DNA of 64,000 nucleotides from an uncultured Nitrospiraceae bacterium (GCA_963730935.1 CAVSTP010000004.1:864001-928000); one strand, 5' to 3'; positions 1 through 64,000 are shown, counted from the stretch's first letter. The notes: generated by a model from the sequence alone, not told the origin. Numbers and translations: made by a program.

Positions 1-416
1 GTCGTGTAGTGGAAACCGACGTGTCGGTATGGCAGCGGATGTTAATCTTGAATCTGACCTCGGCTTTTCTGCTCTCGCAGGCAGTGTTGCCTTCCATGCT
101 GCAACGCGGTCAGGGACGCATCGTGCACGTTGCCGCCCGAGCCGCACTTGAACCATTTTCAGGGGCAGCAGCGTACATCGTATCGAAGGCAGGCCTTATC
201 GGATTGATCCGCACGCTGTCTATAGAACTGGCAGGTTCAGGTGTCACGGTGAACGCTGTCTTGCCGAGCACGATCGATACGCCTGCCAATAGAAGGGCGA
301 TGCCCGCTGCCGATCCATCAAAATGGGCTCGGCCAGACTCCATCGCACAAACGTTGACTTTCCTCGCTTCGGACGCCGCCAGCCAAATCAACGGGGCGTT
401 AATTCCAATCGGGTAA
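1..416 (+). CDS. SDR family oxidoreductase (5' part outside window)
   Basis: YIVSK catalytic YxxxK motif, GRIVHV and VNAVLPSTIDT SDR motifs. Confidence 0.9.
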   Translation, partial: RVVETDVSVWQRMLILNLTSAFLLSQAVLPSMLQRGQGRIVHVAARAALEPFSGAAAYIVSKAGLIGLIRTLSIELAGSGVTVNAVLPSTIDTPANRRAMPAADPSKWARPDSIAQTLTFLASDAASQINGALIPIG

Positions 417-425
417 GGCGAAAGG

Positions 426-463
426 AAACGGTGTCAGGAACCACTGTGCGGTGCGTGGCGGGA
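426..463 (+). repeat. Junction repeat copy (GGTGTCAGGAACC-type)
   Basis: AAACGGTGTCAGGAACCACTGTGCGGTGCGTGGCGGGA matches copies at 1874, 12272, 15443 and 29912. Confidence 0.85.
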
Positions 464-515
464 TTACAATGCTTAACCGACTGTCCAAATATTTAGTGGA
501 GCCGTACAGTCCTGT

Positions 516-968
516 TTAGTCGATGATATCGACCTTCTTCCCCTGTGCCTTTGCACGTGTGAGGCAATCGGTATCAGTCGTTGAACAACGCAGCGTGTCA
601 AGTTGATGTTCTTCGACAATCTCGACCTTCTTGCGTTGTGCCTTCGCCTGCTTCATACAGCCAGCATCGGTAATGAGACATTTCATGGTGTCATTAGTGG
701 CTGGCTTTTCAACCATCTCGACCTGTCTCCCCTCCTCTTTTGCTCGCCTGAGGCACTCTCGGTCCGTCGCGACACATTTGACCGTCTCTTCGGTCTTCTT
801 GATAGCCTTGTCAATGGATTGGTCGATGTTCTGATTTACTCGGTCTTGCGCTTTGCGCTTGGCGCTTTCGGTGGCTCGATTCATAAGACCATCGATATAT
901 CCTTGAGCTTGTACCTCGGCAACATTGAACAGCGTCAGCGCCACAATGCACCCGATGAAACGTGTCAT
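516..968 (-). CDS. Secreted protein with three CxxTDxxC repeats
   Basis: Signal peptide (MTRFIG...VQA), GAAGGGAGG RBS, three ~31-aa repeats C..TD..C...AK..G..V.I. Confidence 0.75.
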   Translation of the reverse strand: MTRFIGCIVALTLFNVAEVQAQGYIDGLMNRATESAKRKAQDRVNQNIDQSIDKAIKKTEETVKCVATDRECLRRAKEEGRQVEMVEKPATNDTMKCLITDAGCMKQAKAQRKKVEIVEEHQLDTLRCSTTDTDCLTRAKAQGKKVDIID

Positions 969-1072
969 GATAAGTGGCCCTCCCTTCAAACCAGCTAACC
1001 TACAAATAAGGATAGCAGATCGGGCAAACCCCGCTACCAAGCTGAAGGAAAAGGTTATTAATCGTCCCCCAT

Positions 1073-1198
1073 CCTAGCGGACGGATGGGACATAGACTGC
1101 TGATTACGAATCAGCAGGATCACAATCATGCCGCGCTATCGCATACTGGGGATTTTTTATTCCATTCTCTCGATGTCCGGCGAAACCCATGCCTTCTG
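1073..1198. repeat. ~125-bp direct repeat, copy 1 (contains an orphan 3' end of the DUF1254 gene)
   Basis: Aligns with 1945-2069; the minus strand reads QKAWVSPDIERME* versus QKAWVLPDIERME*. Confidence 0.9.
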
Positions 1199-1219
1199 CC
1201 TTGATCACTCGCGCGACAC

Positions 1220-1861
1220 GTGATAGAAGCTTTGCCCGCTGGTCGGAGTTCTAACAAGAGGCACTTCATTCACTTGAGTCGATCTGGGCCATGTACGCAT
1301 TTGTCCGCTGTGATCTTAGCCGTGGCCACGGCTCTCCTCGGACTTATGAATCCGTCCGCTGGCGCTGAAGAGTTGAGACTCGAATATTTGGCCCTGAGAG
1401 GAGGCTTTACCGGATATGTGATTGGACAATATCAACCAGACTATTTTAACCAAGCCGATGTTGCGTTAGCCGCGCGGCTTCCCTGGCAAAAGGAACTCGG
1501 GGCCGACTGGGTTCTCGGGACGCGCATTCTGGGCTCTGCCGGCGTGCTCATCGGGGCTCACGAAACGCCTGGGATCTTCACGCTGATACCGTTCTATGTG
1601 ATGTGCGGTCGAAAGGACGGACTGATTTCCATTGATATAGGTGGGGGCGGTGCCTTGGTCACCCAGTATAAGTTCCAGAATCAGAGCTTCGGCGGGCCGT
1701 TTCAGTTTGTGTGGACGTTCGGCGCGACCAGTCGTTTCGCCGGACCGTTCGGAGCAGGCTACCATTTTCAACATTTCTCCGACGCCGGAATGTACGGGAG
1801 TGACGCCCGCGGCGTCGATATGCATCTCTTTGAACTTACCTATTGGTTTGACACAAAGTGA
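1220..1861 (+). CDS. Acyloxyacyl hydrolase / PagL-like outer-membrane beta-barrel (start uncertain)
   Basis: GGPFQF and YHFQHFSDAG (PagL-like HxS motif), signal-like N-terminus, aromatic C-terminal strand. Confidence 0.7.
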   Translation: MIEALPAGRSSNKRHFIHLSRSGPCTHLSAVILAVATALLGLMNPSAGAEELRLEYLALRGGFTGYVIGQYQPDYFNQADVALAARLPWQKELGADWVLGTRILGSAGVLIGAHETPGIFTLIPFYVMCGRKDGLISIDIGGGGALVTQYKFQNQSFGGPFQFVWTFGATSRFAGPFGAGYHFQHFSDAGMYGSDARGVDMHLFELTYWFDTK

Positions 1862-1873
1862 CCTGGGGAAGAG

Positions 1874-1915
1874 AAAAGGTGTCCGAAACCCTATTGCGGC
1901 GCGTGGCGGGCCCGC
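1874..1915 (+). repeat. Junction repeat copy
   Basis: AAAAGGTGTCCGAAACCCTATTGCGGCGCGTGGCGGGCCCGC. Confidence 0.85.
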
Positions 1916-1944
1916 CTTAATCGGCTGTACCCGTTGAACGTCTT

Positions 1945-2069
1945 CCTTGCGGACGGACGGGACATAGCCGCTGATAACGAATGAGCGGAATCACAATCCT
2001 GTTTCGTCATCGCCTACTTGGGCTTTTTTATTCCATTCTCTCGATGTCCGGCAACACCCACGCCTTCTG
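1945..2069. repeat. ~125-bp direct repeat, copy 2 (3' end and downstream flank of the intact DUF1254 gene)
   Basis: Aligns with 1073-1198. Confidence 0.9.
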
Positions 2070-3461
2070 GAAAAGTGGCTTTTCCGGACCATAGAACCGG
2101 AAGAGAACTTCGAAGCCTCCGTCGGCGTTCGTCGGCACCCAGTTTGATTCCTTCCCATCTGGCGGTGTTGAGCCGAAAAAAAGATCGACCGAGCCGTCCG
2201 CGTTCTTCTGGAGTCCGGGTGTACTCGATGAGCGGCTGAACCAACGTGAATTGCGGATGAGCGTGTGCGTGGCGCCGTCGTACGCGGTGGCTGACCAGTA
2301 GAGGCTTACAGGGACGTCGGGAGGCACGGTGAGGCGATAGGCTCTGGCCCCCTCCAGGCGACGGCCAGACTTGTCCTTGATGGTCATAAGATAGAACTGT
2401 CCCGCACCAAGGTGCTTCGCACTGAAGTACGCCATGGCATACGTTACCGCACGCCCATCTATAGGGTAACTGTTTCGGTTCGCAAAAAAGTTTGGCATGC
2501 CTTCGACGACTTCCGGCGATGCAGGCAATGCCCAGTGATTGCCTGCATTGAATGGCGGAACGAAGGTCTTTTCATATTGCATCTCTATCAAGGCGCGGGC
2601 TTCATGCGCAGACGTTTCTAGCATCACCTTGGTGGTTGTGTCAGGATGAAACGGCTTGCCCTTCTCGATGCCAACCGACTTCAGCATGTCGATCATCGCC
2701 TTGTCGCGGGTCAGCCACGGCTCGGTTTGCACAAAGCGGTTGAGTGACTCGAAAAAGCGCGCGTCATACGGAATAGTCGCATCGAAGATGCGGCCAACCG
2801 CGTCAACGAATTTGGTTTGCTGACCGCTTTTTCCCCCACCCGCCGCCAGCGGATAGAACTTTACGCGCTTGCCGTACGCGACGGCTTTTGCGATATCGGC
2901 CTCGCTGCCGCTTTTCAGGTTTGACCGAAGGAGCGCATACCCTTGGTAGGTATCGGAACGAAGTGGGATGTAACCGGTGGGAACCTTCCCCTTATGTTCC
3001 GGCGGCAGGATTAAATACTTACCGCCCTTACCCTTATCCACACCGGCAGGGCCGACATCTTCCAGCGCGTTTTGCCATCCATCATCGATGCTACCGGTGA
3101 TTGAGCCCTCGTCGGACGGCGGAATCTCGAGCACGACAGGGCCATCCTTCGTGTTGTAGAACGGCATGAAGTATATGGTGTCGGGGTTGGGCGTGAGGGT
3201 CTGGTTCTTCCAGTCCACTGGCCTCGACCAATAGACGATCTGGTTAGGCCCTCCCTTGACGGCAACGAATGCCTGATACATCAGGTCGAAGTTGACCGCT
3301 GGCATGCCCCACATGACGGCTTCGACGGCCCTGCGCTTGAGGGTACGGCGGGCAAGCTCCTCAGCTGAGTAATCTTGGGCCTGCGTCATCAGCGTGTCTG
3401 TCATCACCAGAAACAGAGCCACGGCAACGAGAAAACAGGCCTGGTTTCTAAGACCTCCCAT
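2028..3461 (-). CDS. DUF1254/DUF1214 domain protein
   Basis: TPNPDTIY, GPAGVDKGKGGKYLILPP, WSATAYD, NADGSVDL and FRFYGPE motifs; AAGGAG RBS. Confidence 0.9.
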   Translation of the reverse strand: MGGLRNQACFLVAVALFLVMTDTLMTQAQDYSAEELARRTLKRRAVEAVMWGMPAVNFDLMYQAFVAVKGGPNQIVYWSRPVDWKNQTLTPNPDTIYFMPFYNTKDGPVVLEIPPSDEGSITGSIDDGWQNALEDVGPAGVDKGKGGKYLILPPEHKGKVPTGYIPLRSDTYQGYALLRSNLKSGSEADIAKAVAYGKRVKFYPLAAGGGKSGQQTKFVDAVGRIFDATIPYDARFFESLNRFVQTEPWLTRDKAMIDMLKSVGIEKGKPFHPDTTTKVMLETSAHEARALIEMQYEKTFVPPFNAGNHWALPASPEVVEGMPNFFANRNSYPIDGRAVTYAMAYFSAKHLGAGQFYLMTIKDKSGRRLEGARAYRLTVPPDVPVSLYWSATAYDGATHTLIRNSRWFSRSSSTPGLQKNADGSVDLFFGSTPPDGKESNWVPTNADGGFEVLFRFYGPEKPLFQKAWVLPDIERME

Positions 3462-3664
3462 AATTTCATGCTCCTTCATTGACTTCGATCCATTCCCTTC
3501 TGGCGAAGATGGCCTCGTGACTGATATCCCACAACGCTTAGTGTATTTTATCCACCTACCGGCCAGCCAGAAACTGGGAGAAGTAACAGGTTCAATGTGG
3601 ACACGATCCGGCGGAGTGGCTAGACTGATCAATCCCCTCATTCATTCAGCAAAAAGGAGTGACC

Positions 3665-4132
3665 ATGAGACTTCTTCATGAACTCCTCAACAGTCTCCTA
3701 TACGCAAGCCTAACGGTCACGGCCATATCCGGGGGGACAGCCCTAGCCGGTGGTGGGACTGTGGTGACAAAACCCAGCAACTATTCTGTCTCCGAAACAA
3801 TCGGCCGGATTGAGAGAGCGGTCACGGCGAAGGGGATGCAGATCTTTGCTCGGATTGATCACGGCGGAGAGGCGAAGAAAGCGGGGTTGGCCATGAGACC
3901 AACCGAGTTGCTCATCTTTGGCAACCCAAAGGGCGGGACCGCTCTCATGGTGGCCAAGCCTACAGCTGCGATTGACCTCCCCATGAAAGCCTTGGCATGG
4001 GAAGACGAGGATGGCAAAGTGTGGCTCACGTATAACTCGCCCGAGCTCCTGCACGAGCGACACGGTGTGCCGACGGACCTCACCTCGAAACTCGATTCGG
4101 TTGGCAAGCTGTTGGAAGCGACGGTGGAGTAG
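3665..4132 (+). CDS. DUF302 domain protein
   Basis: IFARIDH, LLIFGNPKGGT and DLPMKAL motifs; AAGGAG RBS. Confidence 0.9.
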   Translation: MRLLHELLNSLLYASLTVTAISGGTALAGGGTVVTKPSNYSVSETIGRIERAVTAKGMQIFARIDHGGEAKKAGLAMRPTELLIFGNPKGGTALMVAKPTAAIDLPMKALAWEDEDGKVWLTYNSPELLHERHGVPTDLTSKLDSVGKLLEATVE

Positions 4133-4162
4133 CTAGCGTAGCGGGGGCCGTTTATCGGTAGC

Positions 4163-4555
4163 CTAGGCGCGAACCAACATTCGACCATGCAAGAAGAGAA
4201 AGATGGAGAAGACCAAAGCAAGCAGTGCAAGCACTGTATTCGTGGCAGCAAGGACGAGTTTGCTTTGAAACAGGTTCGTGAATCGCGCCTGCAAATGTAA
4301 CCGCTGTAACCACTTGGGATACCCGTCAGTCTCGTGCCAGCCCCTATTCAATCCGAACAGCACAAGGATCGATAGAATGGAGAAATTCGCGGCGTACGCG
4401 ATGTTTTGCAGCAGCTTCCCCAGCTCATCTTGCGAGCTTGGAGGGGTATCCGGAATATCGAGGAGGGCCTTCAAGGAATCGCCAGAAAATGGCAGGCTGA
4501 TGACGAGCCAGACAAGCCCGACGAATGCCCAGAAAAACCATGAGGCTTTCTTCAT
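4163..4555 (-). CDS. Hypothetical membrane protein (3 TM)
   Basis: Three hydrophobic segments from MKKASWFF. Confidence 0.5.
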   Translation of the reverse strand: MKKASWFFWAFVGLVWLVISLPFSGDSLKALLDIPDTPPSSQDELGKLLQNIAYAANFSILSILVLFGLNRGWHETDGYPKWLQRLHLQARFTNLFQSKLVLAATNTVLALLALVFSIFLFLHGRMLVRA

Positions 4556-4612
4556 TTGGCAATCACAATAGAACAAGCCGGTGCGGAAATCAAAAACTGC
4601 GCCATCAATCTG

Positions 4613-4632
4613 TTCGCGGCGCGGGGCGGGAC
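4613..4632 (+). repeat. Junction repeat, right half
   Basis: TTCGCGGCGCGGGGCGGGAC. Confidence 0.6.
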
Positions 4633-4746
4633 AAGGCTCCCCTTGCAACCTGCCCGAAGCATAACGCAGTTCGGTAGCCCGCCCAACCAATAGCGTCTCC
4701 CTGCCCGCGGGAACGCAAATCATCCCTTACAAAGTCTTTGAACTTC

Positions 4747-5033
4747 CTAGCTGCCATTGAGATGAAGGAGAAGGCCAAGTAAGACGGCTTTCCCCTGAGC
4801 GCGTTCGGTTTCAGCCTTCGCCGTGCCTTTTGCGGGTTCTACTCGGCGCTCGTCTTGTTGCCCTTCACGTCCTCGACTGCGTCTTTCGTCTGTCCTTTCC
4901 CTTTCTCGACGAGAGACTTCGTTTGTCCTTTCATTTTCTCCATCGCGACGGAGGTGTCGCCTGCGTGACCCGCACCGACGAATCCCAAGATTGAAAGTAT
5001 CGCGATGCCTGCAGCAAGTGGAAGTGTTCTCAT
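4747..5033 (-). pseudogene. CsbD-like secreted repeat protein, probably frameshifted
   Basis: Signal peptide and KGQTK repeats end at a TAG (4839); the AKGTAKAETERAQGK repeat continues in another frame. Confidence 0.5.
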
Positions 5034-5229
5034 GATCCAATCTCCTTCATGGTACGAGGTGATAGATCCTTGACACGTGATCCTTGCTGATATTCTTAGC
5101 CTCTTTGCGCGACGCGGATAGGTGTGCGGTGAACAGCGGCGGCGTATCTTCAATCCACCATGATACCCGGCGAGAGATCACGCCGCGGCGAAGAGACACG
5201 CTAACGAGATACCTATGGTGAGGCCGATG

Positions 5230-5475
5230 CTAGCCCCTTCGCCTGCCTTTCGTCCTCGGCCTGCTCAGATCGTGCTGACGTGGGAAGCATAGCCTGAGAT
5301 TGTGGGTCCCCTTGCTCATCTCGACTCGCCCCGCTTGATTCAAGCGAACGAGTTCGATGAGGGTATCGTGCCAGGTAAATTCGCTGCAGCTGAACACCAA
5401 CTCTTCAAGCTCACATTCAGGAGAGCGGCGTAACTGTTTGATGACTCGCTTGGTAATGGCGGTGTAGGGTGACAT
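5230..5475 (-). CDS. Small winged-helix-like protein, paralog of 18269..18478
   Basis: Shared IT..I...LR..P.C..E.LV....EF.W....E..RLN..G.V pattern; AAAGGAG RBS. Confidence 0.65.
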   Translation of the reverse strand: MSPYTAITKRVIKQLRRSPECELEELVFSCSEFTWHDTLIELVRLNQAGRVEMSKGTHNLRLCFPRQHDLSRPRTKGRRRG

Positions 5476-6026
5476 CAAAATGTCTCCTTTCAGATGATCC
5501 GACCGTCCCGATCCACAGTGTCGATCTGCTGAGACGTCTTCAACCATAGCGTGACCTCAAGCAAGGAGTCTGCTGAGCGACATCCTTGCCGGTAAGGCCG
5601 CCATCTGGATGGCTGAATTTCCATCTCCAGCCTCACCTACCACTTCGATAAGACGAAATCGTCAAAGAATTCCCGTAGAGTCTCACGAAACGGAACAAAA
5701 TCATCGACCTCCAGAATACTCAGTGATTCAGCTGGGAAGGTTACCGACATCGTGTTCAACTGTTCAAAGGCCACATTCCACCTGCATTGATTCTCTGCCT
5801 CTAAGACCGCCCTGTCTGTTCAAAAGATGACACTGGGGCATTCCCGAGCCGCATAATGGCCAATCATCGCTTTAGAGTTGTGGGCAGGAGCGGACTGAGC
5901 CCGAATATCGCACGCTGCTCATCAAAGCCGGACTTCAGATGACCAAGGCCGTGCCCACAGAGCGGTGAGCATCGTGGAGGCGATGGTTGCCTGATCACCG
6001 GTTCCACTCAGGTGCAGCAGATTGAG

Positions 6027-6053
6027 CACTTCACCACGCGCGGCGGGCCGGCC
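6027..6053 (+). repeat. Junction repeat, right half
   Basis: CACTTCACCACGCGCGGCGGGCCGGCC. Confidence 0.6.
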
Positions 6054-6098
6054 TTCCGCATCGACCTCCCCATTCACACTGCTTATCCATGCTTGCCT

Positions 6099-6127
6099 TA
6101 GACCTGCCCGCATAAGAAACGTAAAAT
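6099..6127 (+). promoter_or_regulatory. Sigma70-like promoter TAGACC-N17-TAAAAT
   Basis: Exact 17-nt spacing; same module recurs about 8 times. Confidence 0.6.
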
Positions 6128-6162
6128 GGCTCGACTCCTCGTTCGACACCGCGAGGCGTTAC

Positions 6163-6558
6163 CTGATACCCGTTGTTGTTGGCGTTCTCCTTGCTGCTGG
6201 AATCGCAGCACTTGCCAAGTTCACACGCTTCGATGAAGATCGCAGCTTCTACCCCACTGTTCTGGTGATCATCGCATCATACTACCTGCTATCCGCAGTT
6301 CTAGGCGGGTCAGGTCACGCCTTGGTCTGGGAGCTGGTTATCGCCGTCGCATTTTCAACAGCAGCTATTATCGGAGCAGTCTTTTCACCCACGCTGGTAG
6401 GGATTGGCATTCTTACACATGGTCTATCTGATCTTGTGCATGACGTGATCATTCAGAACCCTGGCGTCCCGACCTGGTGACCAAGCTTTTGTGGAAGCCT
6501 TGATGCATTGTTGGGGCTGTGGGTGATCAGCATTACCCGTTCCCGACGAATTTCGTGA
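6163..6558 (+). pseudogene. Small integral membrane protein interrupted by an in-frame TGA
   Basis: NPGVPTW*PSFCGSLDALLGLWV continues hydrophobically past the TGA at 6478-6480; no canonical start codon. Confidence 0.6.
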
Positions 6559-6659
6559 TGCGGGACTGGCTAGTCTACCCGCTGATATGCAATCAGCGCG
6601 TTCAGATGAAGGATGTGTGTGTGCTTCTGTGTTAAGATGACGCACCTCGGCTTGAACCA

Positions 6660-7106
6660 ATGGAGAATCGTTCTATGAACGGCGATAAGACGATCGCCTC
6701 CGATCTCTTGCAGCGGCATTTCCAGACACTCGTGAATGACAACCTGCGATGGCAGATGCTCATCGACGATAATATTGTATGGGAACTCGCTTACGCGGCG
6801 GCCATAGGCCACCCAACGAGGCTCTCGGGGCGGGAAGAAGTCGTCCGTCACGTCACCTGGTTCTTGGGAGCGGTGAAGGATTTTCGCTTCTTTGATCTTA
6901 AGGTGTTTCCCTTGGCTGATCCTGAAGGAGCCGTAGGTCAAGTCATGGCGGAGGGGACTATTCAGTCCACTGGCCGAATGTATCAGCAGGAATATGTGCT
7001 GTTCTTGCGTGCGACCGGTGGCAAGATTATTTCCCTGCGAGAGTATTTTGATCCTACGCGCGCAGCGAAGGCCCTCAATACGCCCATTCTCGGTCTGGAA
7101 GCCTAG
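6660..7106 (+). CDS. SnoaL/NTF2-like (PhzA/B-like) protein
   Basis: GRMYQQEY and GKIISLREYFDP motifs. Confidence 0.85.
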   Translation: MENRSMNGDKTIASDLLQRHFQTLVNDNLRWQMLIDDNIVWELAYAAAIGHPTRLSGREEVVRHVTWFLGAVKDFRFFDLKVFPLADPEGAVGQVMAEGTIQSTGRMYQQEYVLFLRATGGKIISLREYFDPTRAAKALNTPILGLEA

Positions 7107-7912
7107 TATATAGAAGCTGTCCTGCTCAGAAAGTCGCGTACCAATCGGGCGACCTCGAACGGCTTTTCAATCGCCGCGAGTTGACTGGCCTCGTCAAGAA
7201 TTTTGAACTCTGCGCCGGGAATTTGTGCGGCGATAAAATCTGCTTGCGCCGGCGTGACGGCAGGATCCTGCCGCCCGGCAAGGACTAGCGTCCGAGTCCT
7301 AATCCTATGAAGCTCACTGCTCACATCTGATCGATTGAAGGCGGCAAGCGCCGCGTTAAACATGCCGTTGCCGTCTGGTATGCTCACGAGCTGGTTTCTA
7401 AATTTTGCGATGAGGTCAGGTCTGGATTGATACGTCGAGGGCGCAAACAACAGTTTCATTGCTGGGTCGACAATGTCCTGGCGATGTCCGTCCCGAAACA
7501 TTTTCCAGAGGTGGAGGGTCGATGCTTTCATTGTTGAGGGATCGGGTCGTGCGCTCGTTGCCATGAGCACGAGCGAATCAAAGGCGTCGGGATGTGCAAG
7601 CGCCACGCGCATACCGATCATTCCGCCGATCCCATTTCCGAACCATGCGACCTTTCCTAGCCCCAGCGCTTGCAACAACCCATAATAATCTTCCGCCATC
7701 GCTTCGAGTGTCATGGCTTCCCGATATCCGCTCAGACCATGGCCATGGAGATCGACCGTCATAAGGCGGGCATCTCTCGCGATTTCTGTCAACACCTCGG
7801 CGAATGCGTCTGGTCCCCACATCAGCGGATGGGCGAACACGATCGTCGGAGTGTCCTGGTCTCCAGACTCTCGATAATGCATTCCAATCCCGTTGATCTG
7901 CACAACCGGCAT
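7103..7912 (-). CDS. Alpha/beta fold hydrolase
   Basis: DLHGHGLS, GNGIGGM nucleophile elbow (Ser absent), LAGRQD. Confidence 0.85.
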   Translation of the reverse strand: MPVVQINGIGMHYRESGDQDTPTIVFAHPLMWGPDAFAEVLTEIARDARLMTVDLHGHGLSGYREAMTLEAMAEDYYGLLQALGLGKVAWFGNGIGGMIGMRVALAHPDAFDSLVLMATSARPDPSTMKASTLHLWKMFRDGHRQDIVDPAMKLLFAPSTYQSRPDLIAKFRNQLVSIPDGNGMFNAALAAFNRSDVSSELHRIRTRTLVLAGRQDPAVTPAQADFIAAQIPGAEFKILDEASQLAAIEKPFEVARLVRDFLSRTASIY

Positions 7913-8041
7913 ACGCTTCTCCGAGGTGGGAGCCAGCAAGAGCTGTTACGGTGACTCGCACACGACACTACTGGGAAGGCGGCGCTCGATTCAAGTCATC
8001 GGAGCTCTCTCCCCGTCCCTCGACCTTCTCTCCGATCGCCA

Positions 8042-8070
8042 TAGACCCGTTGGGCTCTTGAAAGTAGAAT
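8042..8070 (+). promoter_or_regulatory. Sigma70-like promoter TAGACC-N17-TAGAAT
   Basis: CATAGACCCGTTGGGCTCTTGAAAGTAGAAT upstream of 8144. Confidence 0.65.
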
Positions 8071-8143
8071 GGGCTTGCGGTTTCACTCATAAGGCCGAAG
8101 CCATGGCCATGACGTGCAGTACATTCAGCAAAGGAGAGCGTCA

Positions 8144-9145
8144 ATGATCTGTTGGTTGACCCATGGTGTGATCCTCGCTGTTCTGATGTCCATCTATGGA
8201 TGTGTATCATCGCCCACGATCAATTGGACAAACGAGAAAATTGGTTTTACTCGGGCACCTCAACTTGGCGGGACGGATTCTCTTTGGATCATGAACGGCG
8301 ATGGATCCGGCCAGTCGCAGCTTGATTTAGGTGCGGACGGGAATAGCTCCCTGACGTGGTCGCCTGATGGCAACTCCATTGCGTTTGAATCCGTCCGAGA
8401 TGGCCACATTGAGCTCTACACCGCGCGGATTATCAGCAACGGCAACGACACATATTCTGCTCAGGAGATTCAACGAAGGACTACCGCTCCTGCGGACCAT
8501 TCATTTCCAGCATGGTCACCTGATTGCGCATGGCTTGCGTTTTCGTCCAACAGAGTCAACCAGAATTCCTACAACATTTATCAACTCCATCTGAGCGACG
8601 ACACCGTGACCCCCATTACGAGCGGAAACTACCAGGATTTGTCCCCTTCATGGTCTCCTGATGGGTCCAAAATCGCCTTCACGCGTCACGTGGGCAATGC
8701 GTCACGAGAGATTTATGTTCACGTGATGAGCTCTGGGCAGGATATTCGACTGACGAATAACAGTGTGAATGATACTGATCCCTCGTGGTCGCCATCCGGC
8801 CGTATTATTTTTGCACGGCATTCCGAGGATGGCAGTCGTGCGGCTCTCTTTGAAATGGACGCTGTCGACGCGAATGGAGACGGCAATGGAGACCATCTCG
8901 CCCCAATTACTACCCCAAATGAACATGAATATGACCAGAAGCCGGAGTATTTTCGGAGTGGAAAAGCCATCGTATTCTTTCGAAGTCAGGAGGCTGGTGG
9001 GGGAGGACCTGGGGATGTCTATAAACTCCTCATCCAGGACGGGACAGTCATGGAACCGCTTCTGAATCTCACCCACACCAATCCCCAGCACGAACATGGC
9101 GCGACTTGGAAGCGAAATGGAGTCTGTGTCAGAAAAGCGAAGTAG
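8144..9145 (+). CDS. TolB-like beta-propeller lipoprotein (PD40 repeats)
   Basis: Repeated WSPDG..IAF units; lipobox-like IYGC; AAGGAG RBS. Confidence 0.85.
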   Translation: MICWLTHGVILAVLMSIYGCVSSPTINWTNEKIGFTRAPQLGGTDSLWIMNGDGSGQSQLDLGADGNSSLTWSPDGNSIAFESVRDGHIELYTARIISNGNDTYSAQEIQRRTTAPADHSFPAWSPDCAWLAFSSNRVNQNSYNIYQLHLSDDTVTPITSGNYQDLSPSWSPDGSKIAFTRHVGNASREIYVHVMSSGQDIRLTNNSVNDTDPSWSPSGRIIFARHSEDGSRAALFEMDAVDANGDGNGDHLAPITTPNEHEYDQKPEYFRSGKAIVFFRSQEAGGGGPGDVYKLLIQDGTVMEPLLNLTHTNPQHEHGATWKRNGVCVRKAK

Positions 9146-9161
9146 CAACAGCTACTGCACG

Positions 9162-9195
9162 AATGGGACATTCTGTATTTACCGGCGCGTGGCGG
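9162..9195 (+). repeat. Junction repeat, GGGACATTC-type left half
   Basis: AATGGGACATTCTGTATTTACCGGCGCGTGGCGG. Confidence 0.65.
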
Positions 9196-9325
9196 CAAAG
9201 CTTCGCGCCACATCTAGCGTCAAACCGACTGCAATGGGGTAACTCTTGAAGGAATCGGTAGCGAGAGGTATGCTGTTTACCGTCGGCAAGTGAGCCGGAC
9301 CGCAGCCTGCTGAGAGGATGGAATT

Positions 9326-10312
9326 TTGGCAAAACAATTGTTGCTCAGATCAGTGATAGTTCTGGGGTTGTGGCCGGGTCTTGGCCTAGCGGCAGACCAC
9401 GATCTGACGCCTCGCGAGATCTACGAGCTCGACTCGCCAGCTGTTGTGATGATCATCGGATATTCCAACAGCGGCCAGCGAGGTAACGGCGGCACCGGCT
9501 CCATTATTCAACAAGATGGACTCGTATTGACGAACGCTCACGTCGTCATTGAGGACCAAACAGGCAAACCCTATCCCCGCTTGACCATTTATCTGAAGCC
9601 CGAACGCGTGAGCGGTGACCCCAAGGCCGATTTGTCGCGGAGCGCCAAGGGTCGTGTCGTCGCCTTCTCACAACCATTGGACCTGGCTTTGCTCAAGCTC
9701 GATGGGCCGCCTGGACCCTTTCCCGTCCTCGAACTGGATGATTCCGACCGGATCGAGATCGGTGACCGCGTGGTGGCGATCGGGCATCCCGAGCAGGGCG
9801 GGCTTTGGACCCTGACAACCGGTACCATCAGCGCGCAGTTTGAGAACTTTAATGCTACGAAGGGCAAGTCGGTGTTTCAGACGGAAACGGGGCTCAACCG
9901 CGGCAACTCCGGTGGACCGCTGCTCGACACGTACGGCCGCATGGTCGGGATCAATACGGCAATCGCCCGCCTCTCATCGGATGGACTGCCGATCACGAGT
10001 ATTAGCTTCTCGTTGAAATCCAATGTAGCCAAGCGCTGGTTGCGTGATCAAGGTGTGTCGTTTCAGGAGATGCCGGCATCGGACAGGTCAACGCCGGACA
10101 AATCGGCAAGTCGTTCTACCCCTCTATCCGAGGAGCACACGACGAAGTCTGAGAATCTGCCTGCCGCCCCCACGGTCGCTTCCCCATCCTCGCCGCTCTC
10201 CGCGTCCTCTCGGCCATACAATCTGGATCGCCTTATCAGTGAACGAAGCCGAGCCGAGGCCGATCTCGAGGATATGATCAAAGAAATGCGAGGCAAATTT
10301 AGCGGGCGGTGA
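9326..10312 (+). CDS. Trypsin-like S1C serine protease (no PDZ domain)
   Basis: TNAHVV, DLALL and GNSGGP catalytic triad motifs; signal peptide. Confidence 0.9.
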   Translation: MAKQLLLRSVIVLGLWPGLGLAADHDLTPREIYELDSPAVVMIIGYSNSGQRGNGGTGSIIQQDGLVLTNAHVVIEDQTGKPYPRLTIYLKPERVSGDPKADLSRSAKGRVVAFSQPLDLALLKLDGPPGPFPVLELDDSDRIEIGDRVVAIGHPEQGGLWTLTTGTISAQFENFNATKGKSVFQTETGLNRGNSGGPLLDTYGRMVGINTAIARLSSDGLPITSISFSLKSNVAKRWLRDQGVSFQEMPASDRSTPDKSASRSTPLSEEHTTKSENLPAAPTVASPSSPLSASSRPYNLDRLISERSRAEADLEDMIKEMRGKFSGR

Positions 10313-10339
10313 AGCCGTCGCGTCGCCTGTCGACACTCC

Positions 10340-10843
10340 TCACTTCGAATTCACGTCCCGGTAGTCAACGATAAACCGTCCGACCGACTCAAATATTCTG
10401 CTGCGAATATCGAGAACTCTCGAGTCGCTGAGTGAACCAAAATGTATGGGGCCTTCCCACGTGGTCGCAAAGAGTTCTGTGCTTGGATTCCGTGATAGTT
10501 GAACAAGTTGTTTCAATGTGAGCGCGACAGCGTACGTGTTGACAGTGACTGAGGGACCTGTGATCGGATACACGGCAACGTAGAGATACGGTGCTCCGGG
10601 TGAGTTCGCTACCTCTGAGATGGTCAAGACGCGCAGGCCTGCCTGTCGAAGTCGCACTTCGATGTCGCGTTGGAGGTGTTCGCGGTTCAACCCTTCCCGT
10701 TCCACATCGTCCGGAAGATACTCAACGAGCACCGAAATCTCTTTGAGTCCTCGTAGTGTGTCTCGCTTGTCAGCCGTAAAGCTGAAGCCAACGGTCGGCC
10801 AACACAAGGTCAGGCCCAACAGAATGAGCACCCTCAGGCGCAT
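10340..10843 (-). CDS. Hypothetical exported protein
   Basis: Signal peptide; GAGGAGG RBS. Confidence 0.7.
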   Translation of the reverse strand: MRLRVLILLGLTLCWPTVGFSFTADKRDTLRGLKEISVLVEYLPDDVEREGLNREHLQRDIEVRLRQAGLRVLTISEVANSPGAPYLYVAVYPITGPSVTVNTYAVALTLKQLVQLSRNPSTELFATTWEGPIHFGSLSDSRVLDIRSRIFESVGRFIVDYRDVNSK

Positions 10844-11086
10844 CGGCCACCTCCTCGTCGGTGGCTCGCACAATAGCCGCCCGCTCTACCTAAAGACAAG
10901 AACACGACTGCCCTTGTGAGTAAATGTGACAGGACCCTCGCCGAGTGGATCCTGTAACCGTTTCTTACGGCGCTTAGAGAGTAAGAGGCGGGAGTGCTAT
11001 CTCACAATCATCTCGAGCGATGATCCTTCGCGTTTGACGGTTCGGTATGCAGGAAGTAAACGGGGGGTGGAAGGGGGCAATTCGCC

Positions 11087-11278
11087 CTAGCCGCCTCCGC
11101 GGCGCAGGTTACCGAACACGATGATTAGCACTGCGGCAACGCCATACCAGGGAATGATCGCCCACGGATTGGTGCTTTGAACGTAGCTAACAATCCAATG
11201 CCCGGCAAACACGATCCCCAGCACGATCAAGCCGGCAACTATCAGGCTTCCTTGGCCAGGTGATTTCTCAGGGAGCAT
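11087..11278 (-). CDS. Small 2-TM membrane protein
   Basis: Two hydrophobic helices in 63 aa. Confidence 0.5.
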   Translation of the reverse strand: MLPEKSPGQGSLIVAGLIVLGIVFAGHWIVSYVQSTNPWAIIPWYGVAAVLIIVFGNLRRGGG

Positions 11279-11354
11279 ATGTCAGTACTTTCCGCCCGCG
11301 ATCCTAGGGGAAGATCATGGGATACGCAAGCGGCCACACGAACGCAGTCGCTTC

Positions 11355-11960
11355 TTACGCCTGGGACTTTTCGATGCACCCGCGTTCATCCGTCCATCGC
11401 GCGTTGGGATTGGCTTCGCAGGCCGCCCGTTCGAGCGCCGTCTCTGCCAGCTCAGTGACTGCGGGATCGTACACGAAGCTGGTCGAGCCTCCCCTCGCCG
11501 TCACACTCCATTGAGTCGTCGCATCTACCACGCTAAGGCTGCGTATCGTGACAGTCGGATCAAAGAGCGTCGTGACACGCGGATGCCCTTCTTTATACCC
11601 CGAATACAGGTTGTACAGGGGGTATGAGTGACGCTCGACTGTTGCGGCTAAGACTCTATTTGCTCCGGCCATGCGGCCAAGTTGTCGAAGCGACAGTTCT
11701 ATTTCCCTGGCTGGCTGTTCCATGAGGGAGTCCCGGCTGATCGCATCTCCAACGATATCAGAATCGATCACTTGTCCACCGTGTTTCCGTACCCAGTCAA
11801 CCAGGAGTGGCTCGAGCTTTGTTTCGTTAGTCCAAATGAGCACGCGAGCGTCCTCCCGCGTTTCGAGGCACTGAGAAACACAGACTGCATCGGTGATGGG
11901 ATGTGGTGAACAACCCACGAAAGTTAAGAAGCCTAGGAGAATGGCCGATACTTTTTTCAT
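11355..11960 (-). CDS. Hypothetical lipoprotein
   Basis: MKK...FVGC lipobox; layout resembles 51736..52353. Confidence 0.65.
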   Translation of the reverse strand: MKKVSAILLGFLTFVGCSPHPITDAVCVSQCLETREDARVLIWTNETKLEPLLVDWVRKHGGQVIDSDIVGDAISRDSLMEQPAREIELSLRQLGRMAGANRVLAATVERHSYPLYNLYSGYKEGHPRVTTLFDPTVTIRSLSVVDATTQWSVTARGGSTSFVYDPAVTELAETALERAACEANPNARWTDERGCIEKSQA

Positions 11961-12271
11961 TCCAGCCGAAGCTCCAAGGTATTGATTACTATACTCGCCA
12001 AGCTGGTGCCAACAACAACCAGACAAGCCGGTGTAATATAATTAACCGGCTGACGAAGTCTGGGGCTGTGCAGAGTGGAGGACGCATGCGCGCATTCTGG
12101 CGCCTGCTGATTGCATTGTGCGCACTGACGTTGGGCGGTGCGGCGCATCCGTGTGGATGCGGAAACGGCAAAATTATCAAAGGCCTAGACCTGCCATAGG
12201 CTCAGCCTTCTCTGTTCAGGGGCGCCGTGTACGAAGGGACAGACTACTTTTCTGGGCCTTCGAGACTGAAG

Positions 12272-12308
12272 AAAAGCGTCAGGAACCATTTCGCGGCGGC
12301 GGCGTGGC
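12272..12308 (+). repeat. Junction repeat copy
   Basis: AAAAGCGTCAGGAACCATTTCGCGGCGGCGGCGTGGC. Confidence 0.8.
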
Positions 12309-12348
12309 ATCTTTCAATGGATGGATGATTCGCTCATACTCCTTCGTC

Positions 12349-13233
12349 ATGGCCGACCACGAAATCGATGCCATTCGTGCACTGTTGCTGGCCAAACCAC
12401 GACCGAATGAGCTCAGCGAACGACGCAAGCGCCTAGACGACCTAGGAACCCAGTATAAGATCGCCCCTGACGTGCTGATCGAGTCGGTGGAGGCGAACGG
12501 CATCAGAGCGGAGTGGTCCTCGACCCCACATGCCGACGCTGCAGGTGCGATCCTATTTTTGCATGGTGGTGGTTACGTGTCTGGGTCGCTCGATAGTCAT
12601 CGGCCATTGGCCACGGAGATCGGTCGAGTGTGCAGCGCTCGTACGCTCGCCCTGGAATACCGGCTGGCGCCCGAGCATCCGTTCCCGGCGGCACTCGAAG
12701 ACGCACTAGCCGGCTATCGCTTCCTGCTCTCGTGCGGCATCAACCCGCGCCAGATCGCGGTGGCGGGCGACAGTGCCGGAGGCGGACTGACCGTAGCACT
12801 GATGGTTTCCGCCCGCGATGCCGGGCTGCCGAAGCCGGCCTGCGGTTGGTGTCTCTCGCCGTGGGTGGATTTGGAATGTCTTGGCGAAAGCATGAACAGC
12901 AAAGCCGAGGTTGACCCGTTGATCCAGAAATCTTATTTGAAGGAGGTGGCTGGAACCTATCTCAATGGCGCTGATCCCCGCTCGGCGCTGGCCGCGCCAC
13001 TGTATGCAAATCTCAAGGGTTTGGCGCCACTTCTGATTCAAGTGGGCTCGGCGGAGACACTCCTCGACGATGCAGTTCGTCTCGCCAATGCCGCTGGGGC
13101 CGCTGACGTGGCGGTAACATTGGAAATATGGCCCGACATGATCCACGCATGGCCGCTGTTTCATCAGCAGCTCACAGCCGGGCGCCAGGCGATTGCGCAC
13201 GCCGGATCGTTCATCCGCTCTAGGATGTCATGA
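12349..13233 (+). CDS. HSL-family (family IV) esterase/lipase
   Basis: HGGGY, YRLAPEHPFPA and GDSAGG motifs. Confidence 0.92.
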   Translation: MADHEIDAIRALLLAKPRPNELSERRKRLDDLGTQYKIAPDVLIESVEANGIRAEWSSTPHADAAGAILFLHGGGYVSGSLDSHRPLATEIGRVCSARTLALEYRLAPEHPFPAALEDALAGYRFLLSCGINPRQIAVAGDSAGGGLTVALMVSARDAGLPKPACGWCLSPWVDLECLGESMNSKAEVDPLIQKSYLKEVAGTYLNGADPRSALAAPLYANLKGLAPLLIQVGSAETLLDDAVRLANAAGAADVAVTLEIWPDMIHAWPLFHQQLTAGRQAIAHAGSFIRSRMS

Positions 13234-13517
13234 GCGCCCTCGCCTTCTCGGTGTCGCTTCTTATGATTGCCATGCTTCATCTAAGCACATATCATATGCC
13301 GTGCCATGTCCGGCCAACCTGAGGAGGCAAGATGCGCCCGATCACATTCACCCTTGCACTCTTTGACGTATTCTGGTGTCCTGCACAGCTTTTGCGGCAG
13401 GCGAACCCTGTCTACTGATCGCAGAGACGCAAGTCAGCACGGCGCTGGAGATCCCTGTCGAGCCCGGGACACCTATTAGCAGTCCATCGACGTGTGAATG
13501 GATAGGAAAAGGCAGAT

Positions 13518-13997
13518 TTGCAACACTTACCATTATGCAGCCACTCGCTGGCAAGAGCCCTCGCATACTCTTGGAGAACGGCTCCTGCAGTGTTCTGCAG
13601 CCTCTTGGTGGTCCTCATGGCCGGAGGATGCATCACACCGGAAGTATCTTCTGATAGCCCCGACCTCATAGCCATTCCGGACGGGAGCTTTGGAGGATCT
13701 GATGCTTACTGTGATATGACCAGGGCGGCCCAGCTGCGAATCGTCATCCAAAATCAAGGCCAAGGGAATGCCCTGGCCTCGATTACCCGAGTAAGATTTT
13801 CCCCCGGTGGAGTGATGGATATTTCGACACCGCCTCTGGAATCGGGCGAGCGTACGATGCTCGCTCCAATTCCCATTCCCGCGGCCTGTTTTGATCCAGA
13901 TTGCGATTTTACGATCACGGTCGATTCGACGGACCAAATCAACGAAACCACAGGCGAAGAGAACAATGTGACAGATGGGCGCTGTATCCGGCCATAA
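13518..13997 (+). CDS. CARDB/Ig-like domain lipoprotein (start uncertain)
   Basis: PDL...VIQNQG...VDSTDQINE...EENN pattern; AGGC lipobox. Confidence 0.7.
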   Translation: MQHLPLCSHSLARALAYSWRTAPAVFCSLLVVLMAGGCITPEVSSDSPDLIAIPDGSFGGSDAYCDMTRAAQLRIVIQNQGQGNALASITRVRFSPGGVMDISTPPLESGERTMLAPIPIPAACFDPDCDFTITVDSTDQINETTGEENNVTDGRCIRP

Positions 13998-14008
13998 AAC
14001 CCGGCTCT

Positions 14009-14033
14009 CATTTCGCGGCACTGGCAGGCCGCC
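14009..14033 (+). repeat. Junction repeat, right half
   Basis: CATTTCGCGGCACTGGCAGGCCGCC. Confidence 0.6.
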
Positions 14034-14063
14034 TCAAACACAATTGCCTGCGTCTTTTGAAGG

Positions 14064-14089
14064 TGGGGCGGCTGCTTGCCGCCCCATTT
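14064..14089. terminator. GC hairpin between convergent genes
   Basis: TGGGGCGGC-TGCTT-GCCGCCCCA followed by TTT. Confidence 0.55.
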
Positions 14090-14154
14090 CCGTCGCCTGA
14101 AGAGGAATCGATATGCCTACACTCAGCAGCAACTGTCCAGCGGATTTTGTCGCA

Positions 14155-14595
14155 TTACGCCCAAGCAACCTGTCGTTGTTCCATCGCTTTCGCCACTGCA
14201 TCCCTCAGCCTCTCCGCCTCGACTGGCTTGACCAAGTAATCAGCCACACCCTTCAGGAGAAAGGAAACGGCCATTTCGGTCTCCGGGTAGCCCGTGAGGA
14301 CCACAAGTGGAACATGGGGGTACTCTCTCTGGAAATAGTCGATGGCCTCGACACCATTGATTTTAGGCATGCGGATGTCACAGATCACGGCATCCAGAAC
14401 TAACCGGTTCTCTCCTGTATTGATCACGTCGATGGCTTGCTCCCCGTTTTCTGCTTCGAGGACGTCATACCCCGCCTTTTCCAGTGTCAATCTGACCACC
14501 GTCCTCACAGAGGGTTCATCATCGATCACGAGTATGCGTCCGTTCCCCGTTAACGCCCCAAACAATAGATCTGATTTGTATTTCTCCTCAATCAT
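14155..14595 (-). CDS. Single-domain response regulator
   Basis: ILVIDDE, CDIRMPKING, LTGY and YLVKP motifs. Confidence 0.92.
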   Translation of the reverse strand: MIEEKYKSDLLFGALTGNGRILVIDDEPSVRTVVRLTLEKAGYDVLEAENGEQAIDVINTGENRLVLDAVICDIRMPKINGVEAIDYFQREYPHVPLVVLTGYPETEMAVSFLLKGVADYLVKPVEAERLRDAVAKAMEQRQVAWA

Positions 14596-14664
14596 GGCAT
14601 GCTCCTTTTTTATCACAGTTGTTTTGGACTCTCTCGGCGAATCACGCGTGCTGCCACTGCATAG

Positions 14665-14680
14665 AGCAACGCCTGTGCCA
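14665..14680 (-). promoter_or_regulatory. Sigma54 (-24/-12) promoter
   Basis: TGGCACAGGCGTTGCT on the minus strand upstream of the response regulator. Confidence 0.75.
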
Positions 14681-14960
14681 GATGACGATCAGCTGCGGCT
14701 AAAAGAATTAGACCAGAAAATGGCAGTTATTCACCGGATTTCATTGCTTCCTCGTTGAACCGGTTCTCTGAGTGGGCGACCTTGAAGACACACAAACCGA
14801 TGCTGTGTGGATGTAATTCGATTCACCAGAAGTATTCCGCGGCAGACCGGCGCCTTACCGTCCATCTTCCAACCGCTCTTCCATCGCCTCTGGAGTGATG
14901 GATACGTCTCAGACTTTGCAGTAGACTGAGGTGGAGGAGAATTCATCAGGAGGTACATCC

Positions 14961-15434
14961 ATGCACAAGCGAATCATCGGCCAAAAGCAGGAAAGGTCCG
15001 CATCGTCTGAGCAGGGTTGGTTGAACGTGGAAGGACTTGTCGAGGTGGAGATCACCTCAGAGGACGCCACGCATCCCATCGAATCAGCATTACGACCAGG
15101 CGAAACGTCGGGATGGCGGGCCGCAGAGGCTGGAGCACAGACGATCCGGCTACTTTTCAACAATCCGCAGCGGCTCCAACGGATCTGGATGAATTTTGTG
15201 GAACCCGAAACTGCACGCACTCAGGAGTACGTCCTGCGTTGGTCGCCGGACAGCGGACAGTCCTTCCGCGAAATTGTCCGGCAGCAATGGAACTTCAGTC
15301 CCCCTAGCACTACGAACGAGATGGAAGATCATCGTGTGGAGCTCCCGGCGGTCACGATGCTCGAGTTGCACATCATTCCGGACATCAGCGGTGGCAATGC
15401 CGTCGCATCCTTAGCGCAACTACGGCTGGCCTAA
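14961..15434 (+). CDS. Galactose-binding-like / carbohydrate-binding fold protein
   Basis: EITSED..HPIESAL...GWRAA..G.Q.IRL.F and RQQWNFSP motifs; AGGAGG RBS. Confidence 0.7.
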   Translation: MHKRIIGQKQERSASSEQGWLNVEGLVEVEITSEDATHPIESALRPGETSGWRAAEAGAQTIRLLFNNPQRLQRIWMNFVEPETARTQEYVLRWSPDSGQSFREIVRQQWNFSPPSTTNEMEDHRVELPAVTMLELHIIPDISGGNAVASLAQLRLA

Positions 15435-15442
15435 GGCATACC

Positions 15443-15487
15443 AAAGGTGTCGGGAACCATTCGCGGCGCGCGGCGGGCCGGCGCGCG
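15443..15487 (+). repeat. Junction repeat copy (closest to consensus)
   Basis: AAAGGTGTCGGGAACCATTCGCGGCGCGCGGCGGGCCGGCGCGCG. Confidence 0.9.
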
Positions 15488-15541
15488 TTCAAGACCCGCG
15501 GCTTAGGAAAGAGGGCAGGAATTGGGCTGACGTTTCTCGGT

Positions 15542-16468
15542 TTAAGACGTTGAACTCACAATGGAAAGTTCTATCTGGGAAGCTGTCGGTGCAAAAGCAG
15601 CATCGAACGCTTCCCGTCTGACCTCGCCATCACCATCTTCACGGTACACCAGCTCGTCGCGATCGAAATCGAATTCGGGTAACGCTGGACTCGTCCAGCG
15701 CTTCAGAAAATATTGATACCAAAGCGCATATAGCCCGTGCTCCTGACGATCGTGTTGAAAGACGTATTCGGGTCGTGTTCCGACCTCTAGGTCCGTATGG
15801 TAGCACTGGAGCCAAACGTGTTCCCCGAGAATAGCGAGTCTGACAAGCGGGAGATCAGAATACAGTTTCAGTTTGACTGGTTTTCCAGCCGCCTTGAGAG
15901 ACTTCAGGAGTCTAATACTGGCCACGACTTCATGGTGGACACGGCTCCATGCGGCTGCAGGATCTGGTTGTTGCTCGATGCGACGACGTACCGCATCACT
16001 GAAGGGATTGGCGAGCAGGATTTTTGCCTCCAGACAATTCTGGACAATGGGATATAAATCACTCTTCGGATCAGCGAACGTTGAGAATCCTGTGAAGCCG
16101 ATCACTCGAAGTGGGCGACCGAGTCCTTGCTGAGTCTTGTTGGCTGCGATTTGATGGCGAACCCCATTCCCTTGTGTATGGAAGCACGATACCAAGCCTG
16201 CCTCGGCAGCGGTTTTGGCGACTCGCCGGTCTTTTATACTGCGACGGAGCAAATTGACAAAGAGGATCATGAACGTGGCAACGGCCAGTTCCACGTACAT
16301 CAACAGCATCTTTTCATGCTCCACATGTGACCAGAATGCCAAGAAATGCCGGGCTGCCCATGGAAGCGAGAAGGCGATCCCGGCACTTACAACGATAACG
16401 ACCAGATGGGAGCCCATGGAGGTTAGATGGTGTAACAGCGTGCCATCTTTTGCGATATGGTCTTTCAA
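15542..16468 (-). CDS. Hypothetical protein, 2 TM helices plus a soluble alpha/beta domain
   Basis: 308-aa ORF, two N-terminal TM helices, KILLANP and LKLYSDLP...LAIL motifs. Confidence 0.7.
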   Translation of the reverse strand: MKDHIAKDGTLLHHLTSMGSHLVVIVVSAGIAFSLPWAARHFLAFWSHVEHEKMLLMYVELAVATFMILFVNLLRRSIKDRRVAKTAAEAGLVSCFHTQGNGVRHQIAANKTQQGLGRPLRVIGFTGFSTFADPKSDLYPIVQNCLEAKILLANPFSDAVRRRIEQQPDPAAAWSRVHHEVVASIRLLKSLKAAGKPVKLKLYSDLPLVRLAILGEHVWLQCYHTDLEVGTRPEYVFQHDRQEHGLYALWYQYFLKRWTSPALPEFDFDRDELVYREDGDGEVRREAFDAAFAPTASQIELSIVSSTS

Positions 16469-16798
16469 AACGGGTTAACCTTTCGTTTGAGTCTCGGGAA
16501 GTTACATCAGTCAGTGTCTCGGACGCTCCTCGGTTGTCCCTCTCGTGAGTCAGAGCCGATACGGGATAAGCAGACTCTTTTTTAGATCGTTCGTTGAACC
16601 GGCGGCGCGTGAGATGGTGCTACCGACTACCGGTGCTCGATACCTGCGGAGAAGGAGCAGGAGGCACGATCAAAACCGTCACTGTGTTTACCCTACAGAA
16701 GGGTAGCTACTTTGTACAGTAAATTGTCTGTAACGTCTTGATCACGCCATGATCACATTGGGTATCTTCGAGGTCGCCGCTCAGAGAATGTTATGTGC

Positions 16799-16841
16799 AA
16801 TTCGATTCACCAGCACCATTTCGCGGCGCACGGCGGGCTGG
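16799..16841 (+). repeat. Junction repeat variant
   Basis: AATTCGATTCACCAGCACCATTTCGCGGCGCACGGCGGGCTGG; the first 15 nt are shared with 14815. Confidence 0.75.
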
Positions 16842-16850
16842 GACGAGCGG

Positions 16851-17138
16851 TCACTGAATAGGCTCGATGGTCGTGGGCGGCCGGAGAGGCTTTCTCTGCT
16901 TCTCGTGGTCTTGGTCAATGACCTTTAAGGCGTCCAGTTGGGCCTCTAACTCCTCAATACGCTTATCTCGCTCTTGAATTTGTCTCTGGAGAGCTTGCAC
17001 CTTGCCCGACATATCGACCGCGGGTTCCCGCTTAGATTCTACCGTGGTAGCGGGAGCTGTTCCGCACCCGCTGAGCGCGACGGACAAACTCACCGGACCA
17101 ATCACGCCGAGCATGATCTTGATGTGCGACAGAGTCAT
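16851..17138 (-). CDS. Small coiled-coil lipoprotein
   Basis: LSGC lipobox followed by a heptad region. Confidence 0.7.
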   Translation of the reverse strand: MTLSHIKIMLGVIGPVSLSVALSGCGTAPATTVESKREPAVDMSGKVQALQRQIQERDKRIEELEAQLDALKVIDQDHEKQRKPLRPPTTIEPIQ

Positions 17139-17622
17139 GGTCCTACGTGTCTCCAATGCCACATACCGACATGTCAGCGATCATTATGACAGACTGAGTC
17201 ATTAAAAAGGGAGACAGCACCACCCAGCGGTCGCGTGACTGACGTAGACCGCTCGACACTCGAAAGAGGGACTCTGCGTAGAGGACCATTGACTCCACTC
17301 CCTTAGCCATGTAGGGTGAATTTACGACGTATTAAGCCACGCCGACTGTCCTAATCTAGCGCGCGTCCTCATTTTTCCTGCGCGTTTGATTCCCCTGGTC
17401 TTCGCCGCTTTTACGCCAGAGTACGCGTTTCCAGCACTGTGGGAACGTTGCGAGGTTGCCTTGAATCTCGGCCAAGCGGCGTTATGTCCACTGGAGCGGA
17501 AACTATATTGGGTATCCAGATCTCAAGCCAGCCGTATAACCTACTATCCATGCAGAGGGCAGGTTATTCCAGGTATTCGTTGGGCATGTCAATAGGTTGA
17601 GCCAACAGAGGGAGATAGTACT

Positions 17623-17967
17623 ATGCGAAAGATCGTCATTAACAAGAGCTATGAACAATTTTGCGTCAGTCATAAGGCGTTCCTGCGTTTACGAGAACTT
17701 GGGCAGCGGGAAGCGCTGCAAGAAACCGATCTCGGGGCCTACTGGCCTGCTGCGTCAACACCCCAAGAACCGAAATTCAATCAGTGTGGGAAACTGATCC
17801 CGAGGGATGACCAGATGTTGGCCCAAGTGGTAGAGGAGCTCGGTGTGGATGCCAATGGATTTTGTGCTGAGTTGAAAGTGGTGGCGATTCCCGACGATGT
17901 CCGTTGGGAGATCCGATCGGTGGATGGGCAGGAGCAAGTCAGTGAGGTGCATCGTACGTGGGCATGA
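17623..17967 (+). CDS. Hypothetical protein resembling a small phage-associated family
   Basis: KIVINK...RDD..L..VVEELG...LKVV.IP...W...E.HRTW pattern; GAGGGAG RBS. Confidence 0.75.
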   Translation: MRKIVINKSYEQFCVSHKAFLRLRELGQREALQETDLGAYWPAASTPQEPKFNQCGKLIPRDDQMLAQVVEELGVDANGFCAELKVVAIPDDVRWEIRSVDGQEQVSEVHRTWA

Positions 17968-18026
17968 GCACACGAAGAAGGCGCTGCACGGTGTTCATTC
18001 TGATCGATGGTTGAGGGAGGTGTGCA

Positions 18027-18206
18027 ATGGCGGTAACTGGACGGGTTCAGAAAACTGGAAGCACGCCTAAACCAACGCGTCCCGCCGAAGACCTTACCTG
18101 TGATGAAAATCAGGTCGAGGATCTGTTGTCGGAAGGGGAATCGACCGACGCCGAGCATGACGGGAAGGAGACATCCAAGCAGACGGCATCGCGGAAGGGA
18201 ACATGA
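18027..18206 (+). CDS. Small acidic/disordered protein (59 aa, not in the ORF track)
   Basis: GAGGGAGG RBS, ATG at 18027, MAVTGRVQK...RKGT*. Confidence 0.5.
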   Translation: MAVTGRVQKTGSTPKPTRPAEDLTCDENQVEDLLSEGESTDAEHDGKETSKQTASRKGT

Positions 18207-18268
18207 AAAGGGAGATATGAACTGTCGCCTGATCTAGGACTCGGTGTATATTCGGGAGGAGAAACCCA

Positions 18269-18478
18269 ATGTCTCAGCAGAAACCCATTACCGAGCAAAT
18301 CCTTAAATTTCTCCGAGATGTGCCTAAATGTGACTTCGAGGCCTTGGTGACTCGTTACCCGGAATTCTCCTGGAATGAGCTCTATCTTGAAGTGTCCCGC
18401 TTGAATCGCCACGGCCTGGTAAAAATTACGAGGGGCGTGGGGGTTTTCACCATTCAAGAAACCCCAGCTTTGCCGTAG
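18269..18478 (+). CDS. Small winged-helix-like protein, paralog of 5230..5475
   Basis: GGAGGAG RBS; shared motif with 5230..5475. Confidence 0.7.
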   Translation: MSQQKPITEQILKFLRDVPKCDFEALVTRYPEFSWNELYLEVSRLNRHGLVKITRGVGVFTIQETPALP

Positions 18479-18485
18479 TCCAAAA

Positions 18486-18528
18486 TTGTTATCGGGAACC
18501 GTTTCCCACGCGCACGGTAGACCGGCGC
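18486..18528 (+). repeat. Junction repeat, degenerate copy
   Basis: TTGTTATCGGGAACCGTTTCCCACGCGCACGGTAGACCGGCGC. Confidence 0.65.
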
Positions 18529-18661
18529 TTCCCTCCCCCATTGCGTCGGTTAGCACTGCATCTCATCACCATTCATTTCTGCAACTCACATTTTCTAGGT
18601 TCACCATCTGACTCGTGCTAGACTCCTCCCAGTCGCTTTCATTTTCCATCGAGGTACCTTC

Positions 18662-19756
18662 ATGAACGCGCAATTGCTGCAGCTAGCACAGCAGATGCCC
18701 AAGGCCGAGCTGCATTTGCATATCGAAGGCAGTCTGGAACCGGAGATGGTGTTCCGTCTTGCCGAGCGCAATGGCATACGACTGAATTATCCCGACGTGG
18801 ACTCGCTGCGTGCCGCTTACGCCTTCAACAATCTCCAGGAGTTTCTGGACATCTATTACACCGGCATGTCAGTCCTGCGGAAGGAGGAGGATTTTTACGA
18901 ACTCACATGGGCGTACCTGAAGCGGGTGCATCAGGACAACGTGGTCCATGTGGAAATGTTCTTTGATGCGCAGATGCATCTGGAGCGTGGCATTCCGCTT
19001 AACGTTCAGGTCGGCGGTATTCGCCGTGCGCTGCAGGATGGTAAGGAGCAGCTGGGCATCAGCTCCAAGCTCATTTTGTCATTCCTGCGTCATCTGTCGG
19101 AAGCGCACGCCTTTGAAACCCTGAAGCTCGCCCAACCCTTTCTGCATCAACTGGATGGCTTCGGGCTGGATTCCTCGGAACTCGGCCACCCACCCGAGAA
19201 GTTTGCCCGAGTGTTCGCCAGGTGCAGGGAACTGGGTTTTAAGATCACCGCCCATGCCGGTGAGGAAGGCCCGCCGGACTATGTCTCTCAGGCGCTGGAT
19301 CTGCTGCAGGTGGATCGCATCGATCACGGTAACCACTCGTTGGACGATCCTGCGCTGGTGCAACGTCTGACTGATGAAGGCAAAACTCTCACGGTCTGCC
19401 CACTGTCCAATCTCAAGCTCCGTGTGGTAACGCACCTGGATCAGCACCCGATACTGACAATGCTTCAACGGGGTCTGAAGGCGACCATCAACTCAGATGA
19501 TCCTGCCTATTTCGGCGGGTACGTGAACGACAATTACCGCGCACTCCTTGAGCACCTTCCAGTCACCGGCGAAGACCTCTACCAATTGGCACGCAATTCC
19601 TTTGACGGCGCCTGGGTGAGTGAAGAAGAGAAAACCACGCACCTGAATGAACTCAACCGAATGTTTGGGAGAACAAATCACGGGGACATTCGGAACTTCT
19701 CGGCGCGTGCGGAAAAGAAAAGTGGGACGAGAACGGGGACCTTCGGGGCCTTCTGA
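18662..19756 (+). CDS. add: Adenine/adenosine deaminase
   Basis: [26 protein letters not shown] and [10 protein letters not shown] motifs. Confidence 0.93.
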
Positions 19757-19779
19757 GATTGTCGCAAGGCGGGCCGGCT
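19681..19779 (+). repeat. Two tandem GGGGAC(A/C)TTC-type junction repeats overlapping the 3' end of add
   Basis: CGGGGACATTCGGAACTTCTCGGCGCGTGCGG and ACGGGGACCTTCGG...GCAAGGCGGGCCGGC. Confidence 0.65.
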
Positions 19780-19912
19780 AATCCGTTGCATCTCCGTCGC
19801 CACCTCTCGATTTTCAATGGACCTGCAGGTCTAAAAAATTGAAATCCCTCGGCTTCAGCCAATTGTCCCGACATGCTAATCGGATTCACTGTTGCCACCA
19901 TTGGGGAGATCC

Positions 19913-20692
19913 ATGATGTCGGACCAGGAGCGCGTGCGCGTCTTCGACTCTCAAGGCGAGGCGTACAAACAGGCCTTTCAAATCTTCCTCGACCATACAG
20001 ACCAGAAGCGGAATGCCAGGCGCTGGCTCCAGCAGGTCGTGGACCGTTTACCGGCGCGCAAAGTCTTTATCGACGCCGGCGCAGGTAACGGCGAGGTCAC
20101 TCGCACCTTCGCTGATGCGTTTGAGCGCACCATTGCGATTGAGCCGAATGTCTACTTACTGAAGCAGTTGCAACAGGCAGTTCCGGCCGCCGAGGCCATC
20201 GGCCAACCGATCATGACGGCCCAACCGGCCGTGCGGGGCGATCTGGTCCTTTGCTCCCATACGTTCTATTACATTCCGGCCGAGGACTGGCTCCCACACC
20301 TTGAGCGCCTCGTCTCGTGGATGTCGCCGACCGGTGTCACCATCGTCGTCCTCCAACACCGCGAAAGCGGATGCATGAACATGGTCCATCATTTTCTCGG
20401 ACACCGTTTCGAACTGCGCCGAACCGCCGACTTGTTTCGCATGAAACACGGGGATCGGTACGACGTCGTGACGACGCTCGATCCCGCAAACGTGGTGACC
20501 CCCGACCTGCCCAAAACCTATGCGGTGGCGGAATTCATGCTCAATCTGTTGGACGTTAAAGATGCGCCTACCAGGCAGCAAGTGGAAGCCTATCTCCAGA
20601 CGAACTTCGCGTCTTCCGACGGCGGTTACCAGATTCCAGTGCACCAAGACTTTTTGCAGATCCATGCCAGGGTGCCAGCTGGCACTGCCTAA
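19913..20692 (+). CDS. Class I SAM-dependent methyltransferase
   Basis: IDAGAGNG, AIEPN and DLVLCSHTFYY motifs. Confidence 0.85.
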   Translation: MMSDQERVRVFDSQGEAYKQAFQIFLDHTDQKRNARRWLQQVVDRLPARKVFIDAGAGNGEVTRTFADAFERTIAIEPNVYLLKQLQQAVPAAEAIGQPIMTAQPAVRGDLVLCSHTFYYIPAEDWLPHLERLVSWMSPTGVTIVVLQHRESGCMNMVHHFLGHRFELRRTADLFRMKHGDRYDVVTTLDPANVVTPDLPKTYAVAEFMLNLLDVKDAPTRQQVEAYLQTNFASSDGGYQIPVHQDFLQIHARVPAGTA

Positions 20693-20731
20693 TTGCAACA
20701 CGTTGTTATACGAAAATGCTAATTCCGTGGA

Positions 20732-21130
20732 TTAACTTTTGGCTTTGGACTTGTTCAGCGTCACGGCGGCGCGAACGAGAGTCTTCAACGCCTCTTCGTC
20801 TATCGTCTCGCCCTCGTGGAAGTCGATGGCACGCCTGGTGTTCCCGTCAAGACTGGAGTTGAAAAGGCGCGACGGATCCTTCAGAGCCGCCCCTTTGGCG
20901 AAGGTCATCTTCACCACGGTCTTGTACGTCTCGCCTGTGCAGATCAATCCGTTGTGCGACCACACCGGAACCCCTCTCCACTTCCACTCCTCGACAACGT
21001 CGGGATCGGCATTCTTGACTAAGCCACGGAGCCTGCTGAGCATCTTGCCCCGCCAGTCGCCTAGCTCCTTGATTCTCGCGTCTATCAGCTGAGAAGGAGA
21101 CTTGCTTTTCTGCGACCCGCTCTTCTTCAT
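20732..21130 (-). CDS. DUF1801 (YdhG-like) protein
   Basis: EEWKWRGVPVW, FAKGAAL.DP.LFNSSL.GN.RRAID motifs. Confidence 0.9.
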   Translation of the reverse strand: MKKSGSQKSKSPSQLIDARIKELGDWRGKMLSRLRGLVKNADPDVVEEWKWRGVPVWSHNGLICTGETYKTVVKMTFAKGAALKDPSRLFNSSLDGNTRRAIDFHEGETIDEEALKTLVRAAVTLNKSKAKS

Positions 21131-21237
21131 CCCCGTTTCAGCTCCTTCGTCCCCGAGGCAGTTCATGCGTTCCCATGGGCGCCGGCTCATGCACTCACAT
21201 CACTGCGTCCGCACGAGCCCCGAACTGGGGCTGACTC

Positions 21238-21831
21238 TCAATTCAGAGAATTGAGATCCGATGCCCGCAAGAAAGACAGCAATTCCGGAATGGCCATCAC
21301 GAAGAGATCAAACACCGAACCATCACCTGCAGAACTCAATGTACACTTTGATACAAAATCGACCGGAATTTCGAGGATTAGTGATGCCTTTGCTCTCGGC
21401 TCGAGCGATATGAGGATGTGAAAGTTCTTCTGGCGGGTCAAATACTTTTCTATGTGGTCCGCCGAGGCGTATCCCACATAATACACGATCCCATCCAAAT
21501 GCTTATGAATTTCCAAGGTCGGACTGTTCGTGCGAGCGGCGCTTACGGTCTGAGCATCGCATGTTGCGAAACCGTATGTTCCATTTACCACCTCCCGTGC
21601 GCGTGCGCCGTTCTCCATTGCCGTCAAAGGTCTCAGATGATGTCTTTCCCGGAGTGCAAGTATCTCTTCCGGGACGTCTTGGCCCTTAGGCACCGATGCA
21701 CCGCTCTGCTTGTTGTGTGTTTTCCAGATCATGTCTAAGTGTAATGGGCCCGTCATTTTGGGAAGCAAGTAATACTCCAATACGCCCAATACAAGCAGGA
21801 ACATTATCAGATATGAGTACCACCGTTTCAT
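21238..21831 (-). CDS. Hypothetical membrane-anchored protein
   Basis: N-terminal TM helix, 197-aa ORF. Confidence 0.6.
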   Translation of the reverse strand: MKRWYSYLIMFLLVLGVLEYYLLPKMTGPLHLDMIWKTHNKQSGASVPKGQDVPEEILALRERHHLRPLTAMENGARAREVVNGTYGFATCDAQTVSAARTNSPTLEIHKHLDGIVYYVGYASADHIEKYLTRQKNFHILISLEPRAKASLILEIPVDFVSKCTLSSAGDGSVFDLFVMAIPELLSFLRASDLNSLN

Positions 21832-21896
21832 AACTCTCGCTTATCTGGTCTATCAGATTACCGACCATACTAAGACCTCTTTTCAGAATAAGAAAT

Positions 21897-22046
21897 GGGG
21901 GGGCAGCCAGTGACCGGAGGGCCGTCAGCAATATCTGTGTGGACGTATGTACCGCCGAGGTTCGCGTCAATGAACGGAGTCACTGGTCCCGCAAGAAAAT
22001 TATACGTGGTGACCATGGCAAAGGTATTCGTTTCAACCGTTCCACT
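21897..22046 (-). pseudogene. Internal fragment of an outer-membrane beta-barrel gene
   Basis: Minus frame reads SGTVETNTFAMVTTYNFLAGPVTPFIDANLGGTYVHTDIADGPPVTGC, then breaks. Confidence 0.45.
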
Positions 22047-22279
22047 CTGTGAGCGTGGCCCAGCAGAGCAAGAAACGGACCCGCTACTTTTCTCACTTAG
22101 AGTCGTCCTTGCCGCCTCAATTGCAACTCTCGATCAGCGGATCGTAGGTTCGCTACTTCGGCACCGTCGATCGCGTCAGTAACCATTCCACTAGACTTTT
22201 CAACGATCGGTGAACATTGTGAATCTGCTTTGCCGTCGAGTAGCGAGCTGCTATCGTTCACGTGGCAGGAGACAAGTCG

Positions 22280-22603
22280 ATGGGTTTCAAACGGAAGTCA
22301 TCCCGGATCGAGGTGGGCAAGCCAGGCCGATTGCATCGTGGGTCTCTTTCAGCACCCTGCCAAGTGATGAATGTCAGCGAGACTGGAGTGAGGTTACAAA
22401 GCCGCTTGTTCGTCAAGAACGGCGATGTGCTCCAGCTTTCGATTGAACTCGATGCCGGCCGACAACTGGACTGCGAGATACAGGTAAGCAACGTACGCCC
22501 TCAGCACTTTGGCGCGAAGATTCTTTCAATCACTCCCGACGATAGGGAGCGTTTGTCCCATATCCTTGACGATCACTTGCAGACCCGCCTTTCACGCGGA
22601 TAG
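22280..22603 (+). CDS. PilZ domain protein
   Basis: RKSSR (RxxxR) and NVSETG (D/NxSxxG) motifs. Confidence 0.85.
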   Translation: MGFKRKSSRIEVGKPGRLHRGSLSAPCQVMNVSETGVRLQSRLFVKNGDVLQLSIELDAGRQLDCEIQVSNVRPQHFGAKILSITPDDRERLSHILDDHLQTRLSRG

Positions 22604-22642
22604 AGACCGGGATTTCCATGCCCCTCATCGGTCTGTAGACGT

Positions 22643-23002
22643 TCACCGACTCGAATGCTCGGCAGCTGTGTCGCCGGTTACGCGATTCGACCCGCTGTAG
22701 AATTGGTTCAATCGCTCGCTAATATCACCCTGTGCAATCGGTTTTTCCATCTGTCCAGACCTCAGCCGCTCTTCAACTGTCTGAGTCCGATCGGGCGGCA
22801 CCGGTAGCTGTTTCGGCTTGCCCGCTGATGGCGTCCGTACCGTCGCATTGGGAGCCGCCTTTCGTAGCACCCCCGGCTGACTTCCACTAGAAGCCAAATC
22901 CCCGTCTGGTTCTGAGGCCGCGATGCTCTGGGACTCTATTGATATCGTGATGCTGACGAGGCTCAACGTCATTACGCATAGGAACGCGGTTGTGGCATTC
23001 AT
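22643..23002 (-). CDS. Hypothetical exported protein
   Basis: Signal peptide; GGAGG RBS. Confidence 0.6.
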   Translation of the reverse strand: MNATTAFLCVMTLSLVSITISIESQSIAASEPDGDLASSGSQPGVLRKAAPNATVRTPSAGKPKQLPVPPDRTQTVEERLRSGQMEKPIAQGDISERLNQFYSGSNRVTGDTAAEHSSR

Positions 23003-23434
23003 GACTCATGCCTCCACGTTTGTCCCAAAACAAGAAACTCCCACCGGCTTTGCGCCCGTAGGAGCCCTCCGCCGGTCAGCTTTGCTCTTTATTACGCTAC
23101 TCCTCCCTGACCGTAGCCGTCAATTCTGCAAACTCGTGTGCCTCGAGCTGTGCAGTCGAACGGTATCAGACGTCGTTCGCGCCGCGTGACGGACCCGTCT
23201 TATCGCCTCAATCTGCGTTTGTTAGTCACTTCGGGACCTATGCTCCTCAGAGTTAATTCTGGGATTCCCCCTAGGGCCGACCCTCTCGCGAGGGCCTACA
23301 TCAGCTTGGGAGAATCCGCTCCCAATCTCTCTCGCGCGTCAGAAGGATCCCCTCGGAGCTGTCCACCTGACGGCCCATTGAACCGTGGATTTCACCCGTC
23401 GACTCTTCCGTTCGTTGGGCGTACATGGTTAGCC

Positions 23435-23614
23435 ATGATGCAATCGGTACATTCAGAACCGCTCGGCATGCGCTGTTGGAAATGTCACGCCCCGCTCAAG
23501 GATGAGACAGTCGTCGATCTGAACAGTGGCCTGTCCATTCGACAGTTCGTGTGTCTCGGCTGCGGCCGCCGGTGGTTTAGCGGTGAGCGGCCACGACCGG
23601 CGATCGCAGCGTAA
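23435..23614 (+). CDS. Small zinc-ribbon protein
   Basis: CWKC...CLGCG. Confidence 0.55.
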   Translation: MMQSVHSEPLGMRCWKCHAPLKDETVVDLNSGLSIRQFVCLGCGRRWFSGERPRPAIAA

Positions 23615-23751
23615 AAGTCTTCAAACGGCGCAAGCCAAGTGGCCGCCCGTCGTTTGGTCTCCTCCTTACGTTCCGAGGCGGAGTATAGTTCTCCCTTCGA
23701 CGTTTTCCTGCATTCTGTAGAAGCGCGTACTTATTCTTTATAAGGGGTGCA

Positions 23752-24069
23752 ATGATGAACATACGCATGATTCTCATCCTCACGCTATGTCTTCTCTTCT
23801 CCGTCAGTGCGACTGTCACGACCAGTGATGCGACGACCATCTTCGGCGGAAGCAGAATCATGGCCATCGATCAGGACCAGCGCACGATCACGTTTAAGAC
23901 AAAAGAAGGAGAGACCTGGACATTGCCAGTGACTGATCCCAACCTCTTGAATCGGCAACCAATCGCCAAAGGCGATCAAGTCACCATCGAAATTGATCTG
24001 AACGACCGGATTACCAATTGTCGTCAAGGCTTCGGAGGTGCCCACTGCTCCGAAACAGAGGATCGATGA
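23752..24069 (+). CDS. Exported small beta-barrel (OB-like) protein
   Basis: Signal peptide; GSRIMAIDQDQRTIT...KGDQVTIE. Confidence 0.6.
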   Translation: MMNIRMILILTLCLLFSVSATVTTSDATTIFGGSRIMAIDQDQRTITFKTKEGETWTLPVTDPNLLNRQPIAKGDQVTIEIDLNDRITNCRQGFGGAHCSETEDR

Positions 24070-24155
24070 CCGATACAGCGATCCAATCGACGACAATCTA
24101 AGCCACTTTCCGGCGTCTTATCGGTGAAGATGGGTTGGATGAAAGGAGACGCCTT

Positions 24156-25016
24156 ATGCCATACGTGACAGTCGGGAAAGAACGCTCCGCCAACATCGAG
24201 TTGTACTATGAAGATCACGGTACCGGTAAGCCGGTCGTGTTGATCCATGGATACCCATTGAGCGGCGCATCGTGGGAAAAGCAGCTTCCGGCGCTGCTGA
24301 ATGCTGGTTACCGAGTCATCACCTATGATCGACGAGGCTTTGGCAAATCCAGCCAACCGACCGGGGGCTACAACTATGACACGTTTGCAGAAGACCTTCA
24401 CACGCTGATCACCCACCTCAAGCTGCAAGACTTCACGCTGGTGGGATTCTCGATGGGCGGCGGGGAAATCGCGCGTTACTTCGGGAAGTACCGGTCCCAC
24501 GGAGCAAGCAAGGCTGTCATCATCGGTGGCGTACCTCCTTTCTTACTCAAAACCGACGACAACCCCGAAGGCGTGGACGGGACCGTGTTCGAGGGCATTC
24601 AAAAAGCCGTGGCCGCGGACCGCTACGCCTTCTTCACCGAGTTCTTCAAGAATTTCTACAATACCGATCTGCTTCTCGGGAAACACGTGAGCGATGAAGT
24701 GGTGCGCGCCAGTTGGAACGTTGCAGCCGGGGCATCTCCGACAGCGAGTTTGGCGTGTGTTCCAACTTGGCATGAAGACTTTAGGCAAGATCTGGCCCAC
24801 GTGGACGTGCCGACGCTGGTGATCCATGGTGACAATGACCGGATAGTGCCAATTACGGCGGCGGGCCAACGGACGGCCAAACTCATCAAAGGAGCTCGGC
24901 TGGTGGTGGTGAAGGGAGGCCCACACTGCATTACCTGGACACACGCTGAGGAAGTCACTGCCGAATTAGTGAAATTTCTCGGCGAAGAGCGCAAACCGAT
25001 GCGCGAAGTGGCTTAG
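24156..25016 (+). CDS. Non-heme haloperoxidase / arylesterase (alpha/beta hydrolase)
   Basis: IHGYPL, YDRRGFGKS, GFSMGGGE and HGDNDRIVP motifs. Confidence 0.92.
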   Translation: MPYVTVGKERSANIELYYEDHGTGKPVVLIHGYPLSGASWEKQLPALLNAGYRVITYDRRGFGKSSQPTGGYNYDTFAEDLHTLITHLKLQDFTLVGFSMGGGEIARYFGKYRSHGASKAVIIGGVPPFLLKTDDNPEGVDGTVFEGIQKAVAADRYAFFTEFFKNFYNTDLLLGKHVSDEVVRASWNVAAGASPTASLACVPTWHEDFRQDLAHVDVPTLVIHGDNDRIVPITAAGQRTAKLIKGARLVVVKGGPHCITWTHAEEVTAELVKFLGEERKPMREVA

Positions 25017-25049
25017 CTCAAGCAACGCGGGTTTCAGTTCCACCCGACA

Positions 25050-26255
25050 CTAGCCTTCCTCACTGAGATCGGAAGGCAAAGCGGTTTTTCTTGGGACTTG
25101 CGTTCCAGGACTGACTAGGTGGATTGGTAAAAAGGATTTGGCTGCGATGATTGTGGGTACCACGGCACTGGCAATGACCGCTGCGACCAGAAAGGAGTAC
25201 TGCTCTTCAGTTACCAACCCGTGAGACAAGCCAAAAAGGGCTGAAATCGTCCCAAAGGTCAACCCCGTGGACATTAACAGAGTGTAGAACCATCGTTCCT
25301 TGGGATGCTGACGAAACACGCTAATCAGGGGATACAGTCCCAAAATCTTAGCTGCCAACTTTCCAGCCAATAGCGAGAAGAAAACGAACGGGGCAGTCAG
25401 CAAGGCTGGAAGCGAGACCAACGTGCCCGCCCGGAGAAAATAAAAAGGCGTTAAAAATCCCACGGTCAGCGTACGAAGACGGCGCATCCAATGAACATCC
25501 TTGGCCGCTCCTCCGGCCAAGACCATTCCGGCGAGATACGCTGGTAAGACTGCTTCACTGCCCGACCAAAGCGCGAGCGCGCCAAGCCCGAATAGCATCA
25601 ACATGACCCACTTCGTACGGATTGCCGCCGTACGGTGACCGTAACGATCGGTCAGCCAATTAATACTGCCGGGAAGCACCCCTAGAACAATGGCTGTAGC
25701 GGCGATGAACACAACGGTTTTATAGGTGAACGGAGAGAACAGGAGCCCGAGCGCAACAACTGTTCCGAGGTCGTTAATGAAGCATGCGCCGAGTATCCCC
25801 TTGCCAAATTCTGTTTGATTCAAACCGCTTTCCAACATCACGGTATAGACAACCGCCATGGATGTCGTAGAAAGCGCAATGCCCGCCAACCAACTGGCAT
25901 CGGTGTTCCAACCAAGTCCGTAGTGCGCCAATGCAGCACATCCAAAGAAAGGCGCGAAAAATCCAACGAGGCCGACGATGTTCACTTCCGCTATTTTTTT
26001 CCGCATGACGTGAGGATCCAGTTCGGCTCCCGCAAGAAAGGTCAACAAGACGGCGCCCACGGCGGCCAAAAAGCGGAGCCATTCCGAATTGGCGGCAAGA
26101 AGATGCGTGCCGTCGAAAGCAGCTAACACCGAGGCGGCGGCTACACCAACGCAGATCTCAACCAGGGCTATTGAAAGACGAAGTGCCGACGCGAGGAGCG
26201 CGGATAAGACAGCGAGGAACAGCCAACAAGCGGCGATCGTGAAGGGATGTTCCAT
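25050..26255 (-). CDS. Cation:proton antiporter (CPA2-like)
   Basis: About 12 TM helices; LTFLAGAELD, STTSMAVV and CFINDLG motifs. Confidence 0.9.
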   Translation of the reverse strand: MEHPFTIAACWLFLAVLSALLASALRLSIALVEICVGVAAASVLAAFDGTHLLAANSEWLRFLAAVGAVLLTFLAGAELDPHVMRKKIAEVNIVGLVGFFAPFFGCAALAHYGLGWNTDASWLAGIALSTTSMAVVYTVMLESGLNQTEFGKGILGACFINDLGTVVALGLLFSPFTYKTVVFIAATAIVLGVLPGSINWLTDRYGHRTAAIRTKWVMLMLFGLGALALWSGSEAVLPAYLAGMVLAGGAAKDVHWMRRLRTLTVGFLTPFYFLRAGTLVSLPALLTAPFVFFSLLAGKLAAKILGLYPLISVFRQHPKERWFYTLLMSTGLTFGTISALFGLSHGLVTEEQYSFLVAAVIASAVVPTIIAAKSFLPIHLVSPGTQVPRKTALPSDLSEEG

Positions 26256-26335
26256 GTAGAGTCCTCCGAAGGAATTTATGAACATGCCGCCTGTGTGGAG
26301 TGGCAAACACCTACGCAGACAGCTTCCTCTGTCGC

Positions 26336-26387
26336 GTAGGAGTCATCAGCCACTGCAGTGGCGGTTATCCGGGGGACTCCATCCCCT
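26336..26387 (-). ncRNA. Fluoride (crcB-motif) riboswitch
   Basis: Minus strand GGGGAUGGAGUCCCCC-GGAUAACC-GCCACUGCAGUGGC-UGAUGACUCCUAC: P1, GGAGU/ACUCC pseudoknot and CUGAUG core. Confidence 0.9.
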
Positions 26388-26468
26388 ATCTTTGCACTAT
26401 ATCTGTATCGACAAATGGTATCAATTCGAGTCAGAGTTCAGCCATAATTGCGTCTTCAGTGTTGTGAC

Positions 26469-26837
26469 CTATGTCCATCGACTCTCTGGACCTCCACCCA
26501 GGCGTGCGATGTCGGCATATTTCACGACTAGGTCAGCCAACCGTATTCCAGTGCGCTCCCCGTCAGCCAGAAAATCGCGCTTAGCCGCCTTCCACGCCTG
26601 TGTCCACTGATCCTCAGATGCCTCGATGTGGTAATACAACTCAAGCGTCGAGACGGCCTGGTCCGCCTCCTGCTCAGAGAGTCCCAACTCCTGCATGAGA
26701 TCGTTTCTCTGCTTTTTCCTTATCTCAATGTACTGTTGCACCAGGGATTTCACGTCATCGTTCATCGGTGCGCTCCTCGACTGCATATCGGTTGATCGTC
26801 CTTCACCGTCCGCAGCACCCATCAGGTAGCACTCCAC
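26469..26837 (-). CDS. Hypothetical protein (start uncertain)
   Basis: Helical ORF directly downstream of 26842..27192. Confidence 0.5.
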   Translation of the reverse strand: MECYLMGAADGEGRSTDMQSRSAPMNDDVKSLVQQYIEIRKKQRNDLMQELGLSEQEADQAVSTLELYYHIEASEDQWTQAWKAAKRDFLADGERTGIRLADLVVKYADIARLGGGPESRWT

Positions 26838-26841
26838 GGTC

Positions 26842-27192
26842 TTAGAACACCATCACGTGATCGACCAGAAATGTGTCATCCTTTTCGACAAGGAGCATTT
26901 CGGCGACGAATTCACCAGGCGCCTTCGTGAACCACTGCTTCCAGATAATCGCCACTGCGCCAGGGCGTTTGAACACGGCGACAGGCTCCCGCCGCGAGAA
27001 ATAACCCTTCTCCCGCTGGTACTTCTCACAGACCTTCTGAAGGTACTCCTTTGTCACGAGCGTCTTCATTCTTTCGCTGAAGTCTCGAATGTGCCGCCCA
27101 TGATCGATTGCAGTCGATGCATCCATGAGATTGTCCATGATCGGATTGGCGACATGGAGGATTTCCTCATCAGACATTCTTTCCAGAGTCAT
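26842..27192 (-). CDS. Hypothetical protein (NTF2-like layout)
   Basis: ANPIMDNLMDAST.ID..RH.RDF motif; GGAG RBS. Confidence 0.75.
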   Translation of the reverse strand: MTLERMSDEEILHVANPIMDNLMDASTAIDHGRHIRDFSERMKTLVTKEYLQKVCEKYQREKGYFSRREPVAVFKRPGAVAIIWKQWFTKAPGEFVAEMLLVEKDDTFLVDHVMVF

Positions 27193-27380
27193 TTGTCTCT
27201 CCAGTCAGTGCTACCGAACGCCCCCGGCTTCCTACCAAAAATGATGTGTGTGACAAGGTCTCAGGAACCTAAAAGAGACAAGAACATTAGGACAGGTCAG
27301 TGCGGCAGCGATAGTTTGTGACCTATCTACTGTGATACGGTTGCCACAGAGAAACGGCCGACACCCACGGAGGAGTCACC

Positions 27381-27812
27381 ATGATGCATGTTCTGTTTAT
27401 CGCGATCAGCTTGTTGAGCGCGAGCCAGGTTTTTGCTCAAGAACAGTCCTGTGGCTCGCAAGCCATGATGACCATGACCAAAGCAGACGGCTCGAAGTTA
27501 GGTCTCTTCATTTCCTTCGCACAAATATCCAGTTCGCCACCCTGGACACCGGAAGCAGGCGAGCCACCACTCGCCTTATCAAAGGCCGTACAACTCGCGA
27601 CGGAGTGGGCAAAAAAGGAATACAAGCGGTTTGACGGTGTTCAGGTTCGGAGTATCAATGTGACGGCGTACGGGTGCCCCGCGCCAAAAGACCGCTGGTA
27701 TTACACAGTTCACTTCGCACCTATCATGGATACGATTCCCCTGCTCGTCCCTGGCTATTTCGTTGCTGTCCTGATGGACGGCACGATCATCGGGCCCACG
27801 ACGGTGAAGTAA
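27381..27812 (+). CDS. Hypothetical exported protein
   Basis: Signal peptide, WYY.V.F and VLMDGTII motifs; GGAGGAG RBS. Confidence 0.75.
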   Translation: MMHVLFIAISLLSASQVFAQEQSCGSQAMMTMTKADGSKLGLFISFAQISSSPPWTPEAGEPPLALSKAVQLATEWAKKEYKRFDGVQVRSINVTAYGCPAPKDRWYYTVHFAPIMDTIPLLVPGYFVAVLMDGTIIGPTTVK

Positions 27813-27823
27813 ATTGAGAGACG

Positions 27824-28216
27824 CTACTGGCGCAGCTTGGCTAGAACCGCAGCAGGGTCCCAGTAGGCCCATAACGACGTGATCCGGCCCGCCTCATTGA
27901 ATTCGAATACGTCGATGCCGGCCACCTCCACAGGCTTCAGATTCTTCCCGATGGCCTTGCCCCGGAACACGACCGCTGCGCGATTGCTCGCCGGATGCAC
28001 CGAGTCCGCTTGAATGCTGACGTCTTGAACCGCGTGTGCAATGCCCCCAAAGAACTCCCGCAACGCGCTTGCACCCTCACGCGGCGTACTCCCGTATGGA
28101 TCATGTACAACCGCCTTCTCATCAAAACAGGCCACATACGCAGAGGGATCGAGACTGCACCAGGCAGCGAAGTAGCGGTCTACGGCATCCGACATCTGTT
28201 TTGGAGAAAGAGGCAT
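27824..28216 (-). CDS. SnoaL / ketosteroid isomerase-like protein
   Basis: HDPYGS and GIDVFEFNEAGRITSL.AYW motifs. Confidence 0.85.
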   Translation of the reverse strand: MPLSPKQMSDAVDRYFAAWCSLDPSAYVACFDEKAVVHDPYGSTPREGASALREFFGGIAHAVQDVSIQADSVHPASNRAAVVFRGKAIGKNLKPVEVAGIDVFEFNEAGRITSLWAYWDPAAVLAKLRQ

Positions 28217-28302
28217 AGTCTAAGAGGAGCGATCTTAGTACGTACGCCGCAATTTCGCAACGCGCAATGGTCGAAGTAAAGGGGTCTGGGGCGATGCACC
28301 GA

Positions 28303-28331
28303 TGGACCTAGCCAACGATAAAAAGTACAAT
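28303..28331 (+). promoter_or_regulatory. Sigma70-like promoter TGGACC-N17-TACAAT
   Basis: 17-nt spacing, upstream of pyk. Confidence 0.55.
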
Positions 28332-28430
28332 AGCACCGGTTCTTCTTGCAACCTACCGCGTTAGGTCGTCATCACTCTGTGGGCTTCACTTCGGCTAGGG
28401 AACATAGGGCCAGCGCACGGGGGAGTACAT

Positions 28431-29891
28431 ATGCAAAAGACACGCATTATCTGCACGATCGGCCCGGCTACGGAATCATACGAGATGTTGCAGAAGATGT
28501 ACGAGGCCGGGATGAGTATCGCGCGACTGAACATGTCCCACGGCGACCACGACTCGCACGCCAAGGTCATCCAACACATTAAGACGCTCAACAAGAAGGT
28601 CAAGTTTCCCATCCCTATCCTCCTGGATACGCAGGGCCCGTCGATCCGCACCGGGAACCTTTCCAACGAGCTCGATCTGCGGCAGGGCGCCATCGTCTCC
28701 GTCACCACGCGCGGGCCGATGGACGTTGAAGAGAGCTCCATCCACATTGACTATGAGGACTTGCTTGAGCAGGTCAACGTCGGGGACAAGATCACTGTGG
28801 ATAACGGATTGATCAATTTGGAGGTGCTGGAGAAGGAAGAGCGCCATATGCGGTGCCGTGTCTTGGACGGTGGGCTCTTGAAGAGTAAGCGCCACGTCAA
28901 TCTCCCGGGTATCCGTGTCAATCTGCCGGCGATCACGCAAAAGGACACCAAGGATATTCTGTTCGGCCTGGAACGGGATGTGGACTTCATCGCGCTTTCG
29001 TTCGTCCGTGAAGCCGCGGATATTCAGCAGCTCAAGGGACTCATGGGTGAAAAGGTCGGAAGGGTGAAGATTGTCGCAAAGATCGAGGACCAGGAAGGCG
29101 TGCGAAACCTGGAGGAGATCATCAGGGAATCGGATGGCATTATGGTCGCGCGTGGCGATCTGGGGGTGGAGATCAACATCGAGGATTTGCCGAATGTCCA
29201 GCGCACGATCGTACAGCGTTGTGCCGAGCACGGGAAACGTGTGATCGTTGCCACCCATCTCCTCGAATCCATGATCCACAATCCGCACCCTACCCGCGCC
29301 GAAGTCACGGACGTCGCCAACGCGATCTATGAAGAAGCCGATGCCGTCATGCTGTCCGGAGAAACCACGGTTGGGAAGTATCCGGTGAAATGTGTCGAAT
29401 ACCTGCGCAAGATCGCGCTGAAATCCGAGACGATTCCCGGATTGCGGTTTGCGAAACAATTGCGCGATACGGGCAATAAACAACAATTGGCGGCGGCGGC
29501 CGTTCAGCTCGCCGAGGGGGTCAACGCCAAGGGCATCGTCGTGATCACCAGACGGGGACTCATGGCCGATCTTGTCGCAAACTGCCGTCCGTTCTCGACC
29601 AACATCTATGCCTTTACCAACATGAGCCAACCGCGACGGACCATGATGCTCAACCGTGGTGTCTTTCCGTTCAAGATTGATTTCAGTTCGGACCCTGAAA
29701 AGACGCTGCAAACGGCGTTCCGGATCTTGAAGGAGCGAGAACAGTTTCAGGTTGGGGACAAGGTCGTGATCATCTCGGACGTGCTGGCTCAGCAACGTGT
29801 CGACTCGATTCAGATTCGTGATGTCCCCACGGATGACCTCTCGCCCGAAGCTTCTTCCGCAACGGGTGTAGTCTCCCCATCGATGGGGTAG
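28431..29891 (+). CDS. pyk: Pyruvate kinase
   Basis: TRIICTIGPA, RLNMSHG, DTQGP, MVARGDLGVE and AVMLSGET motifs. Confidence 0.97.
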   Translation: MQKTRIICTIGPATESYEMLQKMYEAGMSIARLNMSHGDHDSHAKVIQHIKTLNKKVKFPIPILLDTQGPSIRTGNLSNELDLRQGAIVSVTTRGPMDVEESSIHIDYEDLLEQVNVGDKITVDNGLINLEVLEKEERHMRCRVLDGGLLKSKRHVNLPGIRVNLPAITQKDTKDILFGLERDVDFIALSFVREAADIQQLKGLMGEKVGRVKIVAKIEDQEGVRNLEEIIRESDGIMVARGDLGVEINIEDLPNVQRTIVQRCAEHGKRVIVATHLLESMIHNPHPTRAEVTDVANAIYEEADAVMLSGETTVGKYPVKCVEYLRKIALKSETIPGLRFAKQLRDTGNKQQLAAAAVQLAEGVNAKGIVVITRRGLMADLVANCRPFSTNIYAFTNMSQPRRTMMLNRGVFPFKIDFSSDPEKTLQTAFRILKEREQFQVGDKVVIISDVLAQQRVDSIQIRDVPTDDLSPEASSATGVVSPSMG

Positions 29892-29911
29892 CCTCTGCGA
29901 AACAGAACCGC

Positions 29912-29947
29912 TGTCAGGGACCATCTGGCCGCGCGTGGCGGGCCTGC
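29912..29947 (+). repeat. Junction repeat copy
   Basis: TGTCAGGGACCATCTGGCCGCGCGTGGCGGGCCTGC. Confidence 0.8.
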
Positions 29948-30045
29948 CGCGGAGAACTTGAACACCTCTACCCTGGAGCCGGCCCGGCGCGACGGTTTTC
30001 CCCACCGGTCATGCCGTTCGTTATTCCTCCGGCTTTCAAACCACA

Positions 30046-30084
30046 TAGACCCGGCCCCTCTGAAAAAGTACAATGTCCCCGTTT
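30046..30084 (+). promoter_or_regulatory. TAGACC-N17-TACAAT promoter overlapping an inverted GGGGACATT element
   Basis: TAGACCCGGCCCCTCTGAAAAAGTACAATGTCCCCGTTT. Confidence 0.6.
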
Positions 30085-30192
30085 GTTTCCAGTAGGCTGC
30101 TGCGCGAGGAAGAAGCACGGGAAGTGCTGACTTTGACGCGAACCGATGATTGCACCAAGTCGCCGACAGTGCCCATACCTAGGAGGGATCGC

Positions 30193-30762
30193 ATGACACG
30201 CATGATGCAGCAGCATACTTGCACACTGATACTCGGACTGACCGCCCTAGTAGGGTTCACGCTGGCAGGGAGTCCTGCCGGTGCGGTTTCCCCATCCGAT
30301 TCAAGTTCAGCCACGCATTTCTCCGACAAAAATTGGGACAGGAAGCTGCCGAGCGCTACGCGGTTTACCATCTTGAGCGCCTTCGGAGATGCGGCCGTGC
30401 GTGACAATGAAACAGGGCTGGTATGGGAAAAGACTCTGGAAACGGCCGAGATGTCCTGGACCGAGGCTCGTGCTGCCTGCGCCGATAGGGACGTCGGCGG
30501 ACGGAAAGGCTGGAGGCTGCCATCGATTTCGGAACTGGCGAGTCTGGTGGATCCCGCCATACGATCAGGGCCTGCGCTTCCCCTGGATCATCCTTTTACC
30601 AACGTGTTGACGGACGTGTATTGGTCAGCGACATCGGTGACAGACAATCCCAAAAACGCCTGGCTCGTGTTCTTTGACACCGCCAAGGCGACCTTCGCCG
30701 TGAAGACCATTACCTTTCATTTCTGGTGTGTACGCGGTGACATGACTGCAGATCAGTACTAA
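30193..30762 (+). CDS. DUF1566 (Lcl C-terminal) domain exported protein
   Basis: D.ETGLVW, GWRLPSISEL.SL, YWSAT and AWLVFF motifs. Confidence 0.9.
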   Translation: MTRMMQQHTCTLILGLTALVGFTLAGSPAGAVSPSDSSSATHFSDKNWDRKLPSATRFTILSAFGDAAVRDNETGLVWEKTLETAEMSWTEARAACADRDVGGRKGWRLPSISELASLVDPAIRSGPALPLDHPFTNVLTDVYWSATSVTDNPKNAWLVFFDTAKATFAVKTITFHFWCVRGDMTADQY

Positions 30763-31547
30763 AGGAGCGGCGTCGGTTTCCATCCGGATAGTACGCACCG
30801 ATGAGCTACTAACGGCGCGAAGCTCGGGACGTCCTCGGACACGGCCGTCATGATTTCATCGGCAAGTTGAGGGTCCTCAAAACACTCGTACACGTCGTCG
30901 AGAAACCCGCCTCGCAACAATGGGTCATGCAAAAATGCGCGTCCGTAACCGGCGGCGACTTCCAAGGGATATTCGTGAACACCGATGCGTTCGAAGCCGA
31001 GTGTGTGAAGCCACCCACGGCCTTCCTCAGCAGACGGCCGTTCAGCGACATAGGCTTCGAGCCGGCGTCGTTCATTGTGCAATCGCCGGACCGCCATTTC
31101 TTGATCGACTCTCCGCCACAGAGAATCGAAAGTGCCAAGCGATGGAAACGTCAGAACGATTTGTCCACCTGGCTTCAGATGTGCCGACAAACCCTGTATC
31201 GCTGCGAGCCGATCGGGTCGGAAGAACATGACCGACAAATTCCCAGTGATTCGATCAAAACTCGGCAGGTTCGACGGCAGTGCGCGCATATCAAGACACT
31301 CGAACCGTAACCAAGGGAGTTGCTGCCCTTGAATGATCCGGGCGCTCCCCACCTGATGCGCACTGAGATCGATACCCAGTACCTGTCCGGCCGGACCTAC
31401 CTGCTCGGCAAGATGGAAGGCAGGAATCCCATGCCCTGAAGCCACATCCAAAATTGTCGCTCCAGAGAAGAGGTCCAGATGCGTGAGCAACGATTCGGCG
31501 AACGGGGTCGACCAGGGGTCATGTTTGGGAAGAGGCCAAGACGGCAC
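30759..31547 (-). CDS. Class I SAM-dependent methyltransferase
   Basis: ILDVASGHG, GIDLS and LKPGG motifs. Confidence 0.85.
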   Translation of the reverse strand: MPSWPLPKHDPWSTPFAESLLTHLDLFSGATILDVASGHGIPAFHLAEQVGPAGQVLGIDLSAHQVGSARIIQGQQLPWLRFECLDMRALPSNLPSFDRITGNLSVMFFRPDRLAAIQGLSAHLKPGGQIVLTFPSLGTFDSLWRRVDQEMAVRRLHNERRRLEAYVAERPSAEEGRGWLHTLGFERIGVHEYPLEVAAGYGRAFLHDPLLRGGFLDDVYECFEDPQLADEIMTAVSEDVPSFAPLVAHRCVLSGWKPTPLL

Positions 31548-31862
31548 GGAAACCCTTTCAATCTAATCCAGCCAGCCGACAGTGCGATGGCCGGCTACTC
31601 ACCGGAGATTTCAAAGCCTATAGATGGAGGATGATGCGCCTATGCCCGCTTGCGATGCAAGACACCAGCAGGGCCACTCTACTCCAGCTTATTCAGTCTC
31701 GCTCAGGGCTAGTTCATCCAAGCAAGGATCCGTCCAAGTCTCGCCCTAACGCACTAGTCCGCAGTCATATTTCGACTATTTCTTGCTAAACAGAAAGCCC
31801 TATCGCAGGATGGCGGAGACTACGTTCTGTTCACTTCATTTGCAACCTTAAAGGAGGGCGTT

Positions 31863-32270
31863 ATGGGAATGGGTAGAGTTCTCGTAGTAGATGATGAGGC
31901 GCATATCAGAACGACCGTCAGAATGGCACTGACCAAAGCTGGATATGACGTCGTCGAGGCAGAAGATGGTGAAAAGGGAATCCAGGCGATCAAGTCAGAC
32001 GATAACGCACTCATGGTCGACATGATTCTCTGTGATATGCAGATGCCCAAGATAGACGGCGTGGGGGCCATCTCCTATTTTCTCCAGCAATTTCCTTCGG
32101 TCCCTGTCGTCGTCATGACAGGTCATCCGGATGTCAATGCCGCCACCAAGCTCATGAAGCAGGGCGTCAAGGACTATCTGGTAAAACCGATCGAGAAGGA
32201 AAAGCTGATTGCTGTCGTTGAAGACACGGTTAAGCAGCACGTGCTGTTCAAGGACAAATTCCACGCATAA
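31863..32270 (+). CDS. Single-domain response regulator (paralog of 14155..14595)
   Basis: VLVVDDE, CDMQMPKIDG and YLVKP motifs. Confidence 0.92.
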   Translation: MGMGRVLVVDDEAHIRTTVRMALTKAGYDVVEAEDGEKGIQAIKSDDNALMVDMILCDMQMPKIDGVGAISYFLQQFPSVPVVVMTGHPDVNAATKLMKQGVKDYLVKPIEKEKLIAVVEDTVKQHVLFKDKFHA

Positions 32271-32311
32271 TTTCCGCAGATTTTCACAAAGGCCGCCAAA
32301 AGGATGCAAGG

Positions 32312-33643
32312 ATGCGTCCTAAGGAGAAACTGCCTTCGGAGCACGCTGTGCTTCAAGACAAGCGTCGCGCTCCGCGACGAACGGTGGATCTTCGTGTCAC
32401 TAACGGGAGTCGAGAATTAGAGACGACTCTCCTCATTTCTCAAGCGCTTTCACGACACAACACGCTCGAAGAACTGATTGTGCAGATACTGGACACCGCG
32501 TTGAAGTCGGTGAACGCTGAAGGTGGGTCTATTCTCATCGCGGATGCGTCATCTCAACAACTTATCAATTATCGCTCCGTCGGTGAGAAGCCAGTCCCGC
32601 CTGGATCGGCGGTTCCGTGGAATTACGGGATTGCCGGTGCTGTGTTCAAATCGGCCCAGCATGCCATCATCGTGGATGCCGAGAAAGATCCCTCTCTGCC
32701 AGAGAGGATTGATAAGTCCACAGGGTCCGTGATCAGGAATTTGGTTATTGTGCCGCTGAAGCGGTGGCAAGGCGAGCCGATCGGGGTCATTGAAATTCTC
32801 AATAAGCGCGATCGTGCCATCGATGAAGATGACGTCGCTGTCCTGACCATGATTTCTTCCCTCGCCACTCCCGCGATCGAGGAGGCGAGGTTATTTGAAG
32901 CCAAAAAACTTGCCGAGGTCGCACAGATGGCCGGTGACATGAGCCATGATATCAAGAATTTGCTCATGCCGGTCCTGTGCGGTGCTGAGTTACTCAAGGA
33001 GGAACTCGATGAGTTGTACGGGAAGTGGTCCATTCGGAAAACACCTGAGTCGGAGAAGAGCCGCGCCATGTGCCACGAGGTCCTCACGATGGTTGAAGAG
33101 GATGTCCGAAGAATCTCGGATCGGGTTCGAGAACTCGCGGACTGCGTGAAAGGGATGACCTCACCGCCTAGATTTGCGTCGTGTCAGCTTGCCGGCGTGA
33201 TCGAGGCGGTTTTCAAAACGCTGGATCTGATGGCCAAAAAAAAAGGAGTCTCACTCAGAAGCGTAGGCCTGGATGGCTTGCCTGCCTTGGAGGCAGACGA
33301 GCAACGGCTGTATAACGGCTTCTACAACTTGGTCAACAATGCCATATCCGAGGTACCATCAGGCGGCTCTGTCACGATTCTCGGAAAGGTCGCGAAGACG
33401 GCTCATGTGCTCGACATAGCCGTGACCGATACAGGGCGTGGCATGCCTCCAGAAATTCGTGACAGCCTCTTCACCGCTCGTGCCATCAGCAGAAAATCCG
33501 GCGGTACAGGACTCGGGACCAAAATCGTGAAAGATGTGGTCGATGCCCATAAAGGCCACATCAACGTCGAGAGCACTGTCGGCGTAGGTACAACTTTCCG
33601 TCTGATCTTGCCGCTCAAGCAGATTAAGACCGGACAATCCTAG
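32312..33643 (+). CDS. GAF-domain sensor histidine kinase
   Basis: GAF (GVIEILNK), H-box SHDIKN, N-box NLVNNA, DTGRG and GTGLG motifs. Confidence 0.92.
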   Translation: MRPKEKLPSEHAVLQDKRRAPRRTVDLRVTNGSRELETTLLISQALSRHNTLEELIVQILDTALKSVNAEGGSILIADASSQQLINYRSVGEKPVPPGSAVPWNYGIAGAVFKSAQHAIIVDAEKDPSLPERIDKSTGSVIRNLVIVPLKRWQGEPIGVIEILNKRDRAIDEDDVAVLTMISSLATPAIEEARLFEAKKLAEVAQMAGDMSHDIKNLLMPVLCGAELLKEELDELYGKWSIRKTPESEKSRAMCHEVLTMVEEDVRRISDRVRELADCVKGMTSPPRFASCQLAGVIEAVFKTLDLMAKKKGVSLRSVGLDGLPALEADEQRLYNGFYNLVNNAISEVPSGGSVTILGKVAKTAHVLDIAVTDTGRGMPPEIRDSLFTARAISRKSGGTGLGTKIVKDVVDAHKGHINVESTVGVGTTFRLILPLKQIKTGQS

Positions 33644-33765
33644 CAAGGCAGCATATTCTTCCTCCGTTATCCTCTCATCTCCTCTGAGCCTTTCAGGCTC
33701 CCGTCTCGTCAGAAACTCCCTCAATCGATCACTCTGGAGAACGCCAAAGTGGGAACGTCCTGGCA

Positions 33766-33794
33766 TAGACCCGTGCGTCTCAAACACGTAGAAT
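33766..33794 (+). promoter_or_regulatory. Sigma70-like promoter TAGACC-N17-TAGAAT
   Basis: CATAGACCCGTGCGTCTCAAACACGTAGAAT. Confidence 0.65.
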
Positions 33795-33825
33795 GCGTCG
33801 GTTCCTTGGCAGACGAGGACCCTCC

Positions 33826-33880
33826 ATGCTGGAACTGGGACCGACCTGCGAACACTGCAACAAGGCGTTGCCGAGCCTGA
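33826..33880 (+). pseudogene. 5' fragment of a DUF1272-like gene
   Basis: GAGGA RBS plus MLELGPTCEHCNKALP, after which similarity stops. Confidence 0.6.
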
Positions 33881-33945
33881 AAGGCGGTAGCAAACCGCCA
33901 GGCTATTCGGAATACCAGGAGAGGCAAGATTGTGAGGCAGCACAT

Positions 33946-34212
33946 ATGACACATTTCAGAATGAGTCTGACAATGGGGATTGTGCTTATGCTCACGCTTG
34001 GGGCCTGCGAGCGGCAAGGTCCACCACCCAAACCGATCGGCGCTGCCACCAACAAACATGTGGAAGAAACTCCCGCTCCCCCATCGCGCTCGGATGCAGA
34101 CACGATGATTCAGAAGATGCAGACGCCGATGGAGGATGCTCGGCAAACGGAAGATCTCCTCAAAGGGGCAGCGGACCGCACCCGCCAGCAGTCGGAACAG
34201 ACTCCCCCGTAG
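33946..34212 (+). CDS. Small lipoprotein
   Basis: LGAC lipobox; GAGG RBS. Confidence 0.65.
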   Translation: MTHFRMSLTMGIVLMLTLGACERQGPPPKPIGAATNKHVEETPAPPSRSDADTMIQKMQTPMEDARQTEDLLKGAADRTRQQSEQTPP

Positions 34213-34647
34213 CATTCAGAATTCGGCCACTCCCAAACCAGAAACAGTGCGTATCTCCGGAGCAGGAAACCGGCACCACACTGAAGCAATAATCGGAGTT
34301 TAGTCTGCCGCGCAGAGCTATCGCTGTACGGCTAGGGAAGAGTAGGAGACCTTGTCGCCCTCCTGCTTTGGGAGGAGGACGTCAGCTGACCAAATGACGA
34401 CAGGCTATTTTCCAATTACTCCCTGGCATTACCACCACTCACACCTTTTTCTTCGGATGATTGCCTATCCGTTCGCCCTGCGAGCCGCCAATCTCACACG
34501 GAACAGGTAAAGTTAGGACCCCGCTTTACGCCGCGAGTGATCAAGAAGTGCCGTTGATCATTCATTCACTAGGGGTCTCACGAGATGTCACAGTCTCAGG
34601 CAGACTGTACATTCCCCGCCCAGACTGCATCATATTGTGAGGTCTTC

Positions 34648-35235
34648 ATGAAGAGTAGCCAGTTGCTGATCGCGATTGTTTTCCTGGGTGGGGCACTGAC
34701 CGGATGTGCGAGCGAGATCGCTAAGCCCGTGGGCCTAGATGTGGCGCTACGAGGAGTAGAGGACGATATGAAGGCTGCGTCCGCTGTGAGCTTACATGAT
34801 GTGCTCAGCCGAGATGCCATCCAGGAGGACGAGTTCAAGAGGGCCATTCTTCAGGCGCAGTGTTTCTACCGGAGGCCAAACCCACTTGTCCCTGTCATGA
34901 TTAAAGATCTTACCTTGACGCTTCAAGGGACATTCACAGGACAAGGAAAGTTTGTTGTGTTTGGTGTTGCGGTTCCATCAGGAGGTATCGAGATCAGCAC
35001 CGCGAAAGCCTTCCAACAGACGGTGACCCTCCCAGTCAATTTTACTTCTATTTCATCCCTGCCTGATGTGTATCTTCAACAAAAAGCGGGTTACGTAAAG
35101 GACTTGCCTGAGTCAGAAAAAGTCAAATACCTCGAAGGAGTGTTCAAGGATCGCGATATCCTCCGTAACACCATCAAAGAGCTCATCGCGAACTATTCAG
35201 AGCAGCGGTGTCCGCAAGTGTCCATGAACAAGTGA
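34648..35235 (+). CDS. Hypothetical lipoprotein
   Basis: LTGC lipobox; GAGG RBS. Confidence 0.7.
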   Translation: MKSSQLLIAIVFLGGALTGCASEIAKPVGLDVALRGVEDDMKAASAVSLHDVLSRDAIQEDEFKRAILQAQCFYRRPNPLVPVMIKDLTLTLQGTFTGQGKFVVFGVAVPSGGIEISTAKAFQQTVTLPVNFTSISSLPDVYLQQKAGYVKDLPESEKVKYLEGVFKDRDILRNTIKELIANYSEQRCPQVSMNK

Positions 35236-35280
35236 GCGCCGCCGTTTTATCCCTTGGCATCTCGAGGTGCAGCAACCTCA

Positions 35281-35309
35281 TAGACCCGCCAACTTCGAAC
35301 ACGTAGAAT
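35281..35309 (+). promoter_or_regulatory. Sigma70-like promoter TAGACC-N17-TAGAAT
   Basis: TAGACCCGCCAACTTCGAACACGTAGAAT. Confidence 0.65.
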
Positions 35310-35339
35310 GCGACTCTTTCTCGTTCATCGAGCGCATCC

Positions 35340-36296
35340 ATGCTTGTCCACGTGAATGGTGAACAAGGGCGGGAGATACTCGGCGCCATGCGTCGGGTCG
35401 CGACGGCTGGCAACAAGACCTCTCTTACCGACAGAGCCCACCGTGCCATCGCTTCCGCATCTCACGTGGTGTTCCACGAATCAGACTTCCCAGTAGAGTA
35501 CTGCCCGACACTCATTCCTCGCGATCTGGCAACCGTCCTATCCAATGAGCTTCAAGCCATGTGGGCGGTTCGGTTCTTGGCTGTGATGGCGCTCGCGGAT
35601 GGGGTCCTCGACAGGGAAAAGACTGCGCGTGTTCTGGAATATGCGAAAGTGCTCGATGTTCGCGAGGCGTATCTCAGGCAATTGTCCGAAGCAGCGAACG
35701 GCAATCTCACATGGGCGCTTGCTGACATGACGCGGCAAAACATCAAGAGTCTTTGGGATCAGCCGTGGCGTGAGGACGAAGATGTCATGGCGCTCTTTCT
35801 TCCCTACTCCGGCGATCAGGCCGATTCCGCCCTGGCTGCCAAGCACGAAGCCCTGGGTTCATTGCCGAAGGGTACGCTCGGCCGCGGCTATTGGGAAATC
35901 TATAAATCAAATGGGTATGCTTTCCCCGGAGATTCAAGGGGTGTCAACGCCGCCTTCGCACGTCCGCACGATTCGACTCACGTCATCAGTGGATACGACA
36001 CGACGCCTCATGGAGAGATTCTTGTTTCCACTTTTACGGCGGGTATGCATCCGAAGCTGCCGATGGAAGGGCACATTCTGCCGGTGATCTTCAGCTGGCA
36101 TTTGGGGATTGAAATCAACAAGCTAGCCGGTTCGTTCCAGGGTGCCCTGAACCCTGAAGCGTTTTGGATCGCGTGGGTTCGGGGCTCCCAGATGACGGTC
36201 GACTTATTTTCGCCCGAGTGGAACTTTTGGGCCCATGTCCAAGCGCCTGTCGACGTACTTCGACAGCGCTATCATGCGACACGCCCTGAATATTAA
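35340..36296 (+). CDS. TerB-like plus Coq4-like (HDxxH) protein
   Basis: MALADGVLD..K; LPKGTLG; HDSTHVISGYDTTPHGE. Confidence 0.7.
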   Translation: MLVHVNGEQGREILGAMRRVATAGNKTSLTDRAHRAIASASHVVFHESDFPVEYCPTLIPRDLATVLSNELQAMWAVRFLAVMALADGVLDREKTARVLEYAKVLDVREAYLRQLSEAANGNLTWALADMTRQNIKSLWDQPWREDEDVMALFLPYSGDQADSALAAKHEALGSLPKGTLGRGYWEIYKSNGYAFPGDSRGVNAAFARPHDSTHVISGYDTTPHGEILVSTFTAGMHPKLPMEGHILPVIFSWHLGIEINKLAGSFQGALNPEAFWIAWVRGSQMTVDLFSPEWNFWAHVQAPVDVLRQRYHATRPEY

Positions 36297-36349
36297 TTAG
36301 AGCCTCGGGCGGGGGAGGCGAATCAGAGTGAATGGCTGAACGGCTACTT

Positions 36350-36530
36350 TCACGGCGCTTTTGATGGCATCGACGGGATCAACCTGGTGATTCGTCGCAT
36401 AGGCAGCGGAGGAGCGTCAAATCCGTATTTCTCCAGGAGTCTTAAGATGCGGGGCGTCATCAGGAAATCGGAAAGCTGTTTCTGCCACAGGGCGTAACGA
36501 GGCTCGACAGGTCGACACGACTGCTTGCGA
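36350..36530 (-). pseudogene. 3' remnant of a ModA-like gene
   Basis: SDFLMTPRILRLLEKYGFD aligns with SDFLMTPRIQKLLAKYGFD of 53019..53858. Confidence 0.8.
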
Positions 36531-36806
36531 AAACTGAATCGGGATGTCTCTTGCAAGCGGAATTTCATCACTCATGAATACGCCGATCAAGGGTTAAGCA
36601 CACGAAAAATTCACAAGCGCAGTGGAGCAAGAGACGGGCTGGATTTTCTCGATGCACCGGACTGGGAAGATCCCTGGAGCGAATATCACTTTCTTGTGCA
36701 CGGCGGCAACGACTGTTACAGTGGGCTCAAGGATCCTTCTGGAGCATGTGCGCGGAAGCTTCCATACTGATCCACTCCACCGCAACCATGGAAAGGAACG
36801 CTGGCG

Positions 36807-37232
36807 ATGAACAAGACCGTCTCAAATGGAAAAGTCATTTCCTTGGAGTACACGCTCAAGCTGGAAGACGGCGAAGTCGTGGACACAAATGTCGGTGGAA
36901 ATCCCCTGACCTATACTCAAGGCAACAATCAGATTATCCGCGGCGTCGAGTCAGCGGTTGAGGGGATGGAAGTCGGACAAGCCAAACAGGCCGTCGTGCC
37001 TCCTACGGAAGGCTACGGAGATCCAGACCCTGGCGCGTTCCACGAAGTGCCAAAAGAGAACCTTCCTCAAGAAATTCAAGTGGGCACTCAACTCCATGGG
37101 AAAGACGCCAGCGGCCGCGAGATCCGACCAATTGTGTCAGCCATCAAGGACGACACCGTCCTTTTGGATTTCAACCATCCCCTTGCCGGCAAGACACTGT
37201 ACTTCGACTTGAAGGTAGTGAACATCAGTTAA
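36807..37232 (+). CDS. slyD: FKBP-type peptidyl-prolyl isomerase (SlyD-like, no His-rich tail)
   Basis: YTL..EDGEVVDT, GYG and DFNHPLAGKTL.F motifs. Confidence 0.88.
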   Translation: MNKTVSNGKVISLEYTLKLEDGEVVDTNVGGNPLTYTQGNNQIIRGVESAVEGMEVGQAKQAVVPPTEGYGDPDPGAFHEVPKENLPQEIQVGTQLHGKDASGREIRPIVSAIKDDTVLLDFNHPLAGKTLYFDLKVVNIS

Positions 37233-37247
37233 CTACTCCCTCGTCGC

Positions 37248-37295
37248 TCTTGTCTATCCGGCGCAGCCAGGTTGCGTCATGCTGGATAGACAAGA
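37248..37295. terminator. Long hairpin downstream of slyD
   Basis: TCTTGTCTATCCGGC...GCTGGATAGACAAGA, 15-bp stem with one G-U pair. Confidence 0.6.
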
Positions 37296-37581
37296 CACTG
37301 GCGGTGGCGTTCCGCCAAAGGACCGCTCCATCAGTACGCAGCCCTCCCCACATCTGTAAGACAAAGGAAGGGACTAATTTTTAGGCTGGCCTGCGGGTCG
37401 CCCGCACGTCTCGCATCCCCGAATTTGTAGGACTTTTCTGTAGGCAAACACTTCTGTGCTCGATTCAATTTGTATGGTTTAGCCCTGGCCGTGAGCGGAA
37501 TTGTTCGGAATTGGCTGCGCGGCTTCGGGTGGCCAGTCACGTAAACCAAGGAACAATGGTCGATAGAAAAATCGCTGGCTT

Positions 37582-37597
37582 CGGTATGCACTTTGCT
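37582..37597 (+). promoter_or_regulatory. Sigma54 promoter
   Basis: CGGTATGCACTTTGCT (GG-N10-GC) upstream of a PilZ gene. Confidence 0.6.
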
Positions 37598-37644
37598 CGT
37601 CGTTAGCAGGCAGGTGACTTGGCCTCTTTCCAAGAAGGTGACCA

Positions 37645-37935
37645 ATGAGACCTCTTACTGCTGATCTATGTGAGAAACGATGGATTCCCCGACACCAGAT
37701 GATTGTCCCAATTCATTGCCATCTGTCCCGAAACGATGAATCCGGCTCCGGATGGGTGAGAGACTTTTCGAGCATTGGCGCCAGTGTGATCAGCAACCTC
37801 CCACTGACGGCTGGTGATGAATTGACACTCACGTTGCCTAACGATGGCCGCCCTGAAATGACCATTGCCGCCACGGTCCGGTGGAATCACGGTCGGCTTC
37901 TTGGGGTTGAATTTAAGCACACGCCGAGGAACTAG
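37645..37935 (+). CDS. PilZ domain protein
   Basis: RWIPR, DFSSIG and VRW...GVEF motifs. Confidence 0.8.
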   Translation: MRPLTADLCEKRWIPRHQMIVPIHCHLSRNDESGSGWVRDFSSIGASVISNLPLTAGDELTLTLPNDGRPEMTIAATVRWNHGRLLGVEFKHTPRN

Positions 37936-38053
37936 CCGTCCGCAGGCACAGACCCGCGGTACTTCCGAAAATTCCCACCTTGTAGGCGATCGCTGATAGA
38001 CCGCACCTTACAAGCTTTCACGTGATAAGCTTCAGCAAATAACGTACAACGAC

Positions 38054-38074
38054 TTCGCGGCGCCGGGCGGGCGG
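38054..38074 (+). repeat. Junction repeat, right half
   Basis: TTCGCGGCGCCGGGCGGGCGG. Confidence 0.6.
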
Positions 38075-38110
38075 ATTTCCTGACTCTCTTGTAGTAAGCT
38101 TCCAACTCTC

Positions 38111-38702
38111 ATGTCAGAACAGCTCACGGCAAAACGGATCATTGAACTGCTCGGCTTGAAGCCGCATCCAACATGCGGCTTCGTCGCGGAAACCTACCGA
38201 GCGCAGGAACGCGTCCCCGACGAAGCCTTGCCCACTGCGTATGCCGGGAGCCGGCCGTTTGCATCGGTACTCTATTCATGGTGAGCGCCGACGCGCAGAT
38301 CCGTCTACACCGCATACGGTCTGACCAGATGTATCACCATTATATGGGTGAGCCGCTGGAAGTCCTTCACCTGTCCCGGACGGGACAGGTGAGATCACAA
38401 TCATCGGTCCTGATTTGGCTGCCGGCATGCGCCCGCAATTGCTGATTCCCGGCGGAACGTTTCACACGTCGCGCTTGCGGAACATCAGCGCACCGACGGG
38501 ATTCGCATTGCTTGGCACCACCGAGTGGCCGGGGCTCGAATCACCCGATCTCGAACTGGCGGACCCAACGAAGCTGATCGCGGCCTGCCCTACCCTCCGC
38601 CGCGAGATCGAAGAATTCACCAGGACTCAGGGCGCGGATAGTGTCCAAGCAGCCGGCGGAAGACTATCTATGAGCCGGCCAGAAGATATGAAGAATCAGT
38701 GA
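38111..38702 (+). pseudogene. Cupin (DUF985-like) gene with two frameshifts
   Basis: LGLKPHPTCGFVAETYR / HRIRSDQMYHHYMGEPL / RPQLLIPGGTFH lie in three successive frames, with shifts near 38275 and 38375. Confidence 0.85.
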
Positions 38703-38708
38703 GGCGGA

Positions 38709-38993
38709 TTACGCTACCCGAACGCGGATCAACCCACCCGTGATCGCCGTCTTAAGTAGCTGCGCCGTGTTTGAGACTCGCATTTTTTTCATCATATTCG
38801 CGCGGTGAGCCTCCACGGTCTTGACGCTGATCTTCAGCCGTTGCCCAACCTCTTTATTCTTGAAACCGGCCCAAATTAGTTCGAGAATTTCCTGCTCCCT
38901 CGACGTCAATGACTCTGGTCGTTTGGCCCTAGGCGGCGGTTGGATGTCAGCGGGCACCATACGGTGGATGGGCTTTTGTCTTCGTCGTAGCAT
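38709..38993 (-). CDS. LuxR-type HTH-only regulator
   Basis: LTSREQEIL...NKEVG..L.IS.KTVEAHRAN.MKK. Confidence 0.9.
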   Translation of the reverse strand: MLRRRQKPIHRMVPADIQPPPRAKRPESLTSREQEILELIWAGFKNKEVGQRLKISVKTVEAHRANMMKKMRVSNTAQLLKTAITGGLIRVRVA

Positions 38994-39076
38994 GCTTACT
39001 CCCTTTCTATCAGTTCGCAGAAGTTTCCGTACGAGCTAGAGTCTAGGAGTTTAATCACCCGCTTCGCCTCAATATA

Positions 39077-39092
39077 CTAGGTATCTCCCTAA
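39077..39092. promoter_or_regulatory. TAGG-N6-CCTA inverted repeat (NarL/RcsB-like box)
   Basis: CTAGGTATCTCCCTAA upstream of the LuxR gene. Confidence 0.45.
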
Positions 39093-39273
39093 GCATCTCT
39101 TTCGACCCAGTCTGAAGTTGTCCTACAGCGGCTCTCGAGAACTTGTCTAGAAGTTGCCTCGCAAATCTGCTTAAACACTACATTATTTCATCTAGGTAGG
39201 CTCTTGCTGCCCGTCTACAACTAGAGCTACAATTGGGGCCTCCAAGGAAGGGCCTCCAAGGGGAGGCAGGCCA

Positions 39274-39666
39274 ATGCGCTACAGTCGATTCACCAGGCGC
39301 ACCGACGTTACTGGAGAGGCTTCTGTCAGGCTGCTGTTGACGGAGGACTCCGACGACGGCACCTTGCTTGATCTTTCTCGTCAAGGGGCTCGGCTCCGTA
39401 TCAATCGTTTATTTGAGCCGGGCCAGAAACTCGCTCTAATACTGAATCTTCCCTGGGACGAACCGCCCGTGGAAGTGCGTCTTGCCGCCGTCAAGTGGAT
39501 GAAGGACAACAACGTCGGCGTTGAGTTTCTCAAGCTTGGAGACGACGATCGCGTTTCGCTCGATGTGTTTCTCTCCTCTCGCTCGACGCTACAAGAGAAT
39601 CACGCTTTATCTCGTACGTCCACTCCTGCTCGACCTCAACATAGACCTTCGGCCCCCCAACCATGA
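39274..39666 (+). CDS. PilZ domain protein
   Basis: RFTRR, DLSRQG and VKW...GVEF motifs. Confidence 0.85.
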   Translation: MRYSRFTRRTDVTGEASVRLLLTEDSDDGTLLDLSRQGARLRINRLFEPGQKLALILNLPWDEPPVEVRLAAVKWMKDNNVGVEFLKLGDDDRVSLDVFLSSRSTLQENHALSRTSTPARPQHRPSAPQP

Positions 39667-39699
39667 CCATTCCCAAACGACAGCCTGTCTCCAGAAATT

Positions 39700-40158
39700 C
39701 TAATTCCAATTATCGATTTTGACATCATCGGGAGAAGGTTTACCTTTCCCGCTCTCAGCGAGTTCTCTGAGACTCAACATGAACGTTGCCCATTTCATGC
39801 TGCAATGAGAAGTGAACTCGTTTACCTCGCGCCAGTGGTTATGGGCGAAGAGGACGATGGCGTAATCCCCGTCCTGGTGAAGGGTAAACTCAACATCTGT
39901 TCCCACCCATTCCTCTGGACCCGCTTGAACGCGCCAATGCACTGTCTTGTTTGGATCTAAGGCCATGACCTCCATCTTCATGCACCCGATTTCTTTCCCA
40001 TCCGTTGAATGGAAACGAACCTCAATCGTTCCACCAACCCTGGATGAACCAGAAGTATGCTTTGTCCACCAACCGGCGACGCCCTCGATCGTCGATAGCG
40101 CTGCGTAAACCTTGGAAACTGGTGCCTTGATCCCAACTCTGTGATTGATATCTGCCAT
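39700..40158 (-). CDS. SRPBCC / AHSA1-like START domain protein
   Basis: VYAALST..G.AGWW, GPEEWVGT and HCSMKW motifs. Confidence 0.88.
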   Translation of the reverse strand: MADINHRVGIKAPVSKVYAALSTIEGVAGWWTKHTSGSSRVGGTIEVRFHSTDGKEIGCMKMEVMALDPNKTVHWRVQAGPEEWVGTDVEFTLHQDGDYAIVLFAHNHWREVNEFTSHCSMKWATFMLSLRELAESGKGKPSPDDVKIDNWN

Positions 40159-40334
40159 CTTCCCCTCCTTTGCGTGTGTTTCATGTAGACGCCCATTAGC
40201 TAGTCGCTTAAGGGCGGCAAAATCGACAATCACTAGGCACCACCCGACGTATGCCTCTAGTGCACCACTCTGTGGCCTAGGCCTCACTTCTCACCGTAGA
40301 ACTTTCTTCGTCTAAACCGTAGAATGCCACCTCC

Positions 40335-40772
40335 ATGATTTTGCATATCGACCATGTGACCGTTGTGGTGCGGGACGTCGCCAAGGCGAAAGCCTTCTTT
40401 TCACTCCTCGGATTCGTCGAGGAGAAGTCGGTGATCATCTCTGGGCCGACATTCGCCCGATATATGGCCGTAGAAGGGATCGAAGCCGAGCATGTCACGC
40501 TGGTGTCGAAACAGGCCCCCCCTCGCTTTGAAATTCAGCTTCTCCGATACATTTGGCCGCAGCACCTCGCCGAGGCCAATGTGGAAAACCTGGCGAAGCC
40601 GGGCTACAACCACATTTGTTTTGCGGTGACCGACTTGGATGCGGAGGTGAGACGGTTGACCAGCCAGGGCGTGACCCTACGAACCGAGGTCCTGGATTTC
40701 CACGCCAGGAAGCTGGTGTTTCTCTCCGGCCCAGAGGACATTACGGTGGAATTGGCCGAGTGGCACCCTTAA
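40335..40772 (+). CDS. VOC / glyoxalase family protein
   Basis: IDHVTVVV.D, GYNHICFAV.D and GPEDITVEL motifs; preceded by TAGAAC-N17-TAGAAT (40297-40325). Confidence 0.9.
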   Translation: MILHIDHVTVVVRDVAKAKAFFSLLGFVEEKSVIISGPTFARYMAVEGIEAEHVTLVSKQAPPRFEIQLLRYIWPQHLAEANVENLAKPGYNHICFAVTDLDAEVRRLTSQGVTLRTEVLDFHARKLVFLSGPEDITVELAEWHP

Positions 40773-41177
40773 TCCTCTTCTGCCATTGATCTGCCATGAT
40801 CGCGCAGAACCATTACTGACAACGCCTCGGACTACCCCCGCGTTCAATCCCGAGCTCCCCGCAGCACGCCGAATTGTGCAAATACTTTACATTGTTTTTA
40901 CGCCTTCATTGTTTGCTTTCGTCCCACAAAGGCGTTTGAAAGGGATTTGGGTGTTTCGTCTTTGCTTGGCACTGCTCGGGGCATACGACGCCCGCGTTGA
41001 GAGTGCGTGCTCGAATGAAATTCGGAAGGCGACAAGGCGCAGTTGTCCAAAGGTGTCCACTCACTGCTGCTTAAGACCTACAGCGATTCGATCAGTGCGG
41101 GAAGGAATCGCAGACGGCTGCGTAGTAAATCATATGTAGAATAATCGTGTTTTGATTACAGCGTCGTCAGCCTTCGG

Positions 41178-41193
41178 TGGTATTCTAGTTGCA
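41178..41193 (+). promoter_or_regulatory. Sigma54 promoter
   Basis: TGGTATTCTAGTTGCA (GG-N10-GC). Confidence 0.6.
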
Positions 41194-41265
41194 GTTGTGT
41201 AGTTACAGATGCGGAGGGTGCCGGACAGACAGATCAATCACTCAACGCCTGGAGAGGAGCGAACC

Positions 41266-41526
41266 ATGGCACTATGGCGACGGTTATGGAACTTTCGGCG
41301 ATGGAAAAAAGCCACCACTCCCATGCTGCTCAATGCTGACACGGGGGAACTGCTTCCGCTCTCCAGCCATACGGCGCCACCCGACGGCAAGTGGTTGCTT
41401 CGCCGTCCACTTACCCTGCCGGGGAGTCCAGTACCGCTCTTCCTCGAAGTTCGTGGCATTCCTGAGCGGAAAAAGCGCCGTGCCGTCGAACCCTCTGCCG
41501 CCTCAGCTCGAACCACGGCATCGTAG
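41266..41526 (+). CDS. Small basic hypothetical protein
   Basis: GAGGAG RBS and an upstream sigma54 site. Confidence 0.5.
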   Translation: MALWRRLWNFRRWKKATTPMLLNADTGELLPLSSHTAPPDGKWLLRRPLTLPGSPVPLFLEVRGIPERKKRRAVEPSAASARTTAS

Positions 41527-41537
41527 AAGATTAAGAG

Positions 41538-42164
41538 TCATCCGGTTCTGATGATTTTTTCGGGATAGAAGTACTTCTCGTACACCTCTCTCGCTTTCCT
41601 GTAGTCGTTGTCGGTGACGTACTTGAGTCGATAATTGAATCGACACTTATGGTCTTTTTCGTATTCGTACACGTCTTGAATGAACGACACAATTTGCTCG
41701 AGATCTGACGTCTGGTCGCCCTTCACCAAACCCGCAATCAGATCGCCAGGAATGTCTCCGATCACTTGGACGGTTTCCGCACCGTTCTCAACGCTGGCCT
41801 CGAGCAACGTATTATTGTCCTTCTGACACAGGGCATACCCTCGCTTCAGGTTTTCCACGGCTTCCTGAAACCCTTCCTTAGAAGCCACCTTGGCGCCGAC
41901 CAGGAGCTTCAACTCATCAACGAACACGGTCATATCGCCAAGCTGTCTCTCTAACTCGGTATTTTTCTCCGCTGTCGTATCAAGCCTCGCGTGAAGACTC
42001 GCCTCTTGTTTTTTTGTCTCCTCGACGCCTTGGAGCGGCTCGTGCCCCCTGCCCTCCACGTTCTCCGTCACATAGACGATCATCGCCCCAAAGAACAGCA
42101 AGAGGATCACTTGAACAAGCGACAAGCCAAACACCCAGTTTGAACGCGATTCAGCGTCTCGCAC
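41538..42164 (-). CDS. Single-TM coiled-coil protein, partner of the MotA/ZorA-like gene
   Basis: N-terminal TM helix, coiled coil, globular C-terminal domain; overlaps the upstream gene by 14 nt. Confidence 0.75.
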   Translation of the reverse strand: MRDAESRSNWVFGLSLVQVILLLFFGAMIVYVTENVEGRGHEPLQGVEETKKQEASLHARLDTTAEKNTELERQLGDMTVFVDELKLLVGAKVASKEGFQEAVENLKRGYALCQKDNNTLLEASVENGAETVQVIGDIPGDLIAGLVKGDQTSDLEQIVSFIQDVYEYEKDHKCRFNYRLKYVTDNDYRKAREVYEKYFYPEKIIRTG

Positions 42165-43395
42165 CGGAATGCTCCTCGGTGACTCGCTCTTTCATGAAGA
42201 ACAACATGCCCCGCATCGTGGACTCGATCGCTTGGCTCGCTTCGAGGCTTGAACTGATGGATTGCTGCACGTTCGTGAGGCCAGTTCTGACCTCAGCCGC
42301 CATGGAGGCCGACGACAACTCCTTCAGCTCCGTTTCGAATGCTGACAATTGGGCGGAGACCGTCGACACGGCTGATCGCAGCGACTGCAAGCTAGTGAGC
42401 TGGCCATCCAATTCTGAACGGCTCTTTTCCAACACCACGGTCATGTCGATAAATTGTTCCGTTCTGTCCTTGATCTTGTGGGAGAGATCATTGATCGCGA
42501 CGCCCACCCGCCTCGCGGCTTCTGACCCGCAGAGCGACTCACCGAATGTAGTCGCTGTTTCGGCTGCATGCATCAAGCTCGTTTCCAGGCGGTGCGCCGC
42601 CTGTTCGAACCCTTGTCCCTGTTTTCCTACTGCGGCAACGAACTTCGTCACCTCTGCCGTGAGCATTTCCTGGGGGATTCGTATGGCCGAGAGCCGCCCC
42701 AGGATTTCGTGAAGAGAAGATTCAAGGCCTTCGCTCATTGCGTGGGCCATGGTCCGGTGTTGCTCGGCGATCTTTTCGCGCACATCTGCCAATGATCGCA
42801 CAAGATCATGGAGGGTGCCACCAAGATCACTGGCTGCGCGTTCTCTGAAGGAAGTGATTTCCATCGTGGCCTCGTTGATCTGTTGGACGAGAGCCGCCAT
42901 GCGGTGGTCGATCACTTCTTGGCCATGGACGAGCCGATCGGGATGCGTGTCCTGAAATTGGATGATCACCAGCCGAAACAGCATTCCGCAAAATGTCGTG
43001 GCCAACGCGTACCCGAAGGTCGTCAGCAACGCCTCCGTGGTCAATCTGGGGGCTGGCCACAGGACAAACGCTGAGATCAGCGCAAAGATCGCCCAAAGGA
43101 ACCCCATATAGTAGAACGAATCTGCAAACTGGATGGTGTTCTTTTTCGGAAGCGAAAATCCGTAGCCTCCGTAAGCCACGAGGAGGACTGCAAGCACCAG
43201 CATGGTTATCGGCGGTGAAGTCTGTGAGATCGAAGAGTATGCCAAACCTGCGACACCGGCCAGGCTCGTGCATAGCCACGCGGCTCCCAGTTTCAAATGA
43301 CTCAGTGCCGCATCGTCGTTCGAGAGCTCGATTTCTTCCAGTTCATCAGAAGCTGGCGTTGGCCTGTCTAAGGGCACGGTTGGAAGTCGATGCAT
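42151..43395 (-). CDS. MotA/TolQ/ExbB/ZorA-like membrane protein with long coiled-coil tail
   Basis: TM helices incl. ADSFYYMGFLW and FGYALATTFCGM, followed by ~220 aa of heptad-rich tail. Confidence 0.7.
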   Translation of the reverse strand: MHRLPTVPLDRPTPASDELEEIELSNDDAALSHLKLGAAWLCTSLAGVAGLAYSSISQTSPPITMLVLAVLLVAYGGYGFSLPKKNTIQFADSFYYMGFLWAIFALISAFVLWPAPRLTTEALLTTFGYALATTFCGMLFRLVIIQFQDTHPDRLVHGQEVIDHRMAALVQQINEATMEITSFRERAASDLGGTLHDLVRSLADVREKIAEQHRTMAHAMSEGLESSLHEILGRLSAIRIPQEMLTAEVTKFVAAVGKQGQGFEQAAHRLETSLMHAAETATTFGESLCGSEAARRVGVAINDLSHKIKDRTEQFIDMTVVLEKSRSELDGQLTSLQSLRSAVSTVSAQLSAFETELKELSSASMAAEVRTGLTNVQQSISSSLEASQAIESTMRGMLFFMKERVTEEHSGARR

Positions 43396-43468
43396 AACTC
43401 CCTCCTCACCGTTATGCTGAAGGCAGCCTGTTTCGCCCCTATCATCAGGTCTATGTCCCCCTCCAATA

Positions 43469-43486
43469 ACTAGGGATGCCCCTAGT
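43469..43486. promoter_or_regulatory. TAGG-N6-CCTA palindrome
   Basis: ACTAGGGATGCCCCTAGT upstream of the MotA/ZorA-like pair. Confidence 0.5.
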
Positions 43487-43615
43487 GGAAGGACTGTCAC
43501 TGCAGTCCGTGGTCGTCAGGAGCCCATCACGGCAAGCGATGGTCGGTCGGAGGGTTACCTGAATTAGCCGGGATGAGGAGACGTGATCTTACATGAGGGC
43601 AATAATTAGGAGCCT

Positions 43616-44254
43616 TCACCGGGATCGTAGCAACCACACATGTTCTTTGGCAGGACATTTGCCCTTTAATCCGCCGGGGACGTCAGCGCTCGCAAGGAGC
43701 CTGAGATCATACATGCCTCTGTAATGGCGATTGACTTCCTCGTGGCTGATTGAGAAGGGAGGCCCGTCCATCACGCGTTGATCGTACTGATAGCAGATAA
43801 GCAACTGCGGAGCCTTGTTGGTCAGCTCTGTAAGGTGCGCCGTATATTGAGGCCGCATGGTTTCTGGCATCGCCACCAGCGCTGCCCGGTCATACACGGC
43901 ATCGACCGGACCAAGCAGTGTTCGCGACAACGCAAAGATATCGCCCACGAAGATGTCGAGATGCCGTGCGCTCCACTGATGGACTTCGCCGGCTCCCGAT
44001 ATGTCCGGCTGCAGGCCGAGATCCATGAACAATTGCTCGATCGCCAATTGACTCAATTCCGCTCCGGCAACACGATAGCCATTCGACAAGAGCCACGAGA
44101 TATCACGGGTTTTTCCGCATAACGGAAGAAATATCCGACGGCCTTTTGCCAAAGACAGCTCGTTGAGATATTGCACCAGGAGTGCATTGGGCTTCCCTTC
44201 GTGGAACGCAGTTTCGTTTTTCTCCCACCGTTGGTGCCAAAAGTTTGCATCCAT
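43616..44254 (-). CDS. tpm: Thiopurine S-methyltransferase
   Basis: FWHQRW, PLCGKTRD, YDRAALVA and GPPFS motifs. Confidence 0.93.
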   Translation of the reverse strand: MDANFWHQRWEKNETAFHEGKPNALLVQYLNELSLAKGRRIFLPLCGKTRDISWLLSNGYRVAGAELSQLAIEQLFMDLGLQPDISGAGEVHQWSARHLDIFVGDIFALSRTLLGPVDAVYDRAALVAMPETMRPQYTAHLTELTNKAPQLLICYQYDQRVMDGPPFSISHEEVNRHYRGMYDLRLLASADVPGGLKGKCPAKEHVWLLRSR

Positions 44255-44426
44255 GGCGCGGGATTCTTGTAGTTGTGCAATCAATTGTCAATGGCCATAC
44301 CACTGGCCTCCCCCTATGTTTGGCTCGGTCATCTCACAGACAGCAATTCATTGCCAGACCATGGCTTTGTTGCTACGCTCGAATTCGCACGCTGAGTGGT
44401 GAACAAGCACCAAAAGAAAGATTCCC

Positions 44427-45326
44427 ATGTCACCGAACCCATCCTGGGCGATAGAGGACGACGGTTCTTCGAGAGTCCTGTGCATTGGGAACCGCCAGTT
44501 CAGGACCAATTACTCCAGACAAATCATTGAACTCCTCATTACACGCAAGGGACCCGAGCGAGCGTCCCAATTTCTTGTGCATCACGACGCACGCTGCTGG
44601 TTCCTGAAGCCGCTTTTTGAGAGGCTCAATCAGGAACACCGTCAGTTGCGGATTTTGGAGGTCGGCTGCTCGGCGGGGCACCTAACGGAATTCTTGAGTG
44701 AGCAACCCTCCACAGGAGAAATCTACTCGTTTGACGTGGATCGAGCCATGGTCGACGTTGCACGTCTCAAACAGCAAGAACTGAACCTCTGCAAGGTCAA
44801 GCGTGTGGATCATTACACGGTGCAACAGACGCGATCGTTGCCCTACGAGAATGACTTCTTTGATATGGTGATTGCCGCTGCCGTCGTCGAACACTTGCCG
44901 TTTGAATCCAGGCACATGTACGTGGATGAGTACTATCGAGTGCTTCGTGTTGGAGGAGTGGTTGGTTTTTGGGATACCCCTAATCGATACTTTCCTTTCG
45001 AGTCACATTCCGTTGGCCTGCCATTGATCTCGCTGCTTCCGCCTCAAATCGCCTATGCATATGCGAGGCTGTTCAAACATAGCAAGATGAAGGATGTGAA
45101 CTTCCCATTATTTGTTCGCGCTGGTACCGGGTGGAGGAATTCCAGCTATTATGAATTGCTCCCGAAATCCCTCATGATTGATGTGGCAGACGTATCGGAG
45201 GAATTCGGTTATCAGTCGGGATGCGGACGATTCGCCAAGCTCATGGCGAGAATTCTCCGTGTCCCACCAAGCTTCTTCTCTCCACGCCTCAATGTGGTGT
45301 TCCGGAAACTCCGACAATACGAGTGA
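44427..45326 (+). CDS. Class I SAM-dependent methyltransferase
   Basis: ILEVGCSAG, FDMVI...VVEH and TPNR motifs. Confidence 0.85.
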   Translation: MSPNPSWAIEDDGSSRVLCIGNRQFRTNYSRQIIELLITRKGPERASQFLVHHDARCWFLKPLFERLNQEHRQLRILEVGCSAGHLTEFLSEQPSTGEIYSFDVDRAMVDVARLKQQELNLCKVKRVDHYTVQQTRSLPYENDFFDMVIAAAVVEHLPFESRHMYVDEYYRVLRVGGVVGFWDTPNRYFPFESHSVGLPLISLLPPQIAYAYARLFKHSKMKDVNFPLFVRAGTGWRNSSYYELLPKSLMIDVADVSEEFGYQSGCGRFAKLMARILRVPPSFFSPRLNVVFRKLRQYE

Positions 45327-45357
45327 GCGCGGAGTTAACCCGGCGCTCCCCCATCTA

Positions 45358-45708
45358 TCACTTGTTCGACTTGCAACCAAACCAGAAGAAGGTTGATGAG
45401 ATGACGCCGACAACGGCGAAGAAGACCATCGGCTGCCATTTCCCATGAAGAAAACTGAGAGCGGCCAGGGCAACGACGACGACCCACCATTTGACGAATT
45501 TCTTCACGCGCCCCTGTAACGAGAACCGGTCCGATCGTCCTAACGTCCGGCCCACCGCGATCGACGCGAGTCCTCCCATAACCGCCGCTACGTACAGCCA
45601 CTCCTCTCTGTCCGACATCATCGAGAAGACAAGGCCCAGGGCGATTGCGAAGGGGGTCCACTGAATCAATCGATCAGAGCCTGACCCCGTTTGCTCTGCG
45701 ACCGGCAT
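45358..45708 (-). CDS. Hypothetical 4-TM membrane protein
   Basis: Four hydrophobic segments; directly follows the YihY gene. Confidence 0.6.
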   Translation of the reverse strand: MPVAEQTGSGSDRLIQWTPFAIALGLVFSMMSDREEWLYVAAVMGGLASIAVGRTLGRSDRFSLQGRVKKFVKWWVVVVALAALSFLHGKWQPMVFFAVVGVISSTFFWFGCKSNK

Positions 45709-45715
45709 TGACGTG

Positions 45716-46705
45716 TTATCGCTGTCCGCTTCGCTGGATGGAGTGCTGTTCCGCCTCATTGCTTTTGGCCGGCTCTCCGACTGCAACGGCATCGTCGGCA
45801 GCGACCAACCGGGAGCCGCACTCGCTGGCATAGACCGCCGTGAACTCTGCGCCCAACAAGAGGATTTGAGCGGAGTAGAAGGCCCACAATAGAATGACTA
45901 CCAGCGGACCGGCGGTCCCGTACAACGACACAATGATCGTCTTGCCGAGATACAAGATTATGAGCCATCTGCCCACGGAAAATAAGGCGGCAGTAACCGC
46001 TGCACCGATCCACACATCGGCCCAGGCGACCTTGGCTTGAGGCAGCAGCTTGAAGATCAGGGCAAACAGGACCATGACGCCCGCGAACGAGATCACGCCG
46101 ACGATGACATTGTTCCTTAGAGCGGTGCCGGGAAGGTGCGAGGCGAACGCTTCGACACCGGCCACGAGAACGAGCGATACGAGGAGAAGAAAGGCCGTTC
46201 CGAGCACCCCCAAGATCGACAGGAACCGGCGTCGGAAGTGACTCAGGGTTCCTCCCCCCCGTTTCGGTTTCACCCCCCAAATCGAGTTCAACGCGTCCTG
46301 CAGCACATCAAAGGCGCCCGCCAGTGCGAAGAACAGTACGGCCACCTCCACCATCGTGGCCAACGCTCCCGAGCCATTTTTCTGCCAGCTGTCAAGAAGC
46401 TGCGCGATGGCTTGCGAGCCCTGCTCACCGATAACCCGCTCGACTTGCTCCAACAGCAGCTGTTCCGCAGCACCCTCCCCGAGGAGAACCGTCGCAAGCT
46501 CCACAACGATGAACATCAGTGGCACGACGGCAAAGGCCGTGTAGTAGGCTAACCCCGCGCCAAATCGTAAGGTGGGATCGTCGTTCCACTTGCAAATGGC
46601 CTTGCGGAACAACGCCCAGAACGTTCGGGGATGCAGGGGACTTCTGTGCTGGCGCGAAGGAACGTACCCGTGAGCAGTCTCTGTTGCGCGCTGAGGCCGT
46701 GTCAT
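45716..46705 (-). CDS. YihY / virulence factor BrkB family protein
   Basis: GAGLAYY, LQDALNSIW and YSAQILLLGAEF motifs. Confidence 0.92.
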   Translation of the reverse strand: MTRPQRATETAHGYVPSRQHRSPLHPRTFWALFRKAICKWNDDPTLRFGAGLAYYTAFAVVPLMFIVVELATVLLGEGAAEQLLLEQVERVIGEQGSQAIAQLLDSWQKNGSGALATMVEVAVLFFALAGAFDVLQDALNSIWGVKPKRGGGTLSHFRRRFLSILGVLGTAFLLLVSLVLVAGVEAFASHLPGTALRNNVIVGVISFAGVMVLFALIFKLLPQAKVAWADVWIGAAVTAALFSVGRWLIILYLGKTIIVSLYGTAGPLVVILLWAFYSAQILLLGAEFTAVYASECGSRLVAADDAVAVGEPAKSNEAEQHSIQRSGQR

Positions 46706-46925
46706 CGTGGCTTCAGCATGCCTCAAACAACAGGGGAACGTCTATGCGGCAAAGGACTTGAGGCACCTGGCGGTGCACCCCAGAAGTTTGCGTAGTGGAC
46801 CCCCGGCCCGCCTGTCAATTCTGACAGTGTTCTCCCCACCTCTCTGTACCTATACTTTTCGGCGGGAAATGGCTTGGTCTCGGCTGCGTAGAACTCAGAG
46901 ATGTCTCACAGAGGCGGAGGTAGGT

Positions 46926-47348
46926 ATGAAATGGATTATCCTCACCGGATTCCCTGCGATTGCACTGACCTTTACCCTCGGGTGTTCGAGCCTCACCGTC
47001 GTCAAAGAACTCCATGATCAGCGATTCACCTCGACGGACCAACCGGTGGCCCACCTCAGCGCAAGAGTTGGCGGGATTTATCTGTTCTACTATCTTCCTC
47101 TTGTGACCGGAGATTCCGAGCAAGCGGACAGCATCCGCTTTTTCCGTCACGAGCCCGACGTCGAGCGCGTCGTGCACATGGTCACCAAGAAGAGCCAGGA
47201 ATTAGGGGCCACCCACCTCACGGATCTCTATTCCTGGTCGGATAGTGTCTGGGGTTCATTCAGTTTGATCTTCTGGTACCGATGGACCTCTGTCTCTGCC
47301 AATGCCTCGACGTTGCCCCAGGCTCCTGCGCCTCACACCATTCACTAG
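46926..47348 (+). CDS. Hypothetical lipoprotein
   Basis: TLGC lipobox; GGAGG RBS. Confidence 0.65.
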   Translation: MKWIILTGFPAIALTFTLGCSSLTVVKELHDQRFTSTDQPVAHLSARVGGIYLFYYLPLVTGDSEQADSIRFFRHEPDVERVVHMVTKKSQELGATHLTDLYSWSDSVWGSFSLIFWYRWTSVSANASTLPQAPAPHTIH

Positions 47349-47362
47349 ATGGAGGATACACG

Positions 47363-48367
47363 ATGTGGAAAGATCTCGCGGCGGTTGCAGTGCTCACCAT
47401 CGCCATAACACATCCCGTTCAACTCGCGGCTGAGGAAGCGCCAGCCAGTGAGAAATCGCTGGCAGAACAGCTTGTCGATGCGTTCAACGCCGTGTTTGGT
47501 GTCCACCCTGGTATGCGCGCCAATCATCCAAAGGGCGTCGTCCTTGAAGGCACGTTTACGCCGAGTCCTTCGGCGGCATCCTTGACCAAAGCCGCTCACC
47601 TTCAAAAGCGGAAGGCTCCGATTCCAGTGACGGTCCGTTTCTCTGCCGGCTCGGGGCTTCCGACGGTCCCGGATACGAACGATATGCCGCGCGGCATGGC
47701 TGTGAAATTTGCGCTGCCGGACGGAACGAAGACGGATCTCGTCGTCCTGTCCTTCAACGGCTTTCCGGTGGCCAATGCCGAAGAGTTCAGGGACTTCTTG
47801 CTCGCGGTCGCCGCAAGCGGCCCCGACGCTCCAAAACCCACGGAGTTGGAAAAATTCTTGGGGGCCCACCCGGCCGCGAAAGCCTTCGTAGAGACGCCGA
47901 AGCCGCCACCGGTGAGTTACGGCACGCTGCCCTACTTTGGGATCAACGCGTTCAAGTTCACTAACGCCAAGGGAACCGCCACCCACGTGCGTTATCAACT
48001 CCAACCGGTCGCAGGCGACAAATACTTATCCAAAGAGCAGGTCGCAGCGATGGGGCCGGATTATTTGACCGATGAAATACGTGAACGCGTTCGTCGGGGT
48101 CCGGTGAAATTCGACCTGCTTGCACAGGTGGCCGAGCAGGGTGACACGATCGATAATCCTACGATCGTGTGGCCGGATACCCGGAAGAAGGTCAAATTGG
48201 GCACGATCACGATCACCAAGGCAGTGGCCGACAGCCAGGCAGCTGAAAAGAAGCTCCTGTTTGTCCCGGGCGCGTTGGTTCCGGGCATCGAGGCGGCCGA
48301 TCCGATGATCGGCGCACGGTCGGCGGCTTACATTGTGTCGCTCTCGCGTCGAGCCCAGGCTCAATAG
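47363..48367 (+). CDS. Periplasmic catalase-related heme peroxidase (SrpA-like)
   Basis: RANHPKG distal His, VRFS, RGMAVKF and RSAAY proximal Tyr; signal peptide. Confidence 0.9.
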   Translation: MWKDLAAVAVLTIAITHPVQLAAEEAPASEKSLAEQLVDAFNAVFGVHPGMRANHPKGVVLEGTFTPSPSAASLTKAAHLQKRKAPIPVTVRFSAGSGLPTVPDTNDMPRGMAVKFALPDGTKTDLVVLSFNGFPVANAEEFRDFLLAVAASGPDAPKPTELEKFLGAHPAAKAFVETPKPPPVSYGTLPYFGINAFKFTNAKGTATHVRYQLQPVAGDKYLSKEQVAAMGPDYLTDEIRERVRRGPVKFDLLAQVAEQGDTIDNPTIVWPDTRKKVKLGTITITKAVADSQAAEKKLLFVPGALVPGIEAADPMIGARSAAYIVSLSRRAQAQ

Positions 48368-48416
48368 CGGAATAATTGGCGGAGCCAGGGAGGAGATTGC
48401 TCGACTGGCGGAGAGT

Positions 48417-48626
48417 CTACTGGTAGGGAGGAAGCAGCGGACCTGCCCATTCGCCGGAGCAATCGTCGAGCCGCACGGTGATATCCGCCCGTCCATCGTC
48501 TTCTATCGGCCAGACGTAGAACAGGCTACCGACGCTGTAGATTTTGACTGGATGGGACAGAGATCTTGAGGTGGCTCGATGCCAGTACACGCCCACTAAC
48601 TTCGGCCGTTCGGTCGTCCAACTCAT
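48417..48626 (-). CDS. Small W-rich protein (WTTERP..G.YW...WAGP)
   Basis: Motif pattern shared with 57521..57745. Confidence 0.55.
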   Translation of the reverse strand: MSWTTERPKLVGVYWHRATSRSLSHPVKIYSVGSLFYVWPIEDDGRADITVRLDDCSGEWAGPLLPPYQ

Positions 48627-48865
48627 GAGCAGCGTATCTATGTCTCGTCGGAGAGTCGCGCCGTGGATGGGGCGCAGTTTGTCAGAGACCTTAATATTGG
48701 TCAAGAAGTCGTTTAGCGGCTCGGGTGGCCCCTTGAGGCCGCTGCGGGCTGAATCTTGGTTCAAGAGAAACGGCCTGCCGGCGATTGGGCGTGCCTAACT
48801 TGTGACCAGACACGCTGCGTTGAAACAGTGGCGATCCAGTGATTCCCACGTGTCGCCAAAAGACT

Positions 48866-49942
48866 CTACTTCGGTTCTTCAGACTTCAACGAAGCCATGT
48901 CGATGGAGAAGCGGTATTTCACATCCGATTTCAGCAGTCGGTCATAGGCCTCGTTGACCTTTTGGATGGGGATCACTTCGATATCGGCCGTGATGTTGTG
49001 TGTTCCGCAAAAGTCGAGCATCTCCTGGGTCTCGGGAATCCCGCCGATGGGTGAGCCTGAGAGGCTCCGGCGCCCCAAGATCAGGCTGAAAGCGGCGACT
49101 TCGAGGGGCTTCTCGGGCGCGCCCACGAGCGTGAGCGTGCCATCGCGACGCAGGAGATCGATGTACGCGTTGATGTCGTGATCGGCTGAGACCGCATCAA
49201 GGATGTAATCGAAGCTGCCGGTCTGCTTCTTCATTTCGTCGCTGTGGCGTGAGATCACCACCTCGTCGGCACCCAAACGAAGCGCGTCGTCCTTCTTATT
49301 AGGCGATGTGGTGAAAACTACCACGTATGCACCAAGCGCATGAGCCAGCTTCACCGCCAGATGGCCGAGCCCTCCGAGACCGACCACGCCAACCTTCTTG
49401 CCTTTAGTGACGCCCCAGTGGCGCATGGGCGAGTACGTCGTAATCCCGGCACAGAGGAGTGGCGCGACCCCGGCGAGATCGAGTTTGGCAGGAACACGCA
49501 GGACAAACCGCTCATCCACCACGATGCCTTCCGAGTAGCCGCCGTAGGTGACGCGGCCAAGATGCTTGTCGGGAGAGTTGTAGGTGAGTTTCACACTCGG
49601 ACAGAACTGCTCAAGACCGGCCTGGCACTCGCTGCAAGTGCGATCGGAATCGACCATGCAGCCGACGGCGGCGAGGTCACCGGCCTTGAACTTCGCGACG
49701 GCCGAGCCAACCCTTGTCACGCGGCCGACGATTTCATGGCCCGGGACGCAAGGATAGACCGTTGGCATGACGCTCTTCCATTCATTGCGCACCGTATGAA
49801 GATCGGAGTGGCAGATCCCGCAAAAGAGGATGTCGATGTGGACATCGCGTTCGGTTGTCTCGCGCCGGGGGATCGTGGTGGAGGCAAGCGATGATGTTGG
49901 GCTGGCAGCGGCGTATGCCTTGGCGTTCCAGGTCTTGGCCAT
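48866..49942 (-). CDS. Zn-dependent NAD(P)H alcohol dehydrogenase (CAD/YahK-like)
   Basis: CGICHSD, GHEIVG and GLGGLGH motifs. Confidence 0.93.
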   Translation of the reverse strand: MAKTWNAKAYAAASPTSSLASTTIPRRETTERDVHIDILFCGICHSDLHTVRNEWKSVMPTVYPCVPGHEIVGRVTRVGSAVAKFKAGDLAAVGCMVDSDRTCSECQAGLEQFCPSVKLTYNSPDKHLGRVTYGGYSEGIVVDERFVLRVPAKLDLAGVAPLLCAGITTYSPMRHWGVTKGKKVGVVGLGGLGHLAVKLAHALGAYVVVFTTSPNKKDDALRLGADEVVISRHSDEMKKQTGSFDYILDAVSADHDINAYIDLLRRDGTLTLVGAPEKPLEVAAFSLILGRRSLSGSPIGGIPETQEMLDFCGTHNITADIEVIPIQKVNEAYDRLLKSDVKYRFSIDMASLKSEEPK

Positions 49943-50094
49943 GATGTGTGCTCCTTCCCAAGGGAGGTTTCAGCGGGTGGAGTAGTATCTAACCGTGGGG
50001 TCCCGTTGTCCAGAAGGTAGAGCGGGGCTAGGGCATAATTTCAGGTGAACTATGCAACCGCATAGGGGGATACCGTTGTTTTAGACTCACATCA

Positions 50095-50664
50095 CTACGG
50101 AAGCCCGGATGCCGGTAGTGATCCTGTGCCCCTCCTAGCACCCGACTTTGCTGGACTCGGATTCAAGCTCGCCGCCATGGCCATCGCTTGACTTATTTTT
50201 TTCTTGGCCTCTGTGAGCGCCTGCTGCTGTCTTGCAATTTCGGCCTGTTGCGTCGTCGGAACTTGAGATGCGAGGCGAGCCAGCTCTTTCTCCAGTGCGC
50301 TGATTCGGGCTTGAAGCGCCTGTATCTTTTGTTCAGTCGCCTGCATCTGGTTGTTCCATGTCTGCATCGCATTGGCATAGGCGGCTTTGGTTGCCGGAGT
50401 GGCGTCATTGGGGACCGGGTGAGGTTTGGAGGCTCGCAGTTGCTCGAGTTGCTGCATCAACGATGTGAGGTCTTGATTCAGTGATGAGATCTGTGCGGCG
50501 AGAGCTTGCAGTTGAGTGACTAACGATTGCGTCGCACCGGAACTTTGGAGGGAAGGAGTGGTAGAAGTTGGAGGCAAGGGTGCCTGCGCCAGGATTTCGA
50601 GCCCACTGATGCCCATAGGCGTGAGGATCATGACGCATATCGATATCACTCGGCGAATTCGCAT
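50095..50664 (-). CDS. Exported Gln-rich coiled-coil protein
   Basis: Signal-like N-terminus and heptad repeats. Confidence 0.6.
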   Translation of the reverse strand: MRIRRVISICVMILTPMGISGLEILAQAPLPPTSTTPSLQSSGATQSLVTQLQALAAQISSLNQDLTSLMQQLEQLRASKPHPVPNDATPATKAAYANAMQTWNNQMQATEQKIQALQARISALEKELARLASQVPTTQQAEIARQQQALTEAKKKISQAMAMAASLNPSPAKSGARRGTGSLPASGLP

Positions 50665-50855
50665 CTTATCCTCTCTTTTCCTCACCGGACTGTCGTTCAG
50701 GACGCCGGCCGAGAATAACAACTTACTCTCATCCGCACAACACCCGCTCTCCTGGGCCCTCCTTGCTTAGCCTGTCCTCTCTCTGTAGATTATCCAAGCG
50801 AACACTGCGGCCGGATCAGTGTCAGAGCAGCGACCTATTTGCCAGGGAGGATCGC

Positions 50856-51722
50856 ATGTTCGTTTCAAAATGGTTCGCTGGTGCTTCGATGGCGATATGG
50901 CTGCTGTTGGCCCTCGGTCCAGCAGTTTCTGCCCAACCATCCCGTCCCGACAACGAAATTACGAAGCTGGCCGATGACGTCTATCTCTTCCGGCACCAAT
51001 TTCATCAGGCCATTTTCATCATGACCCCAGAGGGAGTGATCGTCACGGACCCCATTAGCGCCGACGCGGCGGCCTGGCTGAAGGCCGAGATCAAGAAACT
51101 CACGGATCAGCCTGTGCGCTATGTGGTATACAGCCACCATCACAGCGACCACATCACCGGTGGAAGCGTGTTTGCCGATCAGGCGACGTTCGTGAGCCAT
51201 TCGGCGGCTCGGCCGCCTATTGTGGACGCCGCAGATCCTTCAACCCCGGTCCCGAGTCTCACCTTCACTGACCGGATGTTGATCGATCTCGGGGGCAAAC
51301 ACGTTGAACTGATTTATACCGGCAAAAACCATTCGGACAACAGCTTGGTCCTTCTCCTTCCGCAGCACAAACTCCTGTTTGCCGTCGATTTCATTCCCGT
51401 CGAAACGGTGGCCTATCGCACGATGCGAAGCGACTATCCCGACGACTGGATCGAGTCCCTCAAACGGGTCGAGCAATTGGAGTTCGACACACTGGTTCCC
51501 GGCCACGGAAAGATCGGCAGGAAAGAACACGTGCGTCTATTCCGGGGCTATCTCGAAGATCTCAGGGCGGCCGTCGTCGACCAAATCAAGAAAGGCGCCG
51601 GTCTGGAGGAGGCCAAAAAAGCGGTTCAGCTTCCCAAGTATGAGAAGTGGGCACGGTATGCCGACTGGTTCCCTGAAAATGTGGAAGGGATGTATCGCTA
51701 TTACTCGCAAGCCCAGCGCTGA
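50856..51722 (+). CDS. Exported metallo-beta-lactamase fold hydrolase
   Basis: SHHHSDH and VPGHG motifs; signal peptide. Confidence 0.9.
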   Translation: MFVSKWFAGASMAIWLLLALGPAVSAQPSRPDNEITKLADDVYLFRHQFHQAIFIMTPEGVIVTDPISADAAAWLKAEIKKLTDQPVRYVVYSHHHSDHITGGSVFADQATFVSHSAARPPIVDAADPSTPVPSLTFTDRMLIDLGGKHVELIYTGKNHSDNSLVLLLPQHKLLFAVDFIPVETVAYRTMRSDYPDDWIESLKRVEQLEFDTLVPGHGKIGRKEHVRLFRGYLEDLRAAVVDQIKKGAGLEEAKKAVQLPKYEKWARYADWFPENVEGMYRYYSQAQR

Positions 51723-51735
51723 GAATCAAAAGAAC

Positions 51736-52353
51736 GTGAGACCCGTCCATGTAGCTGCCCGGTTGCTCTGCCTCTTCTCCGCTCTGCTCTTTCTGCAAGG
51801 CTGTCCTGCCAAACCGCCTCCAGGCGGCCGCTTTCCTATCACGAACGGTTCCCATACCATCCTGCCAACCACCGAACATCACATCCTGATCTGGGCAGAT
51901 CCTCCCCTGACGGAGATGGCGGTCGAATGGCTGCGGACTCATCACTACGCGAATATCCAACTACCCGAGAAGGCTCCGGTGCGGGCGCCTCAGATCTCTC
52001 ACGATTTCTCAACCCGCAAAGCGGCGCTCGCTGTCGCACAGGAGATGAAAGCGGAGGTCGTGCTCTTTCTTGAACGGGAAGCAACAAAGGATGGGGCACT
52101 GATCGAGCCCCACTGCGGGGCTCTCTACCATGTGAATGTCAAGCTGCAAGGCCTATCGGTGGAGAGTGGAAACACCGCACTTCGAGGCAGCGCCCATTAC
52201 CCACATTGCGTCGATCTCAGCGACACAACGACCCGGAGTCTTACCTGCCAGGCCTTTGCCACAGCCTGGGGCTTCCGGCCGTCAGGTCAACTCGAAATTC
52301 CGTCGAATTTGATGTGCACCACTGGGCAGACGGCTCCGACACCGAACCGCTAG
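51736..52353 (+). CDS. Hypothetical lipoprotein
   Basis: LQGC lipobox; layout resembles 11355..11960. Confidence 0.65.
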   Translation: MRPVHVAARLLCLFSALLFLQGCPAKPPPGGRFPITNGSHTILPTTEHHILIWADPPLTEMAVEWLRTHHYANIQLPEKAPVRAPQISHDFSTRKAALAVAQEMKAEVVLFLEREATKDGALIEPHCGALYHVNVKLQGLSVESGNTALRGSAHYPHCVDLSDTTTRSLTCQAFATAWGFRPSGQLEIPSNLMCTTGQTAPTPNR

Positions 52354-52428
52354 CTGGCTGAAATCTCCTTCCAACCCGCGTGTCGATCTCACTAGGGAGA
52401 CAGCCTCTAAGTTGGCAGAACTGACCCC

Positions 52429-53022
52429 TTACGGTTTTTTTACGGGAAAGCTGATCACCAGCCCTCCCATGACGTCGCCGACCTTGAAATCCTTCTTCGG
52501 GCTGCTCGGATGGGCGTTGTGGCATTCGACGCACGCCGCTGTGACGGCAACATCGGCATAGACCGCTTCGAATATCTGTTCTGCGCTGCCTTCGACGGTG
52601 CTGGAATAGGGTCTGGTGGGCCGCGCCTGAACTTCCTTCAGCCCGCGCCGCTCGAATTCAGTGGTCGCTGCATTGGCCTTGTTGATCGGCCACTGACTGA
52701 TCAACCGATAGCGGACGTTTGGACCCGTCAGTTCCGCGATTTCGCTTGTTTCCTGCACGAGCTGTACCGGCAGCGGCAAGGAATGATCGGTCTTCCAGTT
52801 TTCCGACACATCGACAATGCGCTCTTGCCGAAGTCGGTTGGCAATGTGGATGGTGTAAAAATGCCGATGAGCCATGATGACGGCACGCAAATAGTCGGCA
52901 ACAGTCTCAGCCGGAACTCCCACAGAAGAGCCGGATTTCTTGTCGATGGCGAATATGTTCGGGGCAACCAGCACGGCGATGGTGGCAATGCCGGCGATCC
53001 AGGTCACAGCTTTCCTGGTCAT
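52429..53022 (-). CDS. DUF3365 (Tll0287-like) c-type heme protein
   Basis: PINKAN....FE..GL, CVECH and GDVMGG motifs. Confidence 0.88.
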   Translation of the reverse strand: MTRKAVTWIAGIATIAVLVAPNIFAIDKKSGSSVGVPAETVADYLRAVIMAHRHFYTIHIANRLRQERIVDVSENWKTDHSLPLPVQLVQETSEIAELTGPNVRYRLISQWPINKANAATTEFERRGLKEVQARPTRPYSSTVEGSAEQIFEAVYADVAVTAACVECHNAHPSSPKKDFKVGDVMGGLVISFPVKKP

Positions 53023-53858
53023 GATACCCTCTCTTTCCTTTCCGTGGGGGTTGGATCCACCGGCAACGGGGTGGAGTCAAATCCGTATTTCGCCAACAGC
53101 TTCTGTATGCGAGGCGTCATCAGAAAATCGGAAAATTTTTCCGCGACCAGGCGCAATGAGGCTCGGCACGTGGAGGACACGGCTTGTCCAAACTGAATCG
53201 GCACGAACGTTCCGATGGGGTCTTCGTCGCTGATGCGCACATGCCCGGTGTTGATCGAGTCCACGCGATAGACCAGACCCACATCGGCTTTACCTGTGCG
53301 AATGAGATTCATAATGTCGTCACTGTGGGACGCGTACAGAATGTTGGGACGGCTTTTATAGGCCGGGGAGAGTTTTGCGAGCACCCGTGCTGTGACGTCT
53401 CCCAGTGAAGACGTCTGAGGATCCCCAAGGGCAATGCGTATGGACCGGTTCGCCAACGCATCATGAAGAGACATCAACGCTGCCGGCGAGTCCGACGACA
53501 TCACGAGCACCAGGGACGTCTGCGCGAAGATGCGAGGATGCCCGTTGAGCGTCAGTCCCTTCTTGTGCAGATACTCGACTTCTTCGATCCCTGCCGAGAG
53601 AAACATATCGATCGGAGCTTTCTTTTCGATTTGCCGAAGAAGTGTTTTCGACGGGGTGTAGACGATATTGACCGGCGCATCATATTCCCGTTCGAACATG
53701 GGCAGGATTTCGCTGAACGCCGGCCGTAAACTGGGAGGCGCCCCCACGGTCAAAAACTCAGCCTGTACCGGCTCCCATGTCCCGAGGAGGCCGAGCAATC
53801 CCACGAGAGTGGCGGTGACGAGCCTCGACGTTCGAATACCCACACTGAACCTCCCCAC
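53019..53858 (-). CDS. ModA-like molybdate-binding periplasmic protein
   Basis: PSLRPAF, SKTLLRQI...APIDMFLSA, ADVGLVY.VD and KYGF motifs. Confidence 0.8.
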   Translation of the reverse strand: MGRFSVGIRTSRLVTATLVGLLGLLGTWEPVQAEFLTVGAPPSLRPAFSEILPMFEREYDAPVNIVYTPSKTLLRQIEKKAPIDMFLSAGIEEVEYLHKKGLTLNGHPRIFAQTSLVLVMSSDSPAALMSLHDALANRSIRIALGDPQTSSLGDVTARVLAKLSPAYKSRPNILYASHSDDIMNLIRTGKADVGLVYRVDSINTGHVRISDEDPIGTFVPIQFGQAVSSTCRASLRLVAEKFSDFLMTPRIQKLLAKYGFDSTPLPVDPTPTERKERVS

Positions 53859-53987
53859 GTCCGCTTGATGCGAAGTGCAAGCCCCTACGGCTCTTGCCTG
53901 ATACAGAGAGATTACAGGAAGGGTTCGCAGCCTTCAATGCCAGAAGTGGAGCAGCCGCCTTGGGAAGTGGATGTGGCGTGAACCGGA

Positions 53988-54542
53988 CTAGAGACAATAG
54001 TCATCGCCTGTGTGACTCATGACTTTCCTGCTCACAGGTAGGGGCCTAGCCATCGTCACCTCCCCTCGCGCGCCTTCTAGATCGAGTAATCTCGCTTTGA
54101 TCTCCAGTCCTCCGGCAAACCCCGTCAGCTTTCCTGACGCGCCGATCACGCGATGGCACGGAACAATGATGGACAAAGGGTTCTTGCTATTGGCCAGGCC
54201 CACCGCTCGTGACGCCGAGCTATTGCCTATCGCGAGTGCTAGTTGACCGTAACTTCGAGTCTGGCCATATGGAATACGCAGAAGCTGTTGCCAGACTCTT
54301 TTCTGAAAGGCCGTTCCTTGGAACCGAAGCGGCAGGTCAAACGTCGTCCTCTCGCCCTTGAAATACTCCGCTAGTTGACGTTCCGCCTCAGCGAGGACGG
54401 GATGAGGGAGATCTTCATGCATCTCGTCAAGCTTGATACGAAGCGGCCGGTCGTTCGGCCAGAGCACCGCGATGAGCCCCCGTCCGTCTGCCACCAGCTT
54501 GAGTCTGCCAATTGGGGAGGCCATGTGTTTGTAGGCCAGCAT
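53988..54542 (-). CDS. ogt: Methylated-DNA-protein-cysteine methyltransferase
   Basis: GTAFQ, IPYGQTRSY and PCHRV motifs. Confidence 0.93.
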   Translation of the reverse strand: MLAYKHMASPIGRLKLVADGRGLIAVLWPNDRPLRIKLDEMHEDLPHPVLAEAERQLAEYFKGERTTFDLPLRFQGTAFQKRVWQQLLRIPYGQTRSYGQLALAIGNSSASRAVGLANSKNPLSIIVPCHRVIGASGKLTGFAGGLEIKARLLDLEGARGEVTMARPLPVSRKVMSHTGDDYCL

Positions 54543-55992
54543 GCCGAGTCTTCCTTTCTTGATGTGAGTCGTGCCTGTACTCATTCCACAGATACATTGC
54601 CAGATAGCCACGCCATGGTCTGGCCGCGTCCGGATCGAAATCCGGCTTGGCTTCGACGAAACGTTGCAAGACCAGATCCGTCGCTGGGAACGCGTCCGTG
54701 TCGCCCAAGGCTCTAAGCGCCATGTATTCGGCGCTCCATGCCCCAATGCCCTTCACGGTTTGAACAGCGCGTTTGAAGTCATCCAGATCCTGAGCAGGTT
54801 CAAGCTGAATGGACCCTTCAGCCACACGCGAAGAGAACTCGCGAATCGCCGCTCGTTTCTGGCGCGTGACCTCCAGCCCCTGTAGATTTGACTCTGCCAG
54901 GGTGCGTGGAGTGGGAAAAACGCGCACAGGCTCGCCGGATACGGGATGCACGATGTGCTCACCATACGTCGCCACGAGTTGCCCCATAAGGCGTGAGGCA
55001 TGCGTCACGGAAATCACTTGGCCGATGATCGTGCCAATCGCGGTTTCAAACGGATCAAATCCTCGAGCCAGTCTGGCCCCAGGATATTTCCCTTGAAGCG
55101 AGCTGAGGAATGGCGACCGAGCGAACGCCTGTGCGATGAGGAGGGGGTCTGAGTCCAAATCGAACATGTGCCTGATGCGCTGTACGGCGCGCAAGAGGTG
55201 CCTGGTATCGGAGATGTTCATCTCGAGGAACAGCTCAGGCTTGTGGGCATGGGCCCTTGCCCGAAAAAAGCCTGTCGTGTCGGTGCCTCCCAGCGTGAAC
55301 ACTCGGGAGTAGGTATCGGTCTCGATCGTTTCGACGCCGGCAATGTGGTGCCGCCGATAGTAATCAAGTACCCCATCCCAAGCGATTGGAGGTCGATACG
55401 GCAGAGACACTTGAATCATCTGTGTAGCCTGAGCGGCTTTGTGCAACGATCGGAGCGCTGACGGCGGACGATCGAACCGTCTTTTAACTGCGTCGTTGAA
55501 TCGACGGAGCGAACGGAACCCCGCAGAAAAGGCGATCTCCGTCATGGGAAGATGCGTTTCCATGATCAGCTTCCTGGCAAAATTGAGCCTGGCGTTGTCA
55601 TGAAGCTGCTTTGGCGTCTGTCCAAATTCTTGTTCGAACAACCGTCGTAAATGTCGTGCCGTCATTCCCAGCCGCTCGGCGAACGCGTCCTCGGTTTGCT
55701 GTTCAAGGGCTCTCTGTGCAATGAGTTTGAGTGCCCGCTCGATAGAGGCGTGCTTGCCGTTCCAGGCAGGAGATCCGGGGGCAGCCTCCGGACGGCACCG
55801 CAAGCACGGTCGATACCCGGCCTTCTCCGCTGCCTGCGCCGTCTTGAAGAACTCGACATTCTCACGCTTGGGACGAGCGGGGCAGATTGGACGACAGTAC
55901 ACACCCGTCGTTTTTACGGCAACGAAGAACCTGCCGTCAAAGCGGGGATCTCTTGCCAACACAGCTTGATAACAGGTCTCGTGACTGGTCAT
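54427..55992 (-). CDS. alkA: Ada Zn domain / AraC / AlkA DNA-3-methyladenine glycosylase fusion
   Basis: YCRPIC, RPCLRCRPE, AraC HTH, GIGAWSAEY..LR and FPATD motifs. Confidence 0.92.
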   Translation of the reverse strand: MTSHETCYQAVLARDPRFDGRFFVAVKTTGVYCRPICPARPKRENVEFFKTAQAAEKAGYRPCLRCRPEAAPGSPAWNGKHASIERALKLIAQRALEQQTEDAFAERLGMTARHLRRLFEQEFGQTPKQLHDNARLNFARKLIMETHLPMTEIAFSAGFRSLRRFNDAVKRRFDRPPSALRSLHKAAQATQMIQVSLPYRPPIAWDGVLDYYRRHHIAGVETIETDTYSRVFTLGGTDTTGFFRARAHAHKPELFLEMNISDTRHLLRAVQRIRHMFDLDSDPLLIAQAFARSPFLSSLQGKYPGARLARGFDPFETAIGTIIGQVISVTHASRLMGQLVATYGEHIVHPVSGEPVRVFPTPRTLAESNLQGLEVTRQKRAAIREFSSRVAEGSIQLEPAQDLDDFKRAVQTVKGIGAWSAEYMALRALGDTDAFPATDLVLQRFVEAKPDFDPDAARPWRGYLAMYLWNEYRHDSHQERKTRHAGLQTHGLPNWQTQAGGRRTGAHRGALAERPAASYQA

Positions 55993-56116
55993 CGGTTTCT
56001 CATCGACGATACTCTCTACTGTAAAAGATGCGATGGCCGAACACTCGCCGGATTCGGACCTGAAGTCCTGCAGCGAGAAGAGCATACGCGGTACGACTGA
56101 TCAAATCGAGATGCCA

Positions 56117-56145
56117 TAGACCGGGAAGGGCCAAACACGTAGAAT
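56117..56145 (+). promoter_or_regulatory. Sigma70-like promoter TAGACC-N17-TAGAAT
   Basis: CATAGACCGGGAAGGGCCAAACACGTAGAAT. Confidence 0.65.
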
Positions 56146-56183
56146 GCGCCCACCCGCTTTTCACCTGACACCAAGGACAGGTT

Positions 56184-56717
56184 ATGACGGATTATGGCAG
56201 GGTGCCGCGATGGGCCGTGTGTCTGACATTGGTCGCCACGATGATGGTTGCACTCTGGGGATGTGCCGCTGTGCCGCGGCGGTATACTTGGATGGCTGAG
56301 CCTGGAGTCACGCTCACCATGCTGAGCACGAATCCGCAACCGTATGTAGGAAAGGTCGTGCTCTTGGGAGGCACGATCCTGGAAGAGGAAGAACACGATA
56401 CAGTCCTGATGCTCCGTCTGAAGAATCGTCCCCTGGACCAGGATTACAAGCCTCACCGTCCCGCCGACTCGGGCAGTCCTGAAGCCGGGTCGTACTGGGT
56501 CATGGTGTCGAAGAAGCAGGTCCCGCCAAAATTTCGAAACTGGGCGCGTGCGACAGTCGTCGGTCGGGTCACAGGTGCACAGCGATACCAGACTGAGCCA
56601 GTGCTCACGCTCATCTACATGCGAGGTTGGGGAGCGAGCGGCGATCATGCAGGCATCTGGGAGAATGTCGATCCGAATTATGTGCCGTCCGTTCCAGGCA
56701 GCATCGACGTAAACTAA
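56184..56717 (+). CDS. Slp-family outer-membrane lipoprotein
   Basis: LWGC lipobox; P..YVGKVVLLGG.I and TVVGRV.G motifs. Confidence 0.75.
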   Translation: MTDYGRVPRWAVCLTLVATMMVALWGCAAVPRRYTWMAEPGVTLTMLSTNPQPYVGKVVLLGGTILEEEEHDTVLMLRLKNRPLDQDYKPHRPADSGSPEAGSYWVMVSKKQVPPKFRNWARATVVGRVTGAQRYQTEPVLTLIYMRGWGASGDHAGIWENVDPNYVPSVPGSIDVN

Positions 56718-57032
56718 ACCATTGGCCGATAAAAGCCACATTGGAGCCCATGGGACCCTACAAGAACGTCCGTCATTCCTCCTACGCAGTCCTCCGGATT
56801 CCCAAGCTCGTTTGAATCGATTATTCTCCGCCGAGAATGTTTTCACCATTAATGTGTTCAATGAAGTCCATCTCTGTATGCATTTCGCTTCGATCCATTT
56901 ATGTCTGCTGAATTCAGCAGTTTCTGCGAAACACGTTCCCTCTATGCACTCTCGCTGCTACAATGTCCGTGAGTCGAATGGGTCCAGCAGTGTGGTCACT
57001 CATGGTTCTCGCATGTATTCCGTGATGACTTC

Positions 57033-57048
57033 CGGCATTAACTTTGCT
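57033..57048 (+). promoter_or_regulatory. Sigma54 promoter
   Basis: CGGCATTAACTTTGCT (GG-N10-GC). Confidence 0.6.
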
Positions 57049-57062
57049 CGTTCACTCTCGTT

Positions 57063-57437
57063 ATGAAAGTCGTTTGTGCCTGGTGTGAGACTGAAGGGAA
57101 GGAGACGCTGATCGGTGAGATCGGCCTCTACGACATCGAAATCACCTCTCACGGAATTTGTATCGACCATGAGAAGGTCTTATTGAACCAAATTAAAGAC
57201 CTTAGGCTGAAACAGAATCCAAGACTGCGAAGGCCGAGACGTCCGCGCATACAGTCCAGATCGCCGGGTTCACCGACGGTACCGAACTGCACGACACCTT
57301 GGCGGCGGCGGCGTACGCATCGTATGACTGCCGCACAGTTGAGCCTCCCGTTCGGTGACGGTGAGGTTCAGGTCGATGTCGTCGATCAGGAGTTTGGGGT
57401 GCTCCAGCCTGAAGCGATGTCGAACGAGGCTACGTAG
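57063..57437 (+). CDS. Small putative Zn-binding protein
   Basis: CAWC...SHGIC..H. Confidence 0.65.
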   Translation: MKVVCAWCETEGKETLIGEIGLYDIEITSHGICIDHEKVLLNQIKDLRLKQNPRLRRPRRPRIQSRSPGSPTVPNCTTPWRRRRTHRMTAAQLSLPFGDGEVQVDVVDQEFGVLQPEAMSNEAT

Positions 57438-57520
57438 GATTCTTAAACCGAGGGAACTCCCCAGCTTCGCGAATCTCCAAGACGGCTTACGATAATGATT
57501 CACTGTCGTAAGGTGCGTCA

Positions 57521-57745
57521 ATGACTCTCGCGACTCCTCCCCCAGATCAGGCCGGATTCTACTGGTTCCGCTACGACAACCTGTCCTCGCACGTGCACTT
57601 CAAGGTATTGCTCGAAGTCATCCAGATGCAGCCCAAGGCCACCGAGATCGGCGGAAAATTCGTCGTCCGGTGGTTTAATCAGCTCGTCCCGTTGGAGCAA
57701 GTGCCGGAAGGCCTGTGGGGCGGACCAGTCCGGGACCTGAGATAA
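57521..57745 (+). CDS. Small protein (P..AG.YW.R...W.GP)
   Basis: AAGGTG RBS; motif shared with 48417..48626. Confidence 0.6.
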   Translation: MTLATPPPDQAGFYWFRYDNLSSHVHFKVLLEVIQMQPKATEIGGKFVVRWFNQLVPLEQVPEGLWGGPVRDLR

Positions 57746-57810
57746 ACGCGCGCTTCGCCGAGCCTTCATCTCACCCAGACGAAGGTCCAGTTTTATGCTT
57801 GTGAAATGAA

Positions 57811-57839
57811 GCCGCAGCCCGAAGGGTCAGAGCTGCGGC
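57811..57839. terminator. Hairpin between convergent genes
   Basis: GCCGCAGC...GCTGCGGC. Confidence 0.6.
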
Positions 57840-57848
57840 TTGTGTTGT

Positions 57849-58925
57849 TCACTGCGGAAACGCTTTTGGCGCCTTGGCCTGTTGCCAGCCTTCGCCGTTC
57901 AACGAGCGAAGGAATGCCACCAGGTCCCCTTCCTCCTGTTCGGTGAGCTCCAACGGAATGATCGTGTTATCCAGATAGGGATTCTTGATCCCGCCTCCAT
58001 TGTAGAAGTCCACAACCTCCGCCAGCGTTTTGAACCGGCCATCATGCATATAAGGGGGGGTTCGTGCAATCTCCCGCAGCGTCGGCGTCTTGAAGGCACC
58101 GACATCTTCCGGATTCTTGGTCACCATATAGCGGCCCAGGTCCACGGTATTCGTATCCCACCCGATGCCGAGATTATGAAACTTCTCATCGGAGAAGTTG
58201 AAATTGGAATGGCATCGCGTGCAGCGCGCCTTGCCGCGGAACAACTCGAGTCCTCGTTTCGCCTCCTCGGACAAGGCCTTTTCGTCGCCGCCGTAGTCAA
58301 AACGGTCGGCCGGACTGTTCCCGGAAAGAATCGTCCGCTGGAAGCTGGCAATCGCCTTCCCCACATCTTCGACCACGATGTCTCGTCCAAACACGTCGTT
58401 GAACATCGCGCGGTAGCCGGCAATCTTTCGCATCTTCGTCACCATCTCCTCATGGTTGAGGAACCCGTGCTCGACTGGGCTCACGAACGGCCCGATTGAT
58501 TGGTCTTCGAGCGTCGCGGCGCGGCCGTCCCAAAAGTGCGACTGTCCATACACCCGGTTCACCGAAATGGGTGCGCTTCGCGTACCTTTCAGCTTGTCGA
58601 CGCCGATTGAGACCGCCTTTCCGTCCGCAAAGCCTTTGTCGGGCAGGTGACAACTCGCGCAGGCCACCGTGTTCTTTTTCGAGAGCCGCTTATCGAAAAA
58701 CAACTGGCGTCCCAGTTCCACTTTTTTTGCCGTGAGGGGATTGTTCGCCGGCACATAGGCGTTCGCATCCTCCAGCCCTAGAAGCTCCGGAAGCCGGTAC
58801 GGTTGCATGCCGGTTGTCGCTTCAGACTTGCCGCCCAAGGCGGCCTGGCTCAAGATGCCCAGCACCAATACCGTGACCGGCACAACGGCAAGGGTCACAG
58901 GCTTCGATTGTTTCCTCTTGTTCAT
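57849..58925 (-). CDS. Diheme cytochrome c peroxidase (CCP/MauG family)
   Basis: CASCH, CTRCH, FWDGRA and FKTPTLR..A.TPPYMHDG motifs. Confidence 0.93.
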   Translation of the reverse strand: MNKRKQSKPVTLAVVPVTVLVLGILSQAALGGKSEATTGMQPYRLPELLGLEDANAYVPANNPLTAKKVELGRQLFFDKRLSKKNTVACASCHLPDKGFADGKAVSIGVDKLKGTRSAPISVNRVYGQSHFWDGRAATLEDQSIGPFVSPVEHGFLNHEEMVTKMRKIAGYRAMFNDVFGRDIVVEDVGKAIASFQRTILSGNSPADRFDYGGDEKALSEEAKRGLELFRGKARCTRCHSNFNFSDEKFHNLGIGWDTNTVDLGRYMVTKNPEDVGAFKTPTLREIARTPPYMHDGRFKTLAEVVDFYNGGGIKNPYLDNTIIPLELTEQEEGDLVAFLRSLNGEGWQQAKAPKAFPQ

Positions 58926-58990
58926 CTCGGGTTCCTCCTTTCGTCATGAGATCCTGCTGTTTGAAAGGCAAGATACTGACTCCCATCGTA

Positions 58991-59036
58991 ATAAATCCAA
59001 TTGATAATGTATGATAGATCAATAAACATATCTTAT
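58991..59036. promoter_or_regulatory. LysR/OxyR-type operator in a divergent promoter
   Basis: ATAA-N7-TGAT (58991-59005) and ATAA-N7-TTAT (59022-59036) in an AT-rich spacer. Confidence 0.6.
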
Positions 59037-59045
59037 CGGATACCC

Positions 59046-59963
59046 ATGACCCTGACCGAACTGCAATACATTGTCGCCTTGGCCCAGGAACGGCACTTCA
59101 AACGGGCGGCCGATCGCGTGTTTGTCACGCAGCCGGCGCTGAGCCTGGCCGTCAAGAAATTGGAACAGGAGTTGGGGATGGCGATCTTCGAACGGAGAAG
59201 TCCTCACATCACCCTGACGCCGCTCGGAGAGCAGATTGTGCAGCAGGCACAGCATGTACTGGAAGGCGCCGCGCAGATCAAGGCGATCGCGTCACAGGGC
59301 GAGAATCAACTGCGGGGTTTGCTGCGGCTGGGCGTCATTGCGACGGTCGGACCCTACCTGTTGCCTTCACTCATTCCGCTTCTCCACAAACGCGCGCCGG
59401 AAATGCCGCTGGAAATCGAAGAGAACCTCACAGCACCACTCAGCCTCATGCTGAAAAATGGGCAGTTGGATGCCGTGATTTTGGCTTTGCCGTTCGAGGA
59501 GCCAGGCGTGGTCACCAAGGCACTCTACCGCGAACCGTTCAAAGTTGTTGTTCCGGTCACTCATGCGTGGGCGAAGAGGAAGACACCTCTGGAAGCCTGC
59601 CAACTCAGAAGCGAGAACGTCCTCCTGCCGGCCGCGGGCCACTGCTTCCGGCGACAGGTCCTCGAGTCATGCCCTGAAGTCAGCCGGGCGGAACGCGAGG
59701 GAACCCAAGGTAATTCACTCGAAACTCTCAGGCAGATGGTCGCGAGCGGTCTCGGGATCACGGTATTACCCTGCAGTGCCCTGACGCCGAAGCATCAAAA
59801 CAAACGGCTGGTGTCGCTCCGATTTGCCGAACCAGTCCCCGAGCGGACGGTCGGCCTGGCGTGGCGCAAAGGCTTCTCACGGCCACGTGCCCTTCAGGCG
59901 TTGATCGAAGCGGTGTACAAGGTCAAGATTGCGGATGTCGAGATGTGTGAAACGAGGACGTGA
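59046..59963 (+). CDS. oxyR: OxyR-like LysR regulator
   Basis: MTLTELQY HTH, GHCFRRQVLESC (both redox Cys) and SLETLRQMVASG motifs. Confidence 0.88.
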   Translation: MTLTELQYIVALAQERHFKRAADRVFVTQPALSLAVKKLEQELGMAIFERRSPHITLTPLGEQIVQQAQHVLEGAAQIKAIASQGENQLRGLLRLGVIATVGPYLLPSLIPLLHKRAPEMPLEIEENLTAPLSLMLKNGQLDAVILALPFEEPGVVTKALYREPFKVVVPVTHAWAKRKTPLEACQLRSENVLLPAAGHCFRRQVLESCPEVSRAEREGTQGNSLETLRQMVASGLGITVLPCSALTPKHQNKRLVSLRFAEPVPERTVGLAWRKGFSRPRALQALIEAVYKVKIADVEMCETRT

Positions 59964-59981
59964 CCTGCGTGGCTGTGGATC

Positions 59982-60686
59982 CTAACTAAGAGCATCCGCC
60001 CACGTAGCCACCGTGCGCGCTACTTCAGCAAGGACATCGACGTCGGTTTTTCCAAACCGCTTCAGCACATGGAAGGAGTGGTCCCCGCCGTCGACCACAT
60101 GCAAGGTGGAAAGAGGCACGAGTGTGTCGCAGAGCGGACGCAAGAGGACGAGATCGGCTAGCGTATCACGCGTGCCCTGGAGAAAAAGCATCGGGATCCG
60201 CACTCGAGCCAAATGCTCGGCACGCTGCGTCCCGGGACGGCCTGCCGGATGCAAGGGGAACCCAAAGAACACGAGCCCGCGCACGGAAGCAATCCCCGGA
60301 CTCGGGGCAGATCGCTCGTCGGCAACCGCCAGCGAAGTCATGCGCCCGCCGAGCGACTTGCCTCCCGCCAAGAGCGGCAAGCCGGGCGCCGTTTCGGATG
60401 CCGCCGCGACGGCCGCCCGTACTGTCGCAGTGAGCACCGCCGGAGGATCGGGTCTTTTTCGTTGCTGCTGCATATAGGGAAAGTGATACCGCAGCGTCGC
60501 CACGCCGCAGCCGGCAAGTTGGGCGGCCAGACGTTCCATGAAGGGGTGATGCATCCCCGCCCCTGCGCCGTGCGCAAACACCAACAGCCAGTTGGCATCG
60601 TCCGGACGGAGCAGCAACGCCTCGACATCGCCCACCGAGTCCGACACCCGCACGGTCAATGACGTCGTCGTGTGTGTGGACATCAC
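59982..60686 (-). CDS. Alpha/beta hydrolase (KANSL3/Tex30-like)
   Basis: AHGAGAG, GGKSLGGR, QGTRD and GGDHSF motifs. Confidence 0.88.
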   Translation of the reverse strand: MMSTHTTTSLTVRVSDSVGDVEALLLRPDDANWLLVFAHGAGAGMHHPFMERLAAQLAGCGVATLRYHFPYMQQQRKRPDPPAVLTATVRAAVAAASETAPGLPLLAGGKSLGGRMTSLAVADERSAPSPGIASVRGLVFFGFPLHPAGRPGTQRAEHLARVRIPMLFLQGTRDTLADLVLLRPLCDTLVPLSTLHVVDGGDHSFHVLKRFGKTDVDVLAEVARTVATWADALS

Positions 60687-60740
60687 CGGCCTTGACGATC
60701 ATCAACAACGAAGCCGTGGGAGGGATCAGGAACCATCATG

Positions 60741-61442
60741 TCAGCGGAGGTGCTGGGTGGACGCATCGAGATGCGTCAGCGGTTGGCCCCTCCGTCCGAT
60801 TGCGATCGCCTCGATTGCGCTCCCATAAGGGGTTGTCGTCCCATATCCCCTGACTTCCACGTCCATATTCTGTTGCAAGGACGAGTGAAAGTGCTCGCCC
60901 ACATCAGGAGGCAAGCGGACCTGCGTGCCGTCGGACAGGAGCGCACCATTGACGACGTCTTTCAAATGGTCATAGAGCAACACTTGGATGGTTCCTGCGG
61001 CGGTCATCTCGGTGACCGTCGGTCGTTCTTCCCTTGGCGGCATGGGAAGATCCAGCCGATAGGGCACAGTGTATGACCTACCATCAGTCACGTTGATGAT
61101 CACGTCGGGTTTCACGAGAGGCGAATCAGACGCACGGCGTCCATGCACACGTATGTGATCGCCGGGCTGGACTGCCTTCGTAAGGTCTTGCGCTGCACGG
61201 AGGGTGACGTGCATTTGGGATCCATCGCGCAGCAGTAACCCATTGACGTCCCCGCGAGGATTCAACAGATAACGATCAACGACGCCGTCGGCCACCGGAG
61301 GCTTCCCCATGGAGGGAGGATCGAGCACCGGAACAGAAAGACTGTCATCGGACGCTCGGTCCTGTGCCGGCGACATGGGAGAACATACAAGACCTGCTAT
61401 GAGAAAACCGGCAAAAAAGGTCTGAAGTGGTCTAGCTCGCAT
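60741..61442 (-). CDS. Exported protein with two internal repeats
   Basis: Two G.V/I...L.....VNG.LL.DG.Q...V.G units. Confidence 0.75.
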   Translation of the reverse strand: MRARPLQTFFAGFLIAGLVCSPMSPAQDRASDDSLSVPVLDPPSMGKPPVADGVVDRYLLNPRGDVNGLLLRDGSQMHVTLRAAQDLTKAVQPGDHIRVHGRRASDSPLVKPDVIINVTDGRSYTVPYRLDLPMPPREERPTVTEMTAAGTIQVLLYDHLKDVVNGALLSDGTQVRLPPDVGEHFHSSLQQNMDVEVRGYGTTTPYGSAIEAIAIGRRGQPLTHLDASTQHLR

Positions 61443-61565
61443 CGGTCACCAGTCAGCCATGCATACGAATCTGTGGCATTTTGTATTTTGAAAGAAATCC
61501 TCGGCGGACATCAAGGTAGAAAACGCCAGATCTTGTGGGAATAACACCGACGTCGTTGTACTGAG

Positions 61566-62816
61566 TTACGGTAACGAGGTCGGCTGATGGCGGCTCGGAT
61601 CAGTCGTGCGCCAAGCGATTGTCGCTGCGCTCACGAGCAGGAGCGAGGCCAAGAGAAATGGCGCACCGGGTAGATGTCCTACTGCGTCTGAACCAATGAA
61701 GTAGGCAAACACTTCCGTAAAGAGCATCGGGCCGAGCAACCCCGCGACGCCGTTGATGCTCGCAATCGCGCCTTGAAATTGACCCTGCTCGGATAGGCTT
61801 ACCCGCCGGCTCATCAGCGCCTGCGTGGCGGGGCCGGCCAGTCCCCAGAAGGCCATGACCGGAATGCCCAGGCAGAAGATCCAACCCGCCGGCGCCACGC
61901 CATACACAAGAAATCCGGCCGCACCGCTGAGCGAGCCTGCGAGCAGCGTCGCTCGTTCGCCGAATCGTGCCGTGATCGGACGGATCAGCCCGCCTTGGAC
62001 AATCATCGCTGCGACGCCGACACCGGCCAACATCAGTCCGACTGATGCCGTGCCCCAGCCATAGCGATAGCCCATGTAGAGGACCGCTGTGCTGGGGAGC
62101 ACCGCATGGGCGAGGTAGCCAAGGAATGCCACGGCCGCAAGGCCGAACAGTTCATGGTGCGAACGCAGCAGCACCAGCGAGCCGACCGGGTTCGCCCGTC
62201 GCCAACCGAAGGCCATCCGGCTCTGGAGCGGCAACGACTCGGGAAGCACGAACAATCCATAGCCCGCATTCAACAGGCTGAGAGCCGCCGCGCCCCAAAA
62301 CGGTAAACGCGGATCAAATGTGCCTAGCCATCCGCCCAGCGCTGGTCCGAACACGAAGCCCAAGCCGAAGACCATGCCGATCTTGCCGTAGGCAGCCGCC
62401 CGCTCCTCCACCGGCGTCACGTCGGCGATGTAGGCGCCGGCGGTACTGAAACTGGACGACGCGATGCCGGACATCGTCCGGCCGATGATGAGCCAGACGA
62501 CGTTCGGCGCCAACGCCATCACGAGATAGTCGAGGCCCAATCCGAGATTCGACAGCAACACGACTGGCCGCCGCCCGAAGCGGTCCGACAGCGCGCCCTG
62601 GATCGGCGCGCAGATGAACTGCATCAGCGCCCAGGCCGTGCCCATCAGGCCGTAGATCACGGCTGCCTTGGCCGTGTCGCCGGAAAGAAACTCCTCGACC
62701 AGCTTTGGCAGCACCGGAATCACAATGCCAAACGACAGCATGTCGAGCAGGACCGTAACGAGAATGAAGAGGATCGCAGCCCGTCGAGGCGGGGGGACAG
62801 TCGACGTGTCGGTCAT
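61566..62816 (-). CDS. TCR/Tet-family MFS transporter
   Basis: GALSDRFGRRPV motif A, AYIADVT and GFVFGPALGG motifs. Confidence 0.93.
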   Translation of the reverse strand: MTDTSTVPPPRRAAILFILVTVLLDMLSFGIVIPVLPKLVEEFLSGDTAKAAVIYGLMGTAWALMQFICAPIQGALSDRFGRRPVVLLSNLGLGLDYLVMALAPNVVWLIIGRTMSGIASSSFSTAGAYIADVTPVEERAAAYGKIGMVFGLGFVFGPALGGWLGTFDPRLPFWGAAALSLLNAGYGLFVLPESLPLQSRMAFGWRRANPVGSLVLLRSHHELFGLAAVAFLGYLAHAVLPSTAVLYMGYRYGWGTASVGLMLAGVGVAAMIVQGGLIRPITARFGERATLLAGSLSGAAGFLVYGVAPAGWIFCLGIPVMAFWGLAGPATQALMSRRVSLSEQGQFQGAIASINGVAGLLGPMLFTEVFAYFIGSDAVGHLPGAPFLLASLLLVSAATIAWRTTDPSRHQPTSLP

Positions 62817-62901
62817 GGCGGGCGCATCCTAACAGGTTGGAGCACCCGACTGCGAAGAAAGAGGAGCGGAGTCGACGGCCTCCGCTCCTCGTTGAAGACG
62901 G

Positions 62902-63294
62902 TTACTTGGCTTGGACGTCGAGCGGATATTGCGACGTGCCTGCTTCGGTGGAGACGGTGACCGGAATGGCGCCCGGCAGGAGATTCGGCACCGTGGCTTC
63001 GACAGTGGTCGGGCTCACATAGGTCCAGGCGTCCGTACTCTTGGGACCGAACGACACGCTGTGGAAGCAATGCTTGGTCCCGAAATTTTTACCGTTGATC
63101 GTGATTCTCTGACCCGGTTTGACAGGGTTCGGCATCACCATCGTGATCGTCGGATGCGCGCGATAATCGCACGCTGCCGGTTTCGCGGCCTTCCCGCTCG
63201 AAGGCGAAGACGACTTCGCATCGGCTATCGACCAGGAAAGCAGGAGTCCAATCAGACCACCAACGACCCAGAGACACGTCATGCGCTGTGTCAT
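62902..63294 (-). CDS. Exported IPT/TIG domain protein
   Basis: P.IT...P....PGQ.ITING.NFG pattern; AGGAAGGAGG RBS. Confidence 0.8.
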   Translation of the reverse strand: MTQRMTCLWVVGGLIGLLLSWSIADAKSSSPSSGKAAKPAACDYRAHPTITMVMPNPVKPGQRITINGKNFGTKHCFHSVSFGPKSTDAWTYVSPTTVEATVPNLLPGAIPVTVSTEAGTSQYPLDVQAK

Positions 63295-63419
63295 GTTCTG
63301 CCTCCTTCCTCTGTCCTTCAAAAAAAGTGGCGTCATCCTCTTAAAGTGTACCAGAGCGGGCCAGACCTACAACGTAAGGCCGCGAAGTTGAGAGGAAAAC
63401 CCACGATTGGGGATACCCG

Positions 63420-63960
63420 TTACGATGACCGGCCTACGTGCTTCCCAGTACCGCCTGCCCTGCCTTCGCTTCTCTGCCGGTGATATGGTGTACCGCGCCG
63501 GCAACGAGATGCTGGATGATGTTGTAGAAGATGATGGGAACCATGATGCGAGGAAACGAGGCGAAGGGCAAGCGAAGCCAGCACCAGACCCGTGCCGTTG
63601 TTGTTCATGCCCAGCCCGTACATGAGCGACACCCGCTCTGCCTCGTCTAGGTACAGCTCAACCAATAGGCCGCTGAAAACGCGGCCACGTAAAGGCCGGT
63701 CGTGATGCTCAACATGAACGCCAGAAAATCGAGGTCGTGCTCCGCGATGGCCTTGGGAAGCGAGACCGACGCATTCGAGTAATCAACGTGAGTAAGATGA
63801 TGGAGTTGCTGAGCGTGATGTACGGCATCACGCCCGCAAGCCTCGGTTCTGGTACCACGAATCGTACCCCGAGGCCGATCAACGACGGCAGGACCACCCA
63901 TACGCCGAGAAACGCCGCCGAGCCATAAACTGCGACAGCCCGAGCAGCGTGTAGCTGCGG
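63420..63960 (-). pseudogene. Bile acid:Na+ symporter (BASS)-like gene, multiply frameshifted, 5' part absent or degraded
   Basis: VVLPSLIG / YSNASVSLP / MYGLGMNNNGTGLVLAS / YNIIQHLVAG fall in different frames. Confidence 0.8.
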
Positions 63961-64000
63961 CTCTCCATTCTTCTCTCGGTCTGTGTTGTAATAAGGAACG

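Follow-up and report, generated by a model that had tools for sequence, protein, structure and literature searches.

A same-strand array of gene cassettes in Nitrospira that looks like integron-style gene swapping without the integron's sites or enzyme

The DNA analyzed here (the window) is a stretch of 64,000 nucleotides from a Nitrospira chromosome (genome G000, contig C4), in whose left part unrelated genes are punctuated by a short repeat. The window opens inside the 3' part of a cassette ORF for a short-chain dehydrogenase (SDR; 9..416, + strand, Pfam adh_short), which starts to the left of the window and whose cassette is common to genome G013 at 86.8%. Six nucleotides past its stop begins a full copy of the junction repeat (422..465, +, profile E 1.6e-9), and another full copy (1869..1918, +, E 3.3e-11) begins 8 nt past the stop of an ORF for a PagL-like lipid A deacylase (1220..1861, +, Pfam PF09411). 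The next copy consists of the core, or right half, only (4613..4634, +, E 0.007), and homology to G006 stops 8 nt before it. The copy at 12267..12314 (+, E 7.6e-9) has a REP-like 23-mer ahead of it, at window position 12230 (C4:876,230). A cassette ORF without a Pfam family (14931..15434, +), part of a block common to G006 (90%) and G020 (78%), is followed 4 nt past its stop by a full copy (15438..15483, +, E 9.9e-10), within which the homology to both genomes stops. After a core-only copy (16813..16842, +, E 1.1e-6) comes the genome's second pyruvate kinase gene (28431..29891, +, Pfam PK), the other pyk being at C3:346,826. This cassette, common to G005, G006, G041, and G046, ends at the repeat that starts 9 nt past the pyk stop (29900..29947, +, E 7.9e-9). 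About 100 nt past this junction lies a promoter-like TAGACC-N17-TACAAT (30044..30086, +, repeat family D1), of a motif type also present in the junction modules of the array's left part. The last, weak core copy (38052..38079, +, E 0.08, repeat family D2) was regarded as marking the array's right end.

A preliminary description of the window had listed 16 positions for the repeat and proposed that it marks a non-integron system adding genes serially at a fixed target. The 40-mer given there finds no match at three or fewer mismatches, yet it is a reasonable consensus: at that tolerance the left 16-mer gives seven matches versus 0.57 expected, a number that none of 100 shuffles reached. When a profile made from the repeat copies was run over the window, the repeat proved real, with eight of the 16 positions supported. 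Six of these were strong (E ≤ 1e-6: 422, 1869, 12267, 15438, 16813, and 29900), and two were the right-half copies at 4613 and 38052. Seven positions were marginal and are individually indistinguishable from chance: 9183 (E 0.16), 14009 (0.46), 27249 (0.67), 60722 (0.73), 19697 (0.92), 18483 (0.95), and 6037 (3.9). The copy listed at 14815 had no profile match in the window scan; the stretch 14812-14843 matches the left flank of the 16799 copy at 84% identity (repeat family D14). As had been claimed, every supported copy (8/8) reads on the + strand. The placement just after stop codons, described as often 8–20 nt, was found by crude ORF calls for four copies (422, 1869, 15438, and 29900), which lie 4–9 nt past the stop of a + strand ORF.

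The window covers only the thin right end of the array, which extends 65 kb further left and occupies about 103 kb in all (G000:C4:798,871-902,079), with about fifty mostly single-gene modules. The reported thinning toward the right was reproduced, with 1.1 copies per 10 kb in C4:870-905 kb versus 4.4–7.2 per 10 kb further left. Genome-wide, the profile gave 38 matches at E ≤ 0.01, and 34 of them fall within C4:798,871-893,947, all 34 on the + strand; the remaining four are at C4:4,539(+), 273,641(-), 535,792(-), and 536,412(-). Neither an even spread over the genome nor a mere replichore skew was seen. In the set of junctions for which ORF geometry was compiled, 46 of 46 are on the + strand. 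By the same crude ORF calls, the upstream gene is on the + strand at 33 junctions and on the - strand at 13, the downstream gene is evenly divided (23 and 23), the repeat lies a median of 33 nt past the stop, and 23 of the 45 segments between junctions have just one ORF (15 on +, 8 on -). The constancy of the repeat strand, whatever the strand of the flanking genes, argues against a purely transcriptional signal.

The cargo is a mixed set of small accessory genes, among them a toxin-antitoxin antitoxin and defense-like genes, and the G+C content of the array is 54.5% versus 56.5–58.1% in its flanks. In the left third, many cassettes start with a common CT-rich leader carrying a promoter-like TAGACC-N17-TAGAAT; 20 of the 22 genome-wide copies of a 26-nt leader motif lie in C4:800,951-837,504, all 20 on the + strand.

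Arrays of the same kind are found at the same place in relatives. The left flank, in which the array follows genes for B12-binding radical-SAM proteins, is syntenic in all five same-genus genomes tested (G001, G005, G009, G041, and G046), and the variable stretch in genomes with this flank is 20–108 kb long; in G294, from another genus, the array likewise starts after B12/radical-SAM genes. At least three Nitrospiraceae genera have such same-strand arrays. The copies are strand-uniform in G046 (13/13), G005 (12/12), G023 (13/13), G020 (8/8), G014, G003, and G022 (7/7 each), and G009 (6/6), while in G006 17 of 18 share a strand, the other being one weak minus match. In genus g11, G240 has 35 + matches in 40 kb, plus one weak overlapping - match, and G146 has 33 - matches in 41 kb. 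Among metagenome contigs from soil and sediment, 50 of the 51 loci with at least two matches have them on the same strand, at a median spacing of 856 nt.

The site itself is built around a core of about 25 nt, CATTTCGCGGCGCGTGGCGGGCCGG, inside which homology between genomes breaks. Unrelated copies are 0.8–0.93 identical over the central 14 or so positions and fall to about 0.3 within 10 nt on either side, and the same 20-mer is conserved across genera. The claim that the site is not palindromic and lacks attC boxes held in searches for dyads, folds, and boxes. Over 176 copies, the longest run of arm complementarity averaged 4.24, versus 4.21 in permuted and 4.19 in reversed controls, so that no dyad was detected. 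The 58-nt site window gave mean fold z-scores of -0.22 (top strand), 0.05 (bottom strand), and -0.06 (control). No stable hairpin was found in the 30 nt before the core (mean DNA MFE -1.4 kcal/mol, z about 0; controls -1.6 and -1.8), and the foot of the hairpin is paired in 34 of 115 copies.

Recombination with an exchange point inside this core adds, removes, and rearranges cassettes. Single-gene blocks are common to different species but have different neighbors, and relatives show no synteny for the genes that lie between copies. Among 602 homology-block ends, 26.4% lie within 60 nt of a junction, versus 6.4% ± 1.0% under random placement (maximum 9.8% over 500 simulations). Eleven junction pairs share the upstream cassette alone, 10 the downstream cassette alone, and none both, with identity stopping or starting inside the core. 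These breakpoints bear out the idea that the repeat is a junction between exchangeable gene modules. At L008:5548-5572 the exchange is bounded to about 25 nt. In a set of only 21 pairs, shared rare variants hint, in our reading, at more than one switch point: a downstream-linked variant lies at core position +8 in one pair, whereas in another pair the variant at +13 to +16 is upstream-linked, and the exchange at one metagenome joint seems to fall in the left arm. Cassette order is only partly scrambled: G000 and G023 are collinear for six common blocks, and G000 and G006 give a rho of 0.62.

Joints that link cassettes through the core in a different order were also seen in metagenome contigs, whose loose ends were compared by eye; these Logan contigs (k=31) could in principle be mis-joined at repeats. 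In contigs of run X3, the SnoaL cassette end (C4:843.87 kb) continues into the core at L008:5548; in another X3 contig, the sequence to the left of the L008:5548 core is linked to the cassette that follows junction C4:828,670 in G000, and in a third, the NmrA-like cassette (C4:828,484) is linked by its end to L008:8032. X4 omits L008:856-5548 and has 32 other letters there, including a REP-like stretch. At two of the joints, by our reading, the partner junctions share 12–15 nt of uninterrupted identity.

The repeat is the junction site in a large chromosomal array of cassettes, a sedentary one conserved at a single locus beside the B12-binding radical-SAM genes in Nitrospiraceae. Each cassette carries a single gene or a small number of genes, most of them oriented along the array, and ends in a variable left part, often with the REP-like 23-mer, followed by the invariant, non-palindromic core of about 25 nt. 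Our leading explanation, in which we place about half of our confidence, is that the cassettes are recombined at this short polar site by a dedicated recombinase. Such a sequence-specific enzyme would act in trans, and would be neither an integron integrase nor encoded at the array edge. It would read the core as a linear, polar sequence, by analogy with the asymmetric sites of some tyrosine recombinases, for which the shufflon provides a comparison. Counting against this explanation are the site, for which neither a dyad nor a fold is supported, and the cassette order, which is scrambled only in part. With slightly less confidence, we suggest that the array may represent a gene-capture platform of a new kind in Nitrospiraceae, with up to about fifty cassettes, an unstructured polar site of 25 nt, and a dedicated enzyme, distinct from integron integrases and not encoded next to the array. 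If this is true, the integron principle would have been invented twice, independently, and the platform would be widespread among nitrite oxidizers of soil and sediment, shuffling their defense, stress, and metabolic genes. We found no description of such an array in the literature searched. Of the original interpretation, the clustered, non-integron junction of exchangeable modules stands; the serial addition at one fixed target was not borne out: no gradient of junction scores runs along the array (rho -0.02), and density alone falls rightward.

The search for the enzyme covered several recombinase classes. No tyrosine recombinase was found within 60 kb of the G000 array or on the array contigs of G240 and G146, and none of the serine recombinases of G000 is adjacent to the array. 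When 134 array-bearing metagenome loci (351 kb) were searched by tblastn with a RAYT, one IntI, two serine recombinases, two Xer-like proteins, and one IS3 transposase, one RAYT was the sole match. Sites of dif type, 28 bp long, have two inverted arms around a 6-bp spacer; the one generic dif-like match of the genome, at C4:619,438(-), is by eye unlike the core, which has no dyad symmetry, and an Xer/dif-type site was rejected. The pdif modules of Acinetobacter plasmids, in which 28-bp dif-like XerC/D sites with two arms and in alternating orientation bound gene modules, resemble the array in that short sites bound discrete modules found in varied contexts and the enzyme is encoded elsewhere in the host, but here all copies are direct, and the array is chromosomal, with about fifty modules.

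The main rival explanation, which we consider appreciably less probable, is homologous recombination at a conserved intergenic repeat, either the core alone or the longer module of REP, core, leader, and promoter, that has another primary or selfish role, cassette turnover being a by-product of RecA-type or short-homology exchange, within a cell or after DNA uptake, and no dedicated enzyme being involved. That no linked recombinase was found in the genomes and loci searched agrees with this, and the apparent switch points, which vary within the core, are explained by homologous exchange at least as well as by a fixed cut. The modules in the left third of the array are long and highly similar, and the 130–150 nt common to left-part junctions (REP, core, leader, and promoter) are ample for homologous recombination. 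In addition, most cassettes are 72–90% identical between species and the flanks 81–87%, a similar divergence that fits old vertical inheritance with local rearrangement. However, most copies show sharp conservation over about 25 nt with unrelated sequence on both sides, whereas concerted evolution by homologous recombination would be expected to homogenize whole units, and the same core is conserved across genera. The joints between junctions with 12–15 nt of uninterrupted identity also count against it, such lengths being short for RecA-dependent exchange. Fifty direct repeats at a spacing of about 1 kb should collapse unless the array is rebuilt, and how each unrelated gene acquired its junction is left unexplained. 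The minimal mobile elements and intergenic mosaic repeat arrays of Neisseria, which have conserved flanking genes or short repeat arrays, are similar in that cassette-like genes are swapped between strains by homologous recombination with no element-encoded enzyme; we know of no polar array of fifty modules with a 25-nt core in these systems.

An improbable alternative, suggested in the preliminary description as an HUH/RAYT-like transposase, is that a Y1 HUH enzyme encoded within the array works on the top strand, cutting and joining it beside the REP-like left half, in the manner of IS200/IS605 or REP/RAYT systems, which would explain the polarity. This guess has an echo in G000, whose single PF01797 gene is located within the array and 54 kb to the left of the window (C4:809,465-810,139, minus strand; 52 bits versus a cut-off of 23). 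Its HUH motif (HxH) and the Tyr of RYILRNPV are conserved in an alignment with E. coli TnpA-REP (PDB 4ER8), and the gene, catalytically intact in appearance, lies between inverted 23-nt REPs (L006:5448(+) and 6152(-)), like the homologue loci L038, L039, and L040. Orthologues 71% identical occupy the same variable locus in G001 and G046, gene fragments are present in the arrays of G000, G006, G009, G041, and G046, always antiparallel to the junctions, and a 70% homologue lies beside four junctions at metagenome locus L171. The array holds 18 of the 26 REP copies of the genome, nine of the 14 + REPs begin 25–43 nt before a junction match, and the left half of the junction is, by eye, identical to the REP at 17 of 23 positions. 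Like REPs and BIMEs, the junctions are extragenic and often past stop codons, but REPs are dispersed, palindromic, and in both orientations, while the junction is confined to one locus, strictly polar, and non-palindromic, and marks exchangeable gene modules. Against such a mechanism, no match to the gene was found in G240 (95% complete, 35 junctions in 40 kb) and no RAYT gene in G003 (99% complete, seven junctions), G146 has only a pseudogene on another contig, and G294 has a weak fragment elsewhere. A homologue was present at one of the 134 metagenome loci, a junction match at one of 80 loci around more distant homologues, and five long homologue loci had no cassette arrays. The NCBIfam REP_Tyr_transpos score (NF047646) is 72.9 bits, under the cut-off of 80, and no stable hairpin was found at the junction (MFE z about 0), nor any support for one of Y1 type. 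Because arrays without it exist, the array-resident RAYT-like gene is a lead rather than the enzyme itself, and its product is probably not the general recombinase. Elements of IS200/IS605 type are similar in that polarity would follow from their strand-specific chemistry and that the array, too, has a Y1 enzyme, but it shows no subterminal hairpins, its modules are unrelated genes, and many arrays lack the enzyme; with one Y1 gene for about 46 modules in G000 and none in G240, such an element was rejected.

The array also bears comparison with integrons, and we regard as highly improbable that it is itself an atypical one, a giant CALIN whose very short attC-like junctions are served in trans by the sporadic integron integrases of the genus: although IntI exceeds the TIGR02249 cut-off in three of 33 genus genomes (G046, G005, and G010; partial or interrupted in G041 and G002) and the consensus forms are bracketed by AGGAAC...GTTCCT, or by GAACCA...TGGTTC in genus g11, the 99.9% complete G000 has no IntI (best match 86.4 bits versus a cut-off of 265), the IntI of G046 (2.60 Mb) is 2.5 Mb from its array (0.02–0.06 Mb), the IntI loci L012–L014 have no junction matches and no repeat families beside the IntI genes, none of the 46 junctions lies inside an attC-type RYYYAAC...GTTRRRY span (five such spans per strand in the array versus 2–6 in four control regions of the same size), and the 176 copies show no fold or arm complementarity. 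The non-integron nature of the array thus held by every criterion tested (IntI, linkage, attC boxes, and fold). According to the IntegronFinder 2.0 paper, the phylum has only two CALINs, both in Ca. N. inopinata (PMC9024848). The array further differs in its linear site of about 25 nt without R and L boxes, in an exchange point in the core rather than at G/TT, and in the promoter-like leader that many cassettes carry of their own. What it has in common with integrons and CALINs is a long, one-directional array at a fixed chromosomal locus, with mostly single-gene cassettes whose polar site follows the end of the ORF, a minority of reversed ORFs in which the direction of the site is kept, and small accessory genes of lower G+C content than the flanks, in cassettes common to species in which they have other neighbors.

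The junction, a short + strand repeat made up of a variable left half and a core of about 25 nt, lies between the gene modules (cassettes) of an array of about 103 kb. The 40-mer proposed for it in the preliminary description held as a fair consensus but not as a literal string, which had no matches at up to three mismatches. Its left 16-mer matched seven times at the same threshold (0.57 expected; none of 100 shuffles reached seven), and a repeat search recovered the right half as a family of six copies. A profile was then seeded with six window copies and rebuilt from the first genome-wide matches. Applied to the window alone, it detected six strong copies (422, 1869, 12267, 15438, 16813, and 29900) and two right-half copies (4613 and 38052), all eight on the + strand, as had been claimed. 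Thus, 8 of the 16 positions listed at the outset were supported, while seven gave marginal matches (E 0.16–3.9) and position 14815 gave none in the window scan.

In the source genome (G000), 34 of the 38 profile matches at E ≤ 0.01 fall within C4:798,871–893,947, all on the + strand, rather than being spread evenly or following replichore skew; the four outlying copies are at C4:4,539, 273,641, 535,792, and 536,412. When weaker copies are included, the array has 46–47 junctions and ends at about C4:902,079, and the window is only its tail. The rightward thinning described earlier is real (4.4–7.2 junctions per 10 kb up to 870 kb, then 1.1 per 10 kb). A gradient of junction quality along the array was rejected, as the score showed no trend (rho −0.02). 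The G+C content of the array is 54.5%, vs. 58.1% and 56.5% in its flanks, and the array lies where the + strand is C-rich. Given this distribution, the repeat is not a genome-wide skewed word.

The genes of the array are heterogeneous and mostly small. They include TIR/ThsB-like, caspase-like, HIT, and two HNH genes; CARDB, DUF4136, GYD and PilZ domain genes, several methyltransferases, and response regulators; SDR, SnoaL, cupin, ankyrin, SNase, patatin, and PagL genes and an Xre/MbcA antitoxin; and an adenosine deaminase and a second pyruvate kinase. The latter is full-length (window 28431–29891; the other copy is at C3:346,826–347,827) and is a cassette common to the relatives G005, G006, G041, and G046. 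Between the conserved flank and the first junction, a TIR (ThsB-like) gene is followed by one for a caspase-like peptidase C14 (L005:11816–13155, corresponding to C4:795,816–797,155), a pair that looks defence-like. Near two minus-strand ORFs, the window also holds a 100-nt direct repeat (1099–1198 and 1970–2069, 84% identical).

A typical junction is found 3' of the stop codon of a + strand gene, at a median distance of 33 nt. According to crude ORF calls, the upstream gene is on the + strand in 33 of the 46 junctions, the downstream gene is + in 23 and − in 23, eight inter-junction segments contain a single minus-strand ORF, and the direction of the junction is constant whatever that of the genes. 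The invariant core is roughly CATTTCGCGGCGCGTGGCGGGCCGG. The left half is often REP-like (17 of 23 positions, by eye), and the 23-nt REP itself (GAAAAGGGGACAGGCTACTTTTC) is present in some copies. Junctions in the left third of the array continue past the core into a CT-rich leader and a promoter-like TAGACC-N17/18-TAGAAT. Of 22 genomic copies of the 26-nt leader motif, 20 are in C4:800,951–837,504, all on the + strand, and a promoter scan found four TAGACC/TAGAAT-type sites in 10 kb. A promoter-like element of the type seen in these leaders, CATAGACC-N17-ACGTAGAATG, recurs on the + strand of the window at 6097, 8040, 30044, 33764, 35279, and 56115.

The junction repeat belongs to one conserved locus. 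The 25-mer core, at up to three mismatches, occurs in 17 of the 24 other species of the genus and in none of the 16 genomes of three other families in the same draw. The left flank, with its B12-binding radical-SAM genes, is syntenic in G001, G005, G009, G041, and G046, in all of which parts of the right flank were also found. The stretch between the flanks measures from 20 kb (G005) to 108 kb (G000), and the junctions of every relative lie within it, on the strand that matches the orientation of the flanks. When the draw was widened to 301 genomes from the class, multi-copy same-strand clusters appeared in at least two further genera, g11 (G240, G146, G294, and G316) and g7 (G186), both of the family; single matches there were near the level of a reversed-pattern control. 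For example, 35 matches on the + strand lie within 40 kb of G240:C5, 33 on the minus strand were counted in G146:C54, and the 11 of G294 belong to an array that starts after B12/radical-SAM genes. The exact 20-mer is present in at least 147 public metagenome stretches. Two or more profile matches were found in 51 of 134 metagenome loci, and in 50 of those 51 they were all on one strand (median spacing, 856 nt); viral, plasmid, and phage collections had no match to the junction module. The discordant metagenome locus (L171, 2921–9990) has one + junction at 2921 and four − junctions at 3284–8769, and carries at 9331–9990(+) a 70%-identical gene of the REP-associated Y1 HUH type (TnpA-REP-like; RAYT).

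The junctions bound gene modules that differ between species and co-occurring strains. A blastn comparison of 14 arrays gave 217 same-orientation blocks of at least 250 nt, typically of one-gene size, and 26.4% of their 602 ends lay within 60 nt of a junction, vs. 6.4% ± 1.0% for random placement (maximum of 500 simulations, 9.8%); breakpoints at sites unrelated to the repeat, which would have spoken against the original proposal, are thus not the pattern found. Right ends were near a junction in 38% of cases and left ends in 15%. When the 140 junctions flanked on each side by 400 nt were compared, 11 pairs had only the upstream cassette in common, 10 only the downstream cassette, and none both. 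In pairwise alignments, identity enters the core from one side and ends there, which places the exchange point inside the core of about 25 nt. Cassette order is only partly scrambled: G000 and G006 have 14 common blocks (rho 0.62) and keep 1 of 13 neighbour pairs, the block order of G006 and G046 is uncorrelated (rho 0.00), and the six blocks common to G000 and G023 are collinear, with other cassettes between them in G000. Divergence between species is about equal for most cassettes and for the flanks; we therefore regard the arrays as old and largely vertically inherited, with local gain, loss, and re-ordering.

Joints of the same kind were present in natural populations. In 20 soil and sediment runs from 11 studies, 21–66% of the sampled words of a 10-kb array piece were recovered, and contigs of four runs (X1–X4) were aligned to one piece of the G000 array (L008), parts of it uncovered in these runs being excluded as evidence. 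In one X3 contig, the last 30 nt before junction C4:843,863 are joined to L008:5548, where the core of junction C4:849,539 begins. A second crosses that core as far as L008:5572 and then switches to the 27 nt found after junction C4:828,670 in G000, and a third joins the end of an NmrA-like cassette (C4:828,484) to L008:8032. A further X3 joint connects L008:8404 to the earlier position 5552 through 28 nt of other sequence, and an X4 contig skips L008:856–5548, with 32 nt of other sequence in its place. Loose contig ends were matched by eye, and the contigs were assembled with k=31 from mixed populations whose strains need not descend from one another; read in this way, they bound the exchange to about 25 nt, from L008:5548 to 5572.

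The junction site is a linear, polar sequence, since it has no fold, no arm complementarity, and no attC boxes; nor is it related to the genome's only dif-like site. The fold z of the whole 58-nt site was near 0 on both strands, and a hairpin in the left half, as a Y1-type substrate, was rejected, the DNA MFE of the 30 nt before the core being no better than that of controls. Dyad symmetry, or a minimal attC, had been suggested by AGGAAC...GTTCCT and GAACCA...TGGTTC and was ruled out over 176 copies, in which arm complementarity equalled that of permuted and reversed controls; the absence of attC boxes agrees with the preliminary description. The dif-like site, the single match to a generic dif pattern, is at C4:619,438 (−), near the plateau of the cumulative GC skew. 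No Rfam family was found at the junctions. A minus-strand reading frame across the core (MNQIPATRREMVPDTF...) was set aside on the reasoning that the upstream cassettes differ, so that it cannot extend as a conserved frame past the junction, and an ops-like antitermination signal would be hard to reconcile with cassettes that carry their genes on the minus strand. In g11 (L118–L123; G240:C5 and G146:C54), the ...GGGCCGGC plus leader is replaced in many junctions by the ending ...GGCGGGGA(T/G)CTGGTTCAT, which gives rise to the GAACCA/TGGTTC inverted 6-mer and to an ATG-led minus-strand frame across the core, neither of which is supported as general.

Exchange by a dedicated recombinase acting in trans is the reading that we favour, at about even odds. 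The main alternative is that homologous recombination occurs at the conserved repeat, which we consider possible though doubtful. Its main argument is that the rare variants common to 21 informative pairs reveal no single switch nucleotide, and the 130–150 nt over which junction modules of the array's left third resemble one another also favour it. However, conservation has a sharp profile, the same core recurs unchanged in different genera, and some recombinant joints link junctions with only 12–15 nt of uninterrupted identity in common. Homologous recombination also leaves unexplained how unrelated genes each gained a junction.

The sole recombinase-like gene inside the array, encoding a 225-aa Y1 HUH protein (C4:809,465–810,139(−)), is a candidate, and exchange by its product would rest on the single-strand mechanism of a RAYT. 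It alone in the genome matches PF01797; among solved structures its best relative is the E. coli TnpA-REP, and the HUH motif and tyrosine are in place. Like its homologues elsewhere, it lies between inverted REPs, 18 of the 26 REPs of the genome being inside the array; orthologues of 71% identity occupy the same locus in G001 and G046, and RAYT fragments occur in several arrays, always antiparallel to the junctions. Nevertheless, G240 and G003 have no homologue, G146 has only a pseudogene elsewhere, just 1 of the 134 metagenome loci carries a RAYT, and the more distant homologues are not in arrays. Because of the RAYT-less arrays and the rarity of the gene in metagenomes, we treat it as an array resident and a candidate, not as the enzyme of the system, and regard a RAYT mechanism as improbable. 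No further arrays were found at the distant RAYT loci. A second cluster, with six copies of the RAYT-flanking 23-nt REP on both strands and no junction cores, is located at C4:1,464,301–1,506,534.

An atypical integron is the least credible explanation, as the array came out negative on every integron criterion tested. G000 has no integron integrase (IntI), and an IntI above the curated cut-off (TIGR02249) was found in 3 of the 33 genomes of the genus (G046:C1:2,599,407–2,600,342, G005:C21:220,478–221,407, and G010:C252); in G046, whose genome is complete, 2.5 Mb separate it from the array. These loci have no junction matches, and the two inspected (G046 and G005) have no attC-like repeat families beside IntI and look In0-like. 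An IntI acting in trans was therefore rejected, being absent from G000 and unlinked elsewhere.

Several other sources of an enzyme were also discarded. No tyrosine recombinase is near the G000 array or on the array contigs of G240 and G146, and the serine recombinases of G000 are not adjacent to the array. At the left edge no recombinase is conserved, the genes there being TIR/caspase-like in G000, an inserted IS3-type element in G046, a protein kinase in G001, and DUF2130 and OLD-TOPRIM in G294. A universal cassette gene is equally unsuitable, as the commonest family (214 aa, without a Pfam match) is in 7 of the 14 arrays and absent from G000. No recombinase was found within the stretches scanned near the four outlying junction copies; a large serine recombinase (602-aa frame) is at C4:12,813–13,250, 8 kb from the isolated copy at C4:4,539.

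Among platforms that accumulate and rearrange single genes in bacterial chromosomes, only integrons are, to our knowledge, well understood, and all current search tools are built on their sites and integrase. The array follows the same logic but lacks these defining parts, so integron search tools miss it. It is conserved at one locus in different genera of the principal nitrite oxidisers of soil, sediment, and treatment plants. Should there be a dedicated enzyme, site-specific recombination would gain a new system whose site is short and linear, and with it a potential tool, a handle on accessory-gene exchange among uncultivable nitrifiers, and a second system for studying how cassettes are born. 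If plain homologous recombination is responsible, an integron-like architecture would have been maintained for long without any integrase. A literature search, mainly at the abstract level, found no description of such an array, and the IntegronFinder 2.0 paper (PMC9024848) reports only two CALINs (clusters of attC sites lacking an integrase) for the whole phylum.

Left of the window, a palindromic repeat of about 120 nt without an Rfam match (L005:9232–9351, corresponding to C4:793,232–793,351) has dozens of copies, 75–88% identical, across the genomes of G001, G005, G009, G041, and G046.
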